Shown: in pieces, positions 1-64,000 of the stretch | Position numbering within the stretch: the first letter of the stretch is position 1 | Layout of the letters: the number at the start of each line of letters is the position of its first letter | From: a virus | Lineage: Duplodnaviria > Heunggongvirae > Uroviricota > Caudoviricetes | Virus record (IMG/VR): IMGVR_UViG_2821013286_000001 | Span: 1 to 64,000 of that record | Reading direction: 5' to 3' (one strand) | DNA length: 64,000 nucleotides | Notes under the pieces: generated by a model | The model's database searches: none | Seen by the model: only the letters and a program-made list of their open reading frames with translations | What the model was told of the DNA's origin: nothing | Program-made: the position numbers and the translations under genes

Positions 1-2
1 AG

Positions 3-311
3 GTGTCGCGACCGTTCGGCTCGGCTCAGTGGCGCTTCATGTATAATGCGGACGGCACCGGTCGTTTCGATTTTGAGCGCTCCACTGTCGATTATCTGGT
101 GCGTGAAGGTTGGCTCGAAAAGGCTTCTCGTCCTGGCTATGTCGTTTGGGACGGTAAACAGATGACCTTCGAGCAGCTGGCGCGCGACATCGAAAGCCGC
201 AACGCGATGGCTGAGCTGCATGCTCTGCTTCCTGCAAAGCATGATTATGAAGTCGTCGCAGAAGCAGCCCTTCTCACCGATGAGCAAGCCGAAAGCGCTT
301 CGGCAGCGTAA
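3..311 (+). CDS. hypothetical protein (5' end outside window)
   Basis: ORF open to the window edge; codirectional with the downstream operon; no recognisable motifs. Confidence 0.4.
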   Translation: MSRPFGSAQWRFMYNADGTGRFDFERSTVDYLVREGWLEKASRPGYVVWDGKQMTFEQLARDIESRNAMAELHALLPAKHDYEVVAEAALLTDEQAESASAA

Positions 312-380
312 TAAACCTTGCTATAGGTTTCTAGGTTCCCTTATATCTATGATTCTATAAAAATAGATACTGAGGTAATC

Positions 381-884
381 ATGAAGTGCATTTCCATCTG
401 GCAGCCCTTCGCCACACTCGCGGCGAAGGGCTATAAAGTATTCGAGACTCGCTCTTGGATGCCTCCGAAGAGCCTGATCGGTCAGCGCATTGGAATTGCA
501 TCCACTAAAATCATGCGTCCTGAGCAGCGTGCCTACATTGAGCGGGACGATTTCAAATTCTTCTATCAACGCACTGGCCTGCCCTCTTTGCAGGATTTGC
601 CTCATGGGTATCTTCTCGGCACAGCCATTCTGGATCGCGTCGAGTTTATTTCTGAGGAGTTCCTGGAAGAAATATCAGCCGAGGAATATCAATACGGCTG
701 GTATGAGCTTGGACATTATGCGTGGGCCTTGATCGATCCGATCGAGCTTGCGCGTCCAGTTCCGATCAGAGGCAAGCAGGGCATTTACGATTGGAATGGT
801 CCTCTTGAAGCTGAAATTGAACCTAGCGAAACGTTTACACAAGAAAGGCCGCAGGACATTAGGCGCCTACTTCGAGTTGTCTAG
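381..884 (+). CDS. ASCH (PUA-like) domain protein
   Basis: N-terminus ISIWQPFATLAAKGYKVFETRSW matches the ASCH signature (hmSIkqPWAeLI.sGkKtvE.R.w); AGG-type SD upstream. Confidence 0.55.
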   Translation: MKCISIWQPFATLAAKGYKVFETRSWMPPKSLIGQRIGIASTKIMRPEQRAYIERDDFKFFYQRTGLPSLQDLPHGYLLGTAILDRVEFISEEFLEEISAEEYQYGWYELGHYAWALIDPIELARPVPIRGKQGIYDWNGPLEAEIEPSETFTQERPQDIRRLLRVV

Positions 885-891
885 CGGCAAA

Positions 892-1203
892 TTGATCTAT
901 GCGGCGTTCCGCAAACATGGTGATCTGTATCGCGCAGGCGAGCGCACAATTTCAGGCGCGATACAGCAGGAAAAGTCAGGCTGGACGATGGATGAGGACA
1001 CTCTCCTTCGGCTGCGTACCGAAAAAGTCGAGCTAATCGCCATTGTCGTCAAAGAAACGAAGGATATTTTCGTCACGACGGCTGAATCATTTCGGGACAG
1101 AGAAAAAGCCAAATACGGCAACTACAGCGGCAGCGGCGGCACCGTCATTCGCTATCTCCCTCTTCAATATTTCACAAAGAAAAGCGGAACCGTAAAAATC
1201 TGA
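892..1203 (+). CDS. hypothetical protein (start uncertain; long ORF 748..1203 overlaps upstream gene)
   Basis: Open frame after the ASCH gene stop; possible TTG start at 892 or ATG at 988. Confidence 0.3.
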   Translation: MIYAAFRKHGDLYRAGERTISGAIQQEKSGWTMDEDTLLRLRTEKVELIAIVVKETKDIFVTTAESFRDREKAKYGNYSGSGGTVIRYLPLQYFTKKSGTVKI

Positions 1204-1225
1204 CTTGCATTCCAGTGTTAACCCT

Positions 1226-1245
1226 GTAGATAAATGTTTACACAT
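1226..1245. promoter_or_regulatory. palindromic intergenic element (TGTATAAAYRTTTATACA family)
   Basis: gtagaTAAATGTTTAcacat, 50 nt upstream of gene 1296. Confidence 0.5.
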
Positions 1246-1263
1246 AATAAGCGCACAAAGCGC

Positions 1264-1295
1264 AATAACAATTTGACACAAAAACAAGGTTGATC
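1264..1295 (+). promoter_or_regulatory. conserved 5' leader (AATAACA...CACAAAAACAAGGT) abutting the start codon
   Basis: aataacaatttgacacaaaaacaaggttgatc; same leader at 4084, 18001 and 22702. Confidence 0.4.
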
Positions 1296-2243
1296 ATGCC
1301 GAAACAAATTTTCACGTTTAAGCGTCCGGTCAAAAACGTCTCCGATCTGGAGACCGGTGTTGTGACCTTTTCCGCTACAGTTTCTTACGACCAGTTTGAT
1401 CTGATCGCACAGGCAACGACGCCGTTGCGCACCATAGCGTACCGTTCCTTGAAGCACATCGAACCCACTGCTGACGCTCTGGTCGTGAAAATCCTGCAGA
1501 TTCCCGGTCAGTGCTTCGTCCTCGACGGAATGGCGCGAGCGTCGATCTGGAAAAAGAACCAGAAGCTGCGCCCCGGCAAGCTAACTGCCGTTATTTATCA
1601 CGTCGAGGACCCAAACGCGGATGCGCTGGCGATCTATAACGAGATTTACAAGACAATCGACAGCCAGAAAGCCGCGCGAAAGGTGCAGCATTCTGTTGCC
1701 GGCGCTCTTGAGACAGCAATTGGAACGTCCATGAAAAGCTTTATGCGCTTCGGGGCTTTCAGTGGTGCAGTCAAAATGCTTGCGCGCCATTCGACTGCAT
1801 CGTCCGCTGACGCCAAGAATCCTCGCTCTGCTGCGCTTCACTTCGCGCCACAGATCCGCGAGCTGGACGACATCGCGCCGGTGAAAGAGAAGTTCCCTTC
1901 GGCGATGATCGCTGCGGCTCTGGCCGTTTTGCACGTCGATCCGACGAAGATGAAGGCTGCGATTGCTGCCTATAATTCCGGCGCGAACCGTATCACCAAG
2001 AGCGGTAAGTCCAATGCGTTCCAGATGATCGATGAGTATCTGGTCTCTGGCGTGGCGACAGCGAAGAACACGGACATTTACTACCACACGCGCTACCTGG
2101 CGGCATTGCTGCTTTTGGCCGAGGCAAAGCCTAACAGCTTGTTCTCCGTGACCGCGGTCCCTCCTCTTTCTGAAACGGTCTTCAAGTCGATGATCAATCC
2201 GCCGTCCACCAAGTCGGCCGGCAAGATCAAACAGGCTGCGTGA
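1296..2243 (+). CDS. hypothetical protein
   Basis: 317-aa ORF (ATG 1296; track uses TTG 1290) preceded by the conserved leader cacaaaaacaaggt; no confident family assignment. Confidence 0.5.
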   Translation: MPKQIFTFKRPVKNVSDLETGVVTFSATVSYDQFDLIAQATTPLRTIAYRSLKHIEPTADALVVKILQIPGQCFVLDGMARASIWKKNQKLRPGKLTAVIYHVEDPNADALAIYNEIYKTIDSQKAARKVQHSVAGALETAIGTSMKSFMRFGAFSGAVKMLARHSTASSADAKNPRSAALHFAPQIRELDDIAPVKEKFPSAMIAAALAVLHVDPTKMKAAIAAYNSGANRITKSGKSNAFQMIDEYLVSGVATAKNTDIYYHTRYLAALLLLAEAKPNSLFSVTAVPPLSETVFKSMINPPSTKSAGKIKQAA

Positions 2244-2929
2244 GGTCCGCAATGAAAGCGAACTCCATTCAGACGAGGCTCGCCAGGGCGAAGAAGCATA
2301 TGACGCTGTTCTATGCAGGCGAGCCGCTCTTCCCGATGAGCGAAATTGATTTCAGTGAGATTCTGGATGTTCCGGAATCTCACAATAAGGAATTCACGAA
2401 CTTTTTCTTGTCGTCGTTCCGCGAGCGATACGAGAATGCCTGCTATAAAGCTGAAAGTTTGGGTCTCACCTACCCTTACTTCATGCCGAACAAGCGCCGC
2501 GAAGATGGCTCCTACGAGTACTACGCGGCACGTGGCTTCTATATACGCCAGCCGTTCCTTCAGGAGCTGGCCGATATGTACCGGGACGCCAATAAGCGCA
2601 AGGCTGTGCTCCTCGCCTGGAGCCGTATCTCTGCTTTCTCAATCGCCAAGTCTGCAAGCGGTCGCCGTAGGTTCGAGAAGGAAACTGCAGCAATCATGCG
2701 TGAAGTTTTCAACGCTCTAGCCATCGGCGACGAAGCGGATGCGGTCAATAAGATCGTTCGATTGACGCCGGGGCGCGCGAAAGTTCAACCCATCACTGAG
2801 GCGCGTAAGGTTACGCAGAGCACCTTGTTCAAGGTGGATGATCTCGTCAATGAGCAAAGCGAATTGGAAGTCTCCGACGAGGAGATCAACGACGAGTTTT
2901 TTATGAATATTATCAAGAAAAGGGCATAG
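2240..2929 (+). CDS. hypothetical protein
   Basis: ATGA stop-start overlap with upstream gene; 229 aa. Confidence 0.5.
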   Translation: MRSAMKANSIQTRLARAKKHMTLFYAGEPLFPMSEIDFSEILDVPESHNKEFTNFFLSSFRERYENACYKAESLGLTYPYFMPNKRREDGSYEYYAARGFYIRQPFLQELADMYRDANKRKAVLLAWSRISAFSIAKSASGRRRFEKETAAIMREVFNALAIGDEADAVNKIVRLTPGRAKVQPITEARKVTQSTLFKVDDLVNEQSELEVSDEEINDEFFMNIIKKRA

Positions 2930-2931
2930 CC

Positions 2932-4050
2932 ATGAAGATCGGTATCGTGTCGGACCTCCATTGTCATATCTGGTCCACATTTGCCACGACGAACAGTGAA
3001 GGCATCAATTCTCGCCTCGCAACTATTCTGTCCGAGGTTGAGCGCGCAGCAGCCACTGTAAAGGCTGCCGGTGGCAATCTCTTGTTGCTCGGTGGTGATC
3101 TGTTCCACAAGCGCGGCACGATTGACCCTGAAGTGCTCAATCCGGTTCGTGAGACGTTCGGCAATATCCTTCGCATGGGCGTCTCGATTGCTGGAATTCC
3201 CGGCAATCACGATCTGAAGTCGCGTGACACGTCAGCCTTGTCGAGTGCAGTGCAGAACCTGGACGGTCTGAGCGATATCGATGGCGACATGGCTACACAG
3301 ACGGTCACGCTCTTCAACCAGCCAACCGTCAGCGATCTTGGCGGCGTATTTATCGCTTATGTTCCGTGGCGCGAAGATACCGGCTGGCTGCTGAAGGATA
3401 TCGAAGACCTGCTGGCTACATCCAAGGTAGATCCGGCACAGACCTATCTTCTCATTCACGCAGGCATCGACGGTGTTCTGGCTGGCATGCCTGACCATGG
3501 CCTGACGGCTGCCAAGCTCGGTGCATTCGGTTTCCGTGGCGTCTTCTCCGGTCACTACCACAATCACAAGGCGCTTGATCACAACGTGTATTCGATCGGT
3601 TCGCTCACGCACCAAACCTGGGGCGATATCGGAACGAAGGCAGGCTTTCTGCTACTCGACACTGACACGAACGAAGTCCAGTACAATGCAACCCACGCGC
3701 CGTTGTTTCTCGACGTGTCGGATCTCGATGAAGACGATCTCGCAATGGACTGCCCAGGTAATTACGTTCGGTTTCGTGGGCCGCATATGACGCAGGATCA
3801 GATCAACGAGCTGCGCGAGGAACTTATCGACTACGGCGCGGTAGGTGCGCTCATTCAGGTGGCGCGCTCAACTCCGTCCATGCGTCCCGCTGCTTCAGCA
3901 TCTGGCAAGGTCATGTCGCTGGATGATTCAGTGTCAGCGTTCGTTGATGGCCGCAAGGATATTCCGGTTGGCCTCGACGCAGAGGAAATCAAGCGCAGAT
4001 CGCAGATCATTCTCGACGAAGCCCGACTCGTCGATGCAGACGCCTCCTGA
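2932..4050 (+). CDS. sbcD: SbcD/Mre11-family nuclease (calcineurin-like phosphoesterase), T4 gp47-like
   Basis: Metallophosphatase motifs: IVSDLH (motif I), GGDLFH (II), GNHD (III), and later HAG and GH.H motifs. Confidence 0.8.
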   Translation: MKIGIVSDLHCHIWSTFATTNSEGINSRLATILSEVERAAATVKAAGGNLLLLGGDLFHKRGTIDPEVLNPVRETFGNILRMGVSIAGIPGNHDLKSRDTSALSSAVQNLDGLSDIDGDMATQTVTLFNQPTVSDLGGVFIAYVPWREDTGWLLKDIEDLLATSKVDPAQTYLLIHAGIDGVLAGMPDHGLTAAKLGAFGFRGVFSGHYHNHKALDHNVYSIGSLTHQTWGDIGTKAGFLLLDTDTNEVQYNATHAPLFLDVSDLDEDDLAMDCPGNYVRFRGPHMTQDQINELREELIDYGAVGALIQVARSTPSMRPAASASGKVMSLDDSVSAFVDGRKDIPVGLDAEEIKRRSQIILDEARLVDADAS

Positions 4051-4083
4051 CGTTACCCGTCACAAATCACGATAAAAATAAGA

Positions 4084-4111
4084 AATAACAAAGCACAAAA
4101 ACGAGGTAACG
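4084..4111 (+). promoter_or_regulatory. conserved 5' leader
   Basis: aataacaaagcacaaaaacgaggtaacg then ATG 4112. Confidence 0.4.
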
Positions 4112-4462
4112 ATGGAACTGTTTACGGTTCACTTCACCGAGAAGAAGATTATCGATGTCTATGGATCTTCCGGACGCGACAAGGGTAAGAAAATTCGCGA
4201 GTACGTGGAGGATATTCCACGTACTATTCACGCACTCCCACTCTCCACCGCTCTTCAATACAAGGATTGTGACAACTATCGCCGCGTGAAGTACGTGATT
4301 GGCGATGAAAAAGTCAGCTACAAGGCGCATAACGGTGCACGCAAGGCTACCAATAGCGGCTCTGTATCGTTTGCTGCCAAGTCGAAGGCGAAAGCTTCAA
4401 GTGCAATCAAGAATGCAGCAATGACTGGCGACATGTCGGCTGCGATCAACGCGGAGGTTTGA
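4112..4462 (+). CDS. hypothetical protein
   Basis: 116-aa ORF with the conserved leader cacaaaaacgaggtaacg immediately upstream of the ATG. Confidence 0.45.
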   Translation: MELFTVHFTEKKIIDVYGSSGRDKGKKIREYVEDIPRTIHALPLSTALQYKDCDNYRRVKYVIGDEKVSYKAHNGARKATNSGSVSFAAKSKAKASSAIKNAAMTGDMSAAINAEV

Positions 4463-4824
4463 CGATGGATAAGCCGCCAGTTGGAACAATTTGGCGTCAT
4501 AAGAGACGCCAGTCAGCATACAGGATTGCAGGCTACTATTACGGCTCTCTCGAAGAGAACGGTCATAAGGATGGTGAAAAGACATTTTACTGGCGTTGGA
4601 CCGACAATGGTCAATCATACGTCGATATCTCACCATTCCCGCCTTATCCTGATTATCCGTCGAGCGATTTCTGGATCGACCTGCAAATCGAAGTGACTGT
4701 CCAGACGAGCGATCCTGGTAGGGTCGGTGTCCTCGTTATCTATCAGAGCTGCGATGACGGCAAAATGTGGATACGTCCAATCGAGGAATTCATGGATGGC
4801 CGCTTCGAACAGGTGCACCCATGA
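4459..4824 (+). CDS. hypothetical protein
   Basis: ATGA overlap with upstream ORF; 121 aa. Confidence 0.45.
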   Translation: MTMDKPPVGTIWRHKRRQSAYRIAGYYYGSLEENGHKDGEKTFYWRWTDNGQSYVDISPFPPYPDYPSSDFWIDLQIEVTVQTSDPGRVGVLVIYQSCDDGKMWIRPIEEFMDGRFEQVHP

Positions 4825-5012
4825 AGCAGTTCGCTACAAAAGCTGTCACGAAGCTCGCAGAGGCTTACCGGGACTATGACCGCGCAAATCCTGATATCGG
4901 CATGGGTCCGAGCGCTGGATACTTCGTGGACATGGCAGCCAAGGCTCTCGATCTGCAAAAGCATGAATACGATGCCGTTGAGGCAGAAAAGACATTGAGG
5001 AACACACGATGA
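4821..5012 (+). CDS. hypothetical small protein
   Basis: ATGA overlap at both ends (4821 and 5009); 63 aa. Confidence 0.35.
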   Translation: MKQFATKAVTKLAEAYRDYDRANPDIGMGPSAGYFVDMAAKALDLQKHEYDAVEAEKTLRNTR

Positions 5013-6949
5013 AATTTCCATCGCTTAAAATTCATAATTTCCTTGCTCTCACCGAGGCAGACATTGGACTTGCCGACAAGGGGCTTGTTCTGATTTCCGG
5101 CAAGAACCACGCAGACACGTCGGCCAACTCCAACGGCGCCGGCAAATCCTCCATCGCTGATGCGCTTTGCTGGTGTTGGTTCGGAACGACCGCGCGCGGC
5201 GCGTCTGGCGATGACATAATCAACAAGATCGCCGGCAAGGACTGCTTCGTGGAATCGACTGTCATTGACGATGACGGCACGACATATACGGCGACGCGAT
5301 ATCGCAAGCACAAGACCTACAAGAACTCGTTCCGTATCTCGTCGTCTGACGGCTTCACAACGACCGATCTAACCAAGGGCACCGACAAGCTCACGCAGGA
5401 AGTGGCCGAAAAGATCCTCGGCTGTTCCTATGACGTATTCAAGGGCGCGATCTACGCCGGTCAGGAACAAATGCCGGACCTTCCTGCGATGACTGACAAG
5501 GCAATCAAGCTGCTGCTCGAAGAAGCCGCTGGCGTGACGATGCTTGAAGAAGCGCACAGACTGGCGCGCGAGAAGTCGGCGCTCTCTGGCGCTACCGTTA
5601 CGCTGCTGGAAAACGATATCAATAGTCTGACGTTGAAGCTTGATGGCTTCAGTACGACGCTGGCAGACGCAAAGACCGCAGAAACGGATTGGGTCGCGCA
5701 GCAAAAGGCGAAGATCGACGCAGCGGCGCTCAACGTCAAGAACCAGGACGAGACTTACCAGAAGTGCTCGGCTGACTTGCTGGCTTTCGATGCCGCGTCC
5801 GTCATCAACTCCATCAACGACTGCAACACGAAACTTTCCAGCATTCCAGCCAACCAGGCGAAGATCGCGGAGTACAATACCAAGATCAACAAGCTTCGGA
5901 CGATGGAAGCGTCGCTCTCGTCCGCGCGTCAGCTGAAAAAGAACATCCTTGGCAATATTGTCGAGGAAATAGCCGACGCGGATCATCAGGTCGGCTGCCC
6001 ATGTAAGGCTTGTGGACGTGAAATCACTGTCAACGAAATTGCCGATACCAAGAAGGCTCTCGAAGCTCGTCGTGAAGTGGCGGAAAAGGAACTGACAGAC
6101 CTTGAAGCAAATGTGGCGAAGGCATCAACGGCAATCTCAACGCTGACGGCTGAGAAAGAGTCCTTCGAAGCATCCCTGCCGGACCTATCCGAGCTGGTCG
6201 CAACTCGTGACGAATTGCAGAAACAGCATCAGTCCTATCAGACGGAAGAAAAGGCCGTTAGTGCATTAAAGGACGGACTCGCGCGGCTGATTGCAGAACG
6301 TGAGCGGCTTGAGGCTGAAACCAATCCTCACGCACCTATGGTCGAGAAGCTGACGACAAATATTGGCGATTTGCAAAAGCAGATCGATGCCAAGAAGGCG
6401 CTGCTTGTCGAGGCGCAGACTTCGCACAATTACGACCTGGAAGTGGTGAAGGTCTATTCGCCGTCTGGCGTTCGCGCTCACGTGATGGACGACATCACGC
6501 CGTTCCTGAACACACAGACCGCGAAATACCTTGGCGTCATGTCTGACGGCAATATCAACGCGACATGGACGACGCTCACAAAGACGGCGAAGGGCGAGCT
6601 GCGCGAGAAATTCTCCATCGATGTCGAGAACGCAACCGGTGGCGGCAATTTCAAGCTTCTGTCCGGTGGCGAGAAGCGCAAGGTTCGTATCTCCACCGCC
6701 CTCGCCTTGCAGGATCTGGTAGCGACGCGCGCCGTCAAGCCGATCGACCTGTTCATTGGCGATGAAATTGACGACGCGCTCGATGATGCCGGACTTGAGC
6801 GTCTGACCGTCATTCTCGAAGAAAAGGCCAAGGAGCGCGGTTCCGTCTTCGTTATCTCGCACAATGAGATTTCGGATTACGTGAAAAACGTTCTTCTGGT
6901 CGAGAAAAACACGGACGGCACAAGCACCATAACAGAAATGGCGGCGTGA
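5009..6949 (+). CDS. sbcC: SbcC/Rad50-family ATPase, T4 gp46-like
   Basis: N-terminal Walker A GKNHADTSANSNGAGKSS; long coiled coil with central CPCKACG zinc hook; ABC signature LSGGEKRKV; D-loop/Walker B LFIGDEIDDALD. Confidence 0.8.
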   Translation: MKFPSLKIHNFLALTEADIGLADKGLVLISGKNHADTSANSNGAGKSSIADALCWCWFGTTARGASGDDIINKIAGKDCFVESTVIDDDGTTYTATRYRKHKTYKNSFRISSSDGFTTTDLTKGTDKLTQEVAEKILGCSYDVFKGAIYAGQEQMPDLPAMTDKAIKLLLEEAAGVTMLEEAHRLAREKSALSGATVTLLENDINSLTLKLDGFSTTLADAKTAETDWVAQQKAKIDAAALNVKNQDETYQKCSADLLAFDAASVINSINDCNTKLSSIPANQAKIAEYNTKINKLRTMEASLSSARQLKKNILGNIVEEIADADHQVGCPCKACGREITVNEIADTKKALEARREVAEKELTDLEANVAKASTAISTLTAEKESFEASLPDLSELVATRDELQKQHQSYQTEEKAVSALKDGLARLIAERERLEAETNPHAPMVEKLTTNIGDLQKQIDAKKALLVEAQTSHNYDLEVVKVYSPSGVRAHVMDDITPFLNTQTAKYLGVMSDGNINATWTTLTKTAKGELREKFSIDVENATGGGNFKLLSGGEKRKVRISTALALQDLVATRAVKPIDLFIGDEIDDALDDAGLERLTVILEEKAKERGSVFVISHNEISDYVKNVLLVEKNTDGTSTITEMAA

Positions 6950-7005
6950 CAATTTCAGCGGGGTTCCAGAAACTCCGCTGTCATTCCGCTTTCTTTGCTG
7001 ATATT

Positions 7006-7028
7006 TATGGATAAACATTTACATACAG
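7006..7028. promoter_or_regulatory. palindromic intergenic element
   Basis: tatggATAAACATTTAcatacag, 5 nt before ATG 7033. Confidence 0.5.
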
Positions 7029-7032
7029 AAAG

Positions 7033-7581
7033 ATGGCCATGAGTGAAGAACCAAAAGTTGATGCACCCGCAATGATGTCGAACTCCGAACCTAAGCTCGA
7101 AACACTGAGTAAGGCGCTTTATGCCGCCTATCACAAAGTCCCGATGGATGATGTTGAGCGCCTGAACGACAAGATTATGGCTCCGCTGACCGACGCGGAA
7201 ACGACCGTCAACACGGACATGACGCGCAAGGTTACTGTGAAGATGACGGATGGCTCCGGCTACCGCGCCAAGGTGGTTGAAGCTGATGCGGAATACTTCC
7301 CAACCGACCTAATTTTTATGCGCTCCGGCATACTCGTGATGCGGTTTGAGCCGGTGGACACGCGTGAGTGGGATTACATCGAACTTGGCGCCACACAGGC
7401 CGATCAGCTCTTCCCTGAATTGGCGGCACAGATGCTGAAGGCACATGGCGTCAACAAAGAGCCGGCGTCCACGACGATCATTGAGGCGATACAGCTGATC
7501 CTAGAAGAGTTTGAGAACCAGAAGGACGCGGATCGTGTTCGCGAGGAGTATCAGGATAATCCGCTCTTCGGCATATTTTGA
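7033..7581 (+). CDS. hypothetical protein (C-terminal tail ...EYQDNPLFGIF)
   Basis: 182-aa ORF 5 nt after a palindromic element. Confidence 0.5.
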   Translation: MAMSEEPKVDAPAMMSNSEPKLETLSKALYAAYHKVPMDDVERLNDKIMAPLTDAETTVNTDMTRKVTVKMTDGSGYRAKVVEADAEYFPTDLIFMRSGILVMRFEPVDTREWDYIELGATQADQLFPELAAQMLKAHGVNKEPASTTIIEAIQLILEEFENQKDADRVREEYQDNPLFGIF

Positions 7582-7593
7582 TTGGAGAATAAA

Positions 7594-8349
7594 ATGGCTA
7601 CTGGAATTAGGCCAAGGTGGGGGTCCGCCACTGCGAAAATTTCATCGCTCGACCCTCTTTATCCGATAATCGAGCTTTATGATCGTCAGGACAAGCTTCG
7701 AACATCATGGGCGAAGCAGGTTGCAGCTCATATGCGAGCGAACATGCAAGCTATGCAAGCCAATGACGTTCTGGCGTCCAACGCTTGTCAGGAATATTTC
7801 GTCACAACGCATATGTCCCTGTGCATTCTGGACGATATTACCTTTTACGCCTTGGAGGGTGAAGTTCTCGATTATGAAGTCGTGCAGGCGGCGGTTCATA
7901 TTCAGAACGGCGACGGCTACTCCATGTTTAAACCGCACCTTTGCGCCTCAACATCTGACCTTGGCAATCCGGTGATCTCAATCAACGGCAAGCGCCTGAT
8001 CGTTCTTTCTAAGACCTTCATCAGCGAATGGAGAGAGTTCAAGAAGAAAGAGACCGGTATTCTTACGCGCGCTGGCATGACCGCAGAACAGCTTCAGATG
8101 ACTGAAGGTGAGAATGGCGACGCCTATGATGCGCTTCGTGACGAGCTTTACGAGCTGATCTTGAAATCGATCCACAACGCGGCAGCTGTAGATGAGGCAG
8201 CGCTTTACAAGTCTGGAGACGACATCAAGATGATTCTCAATAAAGCTGGATTCGGCAGATCTTTTCACCTGTCAGCAGAAGAAGAGAAGGAAGAGGAACA
8301 GGACTACCAAGAACTATATAAAGACAACGAACTTTACGGAATGTTCTGA
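7594..8349 (+). CDS. hypothetical protein (C-terminal tail ...LYKDNELYGMF)
   Basis: ATG 7594 with GGAG SD (track calls TTG 7582); shares a C-terminal motif with the upstream gene product. Confidence 0.5.
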   Translation: MATGIRPRWGSATAKISSLDPLYPIIELYDRQDKLRTSWAKQVAAHMRANMQAMQANDVLASNACQEYFVTTHMSLCILDDITFYALEGEVLDYEVVQAAVHIQNGDGYSMFKPHLCASTSDLGNPVISINGKRLIVLSKTFISEWREFKKKETGILTRAGMTAEQLQMTEGENGDAYDALRDELYELILKSIHNAAAVDEAALYKSGDDIKMILNKAGFGRSFHLSAEEEKEEEQDYQELYKDNELYGMF

Positions 8350-8370
8350 CCGTAAACCCACGAAAATAAT

Positions 8371-8395
8371 CATATATTTATATTTACTGAATATT
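8371..8395. promoter_or_regulatory. degenerate copy of the palindromic element
   Basis: catatatttatatttactgaatatt upstream of the RuvC-like gene. Confidence 0.25.
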
Positions 8396-8409
8396 ATCAG
8401 GAGTAACAA

Positions 8410-8997
8410 ATGTCTCGAAAAGTGCTTGTCGCTGGATTAGACGGATCACTTAGAAACTTCGGCGCAGTCAAGGTGTGGCTCGATATCGACACGCTCGAAC
8501 TGGATGTCGTCGCCATGGATCTGTTCAAGACCGAGAAGTCCCAAGTCAAGAAGGTGCGCGCATCGTCTGATAATCTGGAACGCGCTCAGTCGATTGCAAC
8601 GGAATTGCGCACCGCGCTCACTGACTGCAAGGTGGCGTTTCTAGAAGTTCCGTCAGGTGGCCAATCTTACAGCGCGGTTCTCGGCTTCGGCATCGTGATC
8701 GGCCTCTATGCATCGCTGACTGTTCCGGTATGTGAGGTTTCCCCATCCGAAACCAAGCTCGCAACGGTGGGAACGAAGACCGCTTCGAAGCAGGAAATGA
8801 TCGAATGGGGAATAACCAACTATCCTAATGCTCCGTGGCGTACGCGCAAGAGTAAAGGACAGATCGTGCCGACCAATGACAATGAACATCTGGCCGACGC
8901 TCTCGCGATCATTCATGCAGGTATCAAAACGCCAGCATTCCAAACCACCCTCTCCTTGTTGCGCACGATTTACGGTCCTGTCGCGGTCGCAGCCTAA
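8410..8997 (+). CDS. RuvC-like Holliday junction resolvase
   Basis: N-terminal VLVAGLDGSLRNFGAV (first catalytic Asp in a beta-strand) and C-terminal EHLADALAIIHAG (RuvC H..DA.A.A motif); AGGAG SD. Confidence 0.5.
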   Translation: MSRKVLVAGLDGSLRNFGAVKVWLDIDTLELDVVAMDLFKTEKSQVKKVRASSDNLERAQSIATELRTALTDCKVAFLEVPSGGQSYSAVLGFGIVIGLYASLTVPVCEVSPSETKLATVGTKTASKQEMIEWGITNYPNAPWRTRKSKGQIVPTNDNEHLADALAIIHAGIKTPAFQTTLSLLRTIYGPVAVAA

Positions 8998-9016
8998 CCT
9001 TTTTATTTGTCAAGAC

Positions 9017-9045
9017 TGTTATATAAACGTTTATTTATATACAGT
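9017..9045. promoter_or_regulatory. palindromic intergenic element
   Basis: ttaTATAAACGTTTATTTATATAcag upstream of nrdB. Confidence 0.5.
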
Positions 9046-9075
9046 CAGAGTCCTTTCAGAAAATTTTGGTGTAAT

Positions 9076-10065
9076 ATGTTATTCGAACGACAAACCACGC
9101 GTTATCCTGATCTCTATCCGTGGGCGCAGGATTATGTGAAGGCGATGCGTGACGGCTTCTGGACCGTCGATAAGTTCTCCTTTGAAGCTGACATTCAGGA
9201 CTTCTCGACCAAGCTGGCACCGGCTGAAAAGCAGCTTCTCATTCGTACGCTCGCGGCGATCGCCCAGATCGAGGTCAATGTTAAGACCTATTGGGCAAAC
9301 CTGCACCGTCACCTGCCGCATCCTGGCATGATGAGCCTTGGTATCACCATGGCGCATATCGAGGACATTCACGACAAGGCTTACGCACGCCTGATCGAAG
9401 TTCTCGGCCAGATGGAAATCTTCAAGAGCATCATTGACGTGCCTGTCATCCAGAAGCGCATGAAGTACCTCGCGAAGTACACGGATCGCGTCTACGACAA
9501 TGATCAGAAGCAATTCATCTACAGCCTGATCCTGTTCACGCTTTTCACCGAAAACGTCTCCCTGTTCACGCAGTTCTACATCGTCATGTTTCTGAACCGC
9601 GAAGACGGCGTGATGAAGGATGCGGCGCAACAGGTGAAGTACACGCGCAATGAGGAATTACTTCACGCTCAGGCTGGCATGCGCATCATTCAGGAGCTGA
9701 AGAAGGAATATCCGCACCTGTTCGACCAGGAGCTGGAAGACCGCATTCGCGAAGAATGTTTGGTTGCCTACGATGCAGAGCGCGAGCTTATCAAGTGGAT
9801 TCTTGATGGTTACGGTCGTGACGGCCTGAACTTCGACGCTTTGGATAATTTCATCAAGGATCGACTGAACAGCTCGCTTCAGGGCATTGGCTACAAGCCG
9901 CAGTTTGAGATCAACACAAATCTTTTGATGGACACAGATTGGATGGAACGCGGCGCTTACGCTCCGGTGAAGTTCGACTTCTTCCATGGCGAGAATACCG
10001 AATATCTCATGGAAGATATGCCACGCGACGACAATTTTGATGCGCGTCTGGCTCTCAATTTTTAA
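9076..10065 (+). CDS. nrdB: ribonucleotide reductase class I beta (small) subunit
   Basis: Ferritin-like di-iron motifs (EVNVKTYW..., IEDIHDKAYA), tyrosyl-radical region TQFYIVMF, second iron site NEELLHAQ; start chosen at ATG 9076 (track start 9007 lies inside a promoter element). Confidence 0.8.
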   Translation: MLFERQTTRYPDLYPWAQDYVKAMRDGFWTVDKFSFEADIQDFSTKLAPAEKQLLIRTLAAIAQIEVNVKTYWANLHRHLPHPGMMSLGITMAHIEDIHDKAYARLIEVLGQMEIFKSIIDVPVIQKRMKYLAKYTDRVYDNDQKQFIYSLILFTLFTENVSLFTQFYIVMFLNREDGVMKDAAQQVKYTRNEELLHAQAGMRIIQELKKEYPHLFDQELEDRIREECLVAYDAERELIKWILDGYGRDGLNFDALDNFIKDRLNSSLQGIGYKPQFEINTNLLMDTDWMERGAYAPVKFDFFHGENTEYLMEDMPRDDNFDARLALNF

Positions 10066-10091
10066 TCACGAATAAATAAGGAGGCTGCACC

Positions 10092-11828
10092 GTGCAGCGA
10101 GAAGACTTTTATTGGCTCAACGACGTTTCCCTGAAGACACTTTCGCGCGGTTATCTGCGCGAAGGTATCGAGCCGGAAAACCTGCGAGCGGAGGCGATCA
10201 AGCGCCTGGAGCAGATGGCGCAGCATTCGCACGATATGCTGATCAAGATGGGTCGTGAGCGCAAGGATCACGCCAAGAAGCTGATGGAAGGCTGGAAGCG
10301 CGGTTGGGCTTCGCTCTCGACGCCTGTGATGGGCAATTTCGGTACGCAGCGCGGTCTGCCGATCTCGTGCAACGGCTCGTTTGTGGCCGACACCACTGAA
10401 TCCATCCTCTACAATCTCTCTGAGATTGGCATGATGACGAAATTCGGTGCTGGCACGTCCTCTTATATGGGCGTTCGTCACAAAGGTGCAGCTATCACTG
10501 GTGGCGGTAAATCGAGCGGCGTAGTGCCGCTGATGGGGCTTTCTGCTGCAATGACCAGCACGATCAGCCAGGCAGGTTTGCGGCGTGGCAATTGGGCCGG
10601 TTACATCGATATTCGGTCGTCTGACATTCACGACTTCCTTCGCATCCGCGATCCGCTGCATCCCGTCCAGCACGTCAGTTTTGGCGTCTGTATCGATGAC
10701 GCGTGGATGGAAGAAATGCTCGCTGAGCCGAAGAACGGCGAAAAGCGCATGCTTTTGGTCGATATCATCCTGAAGCGCCGTCAGAGCGGCTTTCCTTATA
10801 TCTTCTTCACGGATGCTGCCAATCGTGACCGTCATCCGCGCTTGGTTGAGCTGGCTCGCAAGATCTGGGCTTCGAACCTGTGCACCGAAATCATGCTTCC
10901 GGCCAATGAGGAAGAAAGCTTCGTCTGCAATCTGTCCTCTGCCAATGCCGTTCACTATGACGAGTGGAAGGATACGGACTGGATCGAGACCATGATCTTT
11001 TTCCTCGATACGGTCATGGAAGAATACATCGAGAAGACCTACAGCATTCCATTTATGGATCGTGCAAATCGCTTTGCAACGCGGTGGCGCGCACTTGGTC
11101 TCGGTATTCTCGGCTACCACACTGCATTGCAGAACCGTTTGCTTCCGTTCGAAAGTGAAGGCGCTCGCGCATTCAACATTGAGATCCACAAGACGCTCAA
11201 GGAGCAGTCCTATGCTGCTTCGCGCAAGATGGCCGAAGAGTATGGCGAAGCGCCTGGCATGACCGGCACTGGACAGCGCCATTTGACGCTCAATGCAATT
11301 GCGCCAACCACCTCGTCCTCGATCATTCTCGGCCAGGTTTCGCAGTCGATTGAGCCATGGGAAGGCAATATCTTCGAGAACGACAACGCGAAGGGCGTCT
11401 TCACTCAGGTCAATCCGAACTTCATCGCGCTTCTGGACGAATACGAACAGAACACGCCGGAAGTCTGGAAAGACATTGCACGTCATGGCGGCTCGGTGCA
11501 GCACCTGGACTTCCTGTCTGATCTGGAGAAGAAGGTCTACAAGACTTTTGCGGAGATCGATCAGAAGGAAATTGTTCGTCAGGCCGCTGATCGTCAGAAA
11601 TACATCGATCAGGGGCAGTCATTGAACCTTATGGTTCCGAAAGCTGCAACGATGCAGGACAACGTGTCTCTGATCGTTGGAGCGTGGAAGCTCGGCCTGA
11701 AATCGCTCTACTACCACAAGAACAGCTCCGGCGCGACGCGTGAGCTTTTGCGCGCCACCGCTGCCAATTCCAATGCCTATGCGGTTGAAGCCGCTGATGA
11801 AGGAGATTGCCTCGCATGTCAGGCGTAA
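10092..11828 (+). CDS. nrdA: ribonucleotide reductase class I alpha (large) subunit, short form without ATP cone
   Basis: GTG start after AAGGAGG SD; active-site NLCTEI; C-terminal redox CLAC pair; only 578 aa. Confidence 0.8.
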   Translation: MQREDFYWLNDVSLKTLSRGYLREGIEPENLRAEAIKRLEQMAQHSHDMLIKMGRERKDHAKKLMEGWKRGWASLSTPVMGNFGTQRGLPISCNGSFVADTTESILYNLSEIGMMTKFGAGTSSYMGVRHKGAAITGGGKSSGVVPLMGLSAAMTSTISQAGLRRGNWAGYIDIRSSDIHDFLRIRDPLHPVQHVSFGVCIDDAWMEEMLAEPKNGEKRMLLVDIILKRRQSGFPYIFFTDAANRDRHPRLVELARKIWASNLCTEIMLPANEEESFVCNLSSANAVHYDEWKDTDWIETMIFFLDTVMEEYIEKTYSIPFMDRANRFATRWRALGLGILGYHTALQNRLLPFESEGARAFNIEIHKTLKEQSYAASRKMAEEYGEAPGMTGTGQRHLTLNAIAPTTSSSIILGQVSQSIEPWEGNIFENDNAKGVFTQVNPNFIALLDEYEQNTPEVWKDIARHGGSVQHLDFLSDLEKKVYKTFAEIDQKEIVRQAADRQKYIDQGQSLNLMVPKAATMQDNVSLIVGAWKLGLKSLYYHKNSSGATRELLRATAANSNAYAVEAADEGDCLACQA

Positions 11829-12040
11829 AGTTTCACATTCTTACCCGCGAGAATTGCGTCTATTGTTCTAGAGCAAAACGTTTATTGAAAGCTCGTGGTA
11901 TCGAATTCGAGGAGGAAAATCATGTAACCGAAGAGGAGATAGAGCGCTTCAAGGCTGCCGGACATCGCACGTTTCCAAGGATTTTCAAGGATGGCGAGCT
12001 GATTGGCGGTTACACCGAACTGGAAGCGCTGCTGTCTTAA
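11816..12040 (+). CDS. glutaredoxin (NrdH/Grx-like)
   Basis: CVYC active site, thioredoxin-fold length (74 aa), directly after nrdA; AGGAG SD 10 nt upstream. Confidence 0.75.
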   Translation: MSGVKFHILTRENCVYCSRAKRLLKARGIEFEEENHVTEEEIERFKAAGHRTFPRIFKDGELIGGYTELEALLS

Positions 12041-12049
12041 TTTACCCTG

Positions 12050-12077
12050 CAATGTAAATAAATATTTACATCCATAG
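12050..12077. promoter_or_regulatory. palindromic intergenic element
   Basis: caatgTAAATAAATATTTAcatcc upstream of thyX. Confidence 0.5.
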
Positions 12078-12092
12078 CGACTCACATTAATC

Positions 12093-12114
12093 GGGAGGCA
12101 AGAAATTGCCTCCC
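12093..12114 (+). promoter_or_regulatory. stem-loop GGGAGGC-aagaaatt-GCCTCCC upstream of thyX
   Basis: Perfect 7-bp stem containing an SD-like GGGAGG, 25 nt before ATG 12139. Confidence 0.35.
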
Positions 12115-12138
12115 AGAGCATCAACCAAGAGATTTTCC

Positions 12139-13125
12139 ATGAACATCACTATTGAAAATGGCGTCTACTCGCACAACGGCATGACCGTAGAGGTTATCCT
12201 TGCAAGCAAGCCCACCAACGGCGCGGCACCGATCATCACGATCCACGCACGCTATCCACGCATCATTCATTCCGAATTGATGACGCACCGCGTATTCAGC
12301 CGCAATGCTCGCTCATCGCGCGCCGTGCCGGTCAAGACGATGCTGGAAGAAGTATGGCGCACCCCTTTCGTGCCTTGGCATTGGGGTAAGAACCAGAGCG
12401 GTATGCAGGCTGGTGAAGAGTGCAACACGCGACCGGAAGTCAATTGGTTTCACGAAATTGATCCAAATGACGACGCCAAGGGCTATGAACTCGGCAAGAT
12501 TGAGCAGTCTCGCGAGGATACGTGGATTCATGCGCGCGATGCCGCACATGAAGTAGCAGAGGCTTACATGAAGGCCGGCTATCACAAACAGATCGCCAAT
12601 CGCCTGCTCGAACCCTTTATGTTCATCGACACGCTGATCACCTCGACCAGTTGGGCAAACTTCCTCCACCTGCGCGATCACAAGGATGCTGAGCCGCACA
12701 TTCGCGATCTGGCCGTTCTGATCAAGGAGGCGATTGCTGGCGCTAATTACGAGTCCCTGGAGCCAGGCCAGTGGCATCTACCCTACGTCCCCCATTGGGA
12801 GCGTGCTGATATTGTTAAGGCAGTCACCGGCAAGACGTGGGATCAAAAATGGGATGAAGCTGATCGCCTTGCATTGGCGAAAATATCAGTCGCTCGCTGC
12901 GCTCGTATCTCCTACAAGCCCTTCGACGGCGACGGCTCCATCGAGCGTGAACTGGAGCGTTACGAGCGACTCGTCGGCTCGACACCGCTTCACGCCTCGC
13001 CTGCTGAGCATCAGGCAACGCCTATGCGTCACCGCGTTCCTGGCAGCTTCAACGGCAATCTTGGTGAAGGCTGGATTCAGTTTCGAAAGAAGCTAGACGG
13101 CGAATACGTGGCGGACGCAGCATGA
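12139..13125 (+). CDS. thyX: flavin-dependent thymidylate synthase ThyX
   Basis: ThyX-type motif ELMTHRVFSRNARSSRAV (RHR...S.R) and overall size; start taken at ATG 12139. Confidence 0.6.
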   Translation: MNITIENGVYSHNGMTVEVILASKPTNGAAPIITIHARYPRIIHSELMTHRVFSRNARSSRAVPVKTMLEEVWRTPFVPWHWGKNQSGMQAGEECNTRPEVNWFHEIDPNDDAKGYELGKIEQSREDTWIHARDAAHEVAEAYMKAGYHKQIANRLLEPFMFIDTLITSTSWANFLHLRDHKDAEPHIRDLAVLIKEAIAGANYESLEPGQWHLPYVPHWERADIVKAVTGKTWDQKWDEADRLALAKISVARCARISYKPFDGDGSIERELERYERLVGSTPLHASPAEHQATPMRHRVPGSFNGNLGEGWIQFRKKLDGEYVADAA

Positions 13126-13376
13126 AGAAGCTCGCACTTATCCTCGCCTCGACCGCCCTTCTCGCGGGCTGCGGCGTCAATCCCAATGAAGCGACCGCCG
13201 CTCTTGAAGCTCAAGGGCTGACCAATGTGAAACTCGGCGGCTATTCGCTGTTCGGTTGCAGCAAGCAGGACACCTTTCGCTCGAAGTTTGAGGCTGTAGG
13301 CGCCAACGGCAAGCCTGTCAGTGGCGTTGTCTGCTCCGGGCTTCTGAAAGGCGTGACAGTCCGCTTCACGTTCTAA
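13122..13376 (+). CDS. small lipoprotein
   Basis: Signal peptide with lipobox LLAGC; 84 aa; ATGA overlap with thyX. Confidence 0.55.
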   Translation: MKKLALILASTALLAGCGVNPNEATAALEAQGLTNVKLGGYSLFGCSKQDTFRSKFEAVGANGKPVSGVVCSGLLKGVTVRFTF

Positions 13377-13388
13377 CCAACCCGTCGC

Positions 13389-13425
13389 GTGCTGCACTAA
13401 TCAAGCACGCGACACCGATTTAAAA
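13389..13425 (+). terminator. hairpin GTCGCGTGCT...AGCACGCGAC (weak U-tract)
   Basis: 10-bp stem after the lipoprotein gene. Confidence 0.35.
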
Positions 13426-13447
13426 TTCATACCTGGAGTACATTTTC

Positions 13448-14062
13448 ATGAGTTCCGATTTCGCCAATTTTGTTGACCTGACGAAGAACGTGGACAAGAC
13501 GATTTCCGACATCGTTGATCACCACACCGTTGGCGGCGCGCGCTTGATGCGCGACGAGGATCTAACCGCCGCTCACAGCAAGATGATCATCTTTTATGGC
13601 AAGCTGTTTGAAAGCCTGTTGAAGACACCAACCATCTTCATCGAACGTGAAGAAGGCGCACAGCTGCCGGAGTACGCCACGGATGGCGCCGCTGGCGCTG
13701 ACGTTCGCGCTCTTATCTCCGCGCCGGTCACGCTGCTGCCTGGCGAGCGCCTTCTTATTCCGACTGGTCTGAAGGCTGATATTCCTGCAGGCTACGAAAT
13801 TCAGGTTCGTCCTCGTTCCGGCCTGGCTCTCAAGAATGGCATCACCATTCTCAATTCGCCTGGCACCATCGACAGCGACTACAAAGGGCCGATTGGCGTG
13901 ATCCTCGCCAACTTCTCGGACGATCCTTTTGAAGTGAAGCCAGGCGATCGCATTGGGCAGCTCGTCGTCGCCAAGGTCGAGTCCGCTACCTTCCTTCGTA
14001 CTGAGAAGGTCGGAACGTCTGAGCGCGGTGAAGGTGGTTTCGGCAGCACAGGCGTACAATAA
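13448..14062 (+). CDS. dut: dUTP pyrophosphatase
   Basis: dUTPase motifs GAAGADVRA, RPRSGLALKNGI, GTIDSDYKGPI, GDRIGQLVV; about 50-aa N-terminal extension. Confidence 0.85.
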   Translation: MSSDFANFVDLTKNVDKTISDIVDHHTVGGARLMRDEDLTAAHSKMIIFYGKLFESLLKTPTIFIEREEGAQLPEYATDGAAGADVRALISAPVTLLPGERLLIPTGLKADIPAGYEIQVRPRSGLALKNGITILNSPGTIDSDYKGPIGVILANFSDDPFEVKPGDRIGQLVVAKVESATFLRTEKVGTSERGEGGFGSTGVQ

Positions 14063-14701
14063 ATGCTGATAGGCATTTCAGGCGCACACGGTTGCGGCAA
14101 GACCACACTTGCCAAGCAGTACGCAACGCAGTCGGGGCTGGAGTATATTCCAGCCTCAACGAACGAGATTGCCAAGCGTGCAGGCTATGCACATGGCAGC
14201 GTCGATCTGGACATCAATGAGCGGATAAAGTTGCAGTGGAGTATTCTTGAAGGCTTCAAGGGCTTCATCAGGGATTGTCCCGCAAATACGGTCACTGATC
14301 GCACGCCGCTCGATGTTGCAGCCTATACGATGGCTGAAATTGGTATGCATTCGACCAAGCTGGTAGATCCGGCAGTCCTGAAGACGGTTCCGGCTCTCGT
14401 CCGCGAGGCACAGGAATTGACCAAAAAGCGCTTTCAGCATGTTACATTGCTGCGACCGCTTCCGACATATGACGCCATCGACGGGAAACGACCGCCAGCG
14501 AACGAAGCATTCCAGATGCACTATCAGTTCCTGCTGGAAGGTCTCGCCTTTGCAACGCATATGAGCAAGACGTTCACGATTTCCCTTTGCATGACGAACT
14601 CGCTGGAAGCGCGACTTGAAATGCTTTCGGAAGATGTTGCAGACGTGATCGAGCGAAACGGAACACACCAAACACCGGCTGAGCACGTTTTCGTTCACTG
14701 A
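14063..14701 (+). CDS. P-loop nucleoside/nucleotide kinase-like protein
   Basis: Walker A ISGAHGCGKTTLAK at N-terminus; DRTPLDVAAY resembles dNK/dNMP-kinase lid region; between dut and HD nucleotidase. Confidence 0.5.
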   Translation: MLIGISGAHGCGKTTLAKQYATQSGLEYIPASTNEIAKRAGYAHGSVDLDINERIKLQWSILEGFKGFIRDCPANTVTDRTPLDVAAYTMAEIGMHSTKLVDPAVLKTVPALVREAQELTKKRFQHVTLLRPLPTYDAIDGKRPPANEAFQMHYQFLLEGLAFATHMSKTFTISLCMTNSLEARLEMLSEDVADVIERNGTHQTPAEHVFVH

Positions 14702-14744
14702 GCCGGTTCTTACCCACCACGAAAAGTCATATCTAGAATTATCA

Positions 14745-14766
14745 ATAGATATTTATACACACAGGA
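14745..14766. promoter_or_regulatory. palindromic intergenic element (half-site strong)
   Basis: aatagATATTTATACAcacagg before gene 14773. Confidence 0.4.
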
Positions 14767-14772
14767 GAATTT

Positions 14773-15318
14773 ATGTTTGATAAAGTGACAATCGGCCAGG
14801 TTCTGAGCGGCGAAGTTACACCGACCACCGTCGATACCTATCTGGACAATCTGAAGAAGGCGCAGGAACTGGCTGTCGATGTCAAGGAAGTCACTGAGCT
14901 TCGGTCACAGCTCCTGGATTATGTCGGCAAGATCAACACGGTTCTGAACGTTGTTCGCACAGTCTCCTCTGCCGCCCTCAACGTCTCTGACATCGAGGGC
15001 GCCAAGAGCCTTATCGATCGTGTGCGCGATGAGTTCCCGGAACAGATCGTAACGAGCTTCATTGGCGTCGAGGTCGTTGATGCCGACAAGCCGTATGATC
15101 ATCAGGACATGGTCGATGAAGTCGAAGCTGTGAAGGAAGTCGCAAAGGAATACCCGAAAGGCATTCCTGTGATCACGCTCAATCTCAGCGAAACAGATGG
15201 CAAGTCGTCGGAAAAGGTTCGTGAAGCCATTACCTCGCTGCTGAAGCAAGGCAACGTTCCACTGTTCGGTCACGCTGGCGGCATCGTTCGCGGTCCTGGC
15301 GCACGTCGGGTTATGTGA
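14773..15318 (+). CDS. hypothetical protein
   Basis: 181-aa ORF after a palindromic element; AGGAG SD. Confidence 0.5.
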   Translation: MFDKVTIGQVLSGEVTPTTVDTYLDNLKKAQELAVDVKEVTELRSQLLDYVGKINTVLNVVRTVSSAALNVSDIEGAKSLIDRVRDEFPEQIVTSFIGVEVVDADKPYDHQDMVDEVEAVKEVAKEYPKGIPVITLNLSETDGKSSEKVREAITSLLKQGNVPLFGHAGGIVRGPGARRVM

Positions 15319-15340
15319 TGCGCCGCATCGTCACTGAGGA

Positions 15341-15385
15341 AGGGCTATTCGCTATAGCCCTCCTCGTTTTCGTCCTGATTATAAT
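15341..15385 (+). terminator. intrinsic terminator-like hairpin AGGAAGGGCTAT..ATAGCCCTCCT + CGTTTTCG
   Basis: After gene 14773..15318. Confidence 0.45.
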
Positions 15386-15408
15386 AAAAGTCCTTTTTGG
15401 GGTCTGAA

Positions 15409-16008
15409 ATGACACGTATTGGTAATGCGATGCACACCGCTGCCGGTGGCATCTACTATCCGTTTGATCCACGCGTTGAAGAAGTGGATATCTACACAAT
15501 TGCCCATCACCTTGCGACGCGCGGTCGCTTTAACGGCGCAACGCAGCACAAGAAGCATCCAAGCCGCATCTTCTATTCTGTCGCGGAGCATTCCGTTTAC
15601 GTGGCTTGGTATGTCGAGCACATTCTGAAGCGACCGGACCTGGCACTGACTGCACTACTGCATGATGCGGCTGAAGCCTATAACGGCGATCTGATCCGGC
15701 CGCTGAAGTACAGCCCAGAATTCTCTGCGCCGTTCAAGGCTGTCGAAGAAATCAATGAGGCGGTGATTGCGAAGGCGTTCAATACGCCCTTCCCTATGCC
15801 GCATGAAGTGAAGCTTGCGGATGAGGCTGTCGGTCGTGCAGAGCTTCAGCAGATTGTGCCGAATCCGATTGATCGCGGACCAAACCACTTCGAAGGCGAT
15901 GCGGTCGCCAATATCGAAATCGAAATGTATGAGCCAATCTATGCGCGAAATATGTTTCTGATGGAGTTCAATCGGCTCGTCCCTGCCGAGCAACAGGTGG
16001 AGTGGTAG
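15409..16008 (+). CDS. HD-domain phosphohydrolase (YfbR-like 5'-deoxynucleotidase)
   Basis: HS...H ... LLHDAAEAYNGDL (H..HD motif) with downstream conserved D; ATG 15409 (track TTG 15397). Confidence 0.65.
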   Translation: MTRIGNAMHTAAGGIYYPFDPRVEEVDIYTIAHHLATRGRFNGATQHKKHPSRIFYSVAEHSVYVAWYVEHILKRPDLALTALLHDAAEAYNGDLIRPLKYSPEFSAPFKAVEEINEAVIAKAFNTPFPMPHEVKLADEAVGRAELQQIVPNPIDRGPNHFEGDAVANIEIEMYEPIYARNMFLMEFNRLVPAEQQVEW

Positions 16009-16040
16009 ACGCCACTTTGCACCCATTTATTTGTCTGCGA

Positions 16041-16066
16041 TTGTAGATGAATGTTTATACACTATT
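16041..16066. promoter_or_regulatory. palindromic intergenic element
   Basis: tgtagatgaATGTTTATACActatt before gene 16080. Confidence 0.45.
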
Positions 16067-16079
16067 TTCGGGGTAGGTA

Positions 16080-16322
16080 ATGTCTAATTGGCAAGACTTC
16101 ACCGGTGAGCTTGGTCGGAAGATGCTCGACCAGGCTCAGTTAGCGATCCAGCGGTTCGAGACAAAGGAAATCGGACTGCTGGAGCTGAAGCGAACGATTG
16201 GAGCCGTCTACGACACGGCTTCAGGGTTAGCGCCGCAAGAAGACCTTCAGGTTGTCGCGGCGATTTACGACAAAGTGGAGAAAGCGTGTGAGCGTCAACT
16301 TTCCAAAAGATGCGTGGATTAA
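16080..16322 (+). CDS. hypothetical protein
   Basis: 80-aa ORF following a palindromic element. Confidence 0.4.
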   Translation: MSNWQDFTGELGRKMLDQAQLAIQRFETKEIGLLELKRTIGAVYDTASGLAPQEDLQVVAAIYDKVEKACERQLSKRCVD

Positions 16323-16848
16323 GGATGCGATAGCCAAGCGCTATCTGATCGTTCACAAGAACGGCACCATTGAGCGCGCCAATAAGGCCACCAAGGAAGG
16401 TGTGGTTGACGTTAGCGCTGGCTATCACCTTGTGAAGTATCAGACCCACAAGAAGTCAGGACGCGTCTTTTTCAACATGACGTGGCGCGGTTTCAAGAAG
16501 TCCGTGCTCGTCAATCGTGTTGTCGCACTGCGCTACCTTCCAAATCCGCTCAATCTGCCGCAGGTGAACCATATCGACGGCGACAAGCAGAACAACGCGC
16601 TGGAGAACCCAGACGGAACACCACAGCTCGAATGGTCGTCCGGCTCGGACAACGAGAAACATGCGCATCAGAACGGCCTGAAGTCAGGTCGCGGTAGTCA
16701 AAACTCAAACGCCAAGCTCACCGCAGCCGATGTCGAAGCGATCCGCTCTTGCATTGGTTGTTCCGTCCGCGAGCTGGCCGACAAATACGGCGTCGGTCGC
16801 TCGACAATCACCAACATCATTTCAGGAAAGTCCTGGAACCACATTTAG
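16252..16848 (+). CDS. HNH homing endonuclease with C-terminal HTH (NUMOD-like)
   Basis: VNHIDGDKQNNALENL HNH core; C-terminal SVRELADKYGVGRSTITNI helix-turn-helix; 5' end overlaps upstream ORF (start may be GTG 16288). Confidence 0.7.
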   Translation: MSRRFTTKWRKRVSVNFPKDAWIKDAIAKRYLIVHKNGTIERANKATKEGVVDVSAGYHLVKYQTHKKSGRVFFNMTWRGFKKSVLVNRVVALRYLPNPLNLPQVNHIDGDKQNNALENPDGTPQLEWSSGSDNEKHAHQNGLKSGRGSQNSNAKLTAADVEAIRSCIGCSVRELADKYGVGRSTITNIISGKSWNHI

Positions 16849-16857
16849 GAGGCTTCC

Positions 16858-17028
16858 ATGAGCGTGCTTGGAGTTCTTCTGGCGATTATCGGCTGGTGTC
16901 TGATCTTCGTTATTCTGGTCGTGGTCATCCTGCTCGCGCTGATGGTTCTCTATCTCGTCTATCTACTGTTGGGGATCACCTACAATGCCATCTGGATCTA
17001 TCTCTATGAGCGAAATGCGCGTCGTTGA
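16858..17028 (+). CDS. small hydrophobic membrane protein (56 aa)
   Basis: Strong SD AGGAGG 7 nt upstream; almost entirely hydrophobic (LLAIIGWCLIFVILVVVILLALMVLYLVYLLLGI); below the 60-aa track cut-off. Confidence 0.4.
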   Translation: MSVLGVLLAIIGWCLIFVILVVVILLALMVLYLVYLLLGITYNAIWIYLYERNARR

Positions 17029-17176
17029 ATTCCTGCATGTTTGCGAGAACCGCCAGGTCACTCCCGTCGAGTTTGACCGTCTTTTAGGTCGTATCACTAG
17101 CAAGGTGCCGCTTTCCAAGCAGGACGCAGCCAGTGCTTACGACAAAGCAATTGAGAAATTTGGAATTACGAAATGA
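17006..17176 (+). CDS. hypothetical small protein
   Basis: In-frame ATG inside track ORF 16985..17176; overlaps end of upstream small ORF. Confidence 0.3.
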   Translation: MSEMRVVEFLHVCENRQVTPVEFDRLLGRITSKVPLSKQDAASAYDKAIEKFGITK

Positions 17177-17397
17177 TACCGGATGAATTCTTCAATGACG
17201 TAACAATTTCCGTTTGGCCGGAGCGACGCTCTCACGGCGGTCAGTATGTCGGCACTACCTGCTGCGGCGTGAAGATCGTTCACAACCCAACCGGCACAGA
17301 AGCTATCAGCGTCATGGCTCGTAGCCAGCATGTCAACAAGATGATCGCAATGGAAATGATCCATGCCGCGCTCACGCACCCAAAGGCTTCACTATGA
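17173..17397 (+). CDS. hypothetical protein
   Basis: ATGA overlaps at both ends; 74 aa. Confidence 0.4.
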   Translation: MIPDEFFNDVTISVWPERRSHGGQYVGTTCCGVKIVHNPTGTEAISVMARSQHVNKMIAMEMIHAALTHPKASL

Positions 17398-17960
17398 CCA
17401 TTTATGCAGGCTTCGATATTGAAACGACCGGACTATTAGAGCCGGATCACCGAATAATCGAAATTCATTTCGAGTTCCGTCATAACTACAAGAAGCTACT
17501 AACTTGGACGCAGCGCCTCGATCCGAAGCGCACGATCACGGCTGAGGCATTTCGTGTCCATGGGATTGATCTCGCGATGCTCGCTGGCAAACCCACTTTC
17601 GAAGACGTTGCAAAAACGATTGAAGGATTGATCCAGCGTGCCGACGTTCTCGTTGCGCACAATGGTGAGGACTTCGATGAACCTTTTCTGGAGAAGGAGT
17701 TCAAGCGCGTCGGTCTGCGACTACCGAAAAAGCCGATCTTCGACACCATGAAGAAAGGTCGTTGGGCTACTGCGGACGGCAAGAACCCAAATCTGGGTGA
17801 ACTGTGCTGGTCCACTGGCGTCGATTACGACAGTACAAAGGCTCACGCCGCTGACTATGACGTAAGCGTCATGCTGGACGCATTTGAGAGCGGCTACCGA
17901 ATGGGCTTTTTCAGTATGGACGGATTGTCGATCAACGAGCAGCAGAGCATTGCGGCTTGA
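17394..17960 (+). CDS. DnaQ-like DEDD 3'-5' exonuclease
   Basis: Exo I FDIETTG, Exo II VAHNGEDFDEPFL, Exo III HAADYDVSVM. Confidence 0.75.
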   Translation: MTIYAGFDIETTGLLEPDHRIIEIHFEFRHNYKKLLTWTQRLDPKRTITAEAFRVHGIDLAMLAGKPTFEDVAKTIEGLIQRADVLVAHNGEDFDEPFLEKEFKRVGLRLPKKPIFDTMKKGRWATADGKNPNLGELCWSTGVDYDSTKAHAADYDVSVMLDAFESGYRMGFFSMDGLSINEQQSIAA

Positions 17961-18000
17961 AGCGGCGCTCCAATGTCTCTCCGTAAGCGAACGCGTTAAA

Positions 18001-18042
18001 AATAAACATCAATAAAAACGCAAAAACACAAGGTAACGAACA
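18001..18042 (+). promoter_or_regulatory. conserved 5' leader
   Basis: aataaacatcaataaaaacgcaaaaacacaaggtaacgaaca then ATG 18043. Confidence 0.4.
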
Positions 18043-18891
18043 ATGGAAAATACGCAGATGACCCGCAAACCGGTTTTCAACGATGCTGTTCTGGACGACC
18101 TCGATCTGCTGATCGCAGACCGCGAGGGAGACGAGATCCTCGAAACTATCGAGGAGCAGCACTCCGACGAAATCATTGAGGAGCAGTTTGACGAACCGCC
18201 AGTCGAAACCGTCGAAGCGGCTGATGTCTCGGAAAAAGTGGAAGTCATTGAAGAGCTGGAACCACACAGCATCCTCAACGACCTCGACATGGAATCGCTC
18301 AACATGGATCTTGCCAAGCAGGAAGCCTATGAAGAGCAGTCGGCCGAAACCAATGTCACAATCTCCGATCCTGCAGATATCGCAGCCGCAAGCGCTGCAA
18401 AGCCCAAGCGAGCACGCAAAGCGGCTACTGCGCCTGCCAAGAAGCGCACTGTGCGGGATTTGAACTCCATTGAGGCTAAATACTTCGCAACCAATACCGA
18501 TCCTGAGACGGTCGATGAGGCGGCTTTGGCCACCTACAAGGACTCTTTCATCAAGGGAATGCCAGCTCAGGTGAAAGTTCGCGACAAGATCGAATTGGTG
18601 ATGTGCGGTATCGCTTCCGGCAATGCGCCCAATCGCTATGTTGAAATCCCTTTCCGGCTTCTCATTGAGAAGGGCACGATCACGCACAGCGATATTATGG
18701 CAGCGTATAAAGTCGCGACGACCAAGGACGGCGCCAAGAACCTGAATGCTGGAACGGCTGCCGCGCAGACGGGGCAAATTATGGTGCTGTTCCCATATCT
18801 TGGGATTGCTTCCTTGTCTGGGAAAAAGGAGCTGACGCTGTGCTCCGACAGTCGAGTAGCTGCGGAGCTGAAAACATTGTTCGCTATTTAA
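18043..18891 (+). CDS. highly acidic N-terminal protein with central Lys/Ala-rich linker
   Basis: First about 110 residues roughly 35% Asp/Glu; central KPKRARKAATAPAKKR; conserved leader upstream. Confidence 0.5.
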   Translation: MENTQMTRKPVFNDAVLDDLDLLIADREGDEILETIEEQHSDEIIEEQFDEPPVETVEAADVSEKVEVIEELEPHSILNDLDMESLNMDLAKQEAYEEQSAETNVTISDPADIAAASAAKPKRARKAATAPAKKRTVRDLNSIEAKYFATNTDPETVDEAALATYKDSFIKGMPAQVKVRDKIELVMCGIASGNAPNRYVEIPFRLLIEKGTITHSDIMAAYKVATTKDGAKNLNAGTAAAQTGQIMVLFPYLGIASLSGKKELTLCSDSRVAAELKTLFAI

Positions 18892-18895
18892 GCGG

Positions 18896-18936
18896 AAAAA
18901 CAGGAGCCAGAGGTTAACGGACCAGTTGGCTCCTGT
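18896..18936 (-). terminator. intrinsic terminator for the minus-strand small gene (possibly bidirectional)
   Basis: CAGGAGCCA...TGGCTCCTG 9-bp stem; T5 tract on the minus strand, A5 on the plus. Confidence 0.45.
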
Positions 18937-18947
18937 CCGGAGGCGAA

Positions 18948-19121
18948 TTAACCGATCCAGTTGTGATTGATCTGGAATAGCAGGATTTCATCAATACAGT
19001 CCTTCACTCGCTCCCGGAGTTTATCTTTATCAACGAGGATCAAATCTCTGGATTCAAGGAATGTGTGAATGTTGGACTCTACCTGGGTCACTAACTCGTC
19101 CCTGTTACTAGCGAATTTCAT
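18948..19121 (-). CDS. small hypothetical protein (57 aa), antisense island in a + region
   Basis: Reverse-complement reading gives MKFASNRDELVTQVESNIHTFLESRDLILVDKDKLRERVKDCIDEILLFQINHNWIG; followed by a hairpin plus U-tract on its own strand; not in track (<60 aa). Confidence 0.35.
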   Translation of the reverse strand: MKFASNRDELVTQVESNIHTFLESRDLILVDKDKLRERVKDCIDEILLFQINHNWIG

Positions 19122-19279
19122 TTTTGTTCCTTTTCCGTTCTTCCTTGCAGCGAGGAGCTATCATAGGATTTTTTTCCTGTCCAATAGATTTTTAACCTAA
19201 TGAACAGCGTTCTGAGTCCCTGTTGAACAAATGTTTCAGAATGTTTCCAAACGCGAGTCCGGGTACATCACTGAACGCC

Positions 19280-19303
19280 TTGTGTAAATAGATATTTATA
19301 AGG
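19280..19303. promoter_or_regulatory. palindromic intergenic element (divergent region)
   Basis: ttgtgTAAATAGATATTTATAagg between minus gene 18948..19121 and plus gene 19314. Confidence 0.45.
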
Positions 19304-19313
19304 TGCGGCACAT

Positions 19314-19565
19314 ATGCAACCAAAGTCCACCGCGATTAGCAGTTCACGCCTGCATTTCGCTACGTCACGCTTCATTATGGAAATGCGCCGACAGCAGTTA
19401 GCGCAAAATCCAAACGCGTTACCGTCCGTAAAGGACCTAGAATCCTATAATGATTCCCACAAATCGGCGCTTCTGAAGGCAATTCGGATAGCAATTCTTG
19501 CTGCATCACCCGAAGCCGACGCGAGTTACGAAAGGTGGATGAACGAGAAAAATCAGGAAAATTAA
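19314..19565 (+). CDS. hypothetical protein
   Basis: 83-aa ORF after a palindromic element. Confidence 0.4.
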   Translation: MQPKSTAISSSRLHFATSRFIMEMRRQQLAQNPNALPSVKDLESYNDSHKSALLKAIRIAILAASPEADASYERWMNEKNQEN

Positions 19566-19697
19566 TAGCTAACAATATAGTTAATCAATTATTAGAGGGC
19601 TATATTTCTCCTCTTCTAACCCTTTCTGTGCACATGAATATATATAAATATTCACTCAACGTAAGTTTAAAGATATATCAACAAGTTAGGTCAAGCC

Positions 19698-20015
19698 ATG
19701 GAAAATAGAGCTTCATACCCACCGGTACTCGACCGGCTCATACAGAATGCGTTCATCGAAGGCACTCTGACGATCCGTGAAACTCCAGGCGCATTTGAAT
19801 TAGCTGTTTATAGAAACGGCATCGTAAATGTGATCGCTCGAACGCCGCAGATAAGTTCAGGCGACTACCTGAGCCAGTATGAAAATGCGCTTGTGGAATC
19901 GTTCGGTGAGGCACGCGCTGCAAAGCAAGCCGCGACCGTAGAGGCGACTCCTAAACCGTCAGAGCGTGTCACTGATGCGCAGGCTCGTCGCGCAGCATTC
20001 AAGGTGGTGTCATGA
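19698..20015 (+). CDS. hypothetical protein
   Basis: 105 aa; long AT-rich leader. Confidence 0.45.
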   Translation: MENRASYPPVLDRLIQNAFIEGTLTIRETPGAFELAVYRNGIVNVIARTPQISSGDYLSQYENALVESFGEARAAKQAATVEATPKPSERVTDAQARRAAFKVVS

Positions 20016-20317
20016 ACGGGGAACGTCTCAGTAAGCTCCTATGCAGCGAGTTCGATATGCTGGCTCGCCTTGAGGGCGACCCTTCGTTTCCGCCTGTGAT
20101 CGCAACACTTCTTTTGCAGGGATCAGACGAACCACTCAGAATCAAATCAGCACGTCTGGAAGCAGGAATCCTGCGTTGTATCAGCCCAGACTCCTACGAA
20201 CTGAATTTCGATCCTTGTCGCCTCGCCTTCTATGCATTCCTCCTGACGGAACAGGATATGCAGAAGGCGCGCGAAGCGGCTGGAAAACTGAAAGCAATCG
20301 ATAATGACGATGAATAG
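20012..20317 (+). CDS. hypothetical protein
   Basis: ATGA overlap; 101 aa. Confidence 0.45.
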   Translation: MNGERLSKLLCSEFDMLARLEGDPSFPPVIATLLLQGSDEPLRIKSARLEAGILRCISPDSYELNFDPCRLAFYAFLLTEQDMQKAREAAGKLKAIDNDDE

Positions 20318-20933
20318 CGCAATTCCAACGGTGAGCTTCACCGTCAAGGGCTTAAACTATAATCCGGACTATGTTGCTCAATATGGTGCCGGTCCGCATG
20401 TGGCGACTGACGCTGTTTGCATTGCAATGGATGGCAGCGTTCTTATGGTGCGCCGCAACGACAACGGTAAATGGGCGCTACCGGGCGGCTTTTTGGATGC
20501 AGGTGAGTGTGACGAACAGGCTGCGTGCCGCGAAGTGCAAGAAGAAACAGGCTTTAACGCCATCGCCAATCAAATCGGTAAGGTCGGCGAATTCAACATG
20601 ACGCATCCTTGCCGGGACACGCGTGCGCACATTATTTCCATCGTGCATGTGTTTATTGTGAACAAGGACACCGATCTGACGCCACAACTGGCCGAAGTGA
20701 GTGATGCTCGCTGGATGATGCCTGCAGAAATCAAGGAAGCTAGACTGCACGCCGACCACAAGTTCATTATTGGCAGAGCCTTCGGCATGGCGACGAACTT
20801 CATATCGCAAGCGACGACGCCGCAGCCGACGCGTCCCGACAGGAAGGTTGCCTTCATTAAACTCGCCTTGATGAGTATCGGTGCGGCGTATGTTTTTCAG
20901 TTTTTGTGTGAGCGCCTACTCGGAGCCGCTTGA
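20304..20933 (+). CDS. NUDIX hydrolase
   Basis: Complete Nudix box GGFLDAGECDEQAACREVQEETGF (G.5E.7REU.EE.GU). Confidence 0.8.
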   Translation: MTMNSAIPTVSFTVKGLNYNPDYVAQYGAGPHVATDAVCIAMDGSVLMVRRNDNGKWALPGGFLDAGECDEQAACREVQEETGFNAIANQIGKVGEFNMTHPCRDTRAHIISIVHVFIVNKDTDLTPQLAEVSDARWMMPAEIKEARLHADHKFIIGRAFGMATNFISQATTPQPTRPDRKVAFIKLALMSIGAAYVFQFLCERLLGAA

Positions 20934-20943
20934 CTCTGGCTTT

Positions 20944-20972
20944 CATTATAAATAAACGTTTACACAACACGG
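20944..20972. promoter_or_regulatory. palindromic intergenic element
   Basis: cattaTAAATAAACGTTTACAcaacacgg after the NUDIX gene, before gene 21053. Confidence 0.5.
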
Positions 20973-21052
20973 AGCGACAAAGCTCCAGATTTCACCCTCT
21001 AACGAACTGATTTATATATATTTTATCAGTTTGAATGACACGAGGCATAAAA

Positions 21053-21547
21053 ATGAACGATAAAATCACGGAAACGGTCGCAGACATTAAGAGCACTGCC
21101 TTGAATGCTGCCGACGCGAAGACCACGGTTATTCGGAACGCCAATGATCAGCTTCGCAAGTTTCTTGGTGCCACCGCAAAGGCTGACGAAGACAACATCG
21201 CGGCAGTTACGGTCGAAGCGGACCTTATGCCATCCGGCTTTCGTGTAATCCTCGCCGGATCGCTCGGTGAATGTCTTCGCGGAAAGGAAGATGCCACAGC
21301 GGCAATCAACATCATTCGTGAAATCTACAAGCTACTCGCTGCCTATGACAACTTCGTGCCGGACAATGACCCACACGGTGAGCACGACTATGGCTGCTTC
21401 GACTTCGCCTTTGAAGGTGAGGATAAGCAGATCATGTGGAAGTTCGAATACTTCGCTAATGGCGACCTCGCGCATGGCGCAGAAGACCCCTCCGATCTCC
21501 AGAACTCCTACTACGTTCTGTCGATTTTCTTTTCCGAAGACTACTAA
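21053..21547 (+). CDS. hypothetical protein
   Basis: ATG 21053 inside track ORF 21035..21547; conserved-looking DPHGEHDYGCFDF segment. Confidence 0.45.
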   Translation: MNDKITETVADIKSTALNAADAKTTVIRNANDQLRKFLGATAKADEDNIAAVTVEADLMPSGFRVILAGSLGECLRGKEDATAAINIIREIYKLLAAYDNFVPDNDPHGEHDYGCFDFAFEGEDKQIMWKFEYFANGDLAHGAEDPSDLQNSYYVLSIFFSEDY

Positions 21548-21559
21548 GGAAGAACAAGA

Positions 21560-21676
21560 ATGATTGCACTCATGCTGCAATTCATCGGCGCAGTATTTGT
21601 CGCCGTAATGATTACCGTCGGCATTTATTCGTCGTTGGTTGAAACTCGCAATAATTCCAAAAGAAGGAAGAAATAA
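21560..21676 (+). CDS. small membrane protein (38 aa)
   Basis: MIALMLQFIGAVFVAVMITVGIYSSLVETRNNSKRRKK; single transmembrane helix; stop overlaps SPFH start; possible NfeD-like partner. Confidence 0.3.
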   Translation: MIALMLQFIGAVFVAVMITVGIYSSLVETRNNSKRRKK

Positions 21677-22563
21677 TGTATCGTGATACTGAAAGTCATT
21701 CCAACCCAATGCGATTTATCAAGATCGGCTTGTGTGCGCTTGCTGGCCTGATTTTTCTACTACTGCTCGGATCGAGCTTTTATTCCGTCGATGAAGGCGA
21801 GCGCGCCGTCGTCGTCAGTCAGGGTCGTGTCTCACACGTTGCCAGTCCAGGCTTTCACTTCAAGAAGCCCTTCGTTGACTCGGCTCACTACATCAGCACG
21901 CGAACCCAGGTTCTCGAATTTCCCGAAGAGCCTGTCTACACCGGAGACCAGCAGTCAGCGAATATCTCTTTCTCCGTCAATTATGCGGCAATCTCCGCTG
22001 ATGAAGAGATCACCAAGCTCTACCGGGACTACCAGACCTTGCGGGGACTGGAAACTCGAACTTTGGAACGGCAGGTGCGTGACGCCATCAAGAACGTTGT
22101 TGGCCGGTTCACAGCTGAAACCGTTATCCGTGAACGATCGCGGCTGAATACTGAAGTCCTTGCTGCAATCTCTGATATTGGCGACGACCTGATCCGCATC
22201 GAAGGCGTGAATATGGAGAATATCAATTTCTCCGATGCCGTCGAAAAGGCCGCCGAGGAACGCGCACGCACTGAAATGGGCGTTCGAACCAAGCGCCAGG
22301 AGCTGGAAAAGACCAAGGTCGAAAATCAGATCACAGTCGCCAATGCACAAGCGCAGGCTGACAGCGAGTTGGCGTCAGCACGAGCAAAGGCTGAGGCCGT
22401 TCGTCTCCAAGGTGAAGCTGAAGCCGCAGCTATCAAGGCAAAGTCCGATGCTCTCGCACAGTCGCCAAATCTGGTCGAGCTGACCAAGGCTGAACGATGG
22501 GACGGCAAGCTACCGCAGCAGTTCGTTCCTGGTTCAACGGTTCCGTTTCTAAGCATCAAGTAA
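21676..22563 (+). CDS. SPFH/band-7 (prohibitin/HflC-like) membrane protein
   Basis: N-terminal TM helix, SPFH core YSVDEGERAVVV..GRV, C-terminal Ala/Glu-rich coiled coil. Confidence 0.75.
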   Translation: MYRDTESHSNPMRFIKIGLCALAGLIFLLLLGSSFYSVDEGERAVVVSQGRVSHVASPGFHFKKPFVDSAHYISTRTQVLEFPEEPVYTGDQQSANISFSVNYAAISADEEITKLYRDYQTLRGLETRTLERQVRDAIKNVVGRFTAETVIRERSRLNTEVLAAISDIGDDLIRIEGVNMENINFSDAVEKAAEERARTEMGVRTKRQELEKTKVENQITVANAQAQADSELASARAKAEAVRLQGEAEAAAIKAKSDALAQSPNLVELTKAERWDGKLPQQFVPGSTVPFLSIK

Positions 22564-22701
22564 TCGAGGACTGATTATCCTCGTTCCGCGAGGTCGTGAA
22601 ACGCTTCGCTCAAAGAGGGCTTATCGCCCTCAAAGCGGAAGGTCGGTGATTGAACACCATCGACCGACCGCCCACTGACTACCCAAAAACTGCTGCGGTA
22701 C

Positions 22702-22750
22702 AAATAAACATCAAAAACAAGCAGTTAGACACAAAACAAGGTAACGATCC
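22702..22750 (+). promoter_or_regulatory. conserved 5' leader
   Basis: aaataaacatcaaaaacaagcagttagacacaaaacaaggtaacgatcc then ATG 22751 (rIIA). Confidence 0.4.
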
Positions 22751-25234
22751 ATGCAAGTTTCTCAGATTGCGTCCCTGGACACGCACGTGGTCCTGGGTGG
22801 CGAAAGTGCGCGCGCTTTTAGCATCTCTGATGCGCCTGAATTCTTCACTGTCCTTTCCGACACGCTCTATCAGCACAAAAAGCTCGCTGTTGTCCGCGAA
22901 GTCATCTGCAACGCCTACGATGCTCACATCGTGACGGGTAAGACGGATGTGCCAGTACAGGTCACGTTGACAGATAAGAACCTTGAGATCCGTGATTTCG
23001 GTCTCGGCATTCCCGACGACAAGATTGCGCCGATCTATTGCGTCTATGGGGCCTCTACAAAGGCTGCCGATGGAAAACAGACCGGTGGTTTTGGTCTCGG
23101 TTCGAAGGCGCCTTTCGCTTATTCCGACCACTTCACGGTCACGAGCTGCCATAACGGCGAGAAAACTGTCTATGCGATCTCTCGCGGTGGCGCTGAGACG
23201 GGCGGTCGTCCAGAGGTTCGCGCCGTCGTTCGCATGAAGACCGACGAAACAGGTCTGTCCGTTTCAATTCCGTTGCAGGAAAACGATCGCAATCAGTTTG
23301 AGATCCTGATCAGACGGGTCACGCAGCTCGGCGGAATGAATGTGTCGCTCAATGGCGTAGATATTCCAAAGATCGAATATGATCGCCCTGGCAATGCAGG
23401 CTTCGTCCTAATCCCCTCTTATTCGGACATAATGAGAAATCTGGACAATTACCGGACGACGGTTTTTGTGCGCTACGGAACTGTGGTCTATCCGGTCGAT
23501 GCTGGTCGAGGCGATAGTGAGCTGGACGAAGTGCTTCGTTCGATTGGCTTTGTGCTTGGTTCCAATAGAGCAATTATCGTTCAAGCGCCGGAACACTCCA
23601 TCGGTGTAACACCTTCACGTGAGTCCCTTTCTTACACCAAAAAGACGATGCAAACGCTCGTCCAGATATGTACGTCTGCATTCCATCACATAAAGCGCCA
23701 GATGTCTGTCAGCTTTGCCAACGACTTCGATCATGCGCTCGCTAAGAATAAGGAAAAAGGCGCAGATAAACGCGAAGTGATCTCGCTTATGCTCGGCTCG
23801 TTCGATGGGTCAAGGTTGGACTACAACAAGTCGAACCCTTCGTTGGTAGCGGCGGCCAATGACGGTTACATCAGCAGCCTTGACACAATTGGCTCTGAGC
23901 TTGCCGACAATTACCTGAGTTCGTTCGCTGCGTCCGCGCGTAAGACAGCCTCTCGTCTGGTAGGAAAGCATCATCCAGAGTTGGCGCGCTTGCTTCGCAG
24001 ATGGTCGCCATCTGGCAGTAAATATGACCTGAAACGCGACTACAACAAATTCATGTTGAAGCGCCTAAGCAAGATCAAGGCTTTGATCCAGCCGGTCAAG
24101 TCCGGCTATTTCGATGTGCGCACGAATAGCATCAAGAATGACAGGTTTGAGACCATTTTTGATAGCAGTCAGTTAGTGGCGGATCGAATTGTTGTAAGCC
24201 GAATTCTGCGCGATGCTTACGATGACACCGCCAAGCAGAAATTTGAGTATCATTGCGAATACCACACCGGCTATTACCGAAATTTTCCGGTTTTCACGAT
24301 CAAAAGTGACCTGCCGGAAGCGCGGATTAAGAAGATCACCAAACTCGCAAACAAGCTCGGCTTTCAAATCTCGTTCGCCGAGTACGTGAAGCCAGTTCGG
24401 AAGGCTCCTGCGCCGAAACCTAACTCTGGTTTTCTACGCGCATCGAGCTTCCATCGCTTCGATTATGATGGAAAGATTCAGCCGCGCAACACACTTGAGC
24501 AGGCCGAACTTGAGCGCGTTCCGACGGCGAAGTCCTTCATTCGTGTCACGAGGGCAAGAAACGCAAGACATCTATTCTGGCTTCAGGAAGAGCTGCGGCG
24601 CGATTTTAGCGCGTTCGCCACCCTTTATCCTGACACGGTTCTTGCTACCGATGCTGAAGAGGAAAAGAAGCTGATCAAGCTCGGTGCGCGTCCTGTCCTT
24701 GAGGTTGTTCATGAGGAGCTGAAGGAGGCAACAAAGTTGCAGTCCGCTGCACTTGCATTGGCTTTGCGTCTGCAATGGCACGCCGGGTTCGACGGAGATC
24801 GATACGGCTACGGCTCCAGGGTGAACGATATCGTGAAGCTTTGCTCTGTTTCAGCCGAGTTTGCCAAGTTGGTTCTCGGTGTGAGTGTCAAATACGACGA
24901 AAAGACGGAGCGAATTGCGAAGTTGGGCGATGCTGTTCGTACGGCGATTGGTGTCGCTGGCTTCTCAGAGCAGCGCCGCAACCCATTCACCCACCTGACC
25001 GAACTCTACAATAAACTGAAGGAGAAATATCCAAAGATAATCGGCAATACTGACGCTGTGAAAGAGGCGACAGATTTTATGAAAATAATTGATTCCAACT
25101 ACATCCGCGCAGCAAGCCACAATGATCCCGCTTGCGCTCGTGATGTAATAAATACTGCGAAATATCTTAAACAGAAATTTTCGAAAACTCTCAAGGCTGA
25201 ACAAGCCCAAGCTGTTGTTAAGGAGGCAGCGTAG
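22751..25234 (+). CDS. rIIA: rIIA-like protein (GHKL ATPase N-terminal domain)
   Basis: N-box AVVREVICNAYDAH, G1 IRDFGLGIP, G2 GGFGLGSKAPFAYSDHFTVTSCHNGEK; these track recalled T4 rIIA segments AVVRELITNMIDAH and GGFGLGSKSPFSYTD; 827 aa. Confidence 0.75.
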   Translation: MQVSQIASLDTHVVLGGESARAFSISDAPEFFTVLSDTLYQHKKLAVVREVICNAYDAHIVTGKTDVPVQVTLTDKNLEIRDFGLGIPDDKIAPIYCVYGASTKAADGKQTGGFGLGSKAPFAYSDHFTVTSCHNGEKTVYAISRGGAETGGRPEVRAVVRMKTDETGLSVSIPLQENDRNQFEILIRRVTQLGGMNVSLNGVDIPKIEYDRPGNAGFVLIPSYSDIMRNLDNYRTTVFVRYGTVVYPVDAGRGDSELDEVLRSIGFVLGSNRAIIVQAPEHSIGVTPSRESLSYTKKTMQTLVQICTSAFHHIKRQMSVSFANDFDHALAKNKEKGADKREVISLMLGSFDGSRLDYNKSNPSLVAAANDGYISSLDTIGSELADNYLSSFAASARKTASRLVGKHHPELARLLRRWSPSGSKYDLKRDYNKFMLKRLSKIKALIQPVKSGYFDVRTNSIKNDRFETIFDSSQLVADRIVVSRILRDAYDDTAKQKFEYHCEYHTGYYRNFPVFTIKSDLPEARIKKITKLANKLGFQISFAEYVKPVRKAPAPKPNSGFLRASSFHRFDYDGKIQPRNTLEQAELERVPTAKSFIRVTRARNARHLFWLQEELRRDFSAFATLYPDTVLATDAEEEKKLIKLGARPVLEVVHEELKEATKLQSAALALALRLQWHAGFDGDRYGYGSRVNDIVKLCSVSAEFAKLVLGVSVKYDEKTERIAKLGDAVRTAIGVAGFSEQRRNPFTHLTELYNKLKEKYPKIIGNTDAVKEATDFMKIIDSNYIRAASHNDPACARDVINTAKYLKQKFSKTLKAEQAQAVVKEAA

Positions 25235-25235
25235 A

Positions 25236-26654
25236 ATGAGAAAGGTAACAGTAGCCGCAGCGATCATCACCAAAACGGGCGTTATGCTCTATACGGCTGA
25301 TGGCAAGGAAGTACCGCTCGCGTCAGATGGCTGGCGCACTCAGGAAATTCTTAACCTCGTAACGCCGGTCATCGCGCGCCGCAAAACTATCGAAATCGAC
25401 TTGGACAGCTTCTCGCTGGAGCATGAGGTCGAGCGCAAGACCAACGGCTTTGTTCGCTTCTTCCGCAAGGTCGGTGCGAGCATCACCAGTCTCTTTGGCA
25501 CGAAGGACGGTCAGACAGAACTCGTCACTGACACGCTTACGGAGGCCACAACCGTCGCTGTTGTCAACGGCAAGGAAATTCCAGGAATGGAAAACCTTGA
25601 AAACCACATGATCCACGCCGTTGAAAACGATCAGACGGAAGGTCTCAAAAACTTCCTGGACCGTCTATCTCGCGTGATTGATGAGCGCGGACACTCGGTG
25701 CAGGAACTCCTCAACTTCATGAAGAAGGCTGACCTTCCGATTGCCAATGACGGCTCGATCATCGCCTACAAGACGCTCAACAAGAGCGAGGATCGGTTCG
25801 TTGACTGCCACACCGGCAATGTCAAGCAGCGCGTCGGCTCGCGTGTATCGATGCCGATTGGTTTGGTTGATAAGAACCGCCGCACACTCTGCTCGACTGG
25901 TCTGCACATTGCGCGTCTCCGCTATCTGCGTGGTTACAACGGTAATGTTCTGACACTGGTTAAGATCGCACCGGAAGACGTCGTGAGCGTTCCCTACAGC
26001 GAACCTGACAAGATGCGTGTGGCAGCTTACCACATCGTCAAGCTGCTTCCAGATGACGCTGCGCGTGCCGTTTTCAGCGGTGCATCGATCGCAGGGAACA
26101 AGGAAGCTGAAAAGATGCTTGCTGACGTGATTGCTGGAAAGCACATTCATGTCATCGAGGAAGTTCACATCAAAGGCTCGTACGGCACTGATATCGAAAC
26201 CACTGTCCTTGATGACAAATATAAGCCGGTCGAATCGATTGCCGATTTGTCAACGAAGCCTGTGAAGGTCGAGCTGGTCAAGGAAGGTGGTGGCGGTAAG
26301 CCCGTCGATATCGAGAAGATCCGCGAAACCGCAGACAAGGCGATCGCTGAAAAGGCGAGCGAGACAGAAGTCAAGAAACCTGAAGTCTCCAACGTTGTCG
26401 AGTTCGATGCGGCCAAGACGGTGAACAGTTCAAAGTCGAAGTCGAAGCCGAAGAAGAAAGCCGCCGCTGCGGTGAAGGCTGAGGTTGCGAAGGCTCGTCC
26501 ATCGGTCCCTGCCGCGCCTGACGGCATGAGCGAGCGTGACTTCCAGGTTCTGGCATTGCTCGACAAGGGTGTGTCCAAATCCCAGATCGAACGTGACATG
26601 AAGATTTGCCACAAGACGATCAATAAGATCCTGAAGAAGCATCGCGCTGCCTAA
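25236..26654 (+). CDS. rIIB: rIIB-like protein with C-terminal HTH
   Basis: Central CSTGLHIARLRYLRGY...PEDVVSVPYSEPDKMRVAAYHIV resembles recalled T4 rIIB core (CSRGLHVCS...DVVSIP...KMR); C-terminal LuxR/sigma-region-4-like helix-turn-helix (ERDFQVLALLDKGVSKSQIERDMKICHKTINKIL); AGGAGG SD. Confidence 0.55.
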   Translation: MRKVTVAAAIITKTGVMLYTADGKEVPLASDGWRTQEILNLVTPVIARRKTIEIDLDSFSLEHEVERKTNGFVRFFRKVGASITSLFGTKDGQTELVTDTLTEATTVAVVNGKEIPGMENLENHMIHAVENDQTEGLKNFLDRLSRVIDERGHSVQELLNFMKKADLPIANDGSIIAYKTLNKSEDRFVDCHTGNVKQRVGSRVSMPIGLVDKNRRTLCSTGLHIARLRYLRGYNGNVLTLVKIAPEDVVSVPYSEPDKMRVAAYHIVKLLPDDAARAVFSGASIAGNKEAEKMLADVIAGKHIHVIEEVHIKGSYGTDIETTVLDDKYKPVESIADLSTKPVKVELVKEGGGGKPVDIEKIRETADKAIAEKASETEVKKPEVSNVVEFDAAKTVNSSKSKSKPKKKAAAAVKAEVAKARPSVPAAPDGMSERDFQVLALLDKGVSKSQIERDMKICHKTINKILKKHRAA

Positions 26655-26683
26655 CATTATAGGTAAACGTTTATACAACATTT
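26655..26683. promoter_or_regulatory. palindromic intergenic element
   Basis: ataggTAAACGTTTATACAacattt between rIIB and the RNA ligase gene. Confidence 0.5.
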
Positions 26684-26738
26684 AGAGGCGCATTTCGGTG
26701 CGCTTCTATTCAAGCAATTGTTTTCATGGAGATTTTTT

Positions 26739-27326
26739 ATGCCTGTTACGATCCCTTCCATCCCGTTTCAATCATTCCAGAAGATTGCACGCGCAAACAA
26801 ATTCTCGCTTGGCTGCGTTATCACCGAAAAGATCGACGGTTCCAACGGCCAGATCATGATTGTTGACGGTCAGATCGTGGGTGTTGGCTCGCGCAATCGT
26901 TGGATCGCGCCAGGTAAGGCGAATGACAACTTCGGCTTCGCTGGCTGGATCGAGCGCAACGAGGAAGAAATCCTCAAGCTCGGTGACGGCACGCATTTTG
27001 GCGAGTGGTATGGTGCCGGTATCCAACGTGGCTATGGTCTGACCGGCAGCGACAAGCGTTTCGCTCTGTTTAATGCTGCACGCTGGAGCAACGGCGAGTC
27101 CCGTCCGGCTTGCTGCGGTGTTGTGCCTGTATTGTATGCTGGCGATTTCGATGCCGACATTCTCGATGAAGTCATGACGAACTTGGCGAAGAACGGTTCT
27201 CAGGCCGTCCCTGGCTACATGAAGCCGGAAGGTGTGATCGTCTACATCCCGTCCATCAAGACACTGTTGAAGGCGACATACGACAATCCAGACGGAAAGT
27301 GGCGTGAGCTGCAACTCGCCGCCTAA
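26739..27326 (+). CDS. ATP-dependent RNA ligase-like nucleotidyltransferase (Rnl2-like)
   Basis: Motif I EKIDGSN (KxDGxN), motif IV PEGVIVY, motif V K-rich; only about 196 aa (nucleotidyltransferase domain only). Confidence 0.5.
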   Translation: MPVTIPSIPFQSFQKIARANKFSLGCVITEKIDGSNGQIMIVDGQIVGVGSRNRWIAPGKANDNFGFAGWIERNEEEILKLGDGTHFGEWYGAGIQRGYGLTGSDKRFALFNAARWSNGESRPACCGVVPVLYAGDFDADILDEVMTNLAKNGSQAVPGYMKPEGVIVYIPSIKTLLKATYDNPDGKWRELQLAA

Positions 27327-27414
27327 CGAAAGGAGCGCTTTCGAGCGCTCCAATTTTTACCCTGCGCTCAACGCGCAATAATCAATTCATCAATAATTGC
27401 AGATGGTTAGTGAC

Positions 27415-27654
27415 ATGACGATGAAGTATGTGCGCGACCGCTATGGTGTGCCTGTGAGACGCGGCGGTCGCGTCATTTACACAGGTGAGAAGCATCCCCT
27501 TTTCGGCACCATTCGCAGCGCAACAGGTGGCCGAGTGAATATCGAACTGGACCACGTGCGAGGTGTAATGCCGTTTCATCCGACATGGGAGCTTCACTAT
27601 CTCGCACGCGGCACTGACGAATGTAAGTTGAGGGAAGCCAATGGCATACGGTGA
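27415..27654 (+). CDS. hypothetical protein
   Basis: ATG 27415 within track ORF 27397..27654. Confidence 0.35.
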   Translation: MTMKYVRDRYGVPVRRGGRVIYTGEKHPLFGTIRSATGGRVNIELDHVRGVMPFHPTWELHYLARGTDECKLREANGIR

Positions 27655-27901
27655 TTACAACGGACCAAACAAGCCCGACAAGGGTCAAGAGGACGGAAGC
27701 TGCAACCGCACACGCTGCCAAGCTTCTCCGGCCATCTGGTGGAACCACGGCTCACACAGTTGGTATTGCGCCGACTGCCGACAGGACATCGAGTTCGATA
27801 GCCTCAACTACCGCGACTGGCAGCAGAATTACCGCCCTCGCCTCAATCATCCCATGTTCGAAACGCGCCAGATGATGGACGAGCGAAAGGCTCAGTCATG
27901 A
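27641..27901 (+). CDS. Cys-rich small protein (putative zinc-binding)
   Basis: C..C...C / H.WYCADC pattern (CNRTRC, HSWYCADC). Confidence 0.4.
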   Translation: MAYGDYNGPNKPDKGQEDGSCNRTRCQASPAIWWNHGSHSWYCADCRQDIEFDSLNYRDWQQNYRPRLNHPMFETRQMMDERKAQS

Positions 27902-28668
27902 CCAATACAATCTCCGAAGACATGCTCATTGCCGGCTGCGAGGCATACGATCGCGTAGCGGCGACCAAACACGAGCTATCCTACTCAACCAGAATTGCCA
28001 TGCGTGCTGCATTGGGCGCGGCACTTACCGCCGCTTTCCGTAATCTGCCTGATGCCGAGAAGCTCATAACCGTTGGCGTGCAGCATCAACGCTCCGTGGA
28101 CGGTAAATGGCACTACGGTGAGGCAGCGTACGCCAATCAGCAAGAGCGCGAGCTGGTCACGCGTGAGAACGCACTCCATTGGGCTTGTAAGACGATCACC
28201 GAGCAAGTCCTTATGCAAGTTGAGCGTATTGATACGTTGGAGAAGTTTAAAGCCAATGCTGTTGATAGCCTTCGGCTGGATAACGAATATTTCGATAAGT
28301 CTCAGCAGCAGATCAAGGATCTGGAGGCCGAGGTTGCGACACTAAAGGCTGAAATCAAACGCATTTCGGAAACTGATATCGACTTTAACATCAATAACCA
28401 CGTCCGTGTGCGTCTTACAGATGACGGCAAGGCGATCCTGGCTGCGCAATATGAATCTCTGCGCACCAGTTTTCCGAAACTTCCGCCTCACGCTCCTAAG
28501 CAAGAGGACGAGGACGGTTATGCGTCCTTCCAGATGTGGGATCTGATGCAATCATTTGGCTCGCACATTCATCTTGGTAGCACTCGCCTGCCGTTCCAGA
28601 CTTCGATACGGTTCGAGAATCCTCTGCGCTCGACAGTTTCCAAGGGGGCTGACGATGCAGTTTCTTGA
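27898..28668 (+). CDS. hypothetical coiled-coil protein
   Basis: ATGA overlap; heptad-rich segment QQQIKDLEAEVATLKAEIKRI. Confidence 0.45.
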   Translation: MTNTISEDMLIAGCEAYDRVAATKHELSYSTRIAMRAALGAALTAAFRNLPDAEKLITVGVQHQRSVDGKWHYGEAAYANQQERELVTRENALHWACKTITEQVLMQVERIDTLEKFKANAVDSLRLDNEYFDKSQQQIKDLEAEVATLKAEIKRISETDIDFNINNHVRVRLTDDGKAILAAQYESLRTSFPKLPPHAPKQEDEDGYASFQMWDLMQSFGSHIHLGSTRLPFQTSIRFENPLRSTVSKGADDAVS

Positions 28669-28987
28669 GCTTTTCGGACTTCTCGTTTTCGGTCACATGC
28701 TGGCGGACTACCCATTGCAGGGTGACTTTCTCGCCAAGGCCAAGAACCGCTACATGCCGATTGCCGGAGTGCCTTGGTATCAGGCTCTCGGCGCACATTG
28801 CGTCATTCATGCCGGCTTCGTCGGCGTCATCACCGGCAGCATCGGTCTCGCAGCGTGCGAGTTCTTCGTTCACTGGATCATCGATGACGAGAAATGCGCC
28901 GGAAAGATTTCCTACAATCTGGATCAGGTTCTTCACGTGGCTTGGAAAGCAATTTGGGCCGTGATCATCTTGGGAGTGCTGTCATGA
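28655..28987 (+). CDS. hypothetical membrane protein
   Basis: ATG 28655 in track ORF 28556..28987; several hydrophobic helices. Confidence 0.4.
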   Translation: MQFLELFGLLVFGHMLADYPLQGDFLAKAKNRYMPIAGVPWYQALGAHCVIHAGFVGVITGSIGLAACEFFVHWIIDDEKCAGKISYNLDQVLHVAWKAIWAVIILGVLS

Positions 28988-29865
28988 CCGAACTCAAAAA
29001 CGCTGCATGGGTCCGACCTTCTGAATTACAAAACTTAGAAAGTTCTGGCTTTGGAACGATCTGGCCTACAGACATCGAAGGCTCGCATGGCACAACTGGT
29101 CATTACCTTCCGCTCGTCACACGCGAGAGTGCAGAAAAATACGCAGCCGACCAAGTGAGAGCCGCGCTTTCCCACCCCGCGCCTGCCGTCACAGATACAG
29201 GACTTGAACTTGATATCGATGCGACGGCTGAAAATATCGCCTGTCACTTGTCCAATTATAAGAATTCCGGACGAATTCATGTGCCGACCTATCAGGGGGC
29301 AAAAGCGGGTGCGCTTATGGCGCTTCAATGCGTAGCTCCGGTTACTCGCGAGTGCGGGGAGTTGGTGACGGTTCTAATACAAAAACGCTGCACAAAACTG
29401 GTGAACGGGCATTGGGGGAGTGCGTACCTGCCTGTTGACCAGCCTTTCGACTTAATCTCGACTGACGCGGAGACTGGTAAACAATACGAATATCGTGCCC
29501 TCGTCACCCGCCAGCAGGCTGTAGAGCTATTCGCGGCGGAACGAGCGGAGAAGGAAGAATGGCGCAAACGTTATCACGCCACTCATGAGCGCTTGCTTGA
29601 GACAGACGAAAAGCTTCACACCCTAGAAGCGCAACTCGCAACTGCAAACGCAGACGCTCAAGGCTACAAGTCCACAATCCAGCATCTGACGAAGCGCGCG
29701 GAAACTGCCGAGGCCACCATTGTCACACTTAGCGGACGCCTAACCGACATTTCCGGCAAGATCGGTGCATTTCATGATGCGGATAACGAAGACGCTGAAA
29801 TGCACATCCTGGATGACATTCAGACGATCATTCTGACAGCTACGGAGGAGAAAAACCGTGGCTAA
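28984..29865 (+). CDS. hypothetical protein with C-terminal coiled coil
   Basis: ATGA overlap; 293 aa. Confidence 0.45.
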   Translation: MTELKNAAWVRPSELQNLESSGFGTIWPTDIEGSHGTTGHYLPLVTRESAEKYAADQVRAALSHPAPAVTDTGLELDIDATAENIACHLSNYKNSGRIHVPTYQGAKAGALMALQCVAPVTRECGELVTVLIQKRCTKLVNGHWGSAYLPVDQPFDLISTDAETGKQYEYRALVTRQQAVELFAAERAEKEEWRKRYHATHERLLETDEKLHTLEAQLATANADAQGYKSTIQHLTKRAETAEATIVTLSGRLTDISGKIGAFHDADNEDAEMHILDDIQTIILTATEEKNRG

Positions 29866-30154
29866 ACTGGACCACACGTACATCATCACCGGCAAGGTCG
29901 CCGCAGGTAAGCACGCTGGCGAAACCGTTGCCATTTATCATTCACCAGAAGGCGGCGGTTGGTGGCAGTGGGGTCCGATTGGTTGGGCAACGCCTTTCGT
30001 CATCGATGGAAAATCCACGAACGAAGAATTTAAGGACGCGATCAACTGCGCGCTCGGAAATACGTGGTGTGGCGGCTGCGGTCCTTACTACTACGCCGTC
30101 GATCTCCTCTCAGTTCAGCTCTCCAAGGAAAGAATAACGCGAATATGCACGTGA
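29858..30154 (+). CDS. hypothetical protein
   Basis: GTG start overlapping upstream stop; Cys-Gly-rich (CGGCGPYYY). Confidence 0.4.
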   Translation: MAKLDHTYIITGKVAAGKHAGETVAIYHSPEGGGWWQWGPIGWATPFVIDGKSTNEEFKDAINCALGNTWCGGCGPYYYAVDLLSVQLSKERITRICT

Positions 30155-30333
30155 ACCTAAAGATTGCTCAAATTGCCGTCGAACTACCTGACGGCTCCTT
30201 TGGTGTGGTGGCGCTCGATCCCGACCGGACTGCCCTGCTTCTGCCAATGATTGAAGCGCTGTCGGAAGGACCGATCAAGATTCTCCCAATTCCAGGCATG
30301 AGATATGTGCCCGTAAAGGAGGCGCTCGAATGA
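30145..30333 (+). CDS. hypothetical small protein
   Basis: In-frame ATG of track ORF 30064..30333. Confidence 0.35.
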   Translation: MHVNLKIAQIAVELPDGSFGVVALDPDRTALLLPMIEALSEGPIKILPIPGMRYVPVKEALE

Positions 30334-30611
30334 ATTTCACCGCTGAAATTTGCGAGACGCTGGAGCAAAAGGCTCGCAACTGTCGAGACAATGCTCGTGC
30401 TGAACGCGCCGTTTACGACGCCTTTATTGACGAGTATCACCGAGGAATTACCGGACATCCAGACGCTTCGCCTGAAACTCACAAGCGCTCAATGGAGCTT
30501 TATGACTTCACCATGAAAGGACAGCACCGTGAGCGCGATTTCACGCGGGATGCGGAGCTATTCGAAACACTCGCCGCCATTGGACGCGAAGCACTGGAGA
30601 AACATTCATGA
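30330..30611 (+). CDS. hypothetical protein
   Basis: ATGA overlap; 93 aa. Confidence 0.4.
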   Translation: MNFTAEICETLEQKARNCRDNARAERAVYDAFIDEYHRGITGHPDASPETHKRSMELYDFTMKGQHRERDFTRDAELFETLAAIGREALEKHS

Positions 30612-30684
30612 GCGATGCCGAAGTCAACCTTCTCCTGCTCGTATTCGGCTTCATTGTAGGAACAATTCTCTGGAGACTACCAAG

Positions 30685-30888
30685 ATGAACTTCCTAGAAA
30701 TATCAGGCGCAATCGCTATCTGGTTGGTTGGAACTTACGTGATATGCAGCGCTATCGTGTTCGCGTCGAACATCATCTTCCGAAAATACGAGATTGGCGC
30801 GTTATTCATTGGCGTCAAATTGGCTCTTATCTTTGCCGTGATGTCAGTTGTGGTGGGTCTCATCATGTTAGGTCGCGTTATGGCGTAG
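30685..30888 (+). CDS. small membrane protein
   Basis: Two predicted TM helices; preceded by a 26-aa hydrophobic mini-ORF (30608..30688). Confidence 0.4.
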   Translation: MNFLEISGAIAIWLVGTYVICSAIVFASNIIFRKYEIGALFIGVKLALIFAVMSVVVGLIMLGRVMA

Positions 30889-30906
30889 GCATCTTATTTT
30901 TGTTGT

Positions 30907-30937
30907 CTGTTATGTAAATAAACGTTGATACATAATG
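30907..30937. promoter_or_regulatory. palindromic intergenic element (tandem copy 1)
   Basis: tatgTAAATAAACGTTGATACAtaatg. Confidence 0.5.
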
Positions 30938-30986
30938 AGAATCGGTGCATAAGCCGGTTCTCACCCAACGAGGTGCAGTTTAAAAA

Positions 30987-31015
30987 CAATTATAAATAAA
31001 CATTCACACAAAATC
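30987..31015. promoter_or_regulatory. palindromic intergenic element (tandem copy 2)
   Basis: aattaTAAATAAACATTCACAcaaaatc, 13 nt before ATG 31028. Confidence 0.45.
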
Positions 31016-31027
31016 TTAGGTAACATC

Positions 31028-31246
31028 ATGATCCGAGTTATCCTGCCAGATTACAAGATCGAGGATTTTACATCCGCAAACGATGCGGTGAAGACCATAT
31101 CAGCCAGATATGGTCATTTCTTTTGCGCCCATTCACCGAAGTTTGACATCACAGTCAGTCACGTAATCGAAAGCCTTGAGAAAATCGGCTCTGCTTATGT
31201 CGGTTACGGCTTCAGCTCGATCAGCTTCACCAAGCAGGAGGGCTAA
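31028..31246 (+). CDS. hypothetical protein
   Basis: First gene after two tandem palindromic elements. Confidence 0.4.
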   Translation: MIRVILPDYKIEDFTSANDAVKTISARYGHFFCAHSPKFDITVSHVIESLEKIGSAYVGYGFSSISFTKQEG

Positions 31247-31250
31247 GCAA

Positions 31251-31652
31251 ATGGCTGCATTTCTAGTTGTTAAGAGTGTGGATGCTTACGTCAAATACTC
31301 CACAGTAATCGAGGCTGAAACCGCTCAGGACGCTATCGACGAGGCGCAGCGCTTCGACGTTGAGCATGATTGGCTCCGCGAACGTGAAGTCGAGTTCGAT
31401 GATGCCGACTATCTTCTTGAGGAAGTCGAGGAGCTGACGCCTGAAGAGGTTGAGGAAGAGAAAAGCCGCGAGCCGACCGATCAGTACGATCTGACGGACG
31501 CCGAGCGCGACATGATTATCGCGGCTCTTCGTTTTTGGCAGGCCGGAGACTTCTCTCCCGCAGAGCTTGTCGAAATCGCCAAGAACGGTCGCAGTGATTT
31601 CATGGACGACAATTCCATTGATGATCTGATCGAGGGAAAACTCAATGTTTAA
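31251..31652 (+). CDS. hypothetical acidic protein
   Basis: ATG 31251 within track ORF 31176..31652. Confidence 0.4.
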   Translation: MAAFLVVKSVDAYVKYSTVIEAETAQDAIDEAQRFDVEHDWLREREVEFDDADYLLEEVEELTPEEVEEEKSREPTDQYDLTDAERDMIIAALRFWQAGDFSPAELVEIAKNGRSDFMDDNSIDDLIEGKLNV

Positions 31653-31947
31653 TCGTCTCACCAAAGCCACCTACGGCTTTTTCGCACGCCTGCGCCTGGC
31701 TCTTGCTGCATTCGAGTATGGACACTCTGGCGCAGTGTTCTTCGCCGTCGTCTATGACAGCTACGAAGGACTTGATCGCTCCAAGGACGATCCGCGCGAG
31801 GAATACTACGAGCTTTTCGAGACGCCTGAAGAGGCTGCTTTCATGTTTCGCGATGCATATCCCATTGAGCGAAACATGGCAGACAATCCGCGCCTGGTGA
31901 TGGTCTTTGGCGGCATTGATCGGTACAGGAGCGCCCCAAATGGCTAA
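31645..31947 (+). CDS. hypothetical protein
   Basis: Overlapping start; 100 aa. Confidence 0.4.
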   Translation: MFNRLTKATYGFFARLRLALAAFEYGHSGAVFFAVVYDSYEGLDRSKDDPREEYYELFETPEEAAFMFRDAYPIERNMADNPRLVMVFGGIDRYRSAPNG

Positions 31948-32176
31948 CGTAGTCACCAATACGCAGCGCGCCGGTTGGGCAGCAAAAGCATTGACGGCCT
32001 ATCTCTGCTCGCATGAATGCGACGACGACCCAGAAACAGTCATTCAGGATCTGATCTGCGATCTGCTCCACCTGGCACGCCAACAGTGCGGTACGAGCGA
32101 CAATGGGCTAGTCGCCTTAGCGATGCGAGCTGCTCACGGCAACCAAATCGAAATGTCTGAAGATCCGGAGGTATAA
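31940..32176 (+). CDS. hypothetical protein
   Basis: In-frame ATG in track ORF 31907..32176. Confidence 0.35.
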   Translation: MANVVTNTQRAGWAAKALTAYLCSHECDDDPETVIQDLICDLLHLARQQCGTSDNGLVALAMRAAHGNQIEMSEDPEV

Positions 32177-32177
32177 A

Positions 32178-32405
32178 ATGGACCTCGCGAAAACGCAGTT
32201 CCTAGTCGAAGACCACATCACCCACACGAACATCGTTTCGTACAGACGGCGCAGAAAAGGCATGCTCTTCAAGGGTGGCGAGCCGATGCGTCTGATGGAA
32301 TGGGAGGAATGGTGTCCTTTCAAAGAGAAGTGGCCCGAAGAAATCGCCAAGGACAATGTTACCTGGGAAACGGTCTGGGTGTTGGAGCAGGCGGCATCGA
32401 AATGA
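32178..32405 (+). CDS. hypothetical protein
   Basis: 75 aa; tight spacing. Confidence 0.35.
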   Translation: MDLAKTQFLVEDHITHTNIVSYRRRRKGMLFKGGEPMRLMEWEEWCPFKEKWPEEIAKDNVTWETVWVLEQAASK

Positions 32406-32608
32406 ATGAGACGCCTGAGAAGGATCTTTCCATCACGGAAATGCTCTTAATGATGATGTCCATCGTGCCTTCACTCGCCTGTGTTGGCATCGCCGGTCTG
32501 CTTGTGCTCCGCAACTTAGACGGATGGGGATGGTTTCTGTTTGTCGCCATCTGCTTATTTCCGAGAATTCGCACAGGCAAAGCTGCATTGGAGAAGAATG
32601 ATGACTGA
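32402..32608 (+). CDS. small membrane protein
   Basis: ATGA overlap; two hydrophobic helices. Confidence 0.35.
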   Translation: MNETPEKDLSITEMLLMMMSIVPSLACVGIAGLLVLRNLDGWGWFLFVAICLFPRIRTGKAALEKNDD

Positions 32609-32954
32609 TATATTCGTATTCGGAAGCAATCTCGCCGGTCGTCACGGCGCCGGTGCCGCCAAACACGCACTCATGCATCACGGCGCTATTCTGCTCCAGG
32701 GCGTCGGCTTGCAGGGACGTAGTTACGCAATCCCAACGAAAGACGCTCGCATTCTGACGTTGCCGTTAGAGCGCATCCGTCCATACGTCGAGGAATTCAA
32801 GGAATTCGCTCGCGAGCATCCAGAGCTGACATTCTATGTCACGCCGATCGGCTGCGGCCTCGCAGGCTATAAGCGCTCACAGATCGAGCCGATGTTTGAA
32901 GGCATGCCGGATAACTGCCGGTTTGCTGAAACATGGGAGGATCACGTGGGATGA
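32598..32954 (+). CDS. conserved Gly-loop protein (FGSNLAGRHGAGAA; possible nucleotide/ADP-ribose-binding Rossmann-like fold)
   Basis: FVFGSNLAGRHGAGAAKHA and PIGCGLAGY loosely resemble macro-domain NAAN..GGGV and ISTGIYGYP loops, but the protein is only about 118 aa. Confidence 0.4.
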   Translation: MMTDIFVFGSNLAGRHGAGAAKHALMHHGAILLQGVGLQGRSYAIPTKDARILTLPLERIRPYVEEFKEFAREHPELTFYVTPIGCGLAGYKRSQIEPMFEGMPDNCRFAETWEDHVG

Positions 32955-33127
32955 GTGATAAAATAGCCAAGCTCGACGCTATCGCGAACGCTATGATGGA
33001 TAGCCGTCCCGACCTCGCACCTATGAGCCTTGATGAATGGCTTTTGGAGCATTCCAGCAAACTATCCATTCGCGAACGCAAGGCTTGCGTTGCAATACTC
33101 GAACTTTATCCAGAGTACGGCGGCTGA
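32951..33127 (+). CDS. hypothetical small protein
   Basis: ATGA overlap; 58 aa. Confidence 0.3.
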   Translation: MSDKIAKLDAIANAMMDSRPDLAPMSLDEWLLEHSSKLSIRERKACVAILELYPEYGG

Positions 33128-33309
33128 TGCTCCGCAAACTGCTCTGCAAAATTGGTTTTCATTCGTGGTCCGTCATTGAGTTTGAGACGAGCAGAGTTGG
33201 CGGTCCCTATGTTTGGATGTGCACGTACGAGCCGGAGAGGGTCTGCCGGCACTGCAACAGGCTCAAATATCAAGCCAATTCAGACCCAATGAATTTTCAG
33301 CGAAAGTAG
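33127..33309 (+). CDS. zinc-ribbon-like small protein
   Basis: H..S....C...C..C pattern (HSW...WMCTYEPERVCRHC); TGATG overlap. Confidence 0.35.
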   Translation: MLRKLLCKIGFHSWSVIEFETSRVGGPYVWMCTYEPERVCRHCNRLKYQANSDPMNFQRK

Positions 33310-33322
33310 AAGCATAGAGCGA

Positions 33323-33580
33323 ATGAGCGCTCTGTGTAATGGAAATAATTTGTTTGGTGACGCTATGAGCGACATGGAATGCTGGATCACTCTGCGCTTT
33401 AAAGGCTCAATCGACACCGAGGCTGATCCCGATCAGGTGGCGCAAAATCTTCTGATCTATCTCGAAAATCAAGTTCGTATGGGCAACCAGGATCACGGAT
33501 TCATGGTTGAGCAAAACGGTGATGTGATGGAAGTCGAGACCGAGGATCAGATTTATGAAACTGAAGGACAATTGGAATGA
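33323..33580 (+). CDS. hypothetical acidic protein
   Basis: 85 aa. Confidence 0.4.
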   Translation: MSALCNGNNLFGDAMSDMECWITLRFKGSIDTEADPDQVAQNLLIYLENQVRMGNQDHGFMVEQNGDVMEVETEDQIYETEGQLE

Positions 33581-33711
33581 CGAAGGTCTTCCCCTCAATC
33601 ATGATCCTCATGTCGATCGGAGCGGCAGCCGCATATCTCTACGATGGTGACTGGCGTCGAACGACATATTGGATTGCCGCTTCAATTCTTACCGCCACGG
33701 TGACATTTTAA
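33578..33711 (+). CDS. small membrane protein (44 aa)
   Basis: MTKVFPSIMILMSIGAAAAYLYDGDWRRTTYWIAASILTATVTF; not in track. Confidence 0.3.
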
Positions 33712-33720
33712 GGACCAAAG

Positions 33721-35121
33721 ATGAATATTACAGGGCATACTCTTATCGAATGGGGCTTTAAGCCTGGTCCGATGTTTAAGCAGATGATTGCGGCTGCAAA
33801 CGAAATGCGCGCCAACTGCGTTCTGGACACGGACATTATCGCTCAACTGCACGATCTGGAGCCGGTTGTCGCGCCAACCATTCCGCTGCGCACAAATTCG
33901 ATCCCTTTCGGCCAGTTCATCGAGCCGGAAACTGCTGATGAAATTGAGAACACGGAAGCTGTTATTCGTCACATGGACGCGCTCATGCGCGTCCCAACGA
34001 TCAAGGCTGGCGCAATCATGCCTGACGCCTGTCCTTCCGGCTCCGCGCTTGGAACAATCCCGGTCGGTGGTGTCGTTGCATGCGAGAACGCCATTCATCC
34101 AGGCTTCCATTCTGCCGACATCTGTTGCTCGATGGCTATTTCGATCCTCAATCGCCGTGACGATGTTGGAAAGGTTCTGGACGCGGCGATGAAGTCCACG
34201 CATTTCGGCCCAGGTAAGCGCGCAGCGAGCGAAGTGCGTCAGAATAAGGAAGTTGTTCATCTGATCGAGAAATTCGCTCAGAACCCGTTCCTTGACGGTT
34301 TGGAGAGCTATGGCACGCACCACTTCATGACGCAGGGCGACGGTAATCATTTCCTCTACGTTGGTGAGCTGGAATCGAGCGGCCAGATGGTCATCGTAAC
34401 CCATCACGGTTCTCGCGGCCTGGGAGCGCAGCTCTACAAGCGTGGCAAGCGTGTGGCCGAGAAACACACCAAGATCGTGGCTCCGCGCGTCCCGTTACAC
34501 AACGCCTGGATTGAGGCCAGCTCCATTGATGGTGAAAACTACTGGCAGGCGCTTCAGACGGTTCGCCAGTGGACGAAGATGAACCATTTCGCCATCCACG
34601 ACCTGATTGCTCGGCGTTTGGGCGTTCGCGTGAACGACCGTTTCTGGAACGAGCATAATTTCGTGTTCCAGAAGTCTGACGGCCTTTTCTATCACGCCAA
34701 AGGCGCAACACCTGCTTATGACGGCTTCAGTGCTGATGACAGCGGCTACACGCTCATTCCCCTGAATATGTCTCAGCCGATCCTGATTGCCGGCCACACC
34801 AACTATGATCACGCGCTTGGCTTCGCGCCGCATGGTGCCGGTCGGAATATGTCGCGTACGCAGCATATCAAGCGCCTCGCAGCCGAGTTCGGCGATGACC
34901 GTGGTCTTGGTCCAAAAGCGATTGAGGCAATCATGGCGCGTGAGACGAAAGGTCTGGACGTTCGGTTCTACACGGGCGCGCCGGACGTGTCTGAGCTGCC
35001 TACTGCCTATAAGAACGCCGCACAGGTGCAGGAACAGATTCGAAAGCACAGACTGGCGACGATCGCGGATCGCGTGATGCCGCTTGGTTCAATCATGGCA
35101 GGTGAAGTGCACTGGAAATAA
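33721..35121 (+). CDS. rtcB: RtcB RNA 3'-phosphate ligase
   Basis: RtcB motifs MPDACPSGSALG, GDGNHFLYVGE...VTHHGSRGLGAQ, YHAKGATP, APHGAGRNMSR. Confidence 0.8.
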   Translation: MNITGHTLIEWGFKPGPMFKQMIAAANEMRANCVLDTDIIAQLHDLEPVVAPTIPLRTNSIPFGQFIEPETADEIENTEAVIRHMDALMRVPTIKAGAIMPDACPSGSALGTIPVGGVVACENAIHPGFHSADICCSMAISILNRRDDVGKVLDAAMKSTHFGPGKRAASEVRQNKEVVHLIEKFAQNPFLDGLESYGTHHFMTQGDGNHFLYVGELESSGQMVIVTHHGSRGLGAQLYKRGKRVAEKHTKIVAPRVPLHNAWIEASSIDGENYWQALQTVRQWTKMNHFAIHDLIARRLGVRVNDRFWNEHNFVFQKSDGLFYHAKGATPAYDGFSADDSGYTLIPLNMSQPILIAGHTNYDHALGFAPHGAGRNMSRTQHIKRLAAEFGDDRGLGPKAIEAIMARETKGLDVRFYTGAPDVSELPTAYKNAAQVQEQIRKHRLATIADRVMPLGSIMAGEVHWK

Positions 35122-35149
35122 CAGCGCGCCACTGCTTCTCCACCGTCAA

Positions 35150-35180
35150 ACATTCTACAATTCTAGAAAAGTAACTTTCT
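35150..35180 (+). promoter_or_regulatory. TTCTAGAAAAG-taa-CTTTCTAGGA inverted repeat overlapping the RBS of gene 35195
   Basis: Two TTCTAG half-sites in an imperfect palindrome; the same half-site occurs in the hub palindrome. Confidence 0.35.
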
Positions 35181-35194
35181 AGGAGGGATACATT

Positions 35195-35890
35195 ATGGGA
35201 ATTCGCATTCATCGCGCCATGGGTTGGGGCATGTCCATCGACAAGTTGGCGCTGCATTACAAAGGACCGCTCGACGCGCATTCCAAAGGGCTTCATGCAG
35301 TAACGAACGGACTTTTTAGCCTGTTTGACGATGCAGACGTGAATAGCGAAGCGTTCAATGTTCCGAAAGAGGTATGTCAGCATTCCTTCCTAAACAAAGC
35401 GAATGAAGATGGTATGGCTTCGTGCTGGATCTCCGAGCCGCACATTCTCGCGAAGCAGAGCACTGATTTCGGCAGGCTTCCTTTTGAGCCAGATCCGGCA
35501 TCTTACCTCTTCGATCTCATTGGCTATGACGACTACACGGATATCGTTTTCTATCCCGACCTGCACACTCGCTCTTCATGGCATCGCTACAATGATGACA
35601 TGGATTACTATTTCGAGCAGTGGCGTGGCGACGACGTGAGCCGCGATGCGGATCCAGAGACACGCGATTTCGTCAAATACATCCCGTACAACCCCTGCCC
35701 TTATGGCAACAACCTGATGAATGAGGCTGGTGGTCATGAGGATTGGCAAATGTTTACGGAGCTGCGCAAGCGACCGGACCTTGTGCCTGCCGTGCACTCG
35801 TCGATCCGTTGGTATCTGACGAAACTCGGCGTCATGGACAACGAAGGTGTCAATCAGCTTCGTCCTGTCATTGCACAGTGGTGGTCGTGA
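35195..35890 (+). CDS. hypothetical protein
   Basis: 231 aa immediately after rtcB; AGGAGGG SD embedded in a TTCTAG inverted repeat. Confidence 0.5.
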   Translation: MGIRIHRAMGWGMSIDKLALHYKGPLDAHSKGLHAVTNGLFSLFDDADVNSEAFNVPKEVCQHSFLNKANEDGMASCWISEPHILAKQSTDFGRLPFEPDPASYLFDLIGYDDYTDIVFYPDLHTRSSWHRYNDDMDYYFEQWRGDDVSRDADPETRDFVKYIPYNPCPYGNNLMNEAGGHEDWQMFTELRKRPDLVPAVHSSIRWYLTKLGVMDNEGVNQLRPVIAQWWS

Positions 35891-36183
35891 TGCGGACGAC
35901 AAAACAGCGAATTGAAGACGCAAAGCAGGCAGCTTCCGAGACGCAAAAGTCCTGGAAACACCGGTGTCATGCCATTCTTAGCGCGCTCGGTCTCGATTTC
36001 GGCGATCCTGACTTCGAAATTCCGTCTGTTCACGAGCGCAAACTGAATGCCCTCACCAGGATCGTTGACGCTTACGACGCCGCGAATCCCTTTCGAACCG
36101 CAGATATGCACTCGTCGGACTGTGAGTGTTTGCGTTGTGCCGTGGATGAGGCCCGCGCGATTGTCGAGGAATCAAGTTATTGA
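35890..36183 (+). CDS. hypothetical protein
   Basis: TGATG overlap; 97 aa. Confidence 0.4.
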   Translation: MRTTKQRIEDAKQAASETQKSWKHRCHAILSALGLDFGDPDFEIPSVHERKLNALTRIVDAYDAANPFRTADMHSSDCECLRCAVDEARAIVEESSY

Positions 36184-36369
36184 TTTCTATTCCATTTTCG
36201 CAGTGTCCCAAACCTATCTAGCCGTTAGGTTAAGTCACTGTGACGCTTTTTCAGAATAATGCTGACATCTGATAACTAAAGATTATCGATGGTTATCGGA
36301 AATGCCGCATTGCCTCGAATTTGCAGCCGCTTTAAAGCGGCTTTTCCATTATCTGACCGGAACTCGACA

Positions 36370-36783
36370 ATGAAAAAGCTACTCGTATTGGCCTCACTCC
36401 TGGCGGCCACATCCACAGCTTATAGCGAAGAGCCATCTATTGGCGTCCAAATTGCCTGTTCTTCCTTCGAAGGAATGGCCGACAAAATTATACGCATGCG
36501 CATGGATGGAGCAAAACGCGAGGACGTTGAAGCCGTATATACACGGAGCAGCCCATCTAACCCGACGGATCTTTTCTTCCGCGATGCCTCGCTCGAAATT
36601 ATCCGAAGCGCTTTTAAAGGTGACGTGCCGGACAGGGACGCACTCTACACAATCAGGAAAGAAACCAGCCTCGCTTTCTCGAAAGGCTGGCGTGCCGTCT
36701 GTGAGTACCGTTTTGAAAACATGACTTATGATAAGTCCATCTTCAAGATCAAGGACGGCAACGGTAATACTATTGAGCCGTAA
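36370..36783 (+). CDS. secreted protein (signal peptide)
   Basis: MKKLLVLASLLAATSTAYS signal peptide; ATG 36370 in track ORF 36289..36783. Confidence 0.45.
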   Translation: MKKLLVLASLLAATSTAYSEEPSIGVQIACSSFEGMADKIIRMRMDGAKREDVEAVYTRSSPSNPTDLFFRDASLEIIRSAFKGDVPDRDALYTIRKETSLAFSKGWRAVCEYRFENMTYDKSIFKIKDGNGNTIEP

Positions 36784-36855
36784 TTACTTCCAATTCTTAC
36801 CCTCAAACGCGTTTGCTAACTTCTAAACATCAAGAGAATTTAAAGAGGTACACAA

Positions 36856-37278
36856 ATGCGCAGCGTCATCGAGCAAAACATCAAGACAGCCGGACAGCAC
36901 ATTATCGGCGTCTTCGATCCTGAGCAGAAGCGAGACAGCTTCGCATACACTGTCGGCAATGCACCGCAAGGTTTCCCAGAACTCCTTCTGATCGGCAGCT
37001 TTCCACCAAATGTCATGATGATGATGCTGAATGCCGTTGGCACTCATATGCGCAACGCGGAATCGCCGCTCGAAGAAGGTATGCTCGATATCGACTGGAC
37101 CTTCCCTTTCAAGATCCGCAAGACTGGTGAGCGCGCCAAGGCCGACTTCACCGTCCAGGCAGGGCAGTATCTCGGCCGCGAGGACTACGAAGTCCTTCAG
37201 GTCATGATTTGCGACAAGCACGGCAAATATCCCGGTGATGCGGGGGTCGCCGAAGGTTTCGATGTAGAACAGCCATAA
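36856..37278 (+). CDS. hypothetical protein
   Basis: 140 aa; AAGAGG SD. Confidence 0.45.
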   Translation: MRSVIEQNIKTAGQHIIGVFDPEQKRDSFAYTVGNAPQGFPELLLIGSFPPNVMMMMLNAVGTHMRNAESPLEEGMLDIDWTFPFKIRKTGERAKADFTVQAGQYLGREDYEVLQVMICDKHGKYPGDAGVAEGFDVEQP

Positions 37279-37681
37279 TTGACGAGCTGGAGCAGCACAA
37301 ATGACCTGGAAGATAGTGTGAGGGTGGCTCCCTCCGTGAAATGAAGCCCCGGCTGAAAGAAATGTACCGGTTATCACATATTCAGACCCTCTTCGCCGAC
37401 GAGCGCTAGAGTGACATGCCGAGGCAATTTGAAGGCCGCTGTCAGAGAGGGAATGAACTGTCACCGCACCCGTCAGGGCAGTCTTGGTGAGAATAATCAA
37501 TCCGTAGAACTCGCCATGCTGGACGACCGCCAGCGCAAAGCGTTTGAACGGGGTAATCGCTTGATTGCTCACGATCCGCACTTCACCCTCCTCGAAGACG
37601 CATTCCTACATGGTGCTGACGTACGAGGGGCTGTGCTGATCAATGAACAATCGAGACAGAGCCTGTTGCTTTTCGTGACAT

Positions 37682-37711
37682 GCTATGTAAATGAATGTTT
37701 ATACACATAGG
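37682..37711. promoter_or_regulatory. palindromic intergenic element
   Basis: ctatgTAAATGAATGTTTATACAcatagg before the small-peptide gene and the alarmone hydrolase gene. Confidence 0.5.
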
Positions 37712-37718
37712 AATCACA

Positions 37719-37811
37719 TGACACGTCTCTTTCTTATTTCCGTAGGTGTTTATGCGCTGTTCGTGGCCGCCAGCTATGTCAGTCCGTCCGCCAACCTGAT
37801 CCAGTGGTGAA
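37719..37811 (+). CDS. small membrane peptide (30 aa)
   Basis: MTRLFLISVGVYALFVAASYVSPSANLIQW; AGGAAT SD; directly after a palindromic element and before the hydrolase gene. Confidence 0.25.
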
Positions 37812-37814
37812 ACA

Positions 37815-38396
37815 ATGAAGCTCGATCCAATAACGCAGCCCCTCGCCTTCCGTGCACGCATCTACGCCGCTGGCGCACACGCAGCCATTGATCAGCGCCG
37901 CAAATACTCGACAGAGCCATACATCGTTCATCCGATTTCTGTTGCCTGCATTCTGAGTAACTACGGCTATGAGGATGACATTGTCCTGGCTGCGGCGCTG
38001 CTACACGACGTCATCGAGGACACGAAAATTACGGCCGAGGAGCTGCGCAGCGAGTTCAAGCATATTCCTGGCGCCAAGAAGATGATCAAGGCTGTCGTTG
38101 AGCTTACGAACGTCGATCGCTCATTTGGAAATCGAGCGACACGTAAGGCTGAGGACCGTCGTCGCCTGTCTCTCGCAAGCAAAACGGCTCATCTGGTGAA
38201 ATGCGCGGACATTCTGGACAACATCACCGGCATTTCGCAGCGCGATCCAAAATTCGGAGAAGTGTATGCGTCCGAAGCGCTCCAGACGCTCAATGTGCTG
38301 ACGCTGGCAGATGACGAAATGCTCACGCTCGCCAAACATCGAGCAGACAAAGAACTGCATCAATGCAGCCTTATTAATTCAAAAACAAAGCAATAA
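37815..38396 (+). CDS. small alarmone hydrolase (RelA/SpoT-family HD-domain (p)ppGpp hydrolase)
   Basis: PYIVHPISVACIL...IVLAAALLHDVIEDT matches the SpoT hydrolase core (PYI.HPL.VA.IL....AALLHDVIEDT); 193 aa, no synthetase domain. Confidence 0.75.
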   Translation: MKLDPITQPLAFRARIYAAGAHAAIDQRRKYSTEPYIVHPISVACILSNYGYEDDIVLAAALLHDVIEDTKITAEELRSEFKHIPGAKKMIKAVVELTNVDRSFGNRATRKAEDRRRLSLASKTAHLVKCADILDNITGISQRDPKFGEVYASEALQTLNVLTLADDEMLTLAKHRADKELHQCSLINSKTKQ

Positions 38397-38413
38397 TCGT
38401 CCGCTGTCTACCC

Positions 38414-38438
38414 ATTTGTATAAATGTTTATATTAATC
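38414..38438. promoter_or_regulatory. palindromic intergenic element
   Basis: tttgTATAAATGTTTATATtaatc after the alarmone hydrolase gene. Confidence 0.5.
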
Positions 38439-38568
38439 ATGAGCAACGAATAAGAAACAAGAGATTTTTAGAGAAGCATTTTGGTTTCCTCATGTTGCAA
38501 TACATGAGGTTTCCCGAACGCTTACCACAACAATACTCGGAACGTTCGATTTTGAAGATCACAAAAGC

Positions 38569-38862
38569 ATGAAAGGAAATATTATGCGCAATTTCAAGTA
38601 CGTTCTTCTTGCAGCAGGCGCCATCGTTGTCGGTGGTTTCGCATACGCAAACTATGCCGAGGCGGCTCCACTCACGAGCGAACAGCACCAGGGCGCCAGC
38701 CGCTCCGAACGCTCCGATCGCGGCGACAGCGAAAGCGGCAAGGGTGAAAATGGCGGCAAGGGCAACGCAGGCAATTCTGGCTCCGAAGGCTCCGCATCGT
38801 CTGGCGGTGATACCTCCGGTGGCGAAGGCGGTGAAGGTTCCGGCAATAGCGCATCGAAGTAA
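38569..38862 (+). CDS. secreted/membrane-anchored Gly/Ser-rich low-complexity protein
   Basis: N-terminal hydrophobic segment then GDSESGKGENGGKGNAGNSGSEGSASSGGDTSGGEGGEGSGNS. Confidence 0.4.
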   Translation: MKGNIMRNFKYVLLAAGAIVVGGFAYANYAEAAPLTSEQHQGASRSERSDRGDSESGKGENGGKGNAGNSGSEGSASSGGDTSGGEGGEGSGNSASK

Positions 38863-38882
38863 CGCGTAAAAGGTGCGCTTAA

Positions 38883-38915
38883 AGTCCCGTCAGTTGCTCC
38901 CGACTGACGGGATTA
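38883..38915 (+). terminator. hairpin TCCCGTCAGT-tgctcccg-ACTGACGGGA
   Basis: 10-bp stem after the Gly/Ser-rich gene; weak T run. Confidence 0.35.
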
Positions 38916-38936
38916 TTAAACGCAAGGAAACAAAAC

Positions 38937-39137
38937 ATGGATTCTCTCAAGCTCATTTGGGAAACACCAGCTGACAAGCCTGAAGGCTGGCATCGTCTCG
39001 TAATCTGCGAGTGGAATGGTCGCTGCTATGAGATCCTCGACATTATCGAGAGCAACGATCCGGCATTTCTCGAACGCAAACTGATTGAGCGAACAACTCC
39101 ATGGAAGGGACGAGCTGCGCTCGCCAAAGCAGCATAA
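38937..39137 (+). CDS. hypothetical protein
   Basis: 66 aa after a hairpin. Confidence 0.35.
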   Translation: MDSLKLIWETPADKPEGWHRLVICEWNGRCYEILDIIESNDPAFLERKLIERTTPWKGRAALAKAA

Positions 39138-39175
39138 TAACTTTATAACTGCGGGATCAATCAGGAGCCTGCAGA

Positions 39176-39408
39176 TGACGACAAAGAATGATGTTTACAA
39201 TCATATCGGCGAAGCCCTTCAAGATCATTTACCAGAAGATGGCTCCGCTGAGATCGGTATGGATCACAACAAGCTCTTTTTGAGAATGGGTGGTCAGGTA
39301 TTCGCCATTTCAGTCGAAGAGAAACAGCAATTTCGGAGCGTTGATAAGCCAATCGAGGCGGCTAGAAATTTTATGGCTACCCTGCCCTACTGGCCTTGGC
39401 GACGTTAA
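39176..39408 (+). CDS. hypothetical protein
   Basis: In-frame ATG in track ORF 39085..39408. Confidence 0.35.
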
Positions 39409-39507
39409 GTGCATAATCAGCGGCTATTTTCAGTGCCGTGTAGAATAATTATTGAACGCCATTTAATTCATTCCTATTGACTGAATTTCATCACGAAAGG
39501 GGCTTTT

Positions 39508-39915
39508 ATGATCCGCTATATTCTTCCACTCGCCTTGCTGGCACTCACCGGCTGTCAAACTGCCGGAAACGTCAACGACAATATGCTTGCCGGCCAGAAG
39601 CCAGCGACTGCAGCCGACCGCCGCAGTATCGCAGAGCATGCGCGTGTTCACATGAAAGACCCCTACTCCATCCGTGATGCGGAAATTTCATACACGATGC
39701 CGAACGGCAAGCGGAACGGTCAGGACGTTCGCTTCGTATGCTTCCGTGCAAATGCCAAGAATTCCTATGGAGCCTACACCGGGATTCAGTCCCACTCGGC
39801 TGGTCTTTATCCAGATGGTTCGCTTACGGATGTCAGCTCAAATGTCCATTGGTGCAATAAGCCTGGCATGAAGTGGCAGCGCTTCTCGGAGTTAGAAAAC
39901 ATTAGAAGTCTCTAA
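39508..39915 (+). CDS. lipoprotein
   Basis: Signal peptide with lipobox LALTGC; followed by an intrinsic terminator. Confidence 0.5.
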   Translation: MIRYILPLALLALTGCQTAGNVNDNMLAGQKPATAADRRSIAEHARVHMKDPYSIRDAEISYTMPNGKRNGQDVRFVCFRANAKNSYGAYTGIQSHSAGLYPDGSLTDVSSNVHWCNKPGMKWQRFSELENIRSL

Positions 39916-39931
39916 TGTGTGCCAATCAAAA

Positions 39932-39958
39932 GGGGAGCTTCGCAGCTCCTCTTTTTTA
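39932..39958 (+). terminator. rho-independent terminator
   Basis: GGGGAGCT-tcgc-AGCTCCTC followed by TTTTTT; after the lipoprotein gene. Confidence 0.65.
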
Positions 39959-40364
39959 TATCTACTGTCCTATCGATACCCTGAAATCAATTTGTTAAAA
40001 AGAATAATCAGAACAAACATTTACAAGGTAGTTGCTGTTAGAATCCCAGAACTCAAGTTTTGAATTTTTCTAGACATATAGAATTATAGGTTTATAGTTA
40101 TAGAGAATTAGTCATTGCGGTTTTTCTGTCTTTTTCCCGCAATGACATGACGCGCAGCCGAAGGTCGTGTCAGTCATGAAACAACATCGGCAGCCAGAGC
40201 ATGGGTTCCTCCATTCTTTCATGTGATCTGGCCGTGTATCGCACGAACAGCGAGAGCCGTGTATTTGCCAATGCGCGCACCAAAAACAGGAGAGAAGCCA
40301 TGTCACCGGTTTCTCTCCTGTTTCGTTTTATGCTAAGCGGAATCAAATCAATGAAGAGCCTCTT

Positions 40365-40640
40365 ATGCAGATCAATCTCGGAAAAACTCAGCTAGAAGAA
40401 TTCGCCGAGCGTGAGGCGGAGCTGGAAAGACAGATCGCCGCCAAGCGAGCATATGATGCAAGTGTCGCCGGACAGCTTAGCGTAGGCATTCTCGCCAGTG
40501 GCGTGCTCAGTCTTGTTATTGGCATAATGGTGAATAACAATGAAAACGTGGATAGCACGTTCGTTCTGTCCCTGATTTGCGTAGCGGTCGCATTCGTCTT
40601 ATATTTGGGTGGTAAACGCCTAGCCGCAGGAGCGGATTAA
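40365..40640 (+). CDS. small membrane protein
   Basis: Coiled N-terminus then two hydrophobic helices. Confidence 0.35.
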   Translation: MQINLGKTQLEEFAEREAELERQIAAKRAYDASVAGQLSVGILASGVLSLVIGIMVNNNENVDSTFVLSLICVAVAFVLYLGGKRLAAGAD

Positions 40641-40641
40641 A

Positions 40642-41085
40642 ATGACACCGATGTTATATGTCCTGAGTTTTATGAGCATCGTAATAGCAGCCATCGCTGT
40701 TGGCGGCTTTATGTCATGGCGAGACCGTGCACGCATGCAGTCGGAGCTGAAATTTGTTCGGACCGAGCGTCAGCGTCTTCAAGAGGAAGAAGCCACGAAA
40801 GCCGCCGAGACTGTCTCCCAAGATGAGACGAGCGTCGAGTTGTCCGACAAACTCAGCTGGATTGTGAAGTCGCCACAGAATGTCGCAAAGTATGACTACG
40901 AAGCCGACCTGATCGAGCGGCTCACGCGGCGAAAAGAAGTTCAGGGAAAGATCCGCAACATCGTAGCCAGACACGCTGCTGAGAATAAAAAACCCAGTTT
41001 CGTGTTCGTGAGAAATGCGATCTTTGAAACCGAACAGCCTCTGCGCAGCGTGCGGCACCACCTGAAGGGCACCACTGCTCGCTAA
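40642..41085 (+). CDS. membrane-anchored protein
   Basis: N-terminal TM helix then charged coiled region. Confidence 0.45.
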   Translation: MTPMLYVLSFMSIVIAAIAVGGFMSWRDRARMQSELKFVRTERQRLQEEEATKAAETVSQDETSVELSDKLSWIVKSPQNVAKYDYEADLIERLTRRKEVQGKIRNIVARHAAENKKPSFVFVRNAIFETEQPLRSVRHHLKGTTAR

Positions 41086-41303
41086 TCACTCCCTACTCTC
41101 TTCTGAGGCGCCGGACTGTGTTCTCGTAACACTCTGGCGCCTTGTCGTAAGGTGATGTTCCTGTGAGGCCGCAGCTCAACCACTTTGTCGTAGGCAGACA
41201 CAGCGACATCGAAATTAGCCAAAGCTCCGAGTACCTCGGTAATCCCCCTCCAGTCATGATGCCACTCGTCAATACGAAACCGTAGCTCCGGATGTATGTT
41301 CAT
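41082..41303 (-). CDS. hypothetical protein (convergent with upstream + gene)
   Basis: 73-aa ORF with GGAGTG SD on the minus strand. Confidence 0.35.
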   Translation of the reverse strand: MNIHPELRFRIDEWHHDWRGITEVLGALANFDVAVSAYDKVVELRPHRNITLRQGARVLREHSPAPQKRVGSD

Positions 41304-41659
41304 GTCTCGTCACTCCAATAAGAACAGAACGAGAACATACACCCAAAGCGAAAACTGAATCCACCGCTTTCTAGACGCACATTCTGACAAGTCAGCTTTA
41401 CGTATAGAGACCGAGAGTTGACCGTCCTCACCTACCGAGATTGAAAATACCAAGAGAACGCAACCCCTCGAATTTTGGTTCTCCTTTACGTCAGCTTAGC
41501 GCGAGCTTGGCACGCAGTTGACAGAAACTGCCCAAAACGACCTTTTTGGACGTCAACCTCGGAAACCTCATAGAAGCTCACTGACGAGCGTTTTTAAATT
41601 TCAGGTCACATCATAAGCGAAAACATGAGAACGCTTCTCAGCGCTCAAATCTGACAGCT

Positions 41660-41675
41660 TTCTAGATATCTAGAA
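41660..41675. repeat. perfect 16-bp palindrome TTCTAGATATCTAGAA
   Basis: Read directly from the non-coding hub; TTCTAG half-sites recur elsewhere in intergenic DNA. Confidence 0.55.
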
Positions 41676-41889
41676 CAGTAGAGAACTAGCTATCTTCAAT
41701 TACCGGAACATAGAAGTGAACAACGCTCGAAATCCATAAAGCTAGGCTTCTAGAAACCTACTCACCTATTTCCGATCCGGTAGACCAAAACAGAGAACTC
41801 ACCACGACCGGAACCGGCACCAAATTTCCATATACAGAACGCACCCACTGGAAACGCTGAATTCCCAATGGAAACGGTAGAGAAAAGAA

Positions 41890-42240
41890 CCTCGGAGAAT
41901 TCTCACCTCATAGAAAGACAGAAACCTAGAAAGATAGGCATATAGAGAGAAAGCCTCATAGAAACCTACAGAGACAGATCCATAGAAAGAGAACTACCTG
42001 CGGATATAGAATTCTAGAATTACAGAAAGAAAGGCTCATAGAGAGAAACAGCTAAGAGCATATGCGTAGGAGTGAGAACTGTAGAGAGGTGGCTACGTGA
42101 ATGAGAGAAGTGGCGAGAGAGTAGACGTATGAGTGGAGAGTAGGCTGTGAGAAATAGCGAGAGGTAGAGGGTAGGTGTAGATGAGTGGATAGCGTGAGAA
42201 GGGAGAGGTGGAGAGAAACGTAACGAAGGATGGTGGAGCG
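41890..42240 (+). repeat. purine-rich (GA-rich) low-complexity block on the + strand
   Basis: 42060-42240 is roughly 78% A+G with about 7% C; contains repeated CATAGAAA / TAGAGAG / GAGTGGAGAG words; no credible ORF. Confidence 0.6.
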
Positions 42241-42244
42241 GCGC

Positions 42245-42400
42245 CAGCCAGGCCCTCTTCCTGCCAACCGCCCCGCTCCCCTCCTTCCAGATCCGCAGCC
42301 TAATCCACTCTGGACCAGCCACCGGAACCGCCGCACCCATTCCCGCGAGCCTCTCATGTCCGCAGTTTCCTAGATTCCTGCATTCCTTTAATTCTAGGAA
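42245..42400 (+). repeat. pyrimidine-rich (C-rich) block immediately abutting the purine block
   Basis: ccagccaggccctcttcctgccaaccgccccgctcccctccttcc...; abrupt strand-composition switch at about 42240. Confidence 0.55.
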
Positions 42401-42443
42401 CCGCAACATTTGGAAGCCAAGTTCCGTACATTTATATAAATCT

Positions 42444-42510
42444 ACATTCCTAGATATATATTATATATACATCGCACGGCTTCCAAACACGTCGGGAATG
42501 TGTCCAACTC
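42444..42510 (+). repeat. 55-bp element copy A (alternating TA run + ACATCGCACGGC + AAACACG..AATGTGTC)
   Basis: atatatattatatatacatcgcacggcttccaaacacgtcgggaatgtgtccaactc; about 160 nt upstream of gene 42670. Confidence 0.55.
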
Positions 42511-42669
42511 CTTGAATCTCGCGGCTATCGATGGGTTTCGGTTCCGCATTGTTTGTCTTGCGGTCCGCATCGCCGCGCTTCTAGGAACAAGCTCACCTTT
42601 GCTAAAACGGTAGTCAGAAACAACGAAAGACCGCCACGAAGCGGTCACTCACAAAGCAAGGGTAATGAC

Positions 42670-43491
42670 ATGGCAAACATTTTCAATCTTACCGCCGCTG
42701 ACGCCCACGACCTCGACGCTCTGATTGCGGACGCGCTCATTCAGGAAGAAGCAGAGAAGGCGAAGCTCGATGCTTATGCCGACCAGGCCAAGGAGATCAT
42801 TCAGGCCGAGGCTGTTCGACAGGAGCAGCTGAACGTTCCGGTCATCGAGCGGATCTATATCGACGGCAATCTCAAAGTTACGGCTGACGCCATCGAGATA
42901 GAGCAGGTGGAAGCGTTCTGCGAGCGCATTCGAGCCGAGTTTGTGACACGTGCGGTTTACGAGAAGGAGAAGAATGAGGCGAACGACCGCATTCAGAAGA
43001 CCCTTCACGGCTGTGCAAGCATTCTTGCCTCGATCCGAGGTGCACGCGGTATGCTCGCCTGTGACGTTGATCCGAGCTTCATCAATCGCCATCACCGCGA
43101 TAATCAGCGCTTCAACGTCTACGCCATCGAGAAGGTGGGTAAATTCGTGCAGCAGATGGATTTTGGTGCGATCGGAAACGCCATCAACAATGCCGTGTTC
43201 AAGACCATGTGGAATTTCATGAACGCTGGCGACGAATTCACCATGGACGCAGCCAAGTGTGCAGCGAGTGCTGATATCCGTCTGAAGGACGAGCAGAAGC
43301 GCTGGCACAAGCACCTTGTGCGCCACACAGTCAAATCGACGGTGGCGAGCACGCAGTCATCCTCTACTCTCAACGCCATGGCAGTTCTGGGAATTGCCAA
43401 GCAGACCGGTATGAAGAACGGCGTTGAAGTTTGGCAGATGATCGACGGACCGCAGACACGTCGGATTGCGGATGTTTTGAAGCTGGTCTGA
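42670..43491 (+). CDS. hypothetical protein (first gene downstream of the non-coding hub)
   Basis: MANIFNLTAADAHDLD... (274 aa) starts at an in-frame ATG of track ORF 42553..43491. Confidence 0.5.
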   Translation: MANIFNLTAADAHDLDALIADALIQEEAEKAKLDAYADQAKEIIQAEAVRQEQLNVPVIERIYIDGNLKVTADAIEIEQVEAFCERIRAEFVTRAVYEKEKNEANDRIQKTLHGCASILASIRGARGMLACDVDPSFINRHHRDNQRFNVYAIEKVGKFVQQMDFGAIGNAINNAVFKTMWNFMNAGDEFTMDAAKCAASADIRLKDEQKRWHKHLVRHTVKSTVASTQSSSTLNAMAVLGIAKQTGMKNGVEVWQMIDGPQTRRIADVLKLV

Positions 43492-43707
43492 CGCCGCTAA
43501 GCGCCTACTCTACGGAATAGCCAGGTTCGCGCCTGGCTTTCTCCGTTTCCGGGAACGGCGGTTATTTCTCATAAGGCAAACAGGACCAGGAAGCGGCGCT
43601 GGCGGTCGTGAGAAATCCATAGGAAGAGCCATAGGCGCGTCCGGTGGCTCATTGAGCACAATTCCACCAGTTGGCAACACGGAACGCGTCAGCGCCTCAA
43701 TTTCAGC

Positions 43708-43750
43708 GTTTTAGGCGTATCTATCTTTCTATAAATCTATGTTCATAGAA
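43708..43750 (+). repeat. promoter-like cassette copy 1 (TTTTAGGCGTATCT..TTTCTATAAATCTA..TTCATAGAA)
   Basis: gttttaggcgtatctatctttctataaatctatgttcatagaa; 35 nt upstream of ATG 43785. Confidence 0.6.
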
Positions 43751-43784
43751 ATGCAGAACGCTAAATCGTTAGAAAGATAGAGAA

Positions 43785-44009
43785 ATGGCAGAACATACCT
43801 ACCTGCGAGCGCTTGAGACCAAGTTAGCGCGGTCTGTCGCCACTGACCTGGCCGATAAGCTCTGCGATCAGACGCATGAGGAGTTCCAGGAGCTGGTCGC
43901 CGCTAAGCGCCGCAGTCTGCCAAAGGTGGTTTGGGAAGACGTGATCGACTTCTTCGCCGATCTGACGACCAAGAGCCACATCCAAGCCGCTTATATGCTG
44001 GAGGCATGA
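43785..44009 (+). CDS. hypothetical small protein (cassette gene 1)
   Basis: Preceded 35 nt upstream by a repeated promoter-like cassette. Confidence 0.45.
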   Translation: MAEHTYLRALETKLARSVATDLADKLCDQTHEEFQELVAAKRRSLPKVVWEDVIDFFADLTTKSHIQAAYMLEA

Positions 44010-44293
44010 CCATGCTGACAAACGGAACAACTGATGGCGTGACGCTCGAAGAGGAAGAGCAGATCAGACGGCTGCTTCCGGAACGTCTCAAGCGCTTTGT
44101 GCTGGAATTCATCAATGAGCCTATTCCGTGGCGTTGGCTATGGAACGCTTACCTGACGCGCGGAGAAGATGACCTCATGAAGCTTTTGGAAGTCGCCAAC
44201 GTCAAAATGCATGCAAATGCGATGGGTGAGGACTTCTACCGGTACGTCAGCCCTTATCGAGACCTCGAAAGACCCGCAACATCGCGCTTTTAG
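44006..44293 (+). CDS. hypothetical protein
   Basis: ATGA overlap; 95 aa. Confidence 0.4.
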   Translation: MTMLTNGTTDGVTLEEEEQIRRLLPERLKRFVLEFINEPIPWRWLWNAYLTRGEDDLMKLLEVANVKMHANAMGEDFYRYVSPYRDLERPATSRF

Positions 44294-44329
44294 GCGTAAC
44301 TGCATTTCTATAAATCTAGCTTCATAGAA
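44287..44329 (+). repeat. promoter-like cassette copy 2
   Basis: cttttaggcgtaactgcatttctataaatctagcttcatagaa; 20 nt upstream of ATG 44349; about 85% identical to copy 1. Confidence 0.6.
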
Positions 44330-44348
44330 CGCTAGAAAGGTAAATACT

Positions 44349-44633
44349 ATGTCCATGAGCTATTCCGCTACCCTGAACAGCTACGATCCAGCGTCCAATT
44401 CGATGACGGTAGATGTTCGTCGCTTAGAAGAGCCGAACGAGACGTTTCTGGTCGAAGCCTATATCGACTCGCGTATCTTCGGAATTCGCGATACCACCGA
44501 CCACACAGGTGATGCGGAAGACGATTATGCAGCCGAGGTTCTCTATCATTTCCTCAAGGCGCATAAACATGCTGTAGCCGCCCACCGACCTACCGTCATA
44601 GATGGCGTATTTCTGTTTTCCATAAACGTCTGA
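44349..44633 (+). CDS. hypothetical small protein (cassette gene 2)
   Basis: Preceded by cassette copy 2; followed by an intrinsic terminator. Confidence 0.45.
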   Translation: MSMSYSATLNSYDPASNSMTVDVRRLEEPNETFLVEAYIDSRIFGIRDTTDHTGDAEDDYAAEVLYHFLKAHKHAVAAHRPTVIDGVFLFSINV

Positions 44634-44637
44634 TCTA

Positions 44638-44662
44638 AAGCGCCCATGTGGCGCTTTTTCTT
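44638..44662 (+). terminator. rho-independent terminator
   Basis: AGCGCC-catgtg-GCGCT followed by TTTTTCTTT; after cassette gene 2. Confidence 0.6.
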
Positions 44663-44788
44663 TACCAGGCTATGCGGACCAGGCCGAGGCTGTGGCGGCT
44701 GATCCCGTTCCCTGTCCCAACGCCGAGCAGCTCACCAGGTTTCACCCATCTGAACCCGCTACAAATGTTTCTAGATCCGCAACGTTCT

Positions 44789-44835
44789 GTTTTTAGGCTT
44801 ATCTAGCTTTCTATAAAACTAGATTCATAGAGAGC
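44789..44835 (+). repeat. promoter-like cassette copy 3
   Basis: gtttttaggcttatctagctttctataaaactagattcatagaga; 41 nt upstream of ATG 44876. Confidence 0.6.
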
Positions 44836-44875
44836 AACAAATGAATAGCTCTAGAAAAACAGAAGGATAGGTAAC

Positions 44876-45250
44876 ATGAACAACGCCACTCAGATCGCAG
44901 ACAAGATTGCCAATGAACTCGTTCACGTCTCCGAAATGATGAATGCCGTTGCGACTGCCGATATCACCAATCTCACACGTCAACCTGTCTCCAAGCGCGA
45001 GACCTCGCCGGTCCGCAAGCTTCAGATCCTCAAAGAAATGCAGCAGGAAGTGTATGCGCGTAACAAAGCAGCCGTCGAGAAGGTTCTGACAAGCCGCACC
45101 TCGTTCGGTGATGACTTCCCTGACATGGTGCAAGACCGCTTCAAGGACATCGATCGCTCGCGTCGTGCAGAGCGTATGTTCCACGCAAAGCGCAAGCGTG
45201 AGCGTGCCGAGCTGATCGCCGCTGCAAAGCTCGCACGTGAGGAGCGATAA
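44876..45250 (+). CDS. hypothetical protein with basic C-terminus (cassette gene 3)
   Basis: Preceded by cassette copy 3; C-terminal FHAKRKRERAELIAAAKLAREER. Confidence 0.45.
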   Translation: MNNATQIADKIANELVHVSEMMNAVATADITNLTRQPVSKRETSPVRKLQILKEMQQEVYARNKAAVEKVLTSRTSFGDDFPDMVQDRFKDIDRSRRAERMFHAKRKRERAELIAAAKLAREER

Positions 45251-45419
45251 GAGAGTAGGCGCTTAGGCGCCTTTCCACCGCGGTAACATTGGACCTGGAA
45301 CTGGACGTGGCCGACGTACACAGAGCCGAACCTGGTGAGCTGTGCGTGAAACCCGCTAGAACCCTTCAATTCTTCATATCTAGGATTCTACAGCTCTAGG
45401 AATGGGATTGGCTAGAAAT

Positions 45420-45620
45420 ATAGGTCGCGGCTTAGGAAACCGGCATCCGTACGGGATCGACGGGCTGGCGCTTCGGCTGCGGGGCTGGCTGTCGTCTCAC
45501 AGGCGCGCGGGATCGACGGATAGGAACCAGGCCAGTGGCTTTTCCGTACAGGCCGTCCACCGGATGATCCTATGGATTTGCCCAGACAGCGAGAAGGACC
45601 GCTCATCACGAGCAGCCCTC
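45420..45620. other. GC-rich anomalous island with internal direct repeats (GGGATCGACGG x2, GGGCTGGC x2)
   Basis: Local GC clearly above the rest of the window; repeats at 45453/45509 and 45462/45482; no convincing ORF. Confidence 0.4.
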
Positions 45621-45625
45621 ACCCT

Positions 45626-45814
45626 TTAAACCAGACCCAACCGGTTCAGCTCCCGCAGACTTTCGAATTTCACACCTGTCTGATTACGGTATGGTCGGCC
45701 AAACATTTGGTCGATCCGCTGAAAGCTGCGTTTGTCAGATTCAATCAGCTTGTCCGTGAGTGACTTTTTCTTTTTGGACTGCTTGTACCAGAGCTTCGGA
45801 GAGACATCGCTCAT
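45626..45814 (-). CDS. hypothetical small basic protein
   Basis: 62-aa minus-strand ORF with GGAGAG SD; abuts a GC-rich island. Confidence 0.3.
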   Translation of the reverse strand: MSDVSPKLWYKQSKKKKSLTDKLIESDKRSFQRIDQMFGRPYRNQTGVKFESLRELNRLGLV

Positions 45815-45815
45815 A

Positions 45816-46013
45816 TCAGCTCTCCGACGTGCATGCGAAAGTGGTCGAGACGCGAATGCCGTTCTGATCGACCGGTACAGCGCTTTGACGCGCTGCGGAC
45901 TGTGCAGAGACGCAATCCTCGTAGGTCAGACCATAATCAACCACATAGTCATGCGTTGATACGTCTTGCGGCGTTTGCGTCATGACGATTGCGAGCAGAA
46001 TGAAGGTTTTCAT
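45816..46013 (-). CDS. small secreted protein
   Basis: N-terminal signal-like MKTFILLAIVMTQTPQ; minus strand, immediately upstream of 45626..45814. Confidence 0.3.
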   Translation of the reverse strand: MKTFILLAIVMTQTPQDVSTHDYVVDYGLTYEDCVSAQSAARQSAVPVDQNGIRVSTTFACTSES

Positions 46014-46378
46014 ATGTGTTACCTATTTATCTGTTTTTGTATGATTATAGATACCTAGATTTCTATATTCCTTCAAAGCGAACGTTGCGGCATTGCTAGA
46101 TGTCGAGAAGGGGAGAATTGCAGAAAACTAGGAAGGTAGAAGCCTAGGAAGCAAGAATTCCATGTCCGCAGCCTTGCAGGAATCTAGAAGGACAGGATTG
46201 CAGGCGACCAGGAGCCGAGCCACCGGATAATCCAGTAGGGGAGGCGGCACGAAATAGGATCGGCGGAAAATGGCGTTCGGCTCACAGGGGAATGGAGAGC
46301 ATTGCCCATAAGGAAAGGGGAGCGGGACGCGGCGCTGGACCGCTGATTATCGGACTGCTGATAGTGCGCTTGCAACAT

Positions 46379-46428
46379 ATGTTTCACAACAATGTTTCAC
46401 GCAAAGGTCAAAAAGCGTCAAATTTGAC
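46379..46428. repeat. direct repeat ATGTTTCAC x2 and 12-bp palindrome GTCAAATTTGAC
   Basis: atgtttcacaacaatgtttcac ... gcgtcaaatttgacc, 3' of the low-GC minus-strand gene. Confidence 0.45.
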
Positions 46429-46508
46429 CGCTGACACGCGTTTTGATTTTTGCGCAAAATGATACGCGCGCTATTGCTAACGCGCGTCTGTGACTCGATT
46501 TGAGCGAA

Positions 46509-46534
46509 CCGCGCTAGATATTTCACTAGCGCGG
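46509..46534. repeat. inverted repeat CCGCGCTAG-atatttca-CTAGCGCGG
   Basis: 9-bp arms 11 nt past the stop of gene 46545..47177(-); no U-tract. Confidence 0.4.
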
Positions 46535-46544
46535 TAGGTTACGA

Positions 46545-47177
46545 TTAGAGCTTTGCAAGTACCGCTTTCAGCATAGCGTTTTCGGTATTGATCTTATGCG
46601 TTTTGAAACGACCGCTAAACGTTGCACGCTCTTCAGCGCTCAAAAGGTTCAAAATGTTGAGACCTTCAAGAACAACGCTATTGCTCGACGATTGCGTGTC
46701 GCACGTTGCAGCGTCGCAATTCGTCTTACCACGCTTGATTGCATACATACCGCTTTCGCTCTTGTCAGTAATGTAGTCATGCGAGAACGACTTGCGACTA
46801 TCAAGTGAGGTGAAAATTTCACGCTCATTCACGATGAAAAGCTTGATAGTCTTCATTGCAGGTTCAAGAAATGCGTCAAGCGTTGCTTTACCGCTTTCAT
46901 CGATAAGAAACTTCAACATGCTTTGCAGCTTCTTGAGCGCATACATATTTTGCGTGAAAACACCGACATTGCATTGAACGCTATCAAGCAATTCTTCAAC
47001 CTGCTTTACACCGAGCAAAAGAGAAATGTTGTGAAGCATTTTCAGGTTCGGTGCGCTGATAGTACCTTTCTTCACTTCTGCGTCGATACGCGTTGCGAGC
47101 GCAAGCACATACTTGTTTTGAGCTGGTGCATTGTTCGTTGCGTTCTGCTTCTTTGCTACATTCTTAGTCATTGTCAT
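46545..47177 (-). CDS. hypothetical protein in a lower-GC segment
   Basis: 210-aa minus-strand ORF; GC visibly lower (about 44%) than surrounding genes; palindromic element at its 5' side (47186-47212). Confidence 0.5.
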   Translation of the reverse strand: MTMTKNVAKKQNATNNAPAQNKYVLALATRIDAEVKKGTISAPNLKMLHNISLLLGVKQVEELLDSVQCNVGVFTQNMYALKKLQSMLKFLIDESGKATLDAFLEPAMKTIKLFIVNEREIFTSLDSRKSFSHDYITDKSESGMYAIKRGKTNCDAATCDTQSSSNSVVLEGLNILNLLSAEERATFSGRFKTHKINTENAMLKAVLAKL

Positions 47178-47185
47178 TACCTCAT

Positions 47186-47212
47186 GTTGTGTGAACGTTT
47201 ATACATATTTGT
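47186..47212. promoter_or_regulatory. palindromic intergenic element (upstream of minus-strand gene)
   Basis: gtgtgAACGTTTATACAtatttg, 9 nt from the start of gene 46545..47177(-). Confidence 0.45.
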
Positions 47213-47467
47213 TTTTGTGCATCGTTGCGAGACTTGCTTGCTCGCTTTCGATGATTTGAATTTATCAGCTTTCACGTTTTATGCAACGCGGGATGCACCG
47301 AAGTCTTAGAGATATCAACAGGTTAGCTAGGGGATGCCTTCATTGTGCGCCACGATTTTTGAACCGTTCCTCCGGTCCGCTGCACCTTCTAAAATCCCCA
47401 CAATCCCTTATTCGCTATCCTCCGGTTCCTATACCCAACCGCCAACAGACAGGCGTTCGTTCCTCCG

Positions 47468-47497
47468 GTTTGTAAATAAACGTTGATTTATATTTCT
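47468..47497. promoter_or_regulatory. palindromic intergenic element
   Basis: tttgTAAATAAACGTTGATTTATAtttc before gene 47552. Confidence 0.5.
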
Positions 47498-47551
47498 GCG
47501 GTGCATATGTTCGGATCATTGATTTGCTAATCCTTTTCCGAAAGACCCTTT

Positions 47552-47782
47552 ATGTCTCAATCCGTTTCAAGCACGTCTGACGAACGCACCGTCAACAACA
47601 CCATGCGCCATGCCTACCGTGTTCTCTCCGATGAGGAGAAGGCGAACATGGGCAAGGTTAAGGATATGGGCCTCGAATTCCATAGTCTTGTCGATGGCCT
47701 TGGCGCCAGCCGCGAACTCTCCATCGCAAAAACCAAAATCGAAGAAGCCGTCATGTGGGCAGTCAAGCATCTGACTGCCTAA
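47552..47782 (+). CDS. hypothetical protein
   Basis: First gene of a + operon after the palindromic element at 47468. Confidence 0.45.
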   Translation: MSQSVSSTSDERTVNNTMRHAYRVLSDEEKANMGKVKDMGLEFHSLVDGLGASRELSIAKTKIEEAVMWAVKHLTA

Positions 47783-47806
47783 TTTCGTTTCAAGGACACT
47801 TTTCCA

Positions 47807-48082
47807 ATGAGCAAGATGAAACTTACCCCAACTCTGCTTTCAGGCATTCACCCCATTTATGGCGACGTGACCTGCGCCAGCTTTGACGGCACCGAAGAAA
47901 GCGCCATGTGCTGCGCATCGCTCGATCCGAACATCATCGCGTATGAGAGCGCCGAGCTTGGCCGCTGGAGCATTGAGGTGCCGACCATTGCAGGCGAATT
48001 CGCCTCTCTTGAGCCAGGTGATTACGTTGGCCTGACAGACAACGATCGCGTTGTGCCAATTCTGGCTGCCGAGGTCGAGTAA
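47807..48082 (+). CDS. hypothetical protein
   Basis: 91 aa. Confidence 0.4.
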   Translation: MSKMKLTPTLLSGIHPIYGDVTCASFDGTEESAMCCASLDPNIIAYESAELGRWSIEVPTIAGEFASLEPGDYVGLTDNDRVVPILAAEVE

Positions 48083-48372
48083 TGGCCAATCTCTACCGTA
48101 CCAAGGGTGAGAGGGTTAAGGCGCAGATCGTAGATTTCAACGCGATCAGCGCCATAATCGCTTTTCTGCAGGAGCGGAAAGTCGCCTTCGAACTTAAAGT
48201 CGTCAGCGAGAATGGTGAGCGTCCTCGCGTTTATGTGTCGTTCGTTTCTCCGCTACCAGAAGGCAGCGTTACGCTGCACGCCAATCCTGCCGACATGATA
48301 GTTCTCAAGGACGATCGGCTATCTGTCTGGAAGCAGGACGTGTTCTACAGGGAATACGAGGTAATCCGATGA
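48082..48372 (+). CDS. hypothetical protein
   Basis: TAATG overlap; 96 aa. Confidence 0.4.
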   Translation: MANLYRTKGERVKAQIVDFNAISAIIAFLQERKVAFELKVVSENGERPRVYVSFVSPLPEGSVTLHANPADMIVLKDDRLSVWKQDVFYREYEVIR

Positions 48373-48872
48373 GTGTGATTGCCTATCGTGACGGCGTGAT
48401 GTGCGCCGATACTCGTGCCTGGAGCGGCTCTCATCGACCAATCGGCGCTAAGCGCAAGATTCATGCATTGGAAGATGGAACGCTCGTTGGCGTCGTTTCC
48501 ACGATCGTCGGCTTTGGTGAGCGCCTGGCTGAGTGGGGGAGGGGAGGCTTCAAGGAAGAAGAGTTTCCAGATCCTGAATGCGAGATCGATTTCGCAATGC
48601 TCGTCGTGAAGCCGGATGGATCTGTTCTCTACTACGACAATTGCCGCTTTCCAACCGGACCACTCGAAGCCCCTTACTTCGCGTTTGGCAGTGGCGGTTC
48701 ATACGCCTTGGGAGCCATGCATGCCGGAGCGTCTGCCGAAGATGCCATTCATGCGGCCATCAAATTCGATACAGTCTGCGATTACCCCCTTCAGAAGATC
48801 GAGCGCGCTGTCGATGGACCGGTTCACTCTTCCGTCTATCACCACGTAAGGGGGTCCTATTATGTGCGGTGA
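48369..48872 (+). CDS. HslV/proteasome-beta-like Ntn-hydrolase peptidase
   Basis: Aligns along its length to HslV by eye: N-terminal S1 nucleophile position (MSVIAYRDG ~ TTIVSVRRNG), conserved Lys (GAKRKIHAL ~ GNVKKVRRL), VGFGERLAEW ~ AGFAGGTADAF, FGSGGSYALGAMHA ~ IGSGGPYAQAAARA. Confidence 0.5.
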   Translation: MSVIAYRDGVMCADTRAWSGSHRPIGAKRKIHALEDGTLVGVVSTIVGFGERLAEWGRGGFKEEEFPDPECEIDFAMLVVKPDGSVLYYDNCRFPTGPLEAPYFAFGSGGSYALGAMHAGASAEDAIHAAIKFDTVCDYPLQKIERAVDGPVHSSVYHHVRGSYYVR

Positions 48873-49056
48873 TATCGTGCACGTGTCGCTGAAGCGCCGG
48901 ATCGTCAAATACGCTGACGGCTCAACCGTTCGCATCGAGAGCCTTCTGGATATTTACGGCTTTGACGCTCGCACCAGTCGCGAAGTAGTGTCCTTCGTGA
49001 CTGAAGAGGGTGAAAGCTTCCACCTTTCTGAAGTGGAGGACTGCCTTGTTGGATGA
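48862..49056 (+). CDS. hypothetical small protein
   Basis: Overlaps end of HslV-like gene; 64 aa. Confidence 0.35.
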   Translation: MCGDIVHVSLKRRIVKYADGSTVRIESLLDIYGFDARTSREVVSFVTEEGESFHLSEVEDCLVG

Positions 49057-49069
49057 AGCGACGAAATTC

Positions 49070-49201
49070 ATGATCCGAATGATCATCCTGTTTCTCTTCG
49101 CAGCCTTCACGCTCTGGGTAATTCAGTATCAGCCGCCAACACGCGAAAAAGATCCCGTCGTCACCCAAAAAGAGCTTGAATATAAAGGTGAATCTGTATA
49201 A
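49070..49201 (+). CDS. small membrane protein
   Basis: MIRMIILFLFAAFTLWVIQY... single TM helix. Confidence 0.3.
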   Translation: MIRMIILFLFAAFTLWVIQYQPPTREKDPVVTQKELEYKGESV

Positions 49202-49219
49202 ACATTTATTTACATTTTC
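49192..49219. promoter_or_regulatory. palindromic intergenic element
   Basis: ctgTATAAACATTTATTTACAtttt at the end of the + operon. Confidence 0.45.
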
Positions 49220-49243
49220 AGCACGAAAGAATTTTCAGTCAAA

Positions 49244-49277
49244 AGGGCGGTTGTCATGTATGTGACCCGCCCTTTTT
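49244..49277. terminator. bidirectional terminator between convergent + operon and ParG-like gene
   Basis: AAAAGGGCGG...CCGCCCTTTTT (A-tract / hairpin / T-tract). Confidence 0.55.
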
Positions 49278-49282
49278 CGTTG

Positions 49283-49546
49283 TCAGCCCTTGGAATTTTC
49301 CTTGTACCAAAGGTCCACTGCCTCATAGATCACCTGGGTCAATGTCTTATCGACCGCGACAGCTGCGCCCTTCAGCTTACGATGCCACTCACGATCCACG
49401 ATCACATTGAGCTGTGAGGTGGTTTTGGCGCGCATGTTATCCGCTGGCTTGATGTTGGTATCAAGCGACGTGGCAAAATACGAGCGCTGTGCGGTGCGCG
49501 GTGCCTTCTTTGGCGTGTAGTCTTCTTCATCGTCTGCCATCTTCAC
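49283..49546 (-). CDS. ParG-like ribbon-helix-helix partition protein
   Basis: 87 aa, basic N-terminus, C-terminal RHH-like segment LNVIVDREWHRKLKGAAVAVDKTLTQVIYEAV; 4-nt overlap with the upstream ParA gene. Confidence 0.45.
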   Translation of the reverse strand: MKMADDEEDYTPKKAPRTAQRSYFATSLDTNIKPADNMRAKTTSQLNVIVDREWHRKLKGAAVAVDKTLTQVIYEAVDLWYKENSKG

Positions 49547-50184
49547 ACTCCTGTCCGCTCATCAACCAGTTTATAAATTTCTGTCAGAAGACGCTTGGCG
49601 TCACGCTTGAGCGTGGCAACCTTGACTTCCTGCACCGCTAGTCCTGTCGAGTTCGCAAACGCGTAGGTCGGTCGGAACTTGATCTCGGTCTTGGCGATCT
49701 TGAAACCGCCGCCGCTAATCAATTCGCGCGTCTCCTTGACGGCAATCGCGCTATCGACGGATTTGCTGATGACGAACAGGATATCATCTTTTTTGGCACC
49801 TTTATCGACCAGCTCCAGCGCGAACGCGAGCTGCGGCTCCACATCGTCTGCGATCGGCGCGGTCGGAATAAGGATCAGACGAGAGGCGAGGGCGATATCG
49901 AGCGAGGTATCGTGACTGTCTGGCTTGCCATCGGCCACAACCAGATCGACGCGCTCTTTGCTAAGCATGGACGGCTTGGCATAAGGCTTTGCATCAATCG
50001 CAGGCTCGTATTGGGCCGCCTTGCGTTTCTCATTCCATTTGAAGGAGGTTAGCTGTGTGGTGTTGAAGTCGGCAATCTTCACAGACCAATCATTGCTCGC
50101 ATAGCCAACCGCAATCATGCGCGACAATGTGGATTTTCCGACGCCGCCCTTCTGGCTGAGACAGGAAATAATGACCGGTTCCAT
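49543..50184 (-). CDS. parA: ParA/ParF-type partition ATPase (small type Ib)
   Basis: Deviant Walker A SQKGGVGKST; 213 aa; followed by a small RHH gene. Confidence 0.75.
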   Translation of the reverse strand: MEPVIISCLSQKGGVGKSTLSRMIAVGYASNDWSVKIADFNTTQLTSFKWNEKRKAAQYEPAIDAKPYAKPSMLSKERVDLVVADGKPDSHDTSLDIALASRLILIPTAPIADDVEPQLAFALELVDKGAKKDDILFVISKSVDSAIAVKETRELISGGGFKIAKTEIKFRPTYAFANSTGLAVQEVKVATLKRDAKRLLTEIYKLVDERTGV

Positions 50185-50223
50185 AGGAATCCTCGTGGCA
50201 AATCAATGTTTGATTTACCTTAT

Positions 50224-50259
50224 AATCTAGGTTCCTAACAACCTATTAAACCTAGAATT
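50224..50259. promoter_or_regulatory. imperfect inverted repeat AATCTAGGTT-N15-AACCTAGAATT in the parA upstream region
   Basis: Candidate operator or centromere-like site for the ParG-like protein; flanked by direct repeats TGATTTACCT at 50211 and 50341. Confidence 0.4.
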
Positions 50260-50274
50260 ATATAAATCTATGAA

Positions 50275-50300
50275 AATATAAATAAATGTTTACACAACCT
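50275..50300. promoter_or_regulatory. palindromic intergenic element (ParA upstream region)
   Basis: aatataaaTAAATGTTTACAcaacc, about 90 nt upstream of parA on the minus strand. Confidence 0.5.
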
Positions 50301-50322
50301 TAACTTTTAGGTATAGACAAAC

Positions 50323-50343
50323 TCATGACGTTCCACGTCATGA
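50323..50343. promoter_or_regulatory. inverted repeat TCATGACG-ttcca-CGTCATGA in the parA upstream region
   Basis: Arms of 8 bp, 5-nt spacer. Confidence 0.4.
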
Positions 50344-50379
50344 TTTACCTTGTGTCATTTTCTTGTTTTGTTCAGGAAA

Positions 50380-50414
50380 CCCCTGCTCTTTCATAGAGCA
50401 GGGGTCTTTTTTTT
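50380..50414. terminator. GC hairpin + T8 tract at the 3' end of the helicase gene region
   Basis: ACCCCTGCTCT-ttcat-AGAGCAGGGGT TTTTTTTT; the T-tract is on the + strand although the neighbouring gene is on the minus strand. Confidence 0.45.
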
Positions 50415-51990
50415 AGGCTGCTTTCTTGAACTCCTGAAAGATTTCCCAAGGCAGCTGTTCGACAATACCTTCTGCAAAGCCAGGCGTGCTGCGCACGATA
50501 TTCTCACGCTGGCGCGCATGATCGCGGAGCACGTCCGGAGCGTTGGACGAGTAGTCGATGAAAAATGCAAAGTTCGGCATGCCTTTCTTGGCGCGCAATC
50601 CACGACCGATCTGTTGCCGAAGTTGTACTTCCGCCTTCATACCGCCCAGGCGCTGCACAAGACCAATAGCTGGAACATCTACACCTACGTCCAGAATAGT
50701 CGTGCCGATAACGCCATCCAGTTCACCATCTTTCAACTTACGCAGCGTCTCGCGACGTTCACCCATCTTGTCTTCGCCCTGCAAAAACGCAAACTTCAGA
50801 CCGGCAGCCTTGTATTTCTCCAGAATGACCTGTCCGTGGCGCTTGCGAGCAATCAGTGCCAATACCGGCAGGGAGTAGCTTCTGGCTAACAGGGCATCTT
50901 CCAGTGCCTGTTCATGCATATTGGTGTTGTCGATATAGCCAAGCGTGTAGGCGCGCTCATATGGCGTCGATTTATAGAGCTTCACTGCTGCTGGAACGTC
51001 TCGGAACAGGAAGTATGGCTTTGCCAGAATGCCGCGATTAATTAACTCCTCTTCGGAAATGTCGATGAGAATGCGTCCGAACGCCGCCATGAGGCGCATA
51101 TTGTCTTCGGCAGACGAGCGCATGAACGGTGTGGCGGTCAGTGCGACGCGGATCTGAGCATTTTTGCAATACTGCAGGATCTTGAAGTAGCTTTCGCCGC
51201 CTGCTTCGTGCGCTTCCTCACCAATTACGACCTCGACCAGAGACAGAAACTTCTCAATGGCCATCTTCCGGCGCTTTTTGCGGTCATAATTATCCTGCGC
51301 GAGCTTATCGATCTCTTCATTGGGCATATTCGGATTCTTGCCCTTGCTGAGATTGATTGATTGAATGATGGCTCGACGTTCTGCGCGAAAATCCGGCTCT
51401 TCCAGTGATTGAACAAGAGTTTGAACCATGCCGAGGTTCACACCCTTGACGAAACTCATTTCTCCGTCGCCGATCTGACCGGTGCTCATGCCTATATCTT
51501 CGAGCTGGCTCTTCATCTGGTAGAGTAGGATGCCGCGCGTCGTGATAAAAAGCGTGATCCGCTTGAAGCGAGCGGCAATCAGTTTGGCGATCTTTGACTT
51601 ACCGCCGCCAGTCGCCACACGAATGATGCCGTTCTGATGCTTCTCGACCTGACGAAGCGCCTTCAACTGGTAATCGTATTTTGGATCATCATTGCCGAAC
51701 TCGTCTACAATCGGAGATTCCGGACCAAGCGGTAGCATTGGCGGTTTCTTGATGTGATGCACATTGAAGCCAGCACGCGTCAGTTCCTCACGCACGACCT
51801 CTGCGAAGCCTGCCGGAAAGGTATGATTGGAGACATTGTAGAAGCTCGACTTGCCATCCCAGGAAAGAGATCCGAAGCCAGTATTCGAGTGCTCATAGGA
51901 CAGAAGGTTATTTACGAGGTTCACAACCTGCTTGGTTGGGTCGATCAGCTTCGCGATGACGGCGTTCGACGCCAGTTTGACAGTAATCAT
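50413..51990 (-). CDS. SF2 DEAH-box helicase
   Basis: Motif I GGGKSKIA, motif II VIGEEAHEAGG (DEAH-type), motif III TATPFM, motif VI QQIGRGLR. Confidence 0.7.
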   Translation of the reverse strand: MITVKLASNAVIAKLIDPTKQVVNLVNNLLSYEHSNTGFGSLSWDGKSSFYNVSNHTFPAGFAEVVREELTRAGFNVHHIKKPPMLPLGPESPIVDEFGNDDPKYDYQLKALRQVEKHQNGIIRVATGGGKSKIAKLIAARFKRITLFITTRGILLYQMKSQLEDIGMSTGQIGDGEMSFVKGVNLGMVQTLVQSLEEPDFRAERRAIIQSINLSKGKNPNMPNEEIDKLAQDNYDRKKRRKMAIEKFLSLVEVVIGEEAHEAGGESYFKILQYCKNAQIRVALTATPFMRSSAEDNMRLMAAFGRILIDISEEELINRGILAKPYFLFRDVPAAVKLYKSTPYERAYTLGYIDNTNMHEQALEDALLARSYSLPVLALIARKRHGQVILEKYKAAGLKFAFLQGEDKMGERRETLRKLKDGELDGVIGTTILDVGVDVPAIGLVQRLGGMKAEVQLRQQIGRGLRAKKGMPNFAFFIDYSSNAPDVLRDHARQRENIVRSTPGFAEGIVEQLPWEIFQEFKKAA

Positions 51991-52026
51991 GGTTTCCTAC
52001 GGCTTGCAAAAGCGGTTGTTTGGCCT

Positions 52027-52054
52027 ATTATGTGGATAAATATTTATACAAATC
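52027..52054. promoter_or_regulatory. palindromic intergenic element (divergent helicase / ParB-like region)
   Basis: atgtggaTAAATATTTATACAaatc. Confidence 0.5.
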
Positions 52055-52072
52055 TATTTTGAGTACGTCCAC

Positions 52073-52831
52073 ATGATAAACCCCGAATATCTAACGGTTT
52101 CGGCATCGACACTTCGCAAGAACCCCTGGAACACGAACATCGTGTCTGCGGACAATGAAGCGAAGATACGAGAGTCGATCACGCGAAACGGTCTTTTCAA
52201 ACCGATCATAGTCAGAGAGGTAGCGGGTATTGCCGGCTACGAGATCATCGGCGGTGAGCACCGTTGGGAACAGGCGATTGAGCTTGGACATACAGACGTT
52301 CCGATCGTCAATCTCGGCCAGATCGATGACCGTCATGCCAAAGAGATCGGCATCATCGACAATGCGCGGTACGGCGCTGACGATACGGTTGGCCTCGGCG
52401 ATATTCTGAAGGAACTTGGCAATCTCGATGAGATCCAGTCATTCCTTCCCTACGGCGACACTGATCTGAAGCTGCTTTTTACGGCAGGCGAGATCGATCT
52501 CGATGCACTCGGCGATGAGGCTACCGATGCTGAGACAGCCGAAGCTGAAGGCGTTGAGGAAGAAGTTGCCGCGAAGCCGGTCAAAACCCACACGGTTGTG
52601 CGCTTCAAAATCTCCCTTTCAGATGCAGAACGCGTAACCGCACTTGTTGCCAAGACACAGAAAACGCACGGCTACACGACGGAAGATGAGCTGACCAATG
52701 CCGGTGACGCTCTAATCCACATTCTCTCGCAGTTTTTCCCGCAAGCCGCATCCAAGAGCGAAAGCGACGACGATTTCGGCTCGGAAATGAACATTCTCGA
52801 TGAACTTGATTACGCCCTGGAGGCAAAATGA
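52073..52831 (+). CDS. ParB-like nuclease-domain protein 1
   Basis: ParB N-terminal domain pattern KPIIVREVAG...YEIIGGEHRWEQAIELG...VPIVNL; acidic C-terminus. Confidence 0.6.
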   Translation: MINPEYLTVSASTLRKNPWNTNIVSADNEAKIRESITRNGLFKPIIVREVAGIAGYEIIGGEHRWEQAIELGHTDVPIVNLGQIDDRHAKEIGIIDNARYGADDTVGLGDILKELGNLDEIQSFLPYGDTDLKLLFTAGEIDLDALGDEATDAETAEAEGVEEEVAAKPVKTHTVVRFKISLSDAERVTALVAKTQKTHGYTTEDELTNAGDALIHILSQFFPQAASKSESDDDFGSEMNILDELDYALEAK

Positions 52832-53496
52832 TTCATACCGTAGAACTTTGGGACGTTGAAAAGCTCGTTCCTTACGAACTCAACGCCAAAAAGCATCCTG
52901 ATTTCCAGATCGAGAAGCTTGCACGCTCGATCAAGAAGTTCGGCTTTTCCAGCCCGATTGTCGTCTGGGGCAATGGCGAGATCATCGCCGGCCACGGTCG
53001 CCGCCTGGCTTCAATCAAACTTGGACTGACGAAGGTTCCGGTTGTCGTGCGCGCGGATCTCTCGAAGGCCGAAGCTGACGCGATGCGGCTTGCTGACAAC
53101 CGCGTGGCCTCGACTGAATATGATCAGGAAATGGTGCAGGAAGAGCTGCGCCGTCTCAATGAGCTGATCATGACCGAAGACATCGATCTGGACCTGTCAC
53201 TGACTGGCTATGACGAAAAGGAACTCAATTTCACGCTGGCCGATATGGGCGAAATGAGCTTCGACCACTTCGTTGATGACGTTGGCGCTGCTCTCGAAGA
53301 GCAGAAACAGGAAACGGCCAAGGTTATTGCCGACACCGACGACACGGCAGCGCCTGTGGTGGATGCCCTCGGCTTCAAACGCCTTCCCATTGCACAGTCG
53401 CGCCAGCTGCGCGAGTTCATGCGGCAGATTGAAACCCAGACCGGCCTGAAAGGTGCTGACGCTCTCATGCAGTTCCTCACGGCTTCTTTGGCCTAA
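52828..53496 (+). CDS. ParB-like nuclease-domain protein 2
   Basis: SPIVVWGNGEIIAGHGRRLASIKLGL.KVPVVV; ATGA overlap with paralogue 1. Confidence 0.6.
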   Translation: MIHTVELWDVEKLVPYELNAKKHPDFQIEKLARSIKKFGFSSPIVVWGNGEIIAGHGRRLASIKLGLTKVPVVVRADLSKAEADAMRLADNRVASTEYDQEMVQEELRRLNELIMTEDIDLDLSLTGYDEKELNFTLADMGEMSFDHFVDDVGAALEEQKQETAKVIADTDDTAAPVVDALGFKRLPIAQSRQLREFMRQIETQTGLKGADALMQFLTASLA

Positions 53497-53530
53497 TTTT
53501 CTAGATTTATATAAAAATAGGATTGTTGCC

Positions 53531-53953
53531 ATGAATAGCGACGAGAACACGGAGAGCAACGTAATCGACATGCGTAAATTTCGGGAAACCGGAAAGCGCG
53601 TGTCGCTCGACGCTATTCAGGAAACCAAGACCGAGAAAAAGGAAGTCGCGCTTGATGAAGTGAAAGGCCGGATAGCCGAGTATCTCGCCAACCTGACTAA
53701 GCTGGCAGAGCAGGGGAGGCTGGAAAGTATCGTCATTGTTGCCAGCTCCACTGACGGTCCCTTTCACATGAACACGATCATCGATCCACGATGCTCGAAC
53801 ATGACGCAGGCTTACACCATGGCTGGCGCGCTCGATTCAGCACGTCTGCAAATGCTCGATATGAGCGCATGGGCACCTGAGCTTCTCGAAGATGGCAGCA
53901 CATTTGAGCAGGACGATTTTAGCACCGAATTTATTGAGGAAGATGATGAGTGA
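53531..53953 (+). CDS. hypothetical protein
   Basis: ATG 53531 within track ORF 53453..53953. Confidence 0.4.
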   Translation: MNSDENTESNVIDMRKFRETGKRVSLDAIQETKTEKKEVALDEVKGRIAEYLANLTKLAEQGRLESIVIVASSTDGPFHMNTIIDPRCSNMTQAYTMAGALDSARLQMLDMSAWAPELLEDGSTFEQDDFSTEFIEEDDE

Positions 53954-54611
53954 GTACGTAATTGATCGTGCTTTCACGACATCCGTGGACCGCACACCGC
54001 GCGTTCTGGAAGTCGCTGAAGCATTTGGCCTGGGTCTGTCGGACAAGAAATTCGTGATTTACGACAATCTGGCGCTAGAAGTTTCGCCAGGCGATGTCGT
54101 TTATATCACTGGACAGTCAGGCTCCGGCAAATCACTCCTGCTGCGCGACCTGTCACAGAAAATGCGCGAAAGCGGTCTGAAGGTAGCGGATCTCAACGAG
54201 GTCGAGCTTCCGGATGTTCCGGTCATCGAATCTCTGGGAGAAAGCACTCTCGAAGCGACGGAATTGCTGGCGAAGGCCGGCATTTCGGACGCCTACATTT
54301 ATATTCGCAAACCAGGCGAGCTGTCGGACGGCCAAAGATACCGCCTGAAGCTGGCAAAAGTCATGGAACAGGACGCGGATGTGTGGATTGCCGACGAATT
54401 CGGCGCCATCCTGGACCGCGTGACCGCCAAGGCTGTTGCATTCAACATGGCAAAAGTTGCGCGCCGCCTCGGCAAGATCTTCATGGTCGCCACGACGCAC
54501 ACGGATCTTGTGTCCGAGCTGGCGCCGAACCTTTTCATCGACAAGCGTTTCCGTGAGAAAGTGAATATCGAGCGCACGGACATTGTGGAGGCTCTCAATG
54601 TCGCTGCTTGA
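53950..54611 (+). CDS. P-loop ATPase
   Basis: Walker A GQSGSGKS, Walker B VWIADEFGAILD; ATGA overlap. Confidence 0.55.
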
Positions 54612-54855
54612 CAAAATGGCTCTGTTTTTTGCCGAAGCAAACTATTTTCTGATGATTGCAACAAAGGGCTACCAGCTTGAAGGCATTTTTATCGTCGCTG
54701 CGATCCTGATTGTCGCGCTGGCCTTGATTGTCGGCCTTGTCTGGCTTGTTTTTGACGTGTTCTGGTCGCTGTTCAAGCATATCAGCGCGAAGCTGTTCAA
54801 AAACAGGTCAGAAACCGACACAGAAGCTCAGGGGAGCGATCCGAATGCATCCTGA
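54598..54855 (+). CDS. small membrane protein
   Basis: Two TM helices (IFIVAAILIVALALIVGLVWLVF). Confidence 0.35.
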   Translation: MSLLDKMALFFAEANYFLMIATKGYQLEGIFIVAAILIVALALIVGLVWLVFDVFWSLFKHISAKLFKNRSETDTEAQGSDPNAS

Positions 54856-55717
54856 GTACGAGACGATCTTAAAATACGAACGCTCGCCAGTGCAGCGTTT
54901 TGAGCTTTTGGATGAAATGATGGTGGAGCCTGGCTCCGTCGAAGATTGGGATCTTCTGCACGACCTTCACTACAAGGCCGAGAAGCTGCCTATTGGTCCG
55001 CATTTCTTCAAGCTCACGCTGCGCGGCGATACAATTGGCGTCCTCGTAACTGGCGTTGCAAAGGGCATGGTGCGTGAGCGCAACATGGTCTTTCCGAACC
55101 TGAAGCCAGGCGCAGGCGAGACCAAGCTGACCAACACGAACCGTTACCACTACATCAACCGGAATTTCCGCGTTGTGTCGCGCTTTGTCGTGGACACGAT
55201 GTACCGCGGTATCGGCTGCGGCTACCGGATGATGAATCTGGTCTCGCGTATGGAAGGCATGCAGTTCATCGAAATCCAGTCGTCTATGTCGAAGTTCAAT
55301 TACTTCGGCCAGAAGGCAGGCTTCCATTTCGTCAAGCCAATGAACGCCAACAATCACGAGAAGGTCATGCGCTTCTTCCGCAAGAACTTCAAATCCAACC
55401 CGCAGGATTTCGAGGCTCTTGTGCAGGAGGCTGAAGCTATGTCCGCCGAGCACCAGGAAGAGCTTCTTGTCGTTCTGAAGGAATTCTACGGCGGCAGCTC
55501 TGCATTGGAGAACACGACGCGCGGCGGCGTGCAGGCCGAAGGTCGTATTGCGCGCATGACGATCCGCGATTGCATCAAGGGCATTCAGCAGATTGGTCTG
55601 GCTTCACCGATGTACGGCATCTGGCGCAATCCGGATTTCAAGCGCGACATTCCGAAGATCCTGCCGCTGTCGGCATTCGACAATCAAAAGCCCACCGAAA
55701 AACTGGTGCTGCCATGA
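54845..55717 (+). CDS. GNAT-like acetyltransferase-fold protein
   Basis: RFVVDTMYRGIGCGYRMMN resembles GNAT motif A (V...YRG.GIG..L). Confidence 0.4.
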   Translation: MHPEYETILKYERSPVQRFELLDEMMVEPGSVEDWDLLHDLHYKAEKLPIGPHFFKLTLRGDTIGVLVTGVAKGMVRERNMVFPNLKPGAGETKLTNTNRYHYINRNFRVVSRFVVDTMYRGIGCGYRMMNLVSRMEGMQFIEIQSSMSKFNYFGQKAGFHFVKPMNANNHEKVMRFFRKNFKSNPQDFEALVQEAEAMSAEHQEELLVVLKEFYGGSSALENTTRGGVQAEGRIARMTIRDCIKGIQQIGLASPMYGIWRNPDFKRDIPKILPLSAFDNQKPTEKLVLP

Positions 55718-55968
55718 GAATTCCGGTCCAGCGATCCAAGAAGCAGAAAGAGATCATGAGCTACATCCTGAAAGGGATGGATGCCGGCACACCGGAGACA
55801 TACGAGTCTCTGGCCGCCAAGCTGTCATATGGTCCAAGCTACGATGCGCTCCGCGTCTCAATCGCTTTCCTGAAGAAGCACAGCATGGTTGAGGTCCGCA
55901 GGGTAGGTCACGTTGCGGAACTGCTTCCGACCTCCGAGAGCTACTACTATTTCCGCAAGCTGACGTGA
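55717..55968 (+). CDS. small putative DNA-binding protein
   Basis: 83 aa, basic N-terminus, helix-rich; immediately upstream of the terminase small-subunit candidate. Confidence 0.35.
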   Translation, partial: RIPVQRSKKQKEIMSYILKGMDAGTPETYESLAAKLSYGPSYDALRVSIAFLKKHSMVEVRRVGHVAELLPTSESYYYFRKLT

Positions 55969-56060
55969 AAGCGTCCCGCAGAGTTTCAGATTTTAGGATC
56001 AGGACGCAGCGTTTCAAAAATCCGCGCGATGTAAATTAAGATAAATATATAAGAGTTAGT

Positions 56061-56118
56061 ATTATATTATATATATACATCGCACGGCATTGAAACACGG
56101 CTAAAATGTGTCGAGACG
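56061..56118 (+). repeat. 55-bp element copy B
   Basis: attatattatatatatacatcgcacggcattgaaacacggctaaaatgtgtcgagacg; about 80 nt upstream of the terminase small-subunit gene; about 80% identical to copy A. Confidence 0.55.
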
Positions 56119-56163
56119 TAACCATAGGTTGCGGAATTGACATCTGTTCCTGAAATCATCATA

Positions 56164-56187
56164 CTGTATAAATATTTATACAATTTT
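56164..56187. promoter_or_regulatory. palindromic intergenic element (contains TATAAATA)
   Basis: ctgTATAAATATTTATACAatttt, 13 nt before the terminase small-subunit ATG. Confidence 0.5.
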
Positions 56188-56199
56188 TGAGCCGTTTTT

Positions 56200-56850
56200 A
56201 TGAGTGATTTTGAGGAAGCTGCGGATAGCGCAGATGATGCTTCCAAGCCGATTAGAAAGCTGACGGACGCGGATTTCGCAGAGGCCGTCAATCTGTATGA
56301 GTTGGGCAAGGCTGGCATCACCGAGCTTGCGGCCAGGTACGGCTGTTCGCGTCAGAATCTCTCCGATCGCTTCAAACGTGCCGGCGTCAAGAAATCCTCC
56401 CGCGTTCATGAGCTGACTGATGCCGCTGCGGCAGCAAGCCGAAAGGAAGCTGAAGCAGCGGCAGCCGCAGCGCAGCGTTTCGCCAACCGCCGCGCCGACA
56501 TGATCGAAGAAGTTCGAATGTCTGGGCTGAATGCGCTCAAGCAAGCGCGAATGCTCGCCCAGAAATCAGTTGTCGATGCGGTGAAGTCAGGAAGACCGGT
56601 TGCAGTCGCGGAAGACGACCTGAAGTCTCTACAGCGCTTTAACAAGCTATTGGTCGATAACATCGAAAGCTCTTTGCGCATTCTCAAAGCCGACGACCAC
56701 GTGGACGACACTGATCTGCCAAATCTCGTGATCGCAAATCTAACGGATGAAGAAATTCTGGCTCATCACAAATCCACCGGCGCTTTGCCGGAGGACGCAA
56801 CGCTTGATGACCTCAATCTTCAGGATTCGATCGGGCTTGAGGACGAATAA
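56200..56850 (+). CDS. terminase small subunit (putative)
   Basis: N-terminal HTH (ELAARYGCSRQNLSDRFKRAG), central Ala-rich coiled region, acidic C-terminus; directly upstream of the large terminase. Confidence 0.5.
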   Translation: MSDFEEAADSADDASKPIRKLTDADFAEAVNLYELGKAGITELAARYGCSRQNLSDRFKRAGVKKSSRVHELTDAAAAASRKEAEAAAAAAQRFANRRADMIEEVRMSGLNALKQARMLAQKSVVDAVKSGRPVAVAEDDLKSLQRFNKLLVDNIESSLRILKADDHVDDTDLPNLVIANLTDEEILAHHKSTGALPEDATLDDLNLQDSIGLEDE

Positions 56851-56853
56851 TCC

Positions 56854-58125
56854 GTGGCCGATCTTAATCAGTACGTCAAACTTCATCGCGGTCAGGCTCT
56901 CGTTATGCGGGACCGTCGGCGTTTTCGCGTTGTTGTAGCTGGCCGCCGTTGGGGAAAGACACGCCTTTCCCAGACCTGTTTGATTACGGCAGCTGGTAAT
57001 CCAAAAAGTCTCGTCTGGTACGTTGCGCCGACCTATCAGATGGCGCGAGACATTATGTGGGATGAGCTGAAAGCAGCCGTTCCGCAAGCTTGGATGGCTC
57101 GGCCGCCAAACGAAACACGCATGATCATCTATCTGCTGAACGGCGCACGCATTCAGCTGAAGGGTGCGGATAAACCGGACACGCTGCGCGGCGTCGGCCT
57201 GACATTTGTTGTGATCGATGAGGCGCAGGATATTCGTGAGACGACCTGGCAGGAAGTTCTACTGCCGACGCTCGCCTCTACCAATGGCCGTGCACTGATC
57301 ATCGGCACGCCAAAAGCCTATAACTGGCTCTATGACAAATACGTTCTCGGTCAGCGCGGCGACACCTACAAGGACGAAAAAGGAAACATCGTCGCCAATG
57401 AATGGCGCTCGTGGCAGTTTCCGACCATCACGTCGCCATTTATTCCGCGTGCAGAAATCGAAGCGCGTCGCGCCGATATGGACCCTCGCTCGTTCCGCCA
57501 GGAGTTCGAGGCATCGTTCGAAACCATGTCTGGCCGCGTTTACTACGCCTTCGACCGCAACTTGCATGTTGATGACCTGGCAATCGACAAGACATTGCCG
57601 CTCTATATCGGCATGGACTTCAATATCGATCCGATGTCGGCTGTTGTCTTGCAGGAGCAGAAGAACGGCGAGATATGGGCGATTGATGAGATCGTACTTT
57701 ACGGCTCGAATGCCGAAGAGACAGGCGACGAAATCATGTCGCGCTATTTCAAATACGCCAACAGCATGTCGCTCTATCCAGATCCGGCCGGCAACAACCG
57801 CAACCACGATCGCGGCGAGTCCTCTATCGACATTCTGCGCGAGCAGGGCTTCAAGCATATCTATTTCAAGCGCAAGCACCCTGCCGTTCAGGACCGCGTG
57901 GCCTCTGTGAATCGCCTGCTGATGTCGGCTGACGGTCAGGTTCGGCTGCGCGTGGACCGGAAGTGCAAAAAGCTGATCGATAGTCTTGAACAGACCATCT
58001 ACAAGCCAGGCACCAAGGAAGTTGACAAGTCGCTAGGCGTCGAGCACGTGACCGATGCTTTGGGCTACTTTACCGATTATCGTCATCCTGTTCGCAAGGC
58101 TCGTATTCTGGGTGTCGAACTTTGA
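56854..58125 (+). CDS. terminase large subunit
   Basis: Walker A VVAGRRWGKT, Walker B FVVIDEAQD, C-terminal RNase-H-like nuclease region (IGMDFNIDPMSAVVLQE); GTG start. Confidence 0.8.
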   Translation: MADLNQYVKLHRGQALVMRDRRRFRVVVAGRRWGKTRLSQTCLITAAGNPKSLVWYVAPTYQMARDIMWDELKAAVPQAWMARPPNETRMIIYLLNGARIQLKGADKPDTLRGVGLTFVVIDEAQDIRETTWQEVLLPTLASTNGRALIIGTPKAYNWLYDKYVLGQRGDTYKDEKGNIVANEWRSWQFPTITSPFIPRAEIEARRADMDPRSFRQEFEASFETMSGRVYYAFDRNLHVDDLAIDKTLPLYIGMDFNIDPMSAVVLQEQKNGEIWAIDEIVLYGSNAEETGDEIMSRYFKYANSMSLYPDPAGNNRNHDRGESSIDILREQGFKHIYFKRKHPAVQDRVASVNRLLMSADGQVRLRVDRKCKKLIDSLEQTIYKPGTKEVDKSLGVEHVTDALGYFTDYRHPVRKARILGVEL

Positions 58126-58128
58126 CCT

Positions 58129-58160
58129 TGTATATGGATAAACGTTTATATACACTATAG
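58129..58160. promoter_or_regulatory. palindromic intergenic element
   Basis: tatggaTAAACGTTTATATACActatagg between terminase large subunit and portal. Confidence 0.5.
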
Positions 58161-58192
58161 GCATATTTTATTCGTTCATTTGAGAGATTGCC

Positions 58193-59806
58193 TTGTCTGA
58201 ATCATTGGAAATGCTGTCTGAGTTTTACTTCAGACGGCACCCAGAATACGACCAGAAGCTGGATCACTGGCGCTTTTGCCGTGCTACCTACAAAGGTGGC
58301 CGCGAGTGGTTTGCTGGCAACATCTTCAAATACTACAAGGAAGGCACTCGCGAATACCGCAAGCGCATCGAGCGCGCCTACCGCTTCAATCACACCAAGG
58401 AAGTCGTTGAGCTTGTCCAGAAATATCTGTTCAAGGCTCCGGTTCAGCGTTCGCCTGACGCTCATGACCTCATCAAGAAGTTCTGGGCAAAGGCCACTCT
58501 TGCAGGCGGCGATATCGACACGCTCGTGCGCGCCGGTTCAACGTCCAACTCGCTGACCGGCATTTGCGCGGTCGTGGTGGACAACAATGCACCGCTCGAT
58601 GACAAGGCCGCGATCTCGATCAAGGATGCGGAGGATATCAGTATCTATGCCTATATCGTGGACGCAGAAGACGTTCTCGATTGGGCCTACGATGAAGATG
58701 GCGACGGTCAGCTTCTTTGGGTAAAGATCCGCGAATTCGTTCGCGATGACGCCGACTATCTGAATTCTACTGGCGATCTGGTTGAGCGTGTCCGCGTATG
58801 GACACGCAAAGAGTGGATCTTGTACGAGCCGCGCTCCACGAAGGCGCTACCTGGCGTCGGACGCACGGCCAATCAGAAGCGTACTGGCATTTCTGTCATC
58901 GAGACGAAGCGCGGCACGCATGACCTTGGTTTCGTTCCTGTCGAGCTGTTCCGTCACACTCCGACTGAGGAGCCTTACGCGTGTTCGTCGCTGATTGACG
59001 AGATTTCCTATCTCGACCGCACGGTCGCCAACTACCTTTCGAACCTCGACGCCATTATTCAGGACCAGACGTTCTCGCAGCTTGCCATTCCGGCTCAGTC
59101 GGTATCGAGCGCTGACGACGACAACAAGAAAGTCCTGGAAATGTCGACGAAGCGCGTCTTCACCTATGACGGTGGCGCCGGTTCGCATTCAAAACCTGAA
59201 TTCATTTCGCCTGATCCCAAACAGGCAGGCGTTATTCTCGATGTGATCAATAAGATCATCAGCGAAATTTACCACACGATCGGCCTTGCTGGTGAGCGCA
59301 CCAAAGAGGACAACTCGGTCGGTATCGATAACAGCTCCGGTGTCGCTAAGGCATATGACTTCGAGCGCGTGAACGCACTGCTGCGTTCCAAAGCTCTCAT
59401 GTGCGAGAAGCTGGAGAACTGGCTTGTCAAATGCGTTCTCGCTTATGCTGGAGAAGAGACCGCAGTTGACGAAAAGCTTGTCACTTATCCGTCCACGTTC
59501 GACGTAATGCGGCTGGCGGATGAGCTGACAACTGCGGAGGCACTTCAGAAGATCTCGGCACCTGATGAAGTCCGTCAACTCCAAATGAAAAACCTGACCA
59601 AGAAGCTGTTTCCGCAGATCGACAAGAAAGCGGAACAGAAGATTGGCAAGTCTATTGACGATTGGAAGCCTTCCGAAGTGGCGAAAACAGCAGCGCCATT
59701 TGGGAACGATCCAGCCGCCAAGGGCAAACAACCGTCTGATAAGGACAAGTCCGTAGCGCAGCCGAAGCGTCAGGGACAGGTCACGAAGGACACCCCATCT
59801 AAGTAA
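58193..59806 (+). CDS. portal protein (putative)
   Basis: 537 aa, immediately downstream of the large terminase in canonical order; start ambiguous (TTG 58193 or ATG 58211). Confidence 0.5.
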   Translation: MSESLEMLSEFYFRRHPEYDQKLDHWRFCRATYKGGREWFAGNIFKYYKEGTREYRKRIERAYRFNHTKEVVELVQKYLFKAPVQRSPDAHDLIKKFWAKATLAGGDIDTLVRAGSTSNSLTGICAVVVDNNAPLDDKAAISIKDAEDISIYAYIVDAEDVLDWAYDEDGDGQLLWVKIREFVRDDADYLNSTGDLVERVRVWTRKEWILYEPRSTKALPGVGRTANQKRTGISVIETKRGTHDLGFVPVELFRHTPTEEPYACSSLIDEISYLDRTVANYLSNLDAIIQDQTFSQLAIPAQSVSSADDDNKKVLEMSTKRVFTYDGGAGSHSKPEFISPDPKQAGVILDVINKIISEIYHTIGLAGERTKEDNSVGIDNSSGVAKAYDFERVNALLRSKALMCEKLENWLVKCVLAYAGEETAVDEKLVTYPSTFDVMRLADELTTAEALQKISAPDEVRQLQMKNLTKKLFPQIDKKAEQKIGKSIDDWKPSEVAKTAAPFGNDPAAKGKQPSDKDKSVAQPKRQGQVTKDTPSK

Positions 59807-59905
59807 TTGGCGAGAGACTGTCCAATTGCTGCATCAATTTTCAACAGAAGGCCAAGAGACCGGCCACTCTAGCGATCCGAGAGACTGGATCAGGAGATTT
59901 TTAAA

Positions 59906-60802
59906 ATGCATATTTTGATGAATAAATACCTCGCACGCATGCCGCTTTGGGAGCCGGAAGGTAAAAGCGGCGGTGGCGGTGATGGCAAGGACGGCCAGGA
60001 TGGCAATGAACCTGCCAAGACCACAGACGAAGACAAGGGCGGTGATCGCAAGTCCGGCGACGATGACGAGGGAAAGGGTGACGGCGAAGGCGGCGACGAT
60101 GAGGTTGTTGAACTTCGCAAGAAGCTGAAGGAGCGCGACGACGAGAATGCGCGCCTGCTCCGCGAAAGCATGAAGCGCAAGGACGAACTGAAGAAGTTCG
60201 CTGGCATCGATCCTGCGCGCTACAATGAGCTTGTCAGTCAGGAAGACCAGGCGCGTCAGGCCAAGGAAGACGCTGACCGCACCGCTGCCGAAAAGGCTGG
60301 CGATTTTGAGCGCGTCAAGCAGATGATGGCTGACAGCCACAAGAAGGAAACCGACAAGCTTCAGGAGCAGATCGACGCGCTGACGGCACAGATCGGCGAT
60401 AAGGACAAGACGATTGAAGAGCTGTCGCTCGGCAATTCATTCTCATCCAGCTCGTTCATTGGTGAAAACCTGATCCTGTCGCCTGCCAAGGCTCGCAAGC
60501 TCTACGGCTCGCATTTCGAAATCGAAGACGGCAAGGTCATCGGTTACGACAAGCCTGCTGGCGCAAAGGACCGCACAAAGCTCGTCAATGGCGCAGGAGT
60601 TGCGCTCGGCTTCGAAGCTGCAATCGCTGCAATCGTGGACGCTGACAGCGATAAGAACACGATCATGAAGTCGAAGATGAAGCCTGGCTCTGGATCTCGC
60701 ACCAATTCAGGCGGCGACAAAGAGCCTGCCAAGAAGGGTGACGGTCTCACCGGAATTGCTCGAATGCGTGCTTCTGCCAGTAATTTCGTAGGCGGCAAGT
60801 AA
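59906..60802 (+). CDS. scaffolding protein (putative)
   Basis: Gly/Asp/Lys-rich low-complexity N-terminus, long charged coiled coil, positioned between portal and major capsid; terminator downstream. Confidence 0.45.
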   Translation: MHILMNKYLARMPLWEPEGKSGGGGDGKDGQDGNEPAKTTDEDKGGDRKSGDDDEGKGDGEGGDDEVVELRKKLKERDDENARLLRESMKRKDELKKFAGIDPARYNELVSQEDQARQAKEDADRTAAEKAGDFERVKQMMADSHKKETDKLQEQIDALTAQIGDKDKTIEELSLGNSFSSSSFIGENLILSPAKARKLYGSHFEIEDGKVIGYDKPAGAKDRTKLVNGAGVALGFEAAIAAIVDADSDKNTIMKSKMKPGSGSRTNSGGDKEPAKKGDGLTGIARMRASASNFVGGK

Positions 60803-60825
60803 CAATCCAGATCACTGAAAAGATA

Positions 60826-60858
60826 AGGCGCGGTATAGCTCACCGCGCCTTTCGTTTT
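60826..60858 (+). terminator. rho-independent terminator after the scaffold gene
   Basis: AAGGCGCGGT-atagctc-ACCGCGCCTT TCGTTTTG. Confidence 0.6.
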
Positions 60859-60873
60859 GCAGCGCTTAGGCTG

Positions 60874-60902
60874 CAATATAAATAAATGTTTACATATATA
60901 GG
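60874..60902. promoter_or_regulatory. palindromic intergenic element (contains TATAAATA)
   Basis: caataTAAATAAATGTTTACAtatatagg upstream of the major capsid gene. Confidence 0.5.
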
Positions 60903-61000
60903 ATGATCGCTTACAATGCCATCCCAGGTTAAGGCGTTTATACCGACGTCTATACAACCGAGACATTTTTTATGAATTTTTAATTTGGAGTTTTTCGAAA

Positions 61001-61900
61001 ATGCCACTGCTGTTGTCTGAAGCATCCAAGCTGAGTCGTGATGACTTTCAGCGGGGTGTGGTAGAAGAAATCGTAACCGAGGACGCTCTTTATTCGCTGC
61101 TTCCTTTTGTCGGTACTGAAAACCGCGTTTACTCGTACACCCGCGAAGGCGTGAATGCTGAAGGTGCATGGGTTGAAGCCTACGAAGAGCTTGAAGAAAG
61201 CGCCTCGACCTTCGTGGAAGTCGACACTCGCATCAAGGCGCTCATTGGTCAGGTGGATATGGATAACCTCACGGTTATTTCCGAATCCAACATCAATGAT
61301 CAGGTCGCTTTGCAGGTCGCCGCGAAGGCAAAGGGCATGTCCCGCCAGTTCCGCTCGGCACTCATCAATGGTAGCGCGACTACCAATAACAAGCAGTTCG
61401 ATGGCATCAAGAACCTCATCGTTCCGACGCAGACGCTCGATGCAGAAGGTTCTGCCGTTACGCTAGCTATGCTGGACGAGCTGAAGGACAAGGTTCCGCT
61501 CGGCGCCGACTTCTTCATGATGCGTCGCGGCACCTGGCGCGCTATCAAGGGTCTTCTGCGTGCAATGGGCGGCAACACCGCTGAACACGTCATGCTGGAA
61601 AATTTCGGCCAGCCGGTTCCTGTCTACGACGGCATCCCGGTTCTGTTCTCGGAATTCATCGGCACCGACAAGGGCGCTGCTGAAGGCGATCCGGAAACCA
61701 CTTCGATCTACGCGATCCGCGCAAACGAAGTTGACGGCGTCCATGGCATCTTCGTTGGCGGCAATGCCGGTCTCGAAGTCAAGGCTATGGGCGACCTCGA
61801 AGATTTTGACGCTCAGCGTTATCGTCTTCGTTGGTATGCCGGTCTCGCTCTGAAGGCCACTCATTCCTGCGCTCGCATTAAGGGTCTCACCAACCTTTAA
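61001..61900 (+). CDS. major capsid protein (HK97-fold size class)
   Basis: 299 aa; bracketed by intrinsic terminators and a strong promoter-like element; position after scaffold. Confidence 0.6.
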   Translation: MPLLLSEASKLSRDDFQRGVVEEIVTEDALYSLLPFVGTENRVYSYTREGVNAEGAWVEAYEELEESASTFVEVDTRIKALIGQVDMDNLTVISESNINDQVALQVAAKAKGMSRQFRSALINGSATTNNKQFDGIKNLIVPTQTLDAEGSAVTLAMLDELKDKVPLGADFFMMRRGTWRAIKGLLRAMGGNTAEHVMLENFGQPVPVYDGIPVLFSEFIGTDKGAAEGDPETTSIYAIRANEVDGVHGIFVGGNAGLEVKAMGDLEDFDAQRYRLRWYAGLALKATHSCARIKGLTNL

Positions 61901-61904
61901 TCTT

Positions 61905-61934
61905 GAGTATGGATAAACATTTATCTACAATTGG
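61905..61934. promoter_or_regulatory. palindromic intergenic element
   Basis: gagtatggaTAAACATTTATCTACAattgg after the major capsid gene. Confidence 0.5.
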
Positions 61935-61961
61935 GGCAGGATTACCTGCCCCTTTTGTTTT
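61933..61961 (+). terminator. rho-independent terminator after the major capsid gene
   Basis: GGGGCAGG-atta-CCTGCCCC TTTTGTTTT. Confidence 0.65.
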
Positions 61962-61974
61962 GAGGATATTTTAA

Positions 61975-62760
61975 ATGGACGATTTTAAGCGCATTCGCAT
62001 CATCGAGCCTGCTTATGCCAAGTATAGCGGCGAACTCGGCATCGTGATTTTCAAGGACGGTCTCTCGGTAGAGAAGTGGCCGCCGCATGTTCGTAACCGC
62101 CTTGCAGCTGCCATGCGCGTTGCCGAGGTCGATGAGGACGGTACGATCACCGCTGCCGGCGCAGCTGAGGAAATGCTCCGCAACCGATTGTCCCAGGCAG
62201 TTGTTGCCAAGCCGTTGCGTGTGCAGACGCATGCAGAGAAACTTGCCGAGCTGATCGAGACGGCTACCGGTGAGAAGCAGCCGGCTCCTTTCTATACAGA
62301 AGATGAGCTGGAAGAAGTTGCTCGCGAGAAGAAGCGGCAGGGATTGATCGAGATCGCTGCGAAATGGCGCATTCGCGCGACCAACATTCCGGCCCTCATC
62401 AATGGCATCCTTGACGCGCAGGAGAAGTACAAGGAACGCACCGAAGGCAAGGCCAGCTCCGTTCGTGCTCGTTACGAGGCAGAAAATGGCGCGGCTCTCA
62501 AAAAGGAAACCGAAGCGACCGCCGACACCAAGGCCGCAGAAGTCATTGAGTCTGCAAAGACTGAAGAGCCGAAGAAGCGTGGCCGCCCTGCAAAACAGGC
62601 AGGTACGAAGCAAAAAGCAACCGTCAAGGCCGCGAAGGTGCCGGACCCTGAGTTTGTCGGTTACACGCCTGTCAAGCCCGTCGTGGTTGTTGACAAGGAT
62701 GCAGTGAAGGCCGCAGCCATCACTGGCGATCTCTCTGCAGCTTTGAACAACGGAGAGTAA
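61975..62760 (+). CDS. head-associated protein with Lys/Ala-rich C-terminus
   Basis: 261 aa; C-terminal KKRGRPAKQAGTKQKATVKAAK. Confidence 0.4.
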   Translation: MDDFKRIRIIEPAYAKYSGELGIVIFKDGLSVEKWPPHVRNRLAAAMRVAEVDEDGTITAAGAAEEMLRNRLSQAVVAKPLRVQTHAEKLAELIETATGEKQPAPFYTEDELEEVAREKKRQGLIEIAAKWRIRATNIPALINGILDAQEKYKERTEGKASSVRARYEAENGAALKKETEATADTKAAEVIESAKTEEPKKRGRPAKQAGTKQKATVKAAKVPDPEFVGYTPVKPVVVVDKDAVKAAAITGDLSAALNNGE

Positions 62761-62762
62761 TC

Positions 62763-63572
62763 ATGGATATCCACCCGCAGAACACTGACATCAAACTGGC
62801 TGTTCCGGCTGTCGAGGATAACGGCTCCCAGATCCTTAATCTGCTGGACGTGAAAGTTACCGTGCGTGACGAAAAACAGGAGCTGATTGGAACATTCAGT
62901 GCTCCGCTGCCAGAAGGCGCTGCGGTGGATTATTCAGTGACGATACCAAAGGCCATGAACGTGCTCTCAGAAGGCGTTCGCGGTCTGCGGTACGTCACGG
63001 TCGAATTTCTTATTGGGCCGCACACAAACGCTATTGAAAGGACCGTCGTACACTCAATCCGCTACATGATTGGTGAGCCAGTTAGTCTTGTCGTTATGGA
63101 CAATTCCTTTGCGCTCTTTGGTCGCTTTCTACTGGACGCGCCATCGCTACTGAATGCTGCCGGTTGGTCTAATGCAACCGAACAGCGTCAAATCGCGGCT
63201 CTCATTCAGGCATACCGCAACATTACGCGCATGTCGTTGGAATATACGCCGCTCGACAAGGACGGTCAGTATGAGATCGGCCAAGAAGAAATTCTGGAGC
63301 ACCTGGACTGGCACCAGATGCGCGCTGCCGAATTTGAGGAGCTGCCTTCTGACTTCCGTGAGGCGCTTATCCGCGCTCAGCTGCTGGAGGCCAATGAGCT
63401 TCTGCAGGGCAACGTCTATGATGATCGCGTCCGCTCTGGTGTGCGCTCCGAGACGATTGGCGAGAGTTCAGTCACATTCAACACATCTGTCCGTCAGTTT
63501 TCAGTCAGTCGCTCGGCTCTTCAGGTTCTCGGACCGTACATCGTGCGCAGCGTCCGCTTGGCGAGGGCATAA
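62763..63572 (+). CDS. hypothetical structural protein
   Basis: 269 aa, tight spacing in the head module. Confidence 0.4.
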   Translation: MDIHPQNTDIKLAVPAVEDNGSQILNLLDVKVTVRDEKQELIGTFSAPLPEGAAVDYSVTIPKAMNVLSEGVRGLRYVTVEFLIGPHTNAIERTVVHSIRYMIGEPVSLVVMDNSFALFGRFLLDAPSLLNAAGWSNATEQRQIAALIQAYRNITRMSLEYTPLDKDGQYEIGQEEILEHLDWHQMRAAEFEELPSDFREALIRAQLLEANELLQGNVYDDRVRSGVRSETIGESSVTFNTSVRQFSVSRSALQVLGPYIVRSVRLARA

Positions 63573-63919
63573 TGTTTACCCCAAACCTTAAAGGCTGGAT
63601 GCAGTCGAGCACTGGCTATGATGTGAACGCCGAGAAGATCTACGGCGCTCAACGTGAATGTCCTTACGCGACGGTCTCGATGAAGATTGACCTTCAAAAG
63701 ACCTCCGTACGTGCCGACAGTTCCGCTTCGCGTGGTGCTGCTGACGAGATCGCAACTACGCGCACCAAGATCCTTGTGCCGACATATGTGACTGCCAGCT
63801 TTGGTGATCGCTTCGTCAGTGTTGAGGGCTACCGGTTCTTGGTTCAGTCGGTTCATCCGCGATACTCGGTCGGCGGTCGCCTTGACCATTATGAGATCGA
63901 CCTGGAGATCGTACAGTGA
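63572..63919 (+). CDS. hypothetical structural protein (head-tail connector region)
   Basis: ATG overlapping upstream stop; 115 aa. Confidence 0.4.
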   Translation: MFTPNLKGWMQSSTGYDVNAEKIYGAQRECPYATVSMKIDLQKTSVRADSSASRGAADEIATTRTKILVPTYVTASFGDRFVSVEGYRFLVQSVHPRYSVGGRLDHYEIDLEIVQ

Positions 63920-64000
63920 AGATCTCCTTTTCGTTCAATAAGGGCAAGGTTCTGACCTCGCTGCGCGCCTTGAATGAACGTCTGACGCAGGAGGCGCACG
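63916..64000 (+). CDS. hypothetical protein (3' end outside window)
   Basis: GTG overlapping upstream stop; open to the window edge. Confidence 0.3.
   Translation, partial: MKISFSFNKGKVLTSLRALNERLTQEAH

Follow-up and report, generated by a model that had tools for sequence, protein, structure and literature searches.

A non-coding hub with a sharp compositional flip may mark the left terminal-repeat boundary of a large phage-plasmid

Introduction

The locus described here raises a simple question, namely what a gene-free stretch of phage DNA at positions 41304-42669, hereafter the hub, does for the genome that carries it. The window, by which we mean the whole 64-kb stretch of DNA that was analysed, belongs to a large phage-plasmid of siphovirus type, in the RHEph10 / pLM21S1 / B1VFA group. 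This phage family is widespread in Rhizobium, Sinorhizobium, Shinella, Pararhizobium and Methylobacterium, where it occurs as virions and as 115-120-kb plasmid prophages. An original prediction made from the window sequence led with a replication origin (oriV) carrying iterons and an unwinding element, and named a structured non-coding RNA, a packaging or partition site, and triplex or R-loop structures as further options. The hub bears on how phages with exact terminal repeats of several kilobases, T5 among them, recognise, cut and duplicate their ends, and the family offers a compact, strongly patterned cis element in which a sharp flip in composition appears to match the repeat end. The reading developed below, with about an even chance of being correct, is that the hub is a conserved, non-coding control module forming the junction at the left end of the direct terminal repeat (DTR); the same even chance covers its placement where the unique right arm would join the repeat, in the concatemer or in the plasmid form.

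Results

Composition flips sharply within non-coding DNA

Inspection of the hub bears out the earlier statement that it holds no credible gene. Internal ORFs translate to low-complexity strings and none is conserved; because the hub differs from its closest relative, the metagenome contig L005, by indels of 19, 7, 15, 29, 12 and 1 columns, no reading frame is kept. Two candidate ORFs at the flip were considered and rejected, one of 47 aa at 42230-42373 and the other a TTG-start ORF in B1VFA: substitutions show no wobble bias, and in L005 the frame is broken by a 1-nt indel.

The hub contains a purine-rich tract on the plus strand (41880..42239), A-rich and then G-rich, which ends at a GGCGCC motif (42240..42245) and gives way to a C-rich block (42246..42345, plus strand; 51% C) that includes a CCUCC-type segment. 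The stretch between 41.9 and 42.24 kb had been put at about 78% purine; it is indeed purine-rich, at a slightly lower 71.3% over 41900-42240. Closer to the flip, 42060-42240 is 76.2% purine with 6.6% C and a GC skew of +0.74. The flip at 42.24 kb was correctly described, the following 42241-42345 having 51% C and a GC skew of -0.48. Across the 64-kb window, the most purine-rich 341 nt lie in the hub (maximum 0.727 at 41912; mean 0.513, s.d. 0.035) and the most pyrimidine-rich 341-nt stretch starts at 47131. The purine and pyrimidine extremes at this length fall in the two predicted repeat-boundary zones.

The tract is conserved in character rather than in sequence. Homodinucleotides are depleted in it (z = -4.9), and likewise in eight other lineages. 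Relative to L005 the tract beside the flip is hypervariable (50% identity and 82 gap columns over 41956-42215), in contrast to the hub flanks, which are 92-95% identical and so match coding DNA (91%). The proposed triplex is unlikely because the longest uninterrupted purine run in the tract is only 13 nt; no homopurine mirror repeat of at least ~15 nt, as H-DNA would need, occurs there. A G-quadruplex is also unlikely, since the tract has only two GGG runs. Inverted repeats flank the flip (GAAGGA/GGAGCGG at 42225-42241 and CCGCTCC/TCCTTC at 42273-42287), and an ACCTCC element that pairs with GGAGGT left of the flip is invariant in six Rhizobium-type sequences. A hairpin joining the G-rich and C-rich blocks, as RNA or DNA, is no more stable than in shuffled sequence (z = -0.48).

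Oriented words and operator-like elements surround the flip

Every element that the original prediction had listed is present in the sequence where it was placed. The left edge of the hub (41304..41566) comprises the divergent upstream region of a minus-strand gene (41082-41303) and a cluster of five degenerate hexamers, TTGACA/TTTACG-like words at 41397, 41418, 41485, 41518 and 41552. It is 94.5% identical to L005, compared with 91% for the adjacent gene. Relatives carry lineage-specific word arrays at this position, with CCTTTACA in B1VFA, TGTTGACA in RHEph10 and N1_10, and GTCCCCT at a 12-nt period in Methylobacterium. Next comes a box, CTCATAGAAGCTCACTGACG (41567..41586, plus strand), which is unique in the window and conserved in N1_10, RHEph10 and three further loci (L016, L017, L018). 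In one more, L006, TTTCTATAAATCTA stands ahead of it, a sequence that forms half of the gene-proximal cassette. The box is probably the start-proximal half of a plus-strand promoter. Scans for sigma-70 promoters gave hits no more frequent than in shuffled sequence.

Both palindromes noted earlier were recovered. The first, TTCTAGATATCTAGAA (41660..41675), is a perfect, operator-like 16-bp palindrome identical in L005; the second, the 12-bp AATTCTAGAATT (42010-42021), lies within the purine tract alongside a phased TAGAR array (41908-42046). On the plus strand of the hub TAGA[AG] occurs 17 times against 1.7 expected, a tenfold, oriented excess, and eight consecutive copies (41911-42039) share one phase modulo 8. 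This 8-nt register is not kept outside the window lineage and is therefore not a family feature. No classical tandem repeat was found in the hub with TRF; the array consists of phased core words rather than repeat units. The word CATAGAAA has three copies in the hub and one at 43744.

To the right of the C-rich block lies an operator-like inverted repeat, TTCCTAGA-N18-TCTAGGAA (42367..42400), conserved in L005, with its words found again at 42447 and 42580. It is followed on the plus strand by an AT-rich promoter/operator cassette, a TA run and a conserved leader, TATATATACATCGCACGGC... (42431..42530; cassette match at 42431-42454). The run (42453-42470) and the conserved element had been recognised before, and the element is kept in L005 and L006. 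A perfect 19-nt second copy of the leader element stands at 56070-56088, upstream of the HTH(TerS-like)/TerL operon; AT box and leader are duplicated ahead of that operon, and the AT-box cassette recurs upstream of genes. In the window terL is immediately preceded by the gene for an HTH protein (56200-56850). The hub closes with the 5' leader of the winged-helix gene (42531..42669, plus strand), which holds a hairpin, GACCGCcacgaaGCGGTC, at 42629-42646 and a ribosome-binding site. Folding of 42440-42672 gives z = -2.07 against shuffled sequence, and the right part including the leader (42346-42669) is 92% identical to L005.

The gene that always adjoins the hub (42670..43491, plus strand) encodes a 273-aa protein with a long N-terminal helix and a C-terminal winged helix, and would be the first gene of the repeat. 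It matched no Rep family, only a generic C-terminal winged helix being seen. Three near-palindromic plus-strand cassettes, TTTCTATAAATCTAGnTTCATAGA, stand ahead of small genes at 43726, 44305 and 44808 (43726..44831). Their right half is CATAGAAA, and they end in TTCATAGA, as had been claimed. The cassette pattern has five matches against 0.01 expected, all within the predicted repeat. An Acb2/Tad1 anti-defence gene is found just past the predicted repeat.

The architecture is conserved across divergent relatives

Searches for DNA similarity in a phage collection (near and distant modes) and a plasmid collection (distant mode) found none, and relatives were reached only through the 273-aa protein. 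A protein-pattern scan of IMG/VR with this protein gave no match; a DNA-pattern scan with the right-boundary motif described below did find loci there. The same ordered five-part architecture stands upstream of a homologous 273-aa winged-helix gene in 17 loci, drawn from Rhizobium phages B1VFA, V1VFA-S, X66, RHEph10 and N1_10, the plasmid-prophage pLM21S1, a Methylobacterium plasmid and metagenome contigs. These loci span at least six lineages whose proteins are just 30-55% identical, which establishes the architecture of the hub and its conservation. All 17 carry CCGCGCC, GGCGCC or CCGCGG at the flip, and in most CCGCGCC sits exactly there. The window lineage has GGCGCC/GCGCGCC instead, which counts against a DTR junction. 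Four metagenome contigs end within the hub (L005, L007, L008, L009); these ends were set aside as evidence of physical termini because DTR genomes assemble as circles and the hypervariable tract alone can break contigs.

Terminal-repeat mapping places a probable boundary at the flip in two relatives

Phage B1VFA has fixed termini with a 3,605-bp DTR, and the DTR of V1VFA-S is 3,939 bp (PMC12509600). We mapped B1VFA onto V1VFA-S genome-wide, requiring a 3,605-bp segment to match 3,939±20 bp. Only segment starts at B1VFA 39113-39808 or 62587-65875 satisfy this mapping. The best fit (3,940 bp) places the start at 39631-39808, a 178-bp interval beginning 17 nt before the flip motif GCGCCGCGCC at 39,648-39,661; the alternative is off by 7-17 bp and lies within capsid and tail genes. 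The mapping leaves one non-coding solution, although not by the repeat-length numbers alone. The V1VFA-S length comes from coverage rather than mapped ends, and an error of ~10 bp or more would widen the start to B1VFA 39113-39808, still inside the hub, with the numbers by themselves then also admitting 62587-65875. The implied right boundary, B1VFA 43236-43413, is intergenic and holds a GAAGTCTTAGA-N-GGGGATGCC motif. From the flip motif to the GTCTTAG motif the distance is 3,601 bp in B1VFA and 3,936 bp in V1VFA-S, compared with repeats of 3,605 and 3,939 bp. Published repeat lengths together with this mapping indicate, by deduction, the probable DTR boundary position in both relatives.

Both boundary motifs also occur in the window, 5,060 bp apart and in conserved non-coding DNA. 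The right-hand one, GAAGTCTTAGA-N19-GGGGATGCC (47300..47338), is conserved nearly letter for letter in all lineages, appears in 11 IMG/VR contigs and would mark the right boundary zone. By homology, the window phage is taken to share the boundary of B1VFA and V1VFA-S, which would give a repeat of ~5.1 kb running from 42240 to ~47300-47340. A packaging or terminus site, packaging being one of the secondary options of the original prediction, becomes the best-supported reading through the mapping in these two relatives.

The related Nickievirus Nican01 likewise has long DTRs (PMC11256456). It is a relative at the level of the portal protein, and its record starts near the terminase gene, giving no end position. 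The TerL of the window is 24-26% identical to TerL of T5-like long-DTR phages and equally similar to TerL of smaller siphoviruses, which we take to include cos and headful packagers; the similarity therefore does not separate end types.

Discussion

A model for a proposed terminal-repeat junction

If the hub is a junction at the left DTR boundary, DNA left of the flip would carry the signals of the unique sequence, that is, lineage-specific words, a plus-strand promoter-like box and an A-rich/G-rich tract with oriented operator half-sites. To the right the repeat would open with the C-rich block, followed by palindromic operators, an AT-box promoter with the leader that also precedes the terminase operon, and the winged-helix gene. 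During concatemer processing the hub may be recognised by terminase or a partner nuclease, which would cut or nick at the flip. Transcription that begins at the box may stall in the G-rich tract or form an R-loop there, which would mark or open the site, much as T7 RNA polymerase pauses at the T7 concatemer junction. Signs of plus-strand transcription exist in the relatives, and a plus-strand transcript able to form an R-loop probably crosses the flip. A transcription unit across the flip would be cut at the left physical end, a point against the DTR boundary. Should the model hold, the flip motif, purine tract, word array and the motif at 47300-47338 become precise targets for studying end formation and its link to transcription, and the signature would let annotators find termini in related genomes deposited with arbitrary starts.

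Alternative roles for the hub

The best placed of the alternatives, itself unlikely, makes the hub a lytic replication origin, of R-loop or iteron type; cutting and packaging is the more probable role. In the R-loop version the promoter would transcribe the G-rich tract, the RNA-DNA hybrid would prime the leading strand and the AT box would melt, as compared with ColE1 and T4 oriF/oriG; in the iteron version an initiator would bind the left-hand word array. The relatives do carry lineage-specific arrays with 12-nt or ~22-nt spacing, which favours an origin, but these consist of 7-9-nt words, tandem 17-22-bp iterons of the oriV kind are absent from the window, and the window's own word cluster is degenerate. 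Also favourable to an origin, the non-template strand has a GC skew of +0.74 over 180 nt downstream of the conserved promoter-like box, with an AT-rich box further along. Against this, the AT box is a promoter/operator cassette common to other genes, and no DnaA box (TTATCCACA, within one mismatch) was found in nine lineages. No initiator of a known Rep family was found beside the hub, the adjacent 273-aa protein falling outside any such family, and the plasmid initiator of the relatives, RepC, lies ~52 kb away in B1VFA (PMC12509600, PMC4447125).

Gene content and skew also bear on replication. The window encodes a UvsW-like helicase and an SbcCD-like nuclease and the relatives additionally a RecA-like protein and a primase, a T4-style toolkit that would suit an origin. 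Cumulative GC skew, the check suggested with the original prediction, is monotonic in the B1VFA and V1VFA-S genomes. After detrending, the minimum falls 1.6-2.5 kb right of the hub in these two phages, which would favour an origin, but at 51.8 kb in the window; the minima near the hub are accounted for by a change in gene orientation. With degenerate words, no DnaA boxes and no Rep neighbour, the leading idea of an oriV with iterons and an unwinding element finds no support.

A long non-coding RNA or regulatory leader, running rightward from ~41570, is distinctly unlikely as the main function. Such an RNA might control the winged-helix and repeat genes, or its unstructured purine tract might sequester an RNA-binding factor. 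All words are oriented on the plus strand, the box matches the start-proximal half of the gene-proximal cassettes, and the leader at 42440-42672 folds better than shuffled sequence, each of which would fit an RNA. In Rhizobium-type lineages plus-strand hairpins carry G-U and compensatory changes, and ~300 nt right of the flip a hairpin followed by a T-run is conserved; the covariation, however, comes from only about four independent lineages, and the window lineage shows no visible terminator. Searches of the window gave no tRNA, no tmRNA and, at gathering score, no Rfam family, and six relatives gave only tRNAs, outside the hub. The purine-tract sequence is hypervariable, and an RNA function by itself leaves the coincidence of flip and DTR boundary unexplained. 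From the original suggestion of a structured RNA or R-loop, what stands is a plausible plus-strand transcript able to form an R-loop; a match to a known RNA family does not accompany it.

A bolder idea, which we regard as a long shot, is that the hub is a transcription-driven device for duplicating the terminal repeat. A plus-strand RNA initiated at the box would hybridise stably across the G-rich tract as an R-loop that ends exactly at the GGCGCC/CCGCGCC flip. The RNA 3' end, or a nick at the flip, would then prime strand-displacement synthesis into the repeat, turning a concatemer junction with one repeat copy into two copies for packaging. If true, a single cis element would combine a priming R-loop with packaging and a genome end, and the device would explain why the composition of the tract is conserved and its sequence is not.

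By analogy with the T5 injection stop signal, the hub could also control DNA entry, a very unlikely role in our estimate. Entry would begin with the repeat and allow expression of its small genes, and the hub, at the repeat's inner end, would then halt transfer until released by phage proteins. Viewed from the right end, the hub's placement resembles that of T5 Repeat Region 3, each small gene of the repeat has a cassette of its own, and the Acb2/Tad1 anti-defence gene follows just past the repeat. Counting against this role, nine lineages lack the paired DnaA boxes that have been proposed for T5, and we know of no two-step DNA transfer outside T5-like phages. It is exceedingly improbable that the hub serves as a centromere for ParA-based partition of the plasmid prophage. 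The short direct word arrays do resemble type Ib/II centromeres and the window carries ParA and ParB-like genes, but parA lies 7 kb from the hub on the opposite strand with its own small downstream gene, centromeres normally adjoin the par operon, and the purine tract, flip and terminase-operon leader would go unexplained.

Comparison with known systems

Iteron origins of the Rep_3 / RepA kind resemble the hub in the direct and inverted word arrays of the relatives, the AT-rich stretch and the neighbouring gene for a DNA-binding protein. They differ in that the neighbour here is no recognisable Rep, DnaA boxes are absent, 1 kb separates the array from the gene, and plasmid replication in the family relies on a RepC-type replicon located elsewhere. 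Among R-loop origins, we compared ColE1 RNA II, T4 oriF/oriG and the mitochondrial CSB. The hub would resemble them in having a putative promoter ahead of a G-rich non-template strand, an order that stabilises RNA-DNA hybrids, and the phage encodes a UvsW-like helicase; the promoter is read here from box conservation and likeness to the cassettes, the sigma-70 scan being unconvincing. In contrast to those origins, the hub has a hypervariable tract of 340 nt, and its flip matches a predicted genome end rather than a known replication start.

Sites bound by the terminase small subunit, such as lambda cosB, SPP1 pacL/pacR and P1 pac, offer repeated binding sequences at cos or pac. The hub likewise has repeated words near a partly palindromic putative cut site and, in the same genome, an HTH gene directly upstream of terL. 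Unlike the hub, cos and pac sites measure 100-300 bp, lack a transcribed purine tract and produce cohesive or headful ends rather than long exact repeats.

T5 Repeat Region 3, the injection stop signal (iss) region, is a further counterpart; it is untranslated and conserved, exceeds 1 kb and extends across the inner DTR boundary (Davison, bioRxiv 10.1101/866236). That region is rich in repeats and palindromes, and their order is kept among relatives (bioRxiv 10.1101/866236). The hub is similarly non-coding, longer than 1 kb and found in a large siphovirus whose direct terminal repeat would span several kb. It shares the large, untranslated, repeat- and palindrome-rich character with conserved order, its position relative to the repeat following from the predicted boundary. 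Scanning nine lineages found no paired DnaA boxes in inverted repeats of the T5 kind. No purine tract or purine-to-pyrimidine flip is described for the T5 region, and in map orientation most of the hub would fall outside the repeat, in contrast to the T5 region, most of which falls within it.

The concatemer junction of T7 and T3 reportedly consists of a terminal repeat flanked by short oriented repeat arrays, with phiOR as promoter and a site where RNA polymerase pauses. In T7 the repeat measures 160 bp, compared with 3.4-5.9 kb here, T7 has its own single-subunit RNA polymerase, and the words and motifs are unrelated. What the two share is oriented short words in skewed DNA beside the repeat and a promoter, putative in the hub, reading towards the junction. 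In both, transcription is proposed to mark the processing site, a parallel drawn for the hub from its sequence.

Composition of the hub

The features listed in the original prediction are all found in the window sequence. They centre on the hub, a ~1.4-kb stretch (41304-42669) upstream of a winged-helix gene (42670-43491). As predicted, it holds no credible ORF: translations are low-complexity, and non-triplet indels break the ORFs in the closest relative. Its palindromes are exact. The purine-rich block at 41900-42240 is a real extreme, the richest 341-nt segment of the 64 kb at ~6 sd above the mean, although its measured purine content of 71% falls slightly short of the 78% first given; the figure for 42060-42240 is 76%, and C drops to 6.6% there. 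At GGCGCC (42240-42245) the composition of the strand inverts, giving way to a block of 51% C, and GC skew passes from +0.74 to -0.48. Inspection of the hub's + strand reveals 17 TAGA[AG] words against 1.7 expected, with eight consecutive copies (41911-42039) in one phase modulo 8. TRF detected no tandem repeat in the hub, and this 8-nt register is not preserved in other lineages. Given the sequence of the purine-rich tract left of the flip, the triplex suggested for the purine/pyrimidine blocks is unlikely, as is a G-quadruplex in the tract.

The three downstream cassettes, near-palindromic promoter/operator-like elements ahead of small genes, have TTTCTATAAATCTAGnTTCATAGA in common, with CATAGAAA as its right half-site; a fourth cassette, with a weaker copy, is found at 42431. 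Because TTTCTATAAATCTAGnTTCATAGA is nearly palindromic, it looks like an operator overlapping a promoter.

Relatives and conserved architecture

Genes in the window include those for an SbcC-like nuclease, ribonucleotide reductase, rIIA/rIIB, RtcB, a UvsW-like helicase, ParA-like and ParB-like proteins, a portal, and an HTH protein with TerL after it. A DNA-level search of phage and plasmid collections with the window gave no match. Its portal shares 54-56% identity with its counterparts in Rhizobium phages RHEph10, B1VFA, V1VFA-S, RHph_X66 and N1_10, and is more remotely akin to Nickievirus and SSU5-like elements. The relatives described in print are 115-122-kb siphoviruses that carry parA, parB and repC (PMC12509600). 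The 117.5-kb plasmid-like prophage pLM21S1 (PMC4447125) falls in the same group, and a homologue of the hub-adjacent gene occurs on six plasmids (115-119 kb) found in Rhizobium, Sinorhizobium, Shinella, Pararhizobium and Methylobacterium. A small ParA (213 aa) with an 87-aa ORF downstream (49283-50184, - strand) and a separate ParB-like protein (52073-52831, + strand), with a helicase (50413-51990) between the two, form a layout compatible with a plasmid-prophage lifestyle. In L006, a 107-kb relative, umuD-like (Peptidase_S24) and umuC-like (IMS) genes (880-2609, - strand) sit immediately left of the hub, a position occupied in the window by a lone 73-aa gene.

The product of the hub-adjacent gene (273 aa; 29 homologues) has no sequence match in Pfam, PHROG or PDB. 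In every genome retrieved, its homologue is preceded by a 1.1-1.8-kb gap without a conserved ORF (the RHph_X66 and RHEph10 entries do list short hypothetical ORFs there), and five elements keep one order there. The left part of the gap contains a cluster of short, lineage-specific words: TTGACA/TTTACG in the window, CCTTTACA in B1VFA, TGTTGACA in RHEph10/N1_10 and GTCCCCT with a 12-nt period in Methylobacterium. Next come a conserved box (CTCATAGAAGCTCAC...; window 41567-41586), a tract passing from A/C-rich through A/G-rich to G-rich, the abrupt flip to a C-rich block and, ahead of the gene, an AT-rich box and leader. In 17 loci, a skew-change scan located the flip at a motif of the CCGCGCC, GGCGCC or CCGCGG type. 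Across nine lineages, the tract has homodinucleotides below compositional expectation (z -3.6 to -5.7) and lag-2 identity in excess. Against the closest relative (protein identity 92%), identity is 92-95% in the left and right parts of the hub, at least matching the gene's 91%, in contrast to only 50% for the tract, with 82 gap columns. This difference indicates that the edges hold sequence-specific signals and that the tract is constrained in composition only.

At the hub's left edge in the Methylobacterium oryzae plasmid NZ_CP090351.1 (4905-5010 of locus L030), ~8 GTCCCCT copies keep a strict 12-nt period, far more regular than the window's word cluster, making this array a good substrate for identifying the binding protein.

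Probable placement of the terminal-repeat boundaries

B1VFA has fixed termini and a direct terminal repeat (DTR) of 3,605 bp by PhageTerm, and V1VFA-S a DTR of 3,939 bp from coverage, both published as lengths without coordinates (PMC12509600). Placement in these relatives rests on the two lengths, one coverage-derived: both genomes were rebuilt and aligned, and 3,605-bp B1VFA segments matching 3,939±20 bp of V1VFA-S were sought. Only two B1VFA start intervals qualify, 39113-39808 and 62587-65875. The latter falls within capsid and tail genes, and the corresponding length is 3,922-3,932 bp. In the former, starts at 39631-39808 yield 3,940 bp; this 178-bp stretch opens 17 nt ahead of GCGCCGCGCC at the flip. 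The right boundary that follows from it (43236-43413) is intergenic, after a minus-strand gene of ~200 aa. The same intergenic region has GAAGTCTTAGA-N-GGGGATGCC, a motif whose letters are almost unchanged in all lineages and which is present in 11 IMG/VR contigs.

By extension from these relatives, the DTR of the window phage would run from the flip to GAAGTCTTAGA-N19-GGGGATGCC at 47300-47338, 5,060 bp away, with all four cassettes inside. The most pyrimidine-rich 341-nt segment of the 64 kb starts at 47131; with the purine maximum at the hub, both compositional extremes coincide with the two putative boundaries.

The intergenic region 47177-47551, the most pyrimidine-rich part of the window, also carries CGCTTTCGATGATTTGAATTTATC upstream of GAAGTCTTAGA-N19-GGGGATGCC, similarly conserved in lineages with proteins just 30-55% identical; three words resembling TTCCTCCGGT and a C-rich stretch follow. 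Immediately beyond the inferred DTR end, at a position kept in relatives' loci L005 and L016-L018, lies a gene for a 76-aa protein (47552-47782), marked as a putative anti-CBASS/anti-Thoeris nucleotide sponge by its Acb2/Tad1 hairpin domain (Pfam E = 2.4e-18). Four independent metagenome contig ends (L005, L007, L008, L009) fall inside the hub, two within ~120 nt of the flip, which could stem from hypervariability, from sequencing bias or from a step in coverage where the repeat ends.

Another non-coding block, ~500 nt long (46030-46545), looks like a mirror-image partner of the hub's right half. It has a G-rich stretch at 46080-46340 (C-rich when read on the minus strand), a copy of CTAGATTCCTGCA in inverted orientation at 46175-46187 matching 42370-42382, a minus-strand cassette-like promoter at ~46030-46070, and ATGTTTCAC and GTCAAATTTGAC words repeated at 46380-46430.

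Probable transcription and function of the hub

All hub words lie on the + strand. In L006 a full cassette has the box as its downstream half, an arrangement suggestive of a rightward promoter near 41570. Hairpins lying in the 300 nt right of the flip show compensatory and G-U changes in Rhizobium-type lineages, and a conserved hairpin plus T-run is also present there; a plus-strand transcript therefore very probably spans the flip in those lineages. In the window lineage no terminator could be seen. The AT box and leader recur at 56040-56110 (TATATATACATCGCACGGC, exact over 19 nt within ~70 nt of similarity), upstream of a TerS-like HTH gene (56200-56850) and TerL (56854-58125). This second copy suggests a common promoter class and co-regulation of the winged-helix gene with the packaging genes.

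A terminal-repeat junction is a stronger reading of the hub than an origin. Under it, four observations fall into place together: where the hub sits, two far-apart non-coding motifs that are both conserved and correctly spaced, the extremes of composition, and the tie to the terminase operon. Of the options in the original prediction, it favours the packaging site. We infer that recognition and cutting would occur at the flip, possibly aided by a stalled transcript or R-loop. The hub may instead be an R-loop-type lytic origin, since a promoter followed by a G-rich non-template strand is exactly the arrangement on which such origins depend. A function of the RNA alone is possible, but would leave the hub's coincidence with a genome end unexplained. 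Against an origin in general, including the proposed oriV, DnaA boxes are absent, the neighbouring gene is not of a Rep family, 52 kb separate RepC from the hub in B1VFA, the AT box belongs to a promoter cassette, and the GC-skew analysis was uninformative.

The hub as a DTR junction has two closest precedents. One is the T7 concatemer junction, where short-repeat arrays and a promoter flank the repeat. The other is T5 Repeat Region 3, whose 1.2 kb of repeats sit in a 1,662-bp non-coding stretch. It spans the T5 repeat's inner boundary, and T5-like phages share the order of its repeats and palindromes (bioRxiv 10.1101/866236).

Follow-up and report, generated by a model that had tools for sequence, protein, structure and literature searches.

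Why does a phage-plasmid carry the same non-coding sequence in front of gene 42670 and again in front of the terminase small subunit gene terS? The window, by which we mean the whole 64-kb stretch of DNA analyzed here, belongs to an SSU5-like phage-plasmid of ~108 kb from Alphaproteobacteria. A preliminary description had placed in it a duplicated 55-bp element, found only twice, and had proposed for it the role of a late-class promoter, a pac-associated site or a second origin. The two positions were right and are conserved across the family, and the duplication is real, but the 55 bp are only the right half of an element of ~90 bp in which GC-rich inverted arms surround an AT-rich core (Table 1). 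A brief literature search found no description of this element.

Table 1. Elements, neighboring genes and neighboring sites in the window
Feature	Position	Strand	Remarks
Non-coding hub	41086-42408		Upstream of copy A; purine-rich; TAGAAA/TAGAGA-type repeats at multiples of 8 nt (D1)
Copy A, whole element	42409-42504	+	Repeat finder (D13), arm search, fold z
Copy A left arm	42409-42418	+	TTTGGAAGCC
Copy A AT-rich core	about 42426-42469	+
Copy A right arm	42478-42487	+	GGCTTCCAAA
Copy A conserved tail	42485-42504	+	AAACACG-N5-AATGTGTC
Gene 42670	42670-43491	+	First gene after copy A; 273 aa, helical body and C-terminal winged-helix domain
Type Ib ParA/ParG pair	49283-50184	-	Between copies A and B
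AT-rich palindromic region	50244-50307		Directly upstream of parA
Two ParB-N-domain genes	52073-53496		Between copies A and B
84-aa gene	55714-55968	+	phrog_900; ends ~50 nt before copy B left arm
Copy B, whole element	56022-56112	+	Repeat finder, arm search, fold z
Copy B left arm	56022-56036	+	CCGCGCGATGTAAAT
Copy B AT-rich core	56037-56072	+
Copy B right arm	56073-56087	+	ATATACATCGCACGG
Copy B conserved tail	56093-56112	+
Sigma-70-like match	56137-56165	+	TTGACA-17-CATACT; between copy B and terS
Many-copy palindrome	56165-56183	+	TGTATAAATATTTATACA(A); abuts the sigma-70-like match; D2/D3
terS	56200-56850	+	Terminase small subunit; first gene after copy B
terL	56854-58125	+	After terS
Portal gene	58193-59806	+	After terL

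The Repeat and the Complete Element

The two copies, A and B, align over 50 nt with 82% identity (42455-42504 and 56063-56112; repeat finder, family D13). BLAST extension gave the exact 19-mer TATATATACATCGCACGGC at 42462-42480 and 56070-56088 and at no other site of the window, and the exact 18-mer ATATATACATCGCACGGC reported earlier was confirmed at 42463-42480 and 56071-56088, its only occurrences in the window even with three mismatches, when 0.04 would be expected by chance. No further copy of the repeat was found within the 64 kb, so that a count of two is correct there; for this type of genome it is not, both relatives scanned whole having three copies. To the right of the 18-mer, AAACACG (42485-42491 in copy A, 56093-56099 in copy B) and AATGTGTC (42497-42504 and 56105-56112) sit 5 nt apart, and the spacing of nine given previously corresponds to the loop of an ACAC/GTGT stem. 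This small stem of 4-5 bp could not be upheld as a feature: its z values are +0.63 and +0.51, with 148 and 144 of 200 shuffles folding equally well or better, and in the nearest relative its left half is absent from copy A and its right half from copy B. The palindrome that had been described as fused to copy B, TGTATAAATATTTATACA (56165-56182), is located ~50 nt downstream of it and is a member of another repeat class, one with many copies (D2/D3); together with the sigma-70-like match that it abuts, it makes up a distinct promoter-proximal unit (56137-56183) before terS.

In the window, the inverted arms enclose a core of 36-59 nt, and the folds of the whole element are far better than those of shuffled sequences (z = -6.35 for copy A and -3.33 for copy B). 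The core of copy A is unchanged in a strain with 92% identity in the gene-42670 protein, copy B of a second strain is identical save for one TA unit, and the (TA)n run differs in length between near-identical strains. Across the family, the arms measure 8-23 bp and the spacers 32-59 nt, the latter with an AT content of 67-90% in genomes of 52-60% GC. The arm spacing is not in helical phase and this, together with the variable (TA)n run, is a poor fit to one rigid dimer spanning both arms. At the threshold used, 6 of the 22 elements lack an inverted repeat, and X66 and pLM21S1 keep a single arm in their copies A and C. Copy B is the most perfect palindrome in several lineages, and good palindromes are also found at copy A (pAMS5a) and at copy C, the third copy (p5). 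In two single copies (copy C of p5 and copy C of pAMS5a), compensatory changes keep the element's own arms complementary, which points towards a hairpin or a cruciform. Separately, 85-nt repeats located before several small ORFs at 43.7-44.8 kb (D4/D6) contain a motif, TATAAATCTA, to which the core of copy A is similar; we counted this resemblance for the explanation preferred below.

Conservation in Related Phage-Plasmids

Eleven relatives were compared: X66, B1VFA, RHEph10, N1_10, Y2_11, pLM21S1, Pararhizobium p5, pAMS5a, two metagenomic genomes and a genome of Shinella. All 11 carry an equivalent element upstream of terS, copy B lying 27-228 nt before this gene in 12 of 12 genomes, and 10 of them also have a copy with a clear match before the homolog of gene 42670, the match in Shinella being weaker; a comparable non-coding hub is found ahead of copy A in the relatives. 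Homologs of the gene-42670 protein were found only in the same alphaproteobacterial clade. The stop codon of the 84-aa gene homologs abuts the arm or, in X66 and RHEph10, overlaps it. A Klebsiella SSU5-like plasmid is without the element, though it has homologs of terS, of terL and of the small gene before them.

X66 and RHEph10, the only relatives scanned whole, have three copies each. The third copy was found directly after the lysis cassette in five genomes (these two and three more relatives) and is present in every relative checked at that position, ahead of the PhoH/DnaB/primase block, which falls outside the 64 kb analyzed here. Every copy is oriented with the genes that it precedes, including those of pAMS5a, whose record is inverted. 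The third copy argues against a role specific to packaging and against a promoter of late genes only, and having three copies weakens the readings as long-terminal-repeat boundary, unique pac site or second origin. The functions proposed at the outset lose their two-copy premise in every relative checked at the third position; a regulated promoter or control region stays the best reading and an origin-like role a possible one.

The arms differ between lineages and agree between the copies of one genome: the two window copies have CATCG and those of the nearest relative GGTCG, while RHEph10 has CCGGTCCGTC and N1_10 CCGGAGCCGTC, again in both copies of each. Because the copies of one genome share only 14-20 nt and are located 14-45 kb apart, we prefer a shared trans factor over gene conversion as the cause of this agreement. 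A miniature inverted-repeat mobile element was considered and rejected, the same three positions being kept in lineages whose arms have diverged beyond alignment.

Promoter, Terminator and RNA Signals

Copy B presents a sigma-70 match (TTAAGA-18-TATTAT, 9/12, at 56036-56065), and copy A has none at the same threshold; in both regions such matches are no more numerous than in shuffled sequences. In most of the copies read by eye, the right arm is preceded at 0-18 nt by a TATA-like hexamer, which is TATAAT in all three X66 copies. These hexamers and the copy B match were counted for the explanation preferred below; against it stand the missing match in copy A and the ease with which -10-like hexamers arise in any AT-rich DNA, and the separate promoter-like site and palindrome before terS mean that this gene could do without copy B as its promoter. 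The promoter classes of phage T5 are similar in their AT-rich upstream DNA, in the conserved block just downstream of the -10 box and in forming a small class, but their blocks are not inverted repeats and are recognized by host RNA polymerase alone. Terminator scans list no intrinsic terminator at either copy, the loops being of 32-59 nt and followed by no T-run, and a search of 41000-57000 with the covariance models of Rfam 15 returned only two weak matches (E = 0.66), neither of them at the element.

A Proposed Protein-Controlled Site at the Head of Three Gene Blocks

The explanation that we tentatively prefer is that the element could be a lineage-specific protein-binding control region heading three co-directional gene blocks. 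The copies would form a family-conserved class of cis-acting sites, with an AT-rich core of ~35-60 bp containing TATA-like -10 motifs and with GC-rich arms that are usually inverted. Copy A heads the accessory/early block starting at gene 42670, copy B the packaging-morphogenesis-lysis block starting at terS, and the third copy the replication block, beyond the window. A single sequence-specific DNA-binding protein encoded by the phage may recognize the arms and co-control the three block heads, most likely by repressing or gating the entry of transcription in the plasmid-prophage state; its specificity would be immunity-like and would diverge between lineages, and the core might serve as promoter and/or as bendable or meltable spacer.

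In lambdoid operators and in plasmid iterons and centromeres, the determinants of immunity or incompatibility diverge fast between otherwise syntenic genomes, and rapid divergence of the arms among syntenic genomes is the pattern expected of such determinants. The lambda OL/OR and the dispersed C1 operators of P1 likewise occur in few to many copies at the heads of lytic transcription units, and their specificity diverges fast between related phages while gene order is kept. Known operators differ in being compact (14-20 bp) and usually repeated beside the repressor gene, whereas the putative binding arms described here are separated by an AT-rich core and none is near an XRE-type regulator: whole-genome scans of X66 and RHEph10 found no arm motif near the XRE-type regulator beside repC, so that the classic picture of an autoregulated repressor does not apply.

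Concerning the protein itself, the winged helix encoded by gene 42670 does not vary in step with the arms, which counts against the explanation. The product of the 84-aa gene, which we read as a winged helix from its conserved pattern, is a candidate, though unproven, arm-binding protein. Two more points weigh against a protein-controlled block head: the late (terS) and replication blocks are not expected to share one timing signal, and the compensatory arm changes favor a folded structure.

Alternative Explanations

An origin-like function is possible, if rather unlikely. The core would melt under supercoiling, the arms would bind an initiator or form hairpins holding the bubble, and the DnaB-like helicase and primase of the phage would initiate lytic replication at as many as three sites. 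Inverted GC-rich sites flanking an easily melted core recall HSV oriS, lambda ori (an AT-rich region plus a palindrome) and the T4 origins made of a promoter plus an unwinding element, and copy A adjoins 1.3 kb of iteron-like repeats in the hub. The family encodes a DnaB-like helicase, primase, Pol III alpha and SSB, spacers of variable length and compensatory changes in the arms are in keeping with a structure that melts and forms hairpins, and the plasmid replicon RepC is located elsewhere, which leaves room for a separate lytic origin (PMC4447125). Unlike those origins, copies B and C have no adjoining iterons, no initiator was found whose specificity tracks the arms, and all copies face the direction of the genes; three origins exactly at block heads would be unusual. 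Cumulative GC skew (windowed) takes no clear turn at either copy, a weak test as the genes run mostly one way.

Dispersed centromeres or ParB/KorB-like loading sites, where a partition-type or ParB-N-domain protein would bind the arms to segregate the plasmid prophage and/or silence the flanked blocks, appear unlikely. In P1 parS, protein boxes flank a bent centre, RK2 has 12 KorB operators and pSM19035 three parS sites overlapping promoters, and a 2008 paper by Ravin, Rech and Lane, listed in PMC11652158, reportedly described dispersed N15 centromeres near late genes. Phage-plasmid or plasmid hosts, dispersal near promoters, two arms around a central bend and incompatibility-like divergence are common to these systems and to the elements described here, and the lineage-specific arms fit the latter. 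The cores of the RHEph10 group, and of this group only, hold TATCTAATAGTTA, with 12 of 13 positions matching the IHF consensus WATCAANNNNTTR in our own comparison. These genomes are plasmid prophages with ParA/ParG and two ParB-N-domain genes between copies A and B (PMC12509600, PMC4447125); however, no copy adjoins parA/parG, and a separate AT-rich palindromic region is located directly upstream of parA. Moreover, the ParB-like proteins match the N-terminal domain only, below the family cut-off, their genes are also present in the Klebsiella plasmid that lacks the element, and known parS sites, built as compact palindromes or as arrays of repeats, do not consist of arms separated by 32-59 nt.

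Similarly doubtful is a structure-forming boundary site, at which a lineage-specific protein would recognize a melted AT-rich bubble held by sequence-specific hairpin arms; three such sites might split the genome into separately controlled accessory, virion and replication domains, for instance through a machine loaded there for silencing, priming or bridging.

It is improbable that the elements are packaging signals, copy B being the recognition site of the terminase (pac/cosB-like) and the others secondary sites or the ends of a long direct terminal repeat. As in lambda cosB, upstream of Nu1, and SPP1 pac, copy B is directly upstream of terS; its two inverted, putative protein boxes around a bendable AT-rich centre appear to mimic lambda R3-I1-R2, and in several lineages it is the most perfect palindrome. 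The N-terminal region of TerS, read as a helix-turn-helix, has a putative recognition helix that varies between lineages, and the gene of the putative 84-aa winged helix abuts copy B. The single functional site per genome expected for a terminase is not found here, where three comparable copies exist, two of them far from the packaging genes, one of these two after the lysis genes, with good palindromes at A and C as well; several equally good terminase sites would cut the genome into unpackageable pieces. For the relative B1VFA, PhageTerm analysis gave fixed ends with a terminal repeat of 3.6 kb (3,605 bp) (PMC12509600), unrelated to the 14,249 bp between its copies A and B. This unequal spacing and the three copies of X66 and RHEph10 led us to reject the boundaries of a long direct terminal repeat. 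The Klebsiella plasmid, for its part, has the homologous packaging genes but no element.

An RNA or single-strand hairpin at block junctions is about as improbable: in read-through transcripts, the two arms would pair to a long stem around an A/U-rich loop, giving an RNase III processing site or an mRNA-stabilizing end that separates the blocks. The stable folds of the whole element, a loop free to vary in length, compensatory changes within single copies and the position exactly between co-directional blocks are consistent with it. The elements without inverted repeat and the one-armed copies of X66 and pLM21S1 are not, nor does a structure-only signal account for the match of arms within a genome; no T-run follows the stems, Rfam gives no match, and quasipalindrome correction by template switching can yield compensatory changes without selection. 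Finally, a nut/put-like antitermination leader, in which each early operon would have one promoter with a conserved box and then a small hairpin downstream of it, is very improbable and largely refuted: each window copy does precede a long operon, with the 19-mer followed by AAACACG-N5-AATGTGTC, but the hairpin folds no better than shuffles, lacks one half or the other in the nearest relative, and carries substitutions in the strain with the 92% identical gene-42670 protein, and the copies of other lineages share nothing downstream of the arm.

Significance and Distribution

Conserved sites at the heads of three major blocks, co-evolving with some trans factor, would offer a handle on the switch between plasmid carriage and lytic growth. 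If the arms are immunity or incompatibility determinants, they could allow phage-plasmids to be sorted by sequence into compatibility groups. Relatives of this phage-plasmid are common, as judged from the 895 homologs of the DnaB-like helicase alone at E <= 1e-60, many of them on contigs of 103-121 kb, from Rhizobium, Ensifer/Sinorhizobium, Agrobacterium, Shinella, Mesorhizobium, Phaeobacter and others.

The duplicated element and its architecture

The preliminary description held that a 55-bp element is duplicated upstream of gene 42670 (copy A) and of the terminase small-subunit gene terS (copy B), and this was borne out. The 18-mer ATATATACATCGCACGGC stands in both copies and at no other site in the window with three mismatches or fewer, for 0.04 matches expected from shuffled sequence; BLAST finds an exact match of 19 nt between the copies, and the repeat finder aligns them over 50 nt with 82% identity (family D13). 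Both also contain AAACACG and AATGTGTC, spaced by 5 nt and not by 9 nt as first reported. Together, these observations show that the duplication is real and not due to chance. The small stem-loop proposed for this part was dropped, since its ACAC/GTGT stem folds no better than shuffled sequences (z = +0.63 and +0.51) and one or other of its halves is absent in the nearest relative.

What had been described was the right half of each copy; the left half had been missed, and each copy is in fact an inverted repeat, with arms flanking an AT-rich core. The arm motif of the window genome is TATATACATCGCACGG-like, and the whole elements fold better than their shuffles (z = -6.35 for copy A and -3.33 for copy B). 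Clear inverted arms of 8-23 bp were present in 16 of the 22 elements compared, with spacers of 32-59 nt containing 67-90% AT, a weak candidate for copy A in Shinella excepted. A full palindrome is limited to copy B in the X66/pLM21S1 group, where the remaining copies retain one arm. The arm-to-arm spacing is out of helical phase across the elements compared, and the (TA)n/TTATA run of the core, which behaves like a microsatellite, differs by 2 nt between strains otherwise near-identical across the element.

Coordinates of the features discussed (window unless another genome is named)
Feature	Coordinates	Sequence or remark
Hub	41086-42408	non-coding
Copy A arms	42409-42418; 42478-42487	TTTGGAAGCC pairs with GGCTTCCAAA
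Copy B arms	56022-56036; 56073-56087	CCGCGCGATGTAAAT pairs with ATATACATCGCACGG
18-mer, copies A and B	42463-42480; 56071-56088	ATATATACATCGCACGGC
TA run, copies A and B	42455-42469; 56063-56072	
Motif after copy A	42497-42505	(A/G)ATTGTGTCC or AATGTGTCC; in RHEph10 near 2120 of the extracted locus
85-nt direct repeats	43682-43766; 44261-44345; 44764-44848	TTTTAGGC...TTTCTATAAATCTA...TTCATAGAA
Part of 85-nt repeats shared with copy A core and one further site (D4/D6)	42432-42457; 50258	TATAAATCTA
76-aa gene	47552-47782	between copies A and B
ParA/ParG partition pair	49283-50184	minus strand
UvsW-like helicase, two ParB-N-domain genes, ABC-type ATPase genes		between copies A and B
84-aa gene	55714-55968	ends at copy B left arm
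terL, portal, terS	56.2-59.8 kb	
Multi-copy palindromes, examples	1223; 7004; 14738; 16040; 20945; 26656; 30911; 30989; 38417; 49192; 50275; 52033; 56165; 58135; 60875; 61910	TGTATAAAYRTTTATACA
Arms, X66 group		ATTCCCGTCC/GGACGGGAAT
Arms, RHEph10 group		TCCGGTCCGTCTCCCTTC
Arms, pAMS5a		CTCCAAGTCCGCGTTCCTGTAAA
Arms, nearest metagenomic relative		GACGCCTAACGACC
Three loci, X66	3511; 18750; 49155	whole-genome scan
Three loci, RHEph10	96037; 110602; 23829	whole-genome scan
Candidate repeat ends, B1VFA	39631-39808; 43236-43413	extracted locus 7632-7809; 11237-11414
gp103, RHEph10	96170-97060	extracted locus 2171-3061
Gene-42670 homolog, RHEph10	96342-96950	tblastn
Sigma-70-family gene (extracted loci)	X66 40303-40947; RHEph10 39826-40461; p5 25178-25813	

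A family of phage-plasmids

Relatives of the window were found at the protein level only: a near-identity search of its 41-47 kb region against GenBank phages gave no match, nor did the exact 18-mer in IMG/VR. Scans with 16-mers returned 38 single matches in GTDB genomes and 97 in JGI metagenomes, in unrelated taxa; the window's phage is in neither collection and these matches are due to chance. The window does match the Logan contig SRR10127684_59 (107,825 bp). Its portal shares 54-56% identity with the portals of the Rhizobium phages RHEph10, X66, B1VFA and V1VFA-S, and 45-47% with those of Pseudomonas nickie-like phages and of phage-plasmids from enterobacteria (Klebsiella, Escherichia), while terS also matches circular plasmids of 115-119 kb from Sinorhizobium, Rhizobium, Shinella, Pararhizobium and Methylobacterium. 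The 76-aa gene has a Pfam match to Acb2/Tad1-hairpin, an anti-CBASS/Thoeris sponge family, and a larger version exists in a relative. B1VFA/V1VFA-S and pLM21S1 have been described as phage-plasmid-like elements that carry parA and parB along with a RepC replicon (PMC12509600, PMC4447125).

We compared the element in X66, B1VFA, RHEph10, N1_10, Y2_11, pLM21S1, Pararhizobium p5, Methylobacterium pAMS5a, two metagenomic relatives and Shinella. An equivalent lies directly upstream of terS in every one of them, and a clear second copy, about 14 kb off, directly upstream of the gene-42670 homolog in all but Shinella, where copy A is weaker. None was seen in a Klebsiella SSU5-like plasmid that has homologs of terS, terL and the ParB genes. 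The preliminary statement that the element is found only twice holds within the window, but whole-genome scans of X66 and RHEph10 each revealed three loci. In these two phages the third, copy C, directly follows the lysis cassette and precedes the gp029/PhoH/DnaB/primase block, and it occupies the same place in pLM21S1, p5 (with perfect 19-bp arms) and pAMS5a. The corresponding position, where a third copy would be expected in the window genome, falls outside the window. Since all copies are oriented like the genes downstream of them, an element at each of the three positions heads a co-directional block, the accessory/early, the packaging-morphogenesis-lysis or the replication block.

The arm sequences differ completely between lineages and match between the copies of one genome. 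Even small changes track, with CATCG in both window copies versus GGTCG in both copies of the nearest relative, and GGAGCCG in both N1_10 copies versus GGTCCG in RHEph10. Single copies can also diverge: in p5, copies A and B have CTCCCTTC and GAAGGGAG, whereas in copy C CTCTCTTC pairs with GAAGAGAG, compensatory changes having kept the arms complementary; copy C of pAMS5a is a similar case.

The hub and possible DNA ends near copy A

Ahead of copy A lies the hub, 1.3 kb of purine-rich DNA with TAGAAA/TAGAGA-type repeats spaced by multiples of 8 nt (family D1), an AT skew of +0.20 and a GC skew of -0.15. It resembles iterons or a non-coding repeat region in the style of T5, and X66, Shinella and the metagenomic relative have an equivalent hub ahead of copy A. 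The published terminal repeats are 3,605 bp for B1VFA and 3,939 bp for V1VFA-S (PMC12509600), and within the 30 kb compared, a single interval with homologous ends spans 3,605 bp in B1VFA and 3,940 bp in V1VFA-S. This candidate begins within the hub, 275-450 bp ahead of copy A, and stops in a gap between genes; no motif was found in common between its ends in B1VFA. Should this interval be the actual terminal repeat, the leftmost gene of the virion DNA would be headed by copy A. Position 1 of the B1VFA record could not be tied to the published repeat; this region is poorly conserved in V1VFA-S, and position 3605 falls within a gene. The ends of three independent Logan contigs fall 0-450 bp before the right arm of copy A, one of them inside the element; poor coverage of AT-rich or repetitive sequence may account for this, or a genuine DNA end close by. 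The RHEph10 gp103, annotated as the gene-42670 homolog, aligns with no family member and looks like a wrong-frame call.

What the element may do

Copies of one genome share only 14-20 nt and stand 14-45 kb apart, so the match between their arms would be best explained by one trans-acting, sequence-specific factor, which would co-evolve with its sites. Sites that diverge this rapidly while the genomes stay syntenic are typical of immunity or incompatibility determinants. Two candidates for the arm binder vary by lineage, namely the product of the 84-aa gene and, in TerS, the HTH-like N-terminus. The gene-42670 protein was rejected for this role because its putative recognition helix is nearly unchanged in lineages with unrelated arms. 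Its invariant winged helix could possibly recognize another site, the motif that follows copy A in the window, the nearest relative and the RHEph10/N1_10/Y2_11/p5 group and is absent from the X66 group. Searches of Rfam, Pfam, PHROGs and NCBIfam assigned no function to gene 42670, to the 84-aa gene or to the element itself, which matches no Rfam family.

The block-head positions, the orientation common to all copies and TATA-like hexamers close to the right arm (TATAAT in all three X66 copies, TTAAGA-18-TATTAT in window copy B) suggest, tentatively, that the elements are control regions for transcription entry, which we hold to be the likeliest single reading, at less than even odds. Against this reading, copy A has no sigma-70 match, and a promoter-like unit distinct from copy B is found between it and terS; the non-phased spacing, the variable TA run and the compensatory changes in single copies also count against it. 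Those three features favor instead a melted or hairpin structure, and with it either an origin-like element, which we consider rather unlikely, or an RNA or single-strand hairpin, for which we see little chance. A dispersed centromere or ParB/KorB-like site would fit the plasmid life style, but the copies do not adjoin par genes, and we regard it as doubtful. A packaging signal is about as improbable as the hairpin, and a unique pac or cos site fits neither three comparable copies nor good palindromes away from terS (pAMS5a copy A and p5 copy C). The remaining readings failed: the boundary of a 14-kb long terminal repeat fits neither three copies nor the published B1VFA repeat, as 14,249 bp separate copies A and B in that phage; a nut/put-like leader was ruled out by the hairpin tests; an intrinsic terminator lacks a T-run and its loops would be too large; and a mobile miniature element is at odds with positions fixed across lineages whose arms cannot be aligned.

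A limited literature search found no description of the element. It most resembles operator-flanked control regions, bent-centre terminase or centromere sites, and origin unwinding elements, but a lineage-specific palindrome that has a long AT-rich spacer and stands in three copies at block heads is a variant that we cannot place in any of these known kinds. Although no surprise alone, it constitutes a solid, testable lead in a widespread, little-studied family.

Other repeats and palindromes

The palindrome supposed to be fused to copy B, TGTATAAATATTTATACA, lies about 50 nt beyond it, abuts a TTGACA-17-CATACT promoter match and belongs to a different, multi-copy class, TGTATAAAYRTTTATACA, often with TATAAATA inside, which ranges from 820 to 61930. 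Where copies were compared with the ORF list, a start codon follows at about 17-45 nt. Relatives carry versions of their own at comparable positions: AGTAAGTAATTACTTACT in X66, B1VFA and pLM21S1, GTCAATCAATATTGATTGAC in the RHEph10 group and AAAACAATTTGTTTT in the Klebsiella SSU5-like plasmid. These palindromes may be promoters or operators for a phage factor, possibly the sigma-70-family factor of the family, whose gene lies outside the window and adjoins CobT/CobS and Pol III alpha; this factor may read the multi-copy palindromes instead of the arms. Finally, the three 85-nt direct repeats, which share a part with the core of copy A, stand upstream of several small plus-strand ORFs and probably represent an early-promoter class.

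Follow-up and report, generated by a model that had tools for sequence, protein, structure and literature searches.

What is repeated in front of the small genes at positions 43708-45250 of this phage DNA, and which factor reads the repeats? We addressed this question in the window, by which we mean the whole 64,000-nt stretch that was analyzed. The sequence-only reading of the locus had described three tandem promoter-like cassettes, each driving a small gene, and had set them in the early infection of a lytic phage. This lytic frame was wrong because the element belongs to a phage-plasmid lineage: the window is part of a ~108-kb element in an Ochrobactrum isolate, which groups with the B1VFA/RHEph10/pLM21S1 phage-plasmid lineage and has relatives that are maintained as 115-119-kb plasmids. 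The label of a T4-like myophage, drawn from the rIIA/rIIB, gp46-like, and NrdA genes, was also wrong; the characterized relatives are siphophages with plasmid features. Phage-plasmids are common, and their regulation is poorly understood.

The copies at 43708, 44287, and 44789 were present as first described, and their identity, estimated at ~85%, was confirmed by blastn (81-88% between pairs of cassettes 1-3). A 24-nt core, TTTCTATAAATCTANNTTCATAGA, matched at 43726, 44305, and 44808 with 0-1 mismatch each, and 100 dinucleotide shuffles yielded 0 matches to it, giving a chance expectation of 0. The conserved unit exceeds the 45 bp originally delimited; it begins ~14 nt further upstream (CC[GT]CAA...) and extends to the ATG, with a total length of ~80-100 bp. 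The distance from the 45-bp cassette to the gene had been given as 20-41 nt, and the actual gaps to the ATG were 32, 17, and 41 nt. The cassettes and a related core are as follows:

43695-43787, plus strand: cassette 1, full unit (CCTCAA, TTTTAGGC box, CTATAAAT, 3 inverted and ~5 direct octamers, SD, ATG)
44271-44351, plus strand: cassette 2, an 81-bp island, 91-92% identical between genomes, with non-homologous genes on both sides
44777-44878, plus strand: cassette 3, with 2 inverted and ~6 direct octamers up to the ATG
42431-42456, plus strand: a fourth and weaker match to the core (TTTATATAAATCTACATTCCTAGATA), located 214 nt before the gene for a 273-aa protein

Searches of the phage and plasmid collections with the DNA of the region produced no match, and both an exact-pattern scan and a protein-seeded scan of IMG/VR produced 0 matches. 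A pattern scan of GTDB genomes returned 16 single matches, all in unrelated AT-rich genomes; since ~17 matches are roughly expected for an 18-base pattern in 596 Gb, we read them as chance matches. The pattern scan of metagenomes returned one singleton.

All three cassettes share one order of parts: CCGCAAC and the TTTTAGGC box, a -10-like CTATAAAT located 13 bp downstream of the end of that box, and then a ribosome-binding site and the ATG. From the -10 onward, the sequence falls into a strict 8-bp register that reaches the ATG in cassettes 1, 2, and 3. Each octamer consists of a 5-bp box (TCTAT/ATAGA) and a 3-bp A/T-rich spacer, and the boxes run in a fixed order of orientation, with 2-3 inverted boxes (TCTAT/TCTAG) followed by 3-6 direct ones (nTAGA). 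The TATAAAT that had been called an extended -10 is -10-like, but it has no TG and is hence not extended. A sigma-70 consensus scan of 41300-47600 called none of the cassettes, and they contain no sigma-70 -35; the candidate hexamers are CGTTTT, GCTTTT, and TGTTTT. In the case of cassette 3, the interval between the preceding terminator and the gene holds no other promoter candidate. The view that the cassettes are regulatory sequences directly before small genes was supported by the relative L002, in which the core palindrome TTTCTATAAA-N6-TTyATAGAAA also precedes small genes and the cassette core is kept although the flanking protein is only 53% identical.

Three copies indeed exist, but that number is an undercount, as the window contains at least 7-8 arrays of this kind, of which these are a subset. 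Arrays of four boxes at 8-bp spacing occurred 10 times in the window, against 0 in shuffles, and were densest at 40-46 kb. The TCATAGAA-type word was correctly said to recur in an upstream hub, which shares the 8-bp register of the cassettes. The gene at 42670 is also preceded by a similar array. A second motif of the window, T[GA]TA[AG]ATAAA[CT]GTTTA, has 13 copies and is separate from the cassettes. The hub, the adjoining gene, and the other arrays are located as follows:

344-380, plus strand: cassette-like core (TATCTATGATTCTATAAAAATAGATACTGAGGTAATC) preceding the ORF at 381-884
40071-40098, plus strand: array of four TAGA boxes at 8-bp spacing, fronting the next plus-strand genes (~40100)
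41907-42058, plus strand: hub array of ~19 consecutive octamers, most of which end in TAGA, CAGA, or TAGG; candidate parH-like site
42670-43491, plus strand: 273-aa protein with a C-terminal winged helix, adjoining the hub
46014-46078, minus strand: cassette-like array and leader (..AAAACAGATAAATAGGTAAC..ATG) fronting genes for 65-aa and 62-aa proteins
50213-50278, minus strand: box array (TTCATAGA TTTATATA ATTCTAGG ...) immediately before the parA-like gene, in a position like that of OF

The last of these arrays fronts a pair of putative partition genes:

49543-50184, minus strand: small ParA (ParF-like) ATPase, 213 aa, with a KGGVGKST Walker A motif
49283-49546, minus strand: ParG-like ribbon-helix-helix (RHH) protein, 85-87 aa, candidate reader of the boxes

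The ATPase is of the Walker type, lacks an N-terminal HTH, and matched the PHROG family of ParA-like partition proteins (E 1.7e-21), and the RHH gene overlaps the stop codon of parA. The RHH protein of the window scored 22.8 bits against Pfam PF09274 ParG (gathering score, 21.4), and the best PDB match of a profile of 7 RHH orthologues was TP228 ParG (1P94; E 6.4e-7), in an alignment over the RHH domain that spans ParG residues 34-75. The tail of the protein is K/P-rich with a basic residue, and an invariant A-N-M motif precedes the strand. A word-index search with the ParG-like protein recovered only a 94% twin, and the parA-RHH pair was found in every relative whose fetched locus includes the par genes.

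To compare box words, we scanned de novo for words with 8/16-bp self-spacing across 15 relatives. The word is TAGA in the window, L001, and L002, with the window's cassettes shared by L012, and the beta-strand of the RHH protein reads QLN[VL][IM]V. In L005, L006, L007, L009, and pLM21S1, the word is AGCTA and the strand [SG]MTF[LN]M; in RHEph10, RHph_N1_10, RHph_Y2_11, and a Shinella plasmid, they are TCGCTA and D[LM][NS]FKV; and in L010, they are CCTGAA and MLSFSV. No clear periodic word was seen in a GC-rich Methylobacterium plasmid. The box word thus changes together with the DNA-reading beta-strand of the RHH protein, a covariation that comprises four classes and essentially one phylogenetically informative switch. 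The ParA of L010 is 64-67% identical to those of the AGCTA group, which is as close as the members of the group are to one another, yet both the word and the strand of L010 have switched. Judged by sequence position only, arrays of the genome's own word lie upstream of parA in L005, L006, L007, L009, L010, L034, and L035. The hub also includes a purine-rich, TAGAGAG-like part that all relatives share, including those with other box words. This weakens the interpretation of the hub as a pure array of ParG boxes, and some of it may be a different element.

These observations suggest that the boxes are most likely read by the element's own ParG-like partition protein. We consider it reasonably probable that each cassette is a phage-plasmid promoter overlaid by an operator for this protein, that the cassettes belong to one regulon, and that they double as recombination joints. 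Co-regulation by one factor, as originally proposed, remains the best reading, and the ParG-like protein is now a named candidate for that factor. We infer promoter activity from the sequence, and binding and repression by the ParG-like protein from sequence, homology, and covariation. Transcription would begin after CTATAAAT, the resulting leader of 20-60 nt would have an AGG/GAGG ribosome-binding site at its end, and the -10, the start site, and the entire leader, being built of octamer boxes, would form the operator. Each box would be occupied by one dimer of the RHH protein, with cooperative coating of the array, a model taken from TP228 ParG at the OF operator and the parH centromere, and this coating would shut the cassette promoters once the ParG-like protein is present. 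The small genes would consequently be expressed chiefly when the element enters a naive cell and stay repressed while it is carried as a plasmid. Since boxes also occur in the hub and upstream of parA-parG, one regulon would join partition, the hub, and the accessory genes. In the AGCTA-type relatives, the arrays lie mostly upstream of the -10-like element and not over it, and repression by occlusion may therefore not be the general mode.

The cassettes might instead be ordinary unregulated promoters, used by the host RNA polymerase or belonging to the TGTAAATAAACGTTTACA-motif phage class, if the likeness of the copies came from promoter constraint and recent duplication or recombination and the 8-bp pattern were a by-product of CTAT words. 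CTATAAAT resembles the rhizobial -10 and the second motif of the window (TATAAAT..A..TT.A), and the cassettes are placed after terminators and before an SD and ATG. The TCTAT boxes are also similar to the rhizobial -10 (CTATAT), and promoter mimicry could account for some of the repetition. However, the register persists for 30-50 nt past the -10 into the leader, relatives use words that are not promoter-like (CCTGAA and TCGCTA) in the same architecture, and the same words recur upstream of parA in each genome. We regard unregulated promoters as an unlikely explanation.

It is similarly improbable that the boxes are read by another protein, whether the 273-aa winged-helix protein, a ParB_N protein, or a host AT-tract silencer such as MucR. 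The 273-aa protein is confidently modeled as a winged helix and is invariably located between the hub and the cassettes, and the cassettes are AT-rich islands in a genome of 52% GC. The recognition region of the winged helix (LVRHTV..ASTQ), however, is almost invariant across genomes with different words, and we rejected the 273-aa protein as the word reader, while a host silencer would leave the element-specific words unexplained. ParB proteins classically bind longer palindromic parS sites, not 8-bp arrays, and the RHH protein MetJ acts on tandem 8-bp sites. Tandem sites of this period fit the geometry of RHH proteins, as in TP228 ParG (PMC3130281).

An RNA-level role of the palindrome, whether in a 5'-UTR hairpin that governs processing or translation or in the control of read-through as a terminator or attenuator, is very unlikely. 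The inverted boxes pair somewhat, with z = -2.3 and -2.2 against shuffles when cassettes 1 and 3 are taken in their long versions, but the core hairpins reach only -1.9 to -3.1 kcal/mol, cassette 2 folds no better than shuffles, and the predicted folds differ among the copies. An Rfam search of the cassettes gave no match, and the RNA would lack the left arm if its start is downstream of the -10.

The remaining part of the preferred reading, in which the promoter-operators double as recombination joints, concerns the genes that they front:

43519-43550, plus strand: hairpin and T-rich tail following the 273-aa gene, recognized by eye and not called by the terminator scan
43785-44009, plus strand: 74-aa gene behind cassette 1, conserved in L001 and L012, with no family match
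44012-44293, plus strand: 93-aa gene in variable slot A, with unrelated genes in L001 and L012
44349-44633, plus strand: 94-aa gene in variable slot B, with an unrelated 62-aa gene in L001 and an unrelated 102-aa gene in L012
44637-44665, plus strand: intrinsic terminator closing slot B (hairpin at 44637-44657 and T-run), ~110 bp upstream of cassette 3
44876-45250, plus strand: 124-aa gene behind cassette 3, conserved in L001, L012, and L002
45257-45272, plus strand: GC hairpin with a weak T tail, following the 124-aa gene
45626-46013, minus strand: 65-aa and 62-aa genes, convergent with the cassette-driven cluster

The first unit holds two genes and not the single one assigned to it, the 93-aa ORF having been overlooked; the last codons and stop of this ORF lie inside cassette 2, where the TAG of TTTTAGGC serves as the stop. 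As for the claim that two units end in intrinsic terminators, the one closing slot B is clear, but the T tail of the hairpin behind the 124-aa gene is poor. The 124-aa protein is 100% identical to a protein of Ochrobactrum sp. P20RRXII. An Acb2/Tad1-like gene lies 2.3 kb away.

Around this region the window, L001, and L012 are 89-98% identical, yet each of the two slots contains three unrelated genes in the three genomes. The swap junctions map to 44004/44271, 44351, and 44637-44650, at cassette 2 and in the slot-B terminator, which contains the right-hand junction. The distant L005 carries, in a comparable slot, a homologue of the L012 slot-B gene with 53% identity. Genes are thus exchanged at cassette-bounded slots among close relatives, and the search for cassette variation in related genomes that had been suggested at the outset was positive. 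We infer that the exchange proceeds by homologous recombination at the cassettes and terminator. The cassettes and the common terminator are short conserved islands around unrelated ORFans and would serve as the joints at which related genomes swap genes. Imperfect palindromes beside exchangeable ORFans, with three alleles per slot, also recall the attC-like sites of an integron-like system that inserts gene cassettes by site-specific recombination, but this is scarcely probable, as no integrase or recombinase family was found among the called genes within +/-10 kb in L001, L002, and L012, the right boundary of slot B is a terminator and not a second cassette, and the junctions lie within short shared sequence, as homologous exchange predicts.

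The small cassette-driven proteins matched no Pfam or PHROG family, and the anti-defence or host-takeover role attributed to them, which their context suggests, did not gain support from these searches. A wider proposal, which we put forward tentatively and hold to be possible but on balance doubtful, is that a partition RHH protein acts as a genome-wide regulator with a fast-evolving box code of at least 4 classes, and that its arrays serve as promoter-operators, as a distributed centromere, and as recombination joints. The whole would form a recombinase-free, integron-like platform of exchangeable ORFans, possibly with anti-defence functions, that are silent in carriage and expressed in a burst on entry. 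If one partition protein does gate a set of exchangeable accessory genes, segregation, the difference in expression between the plasmid state and fresh entry, and the acquisition of small genes would all be linked. The four natural pairs of word and beta-strand provide a ready-made specificity series for RHH-DNA recognition, and the two variable slots, each with a different allele in each of three near-identical genomes, provide candidate genes with testable phenotypes, such as counter-defence.

Among known systems, the type Ib partition system ParF-ParG of TP228 also pairs a small ParA with a small RHH protein. The N-terminal tail of ParG is flexible and has an arginine-finger-like residue that stimulates ParF; the K/P-rich tail of the present protein may be a counterpart. 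In the OF operator of TP228, 8 degenerate ACTC boxes occur in direct or inverted orientation, are separated by AT-rich spacers of 4 bp, and each bind one dimer; parH contains 12 boxes of this kind (PMC3130281). The present element shares the arrays of short degenerate boxes in both orientations, the AT-rich spacers, and the 8-bp period, as well as the combination of an array directly upstream of the par operon with a longer one elsewhere (the 12 boxes of parH and the ~19 octamers of the hub). In contrast to the ACTC boxes of TP228, the words here are 5-bp and TAGA-type, the long array in the hub lies ~8 kb from the par genes, and small accessory genes have similar arrays over at least 6 further promoter regions. 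The arrays here, as candidate binding and centromere sites, belong to a phage-plasmid of ~108 kb. Omega, an RHH protein of pSM19035/inc18, and KorB of RK2 are partition proteins that act as global repressors, and repeated short sites at several promoters couple partition with the transcription of several operons. The logic of one centromere-binding protein at several promoters appears to be the same here. Omega sites are 7-bp heptads, KorB is a ParB-type HTH protein that acts on 13-bp palindromes, and neither system is known to flank exchangeable ORFan cassettes.

The middle promoters of T4 have a MotA box at -30, and the late promoters have TATAAATA ~7 nt upstream of the start and depend on gp55, a sigma factor of the phage itself. 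The cassettes recall the middle promoters in having a -10-like element without a -35 and a box that ends 13 bp before the -10, as in MotA-box geometry, although the sequence of the box is unrelated to that of MotA. TATAAAT resembles the late-promoter core; the cassettes read TATAAATC or TATAAAAC, with a base other than A at the eighth position of that core. The 13-copy motif fits a T4-type late promoter better than the cassettes do. With respect to integrons, which have a tyrosine-recombinase integrase close by, the repeats described here are 5' of the genes, whereas attC sits at the 3' end of promoterless cassettes.

The PeSLs (promoter-early stem-loops) of T4-type phages are ~100-bp conserved regulatory motifs that end in an SD and start codon; they cluster in a variable region directly upstream of ORFans, and gene replacements between close relatives have their junctions in the motifs or in terminator stem-loops (PMC2839356, PMC4122927). 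A PeSL comprises a sigma-70 consensus -35 and -10, preceded by an AT-rich region, and a stable stem-loop, often of polyG/polyC, that works as a terminator. The cassettes likewise lead through an SD into the start codon of an ORFan, within a region that is hyperplastic, and the junctions of gene replacement between close relatives lie in the cassettes or terminator. Unlike PeSLs, the cassettes have no sigma-70 -35/-10 consensus and no stable GC-rich stem-loop, the terminator being a separate element; they belong to a phage-plasmid with siphophage relatives and not to a T4-type myovirus, and they carry an operator-like array of boxes.

The cassette set of this phage-plasmid is real and larger than first reported. 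The three repeat copies noticed in the sequence-only reading at 43708, 44287 and 44789 were all present in the window, and a 24-nt core, TTTCTATAAATCTANNTTCATAGA, matched at 43726, 44305 and 44808 with at most one mismatch; a weaker additional copy was located at 42431, and 100 dinucleotide-preserving shuffles yielded no core match. The repeat had been given a length of 45 bp; however, when the three cassettes were aligned across three closely related genomes, a longer conserved unit emerged, CC[GT]CAA-N8-TTTTAGGC-N13-TATAAA..CTA..TTCATAGA, that continues to the ATG. A 93-aa gene (44012-44293), the final codons and TAG stop of which lie inside cassette 2, had been overlooked. Intrinsic terminators had been assigned to two of the units, and we found only the one at 44637-44657, followed by a T-run, to be convincing. 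No cassette was called in a sigma-70 promoter scan because the cassettes contain no -35 element; RNA folding of the cassettes produced no consistent or stable structure, and an Rfam search with them returned no family match. As judged by their position, and by a -10-like CTATAAAT that follows the TTTTAGGC box at a distance of 13 bp, the cassettes are putative promoters.

In an 8-nt register, each cassette reads as a series of octamers, each combining a 5-bp box with an A/T-rich spacer; two or three inverted boxes (TCTAT/TCTAG) precede three to six direct boxes (ATAGA, CTAGA, CAGA, TAGG) that extend to the start codon. The upstream hub (41907-42058) contains approximately 19 octamers of the same kind. 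Four-box arrays with exact 8-bp spacing and 14 or more of 16 positions matching TAGA occurred 10 times in the window versus none in shuffles, and all but one of the 10 fell within 40.0-45.4 kb. These observations establish the repeat, its register, its statistical significance and, with the data on relatives below, its conservation. In AGCTA-type relatives, the arrays are mostly upstream of the -10-like element. Weaker cassette-like arrays were found at the following places in the window:

upstream of ORF 381-884
upstream of the 273-aa gene (42670-43491, plus strand)
upstream of the minus-strand 65-aa gene, with a leader, AAAACAGATAAATAGGTAAC, nearly identical to that of cassette 3
upstream of the parA-like gene

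A further run of four CTAG/TAGA boxes with 8-bp spacing (45371-45398) follows the 124-aa gene, in the convergent gap; no gene is obvious downstream of it. In the related genome L001, a 75-bp AT-rich palindrome with perfect arms, GGTGTCACGCCTACCAAATAT...ATATTGGTAGGCGTGAC (3744-3818, versus window 45311-45389), is an insert in the convergent intergenic region and is absent from the window.

The gene following the small ParA gene (49283-49546, minus strand) scored above the Pfam ParG threshold, and the best PDB match of a seven-orthologue profile was TP228 ParG (1P94), followed by other ribbon-helix-helix (RHH) proteins. In each genome examined, parA has its own box word immediately upstream. The words came from an unbiased scan for 5-mers that recur at 8/16-bp spacing, and they switch together with the RHH beta-strand across genomes:

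Box words and RHH beta-strands (the scan covered the genomes other than L012, which was placed in the TAGA class by cassettes near-identical to those of the window)
TAGA: window, L001, L012, L002; QLN[VL][IM]V
AGCTA: L005, L006, B1VFA (L007), L009, pLM21S1 (L035); [SG]MTF[LN]M
TCGCTA: RHEph10 (L008), RHph_N1_10, RHph_Y2_11, Shinella plasmid (L034); D[LM][NS]FKV
CCTGAA: L010; MLSFSV

The informative contrast is L010. Its ParA is 64-67% identical to those of the AGCTA group, the same degree of similarity as within the group, whereas L010 has a different word and a different strand. The ParG-family membership, the position after parA and the matched word and strand classes are established. The C-terminal part of the 273-aa protein is a confidently predicted winged helix, the recognition region of which is almost invariant across word classes; therefore, this protein is unlikely to read the box words.

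Around the region, the window, L001 and L012 share 89-98% identity, and yet each of two slots, A (44004-44270) and B (44352-44636), is occupied in the three genomes by three genes unrelated to one another. Cassette 2 (44271-44351) forms a 91-92% identical island separating the slots, and slot B has its right junction within the terminator; the replacements and their junctions are direct observations. A homologue of the L012 slot-B gene, 53% identical, occupies a cassette-driven slot in the distant L005, and RHEph10 carries a 50% identical homologue of an L002 gene.

Products encoded in the window include rIIA/rIIB, an SbcC-like nuclease, NrdA, RtcB, a helicase, TerL and a portal protein, and the annotated relatives closest to it are Rhizobium phages (approximately 45% amino-acid identity). 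Ochrobactrum sp. P20RRXII has, on a 107.9-kb contig, a protein 100% identical to the 124-aa product of the cassette-3 gene. Relatives of the 273-aa protein occur in phages B1VFA, V1VFA-S, RHph_X66 and RHEph10 and on 115-119-kb plasmids of Rhizobium, Sinorhizobium (pLM21S1), Shinella, Methylobacterium and Pararhizobium. B1VFA and V1VFA-S are siphophages with phage-plasmid features (PMC12509600), and pLM21S1 is a plasmid-like prophage related to RHEph10 (PMC5537653, PMC7969092). The conserved order is a 1.1-1.8-kb non-coding hub, a 270-290-aa protein and two to five small plus-strand genes with their own upstream spacers, then convergent minus-strand genes, an Acb2/Tad1-like gene, parA with a small gene, a helicase and two ParB_N genes. 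The rIIA- and rIIB-like genes are located at 22751-26654 (plus strand); the characterized relatives of this element are described as siphophage-like phage-plasmids. Just upstream of the L002 hub is a UmuC-like (IMS) and UmuD/LexA-like (Peptidase_S24) pair (5880-7609, minus strand).

Within the 1.37-kb non-coding hub of the window, positions 42040-42380 comprise a 78% purine, 6% C stretch and then a 45% C stretch. The purine-rich part is clade-wide and independent of the box word; since hubs of relatives with other words show the same composition, it is a separate conserved element, perhaps an origin or a non-coding RNA.

A second motif, T[GA]TA[AG]ATAAA[CT]GTTTA[CT]A, which has no -35 element and contains the palindrome TAAACGTTTA, occurs 13 times in the window:

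plus strand: 1225, 12053, 16042, 20947, 26658, 30913, 37686, 47471, 50277, 60877
minus strand: 9039, 49214, 61929

Those copies that were examined are found upstream of genes, the Acb2/Tad1-like gene among them, and the motif is probably the main phage-specific promoter class of the element. At the corresponding positions, B1VFA-type relatives carry TGTAAGTAAGTGTTTAC, in some cases with box arrays directly before it. A tiny plus-strand unit at 50277-50405, flanked by the helicase and parA-like genes, consists of one copy of the second motif, a 23-codon ORF (MTFHVMIYLVSFSCFVQETPALS) and a strong bidirectional terminator; it may specify a small RNA or micro-peptide. A separate 50-nt element, TATATA-rich and then CATCGCACGGC..AAACACG..AATGTGTC, is present in two copies with 82% identity, one at 42455-42504, upstream of the 273-aa gene, and one at 56063-56112, upstream of ORF 56200-56850, the ORF immediately before the large terminase gene; the core of the element is kept in L002 at about 9740-9770.

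The 76-aa protein encoded at 47552-47782 (plus strand) has an Acb2/Tad1 hairpin domain (Pfam E 2.4e-18) and is likely a sponge for cyclic nucleotides that counters CBASS or Thoeris. Relatives have homologues at the same place, some of them fused to a longer protein. A possible anti-defence role for the small cassette proteins is suggested only by genomic context, namely the presence of this gene.

The putative promoter-operator cassettes are best explained as a ParG/omega-like regulon, the sites of which double as shuffling joints similar to the promoter-early stem-loop cassettes (PeSLs) of T4-type phages. The ParG-like protein would coat the arrays and repress the cassettes, the hub would act as a parH-like site, and the cassettes would supply homology for recombination. 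Gene replacement at the cassettes is the behavior described for PeSLs (PMC2839356, PMC4122927), although the sigma-70 consensus and internal GC stem-loop that define PeSLs are both missing. The box arrays share the geometry of the TP228 ParG sites, which are arrays of degenerate ACTC boxes, both direct and inverted, with 4-bp AT-rich spacers between them and one dimer bound per box (PMC3130281).
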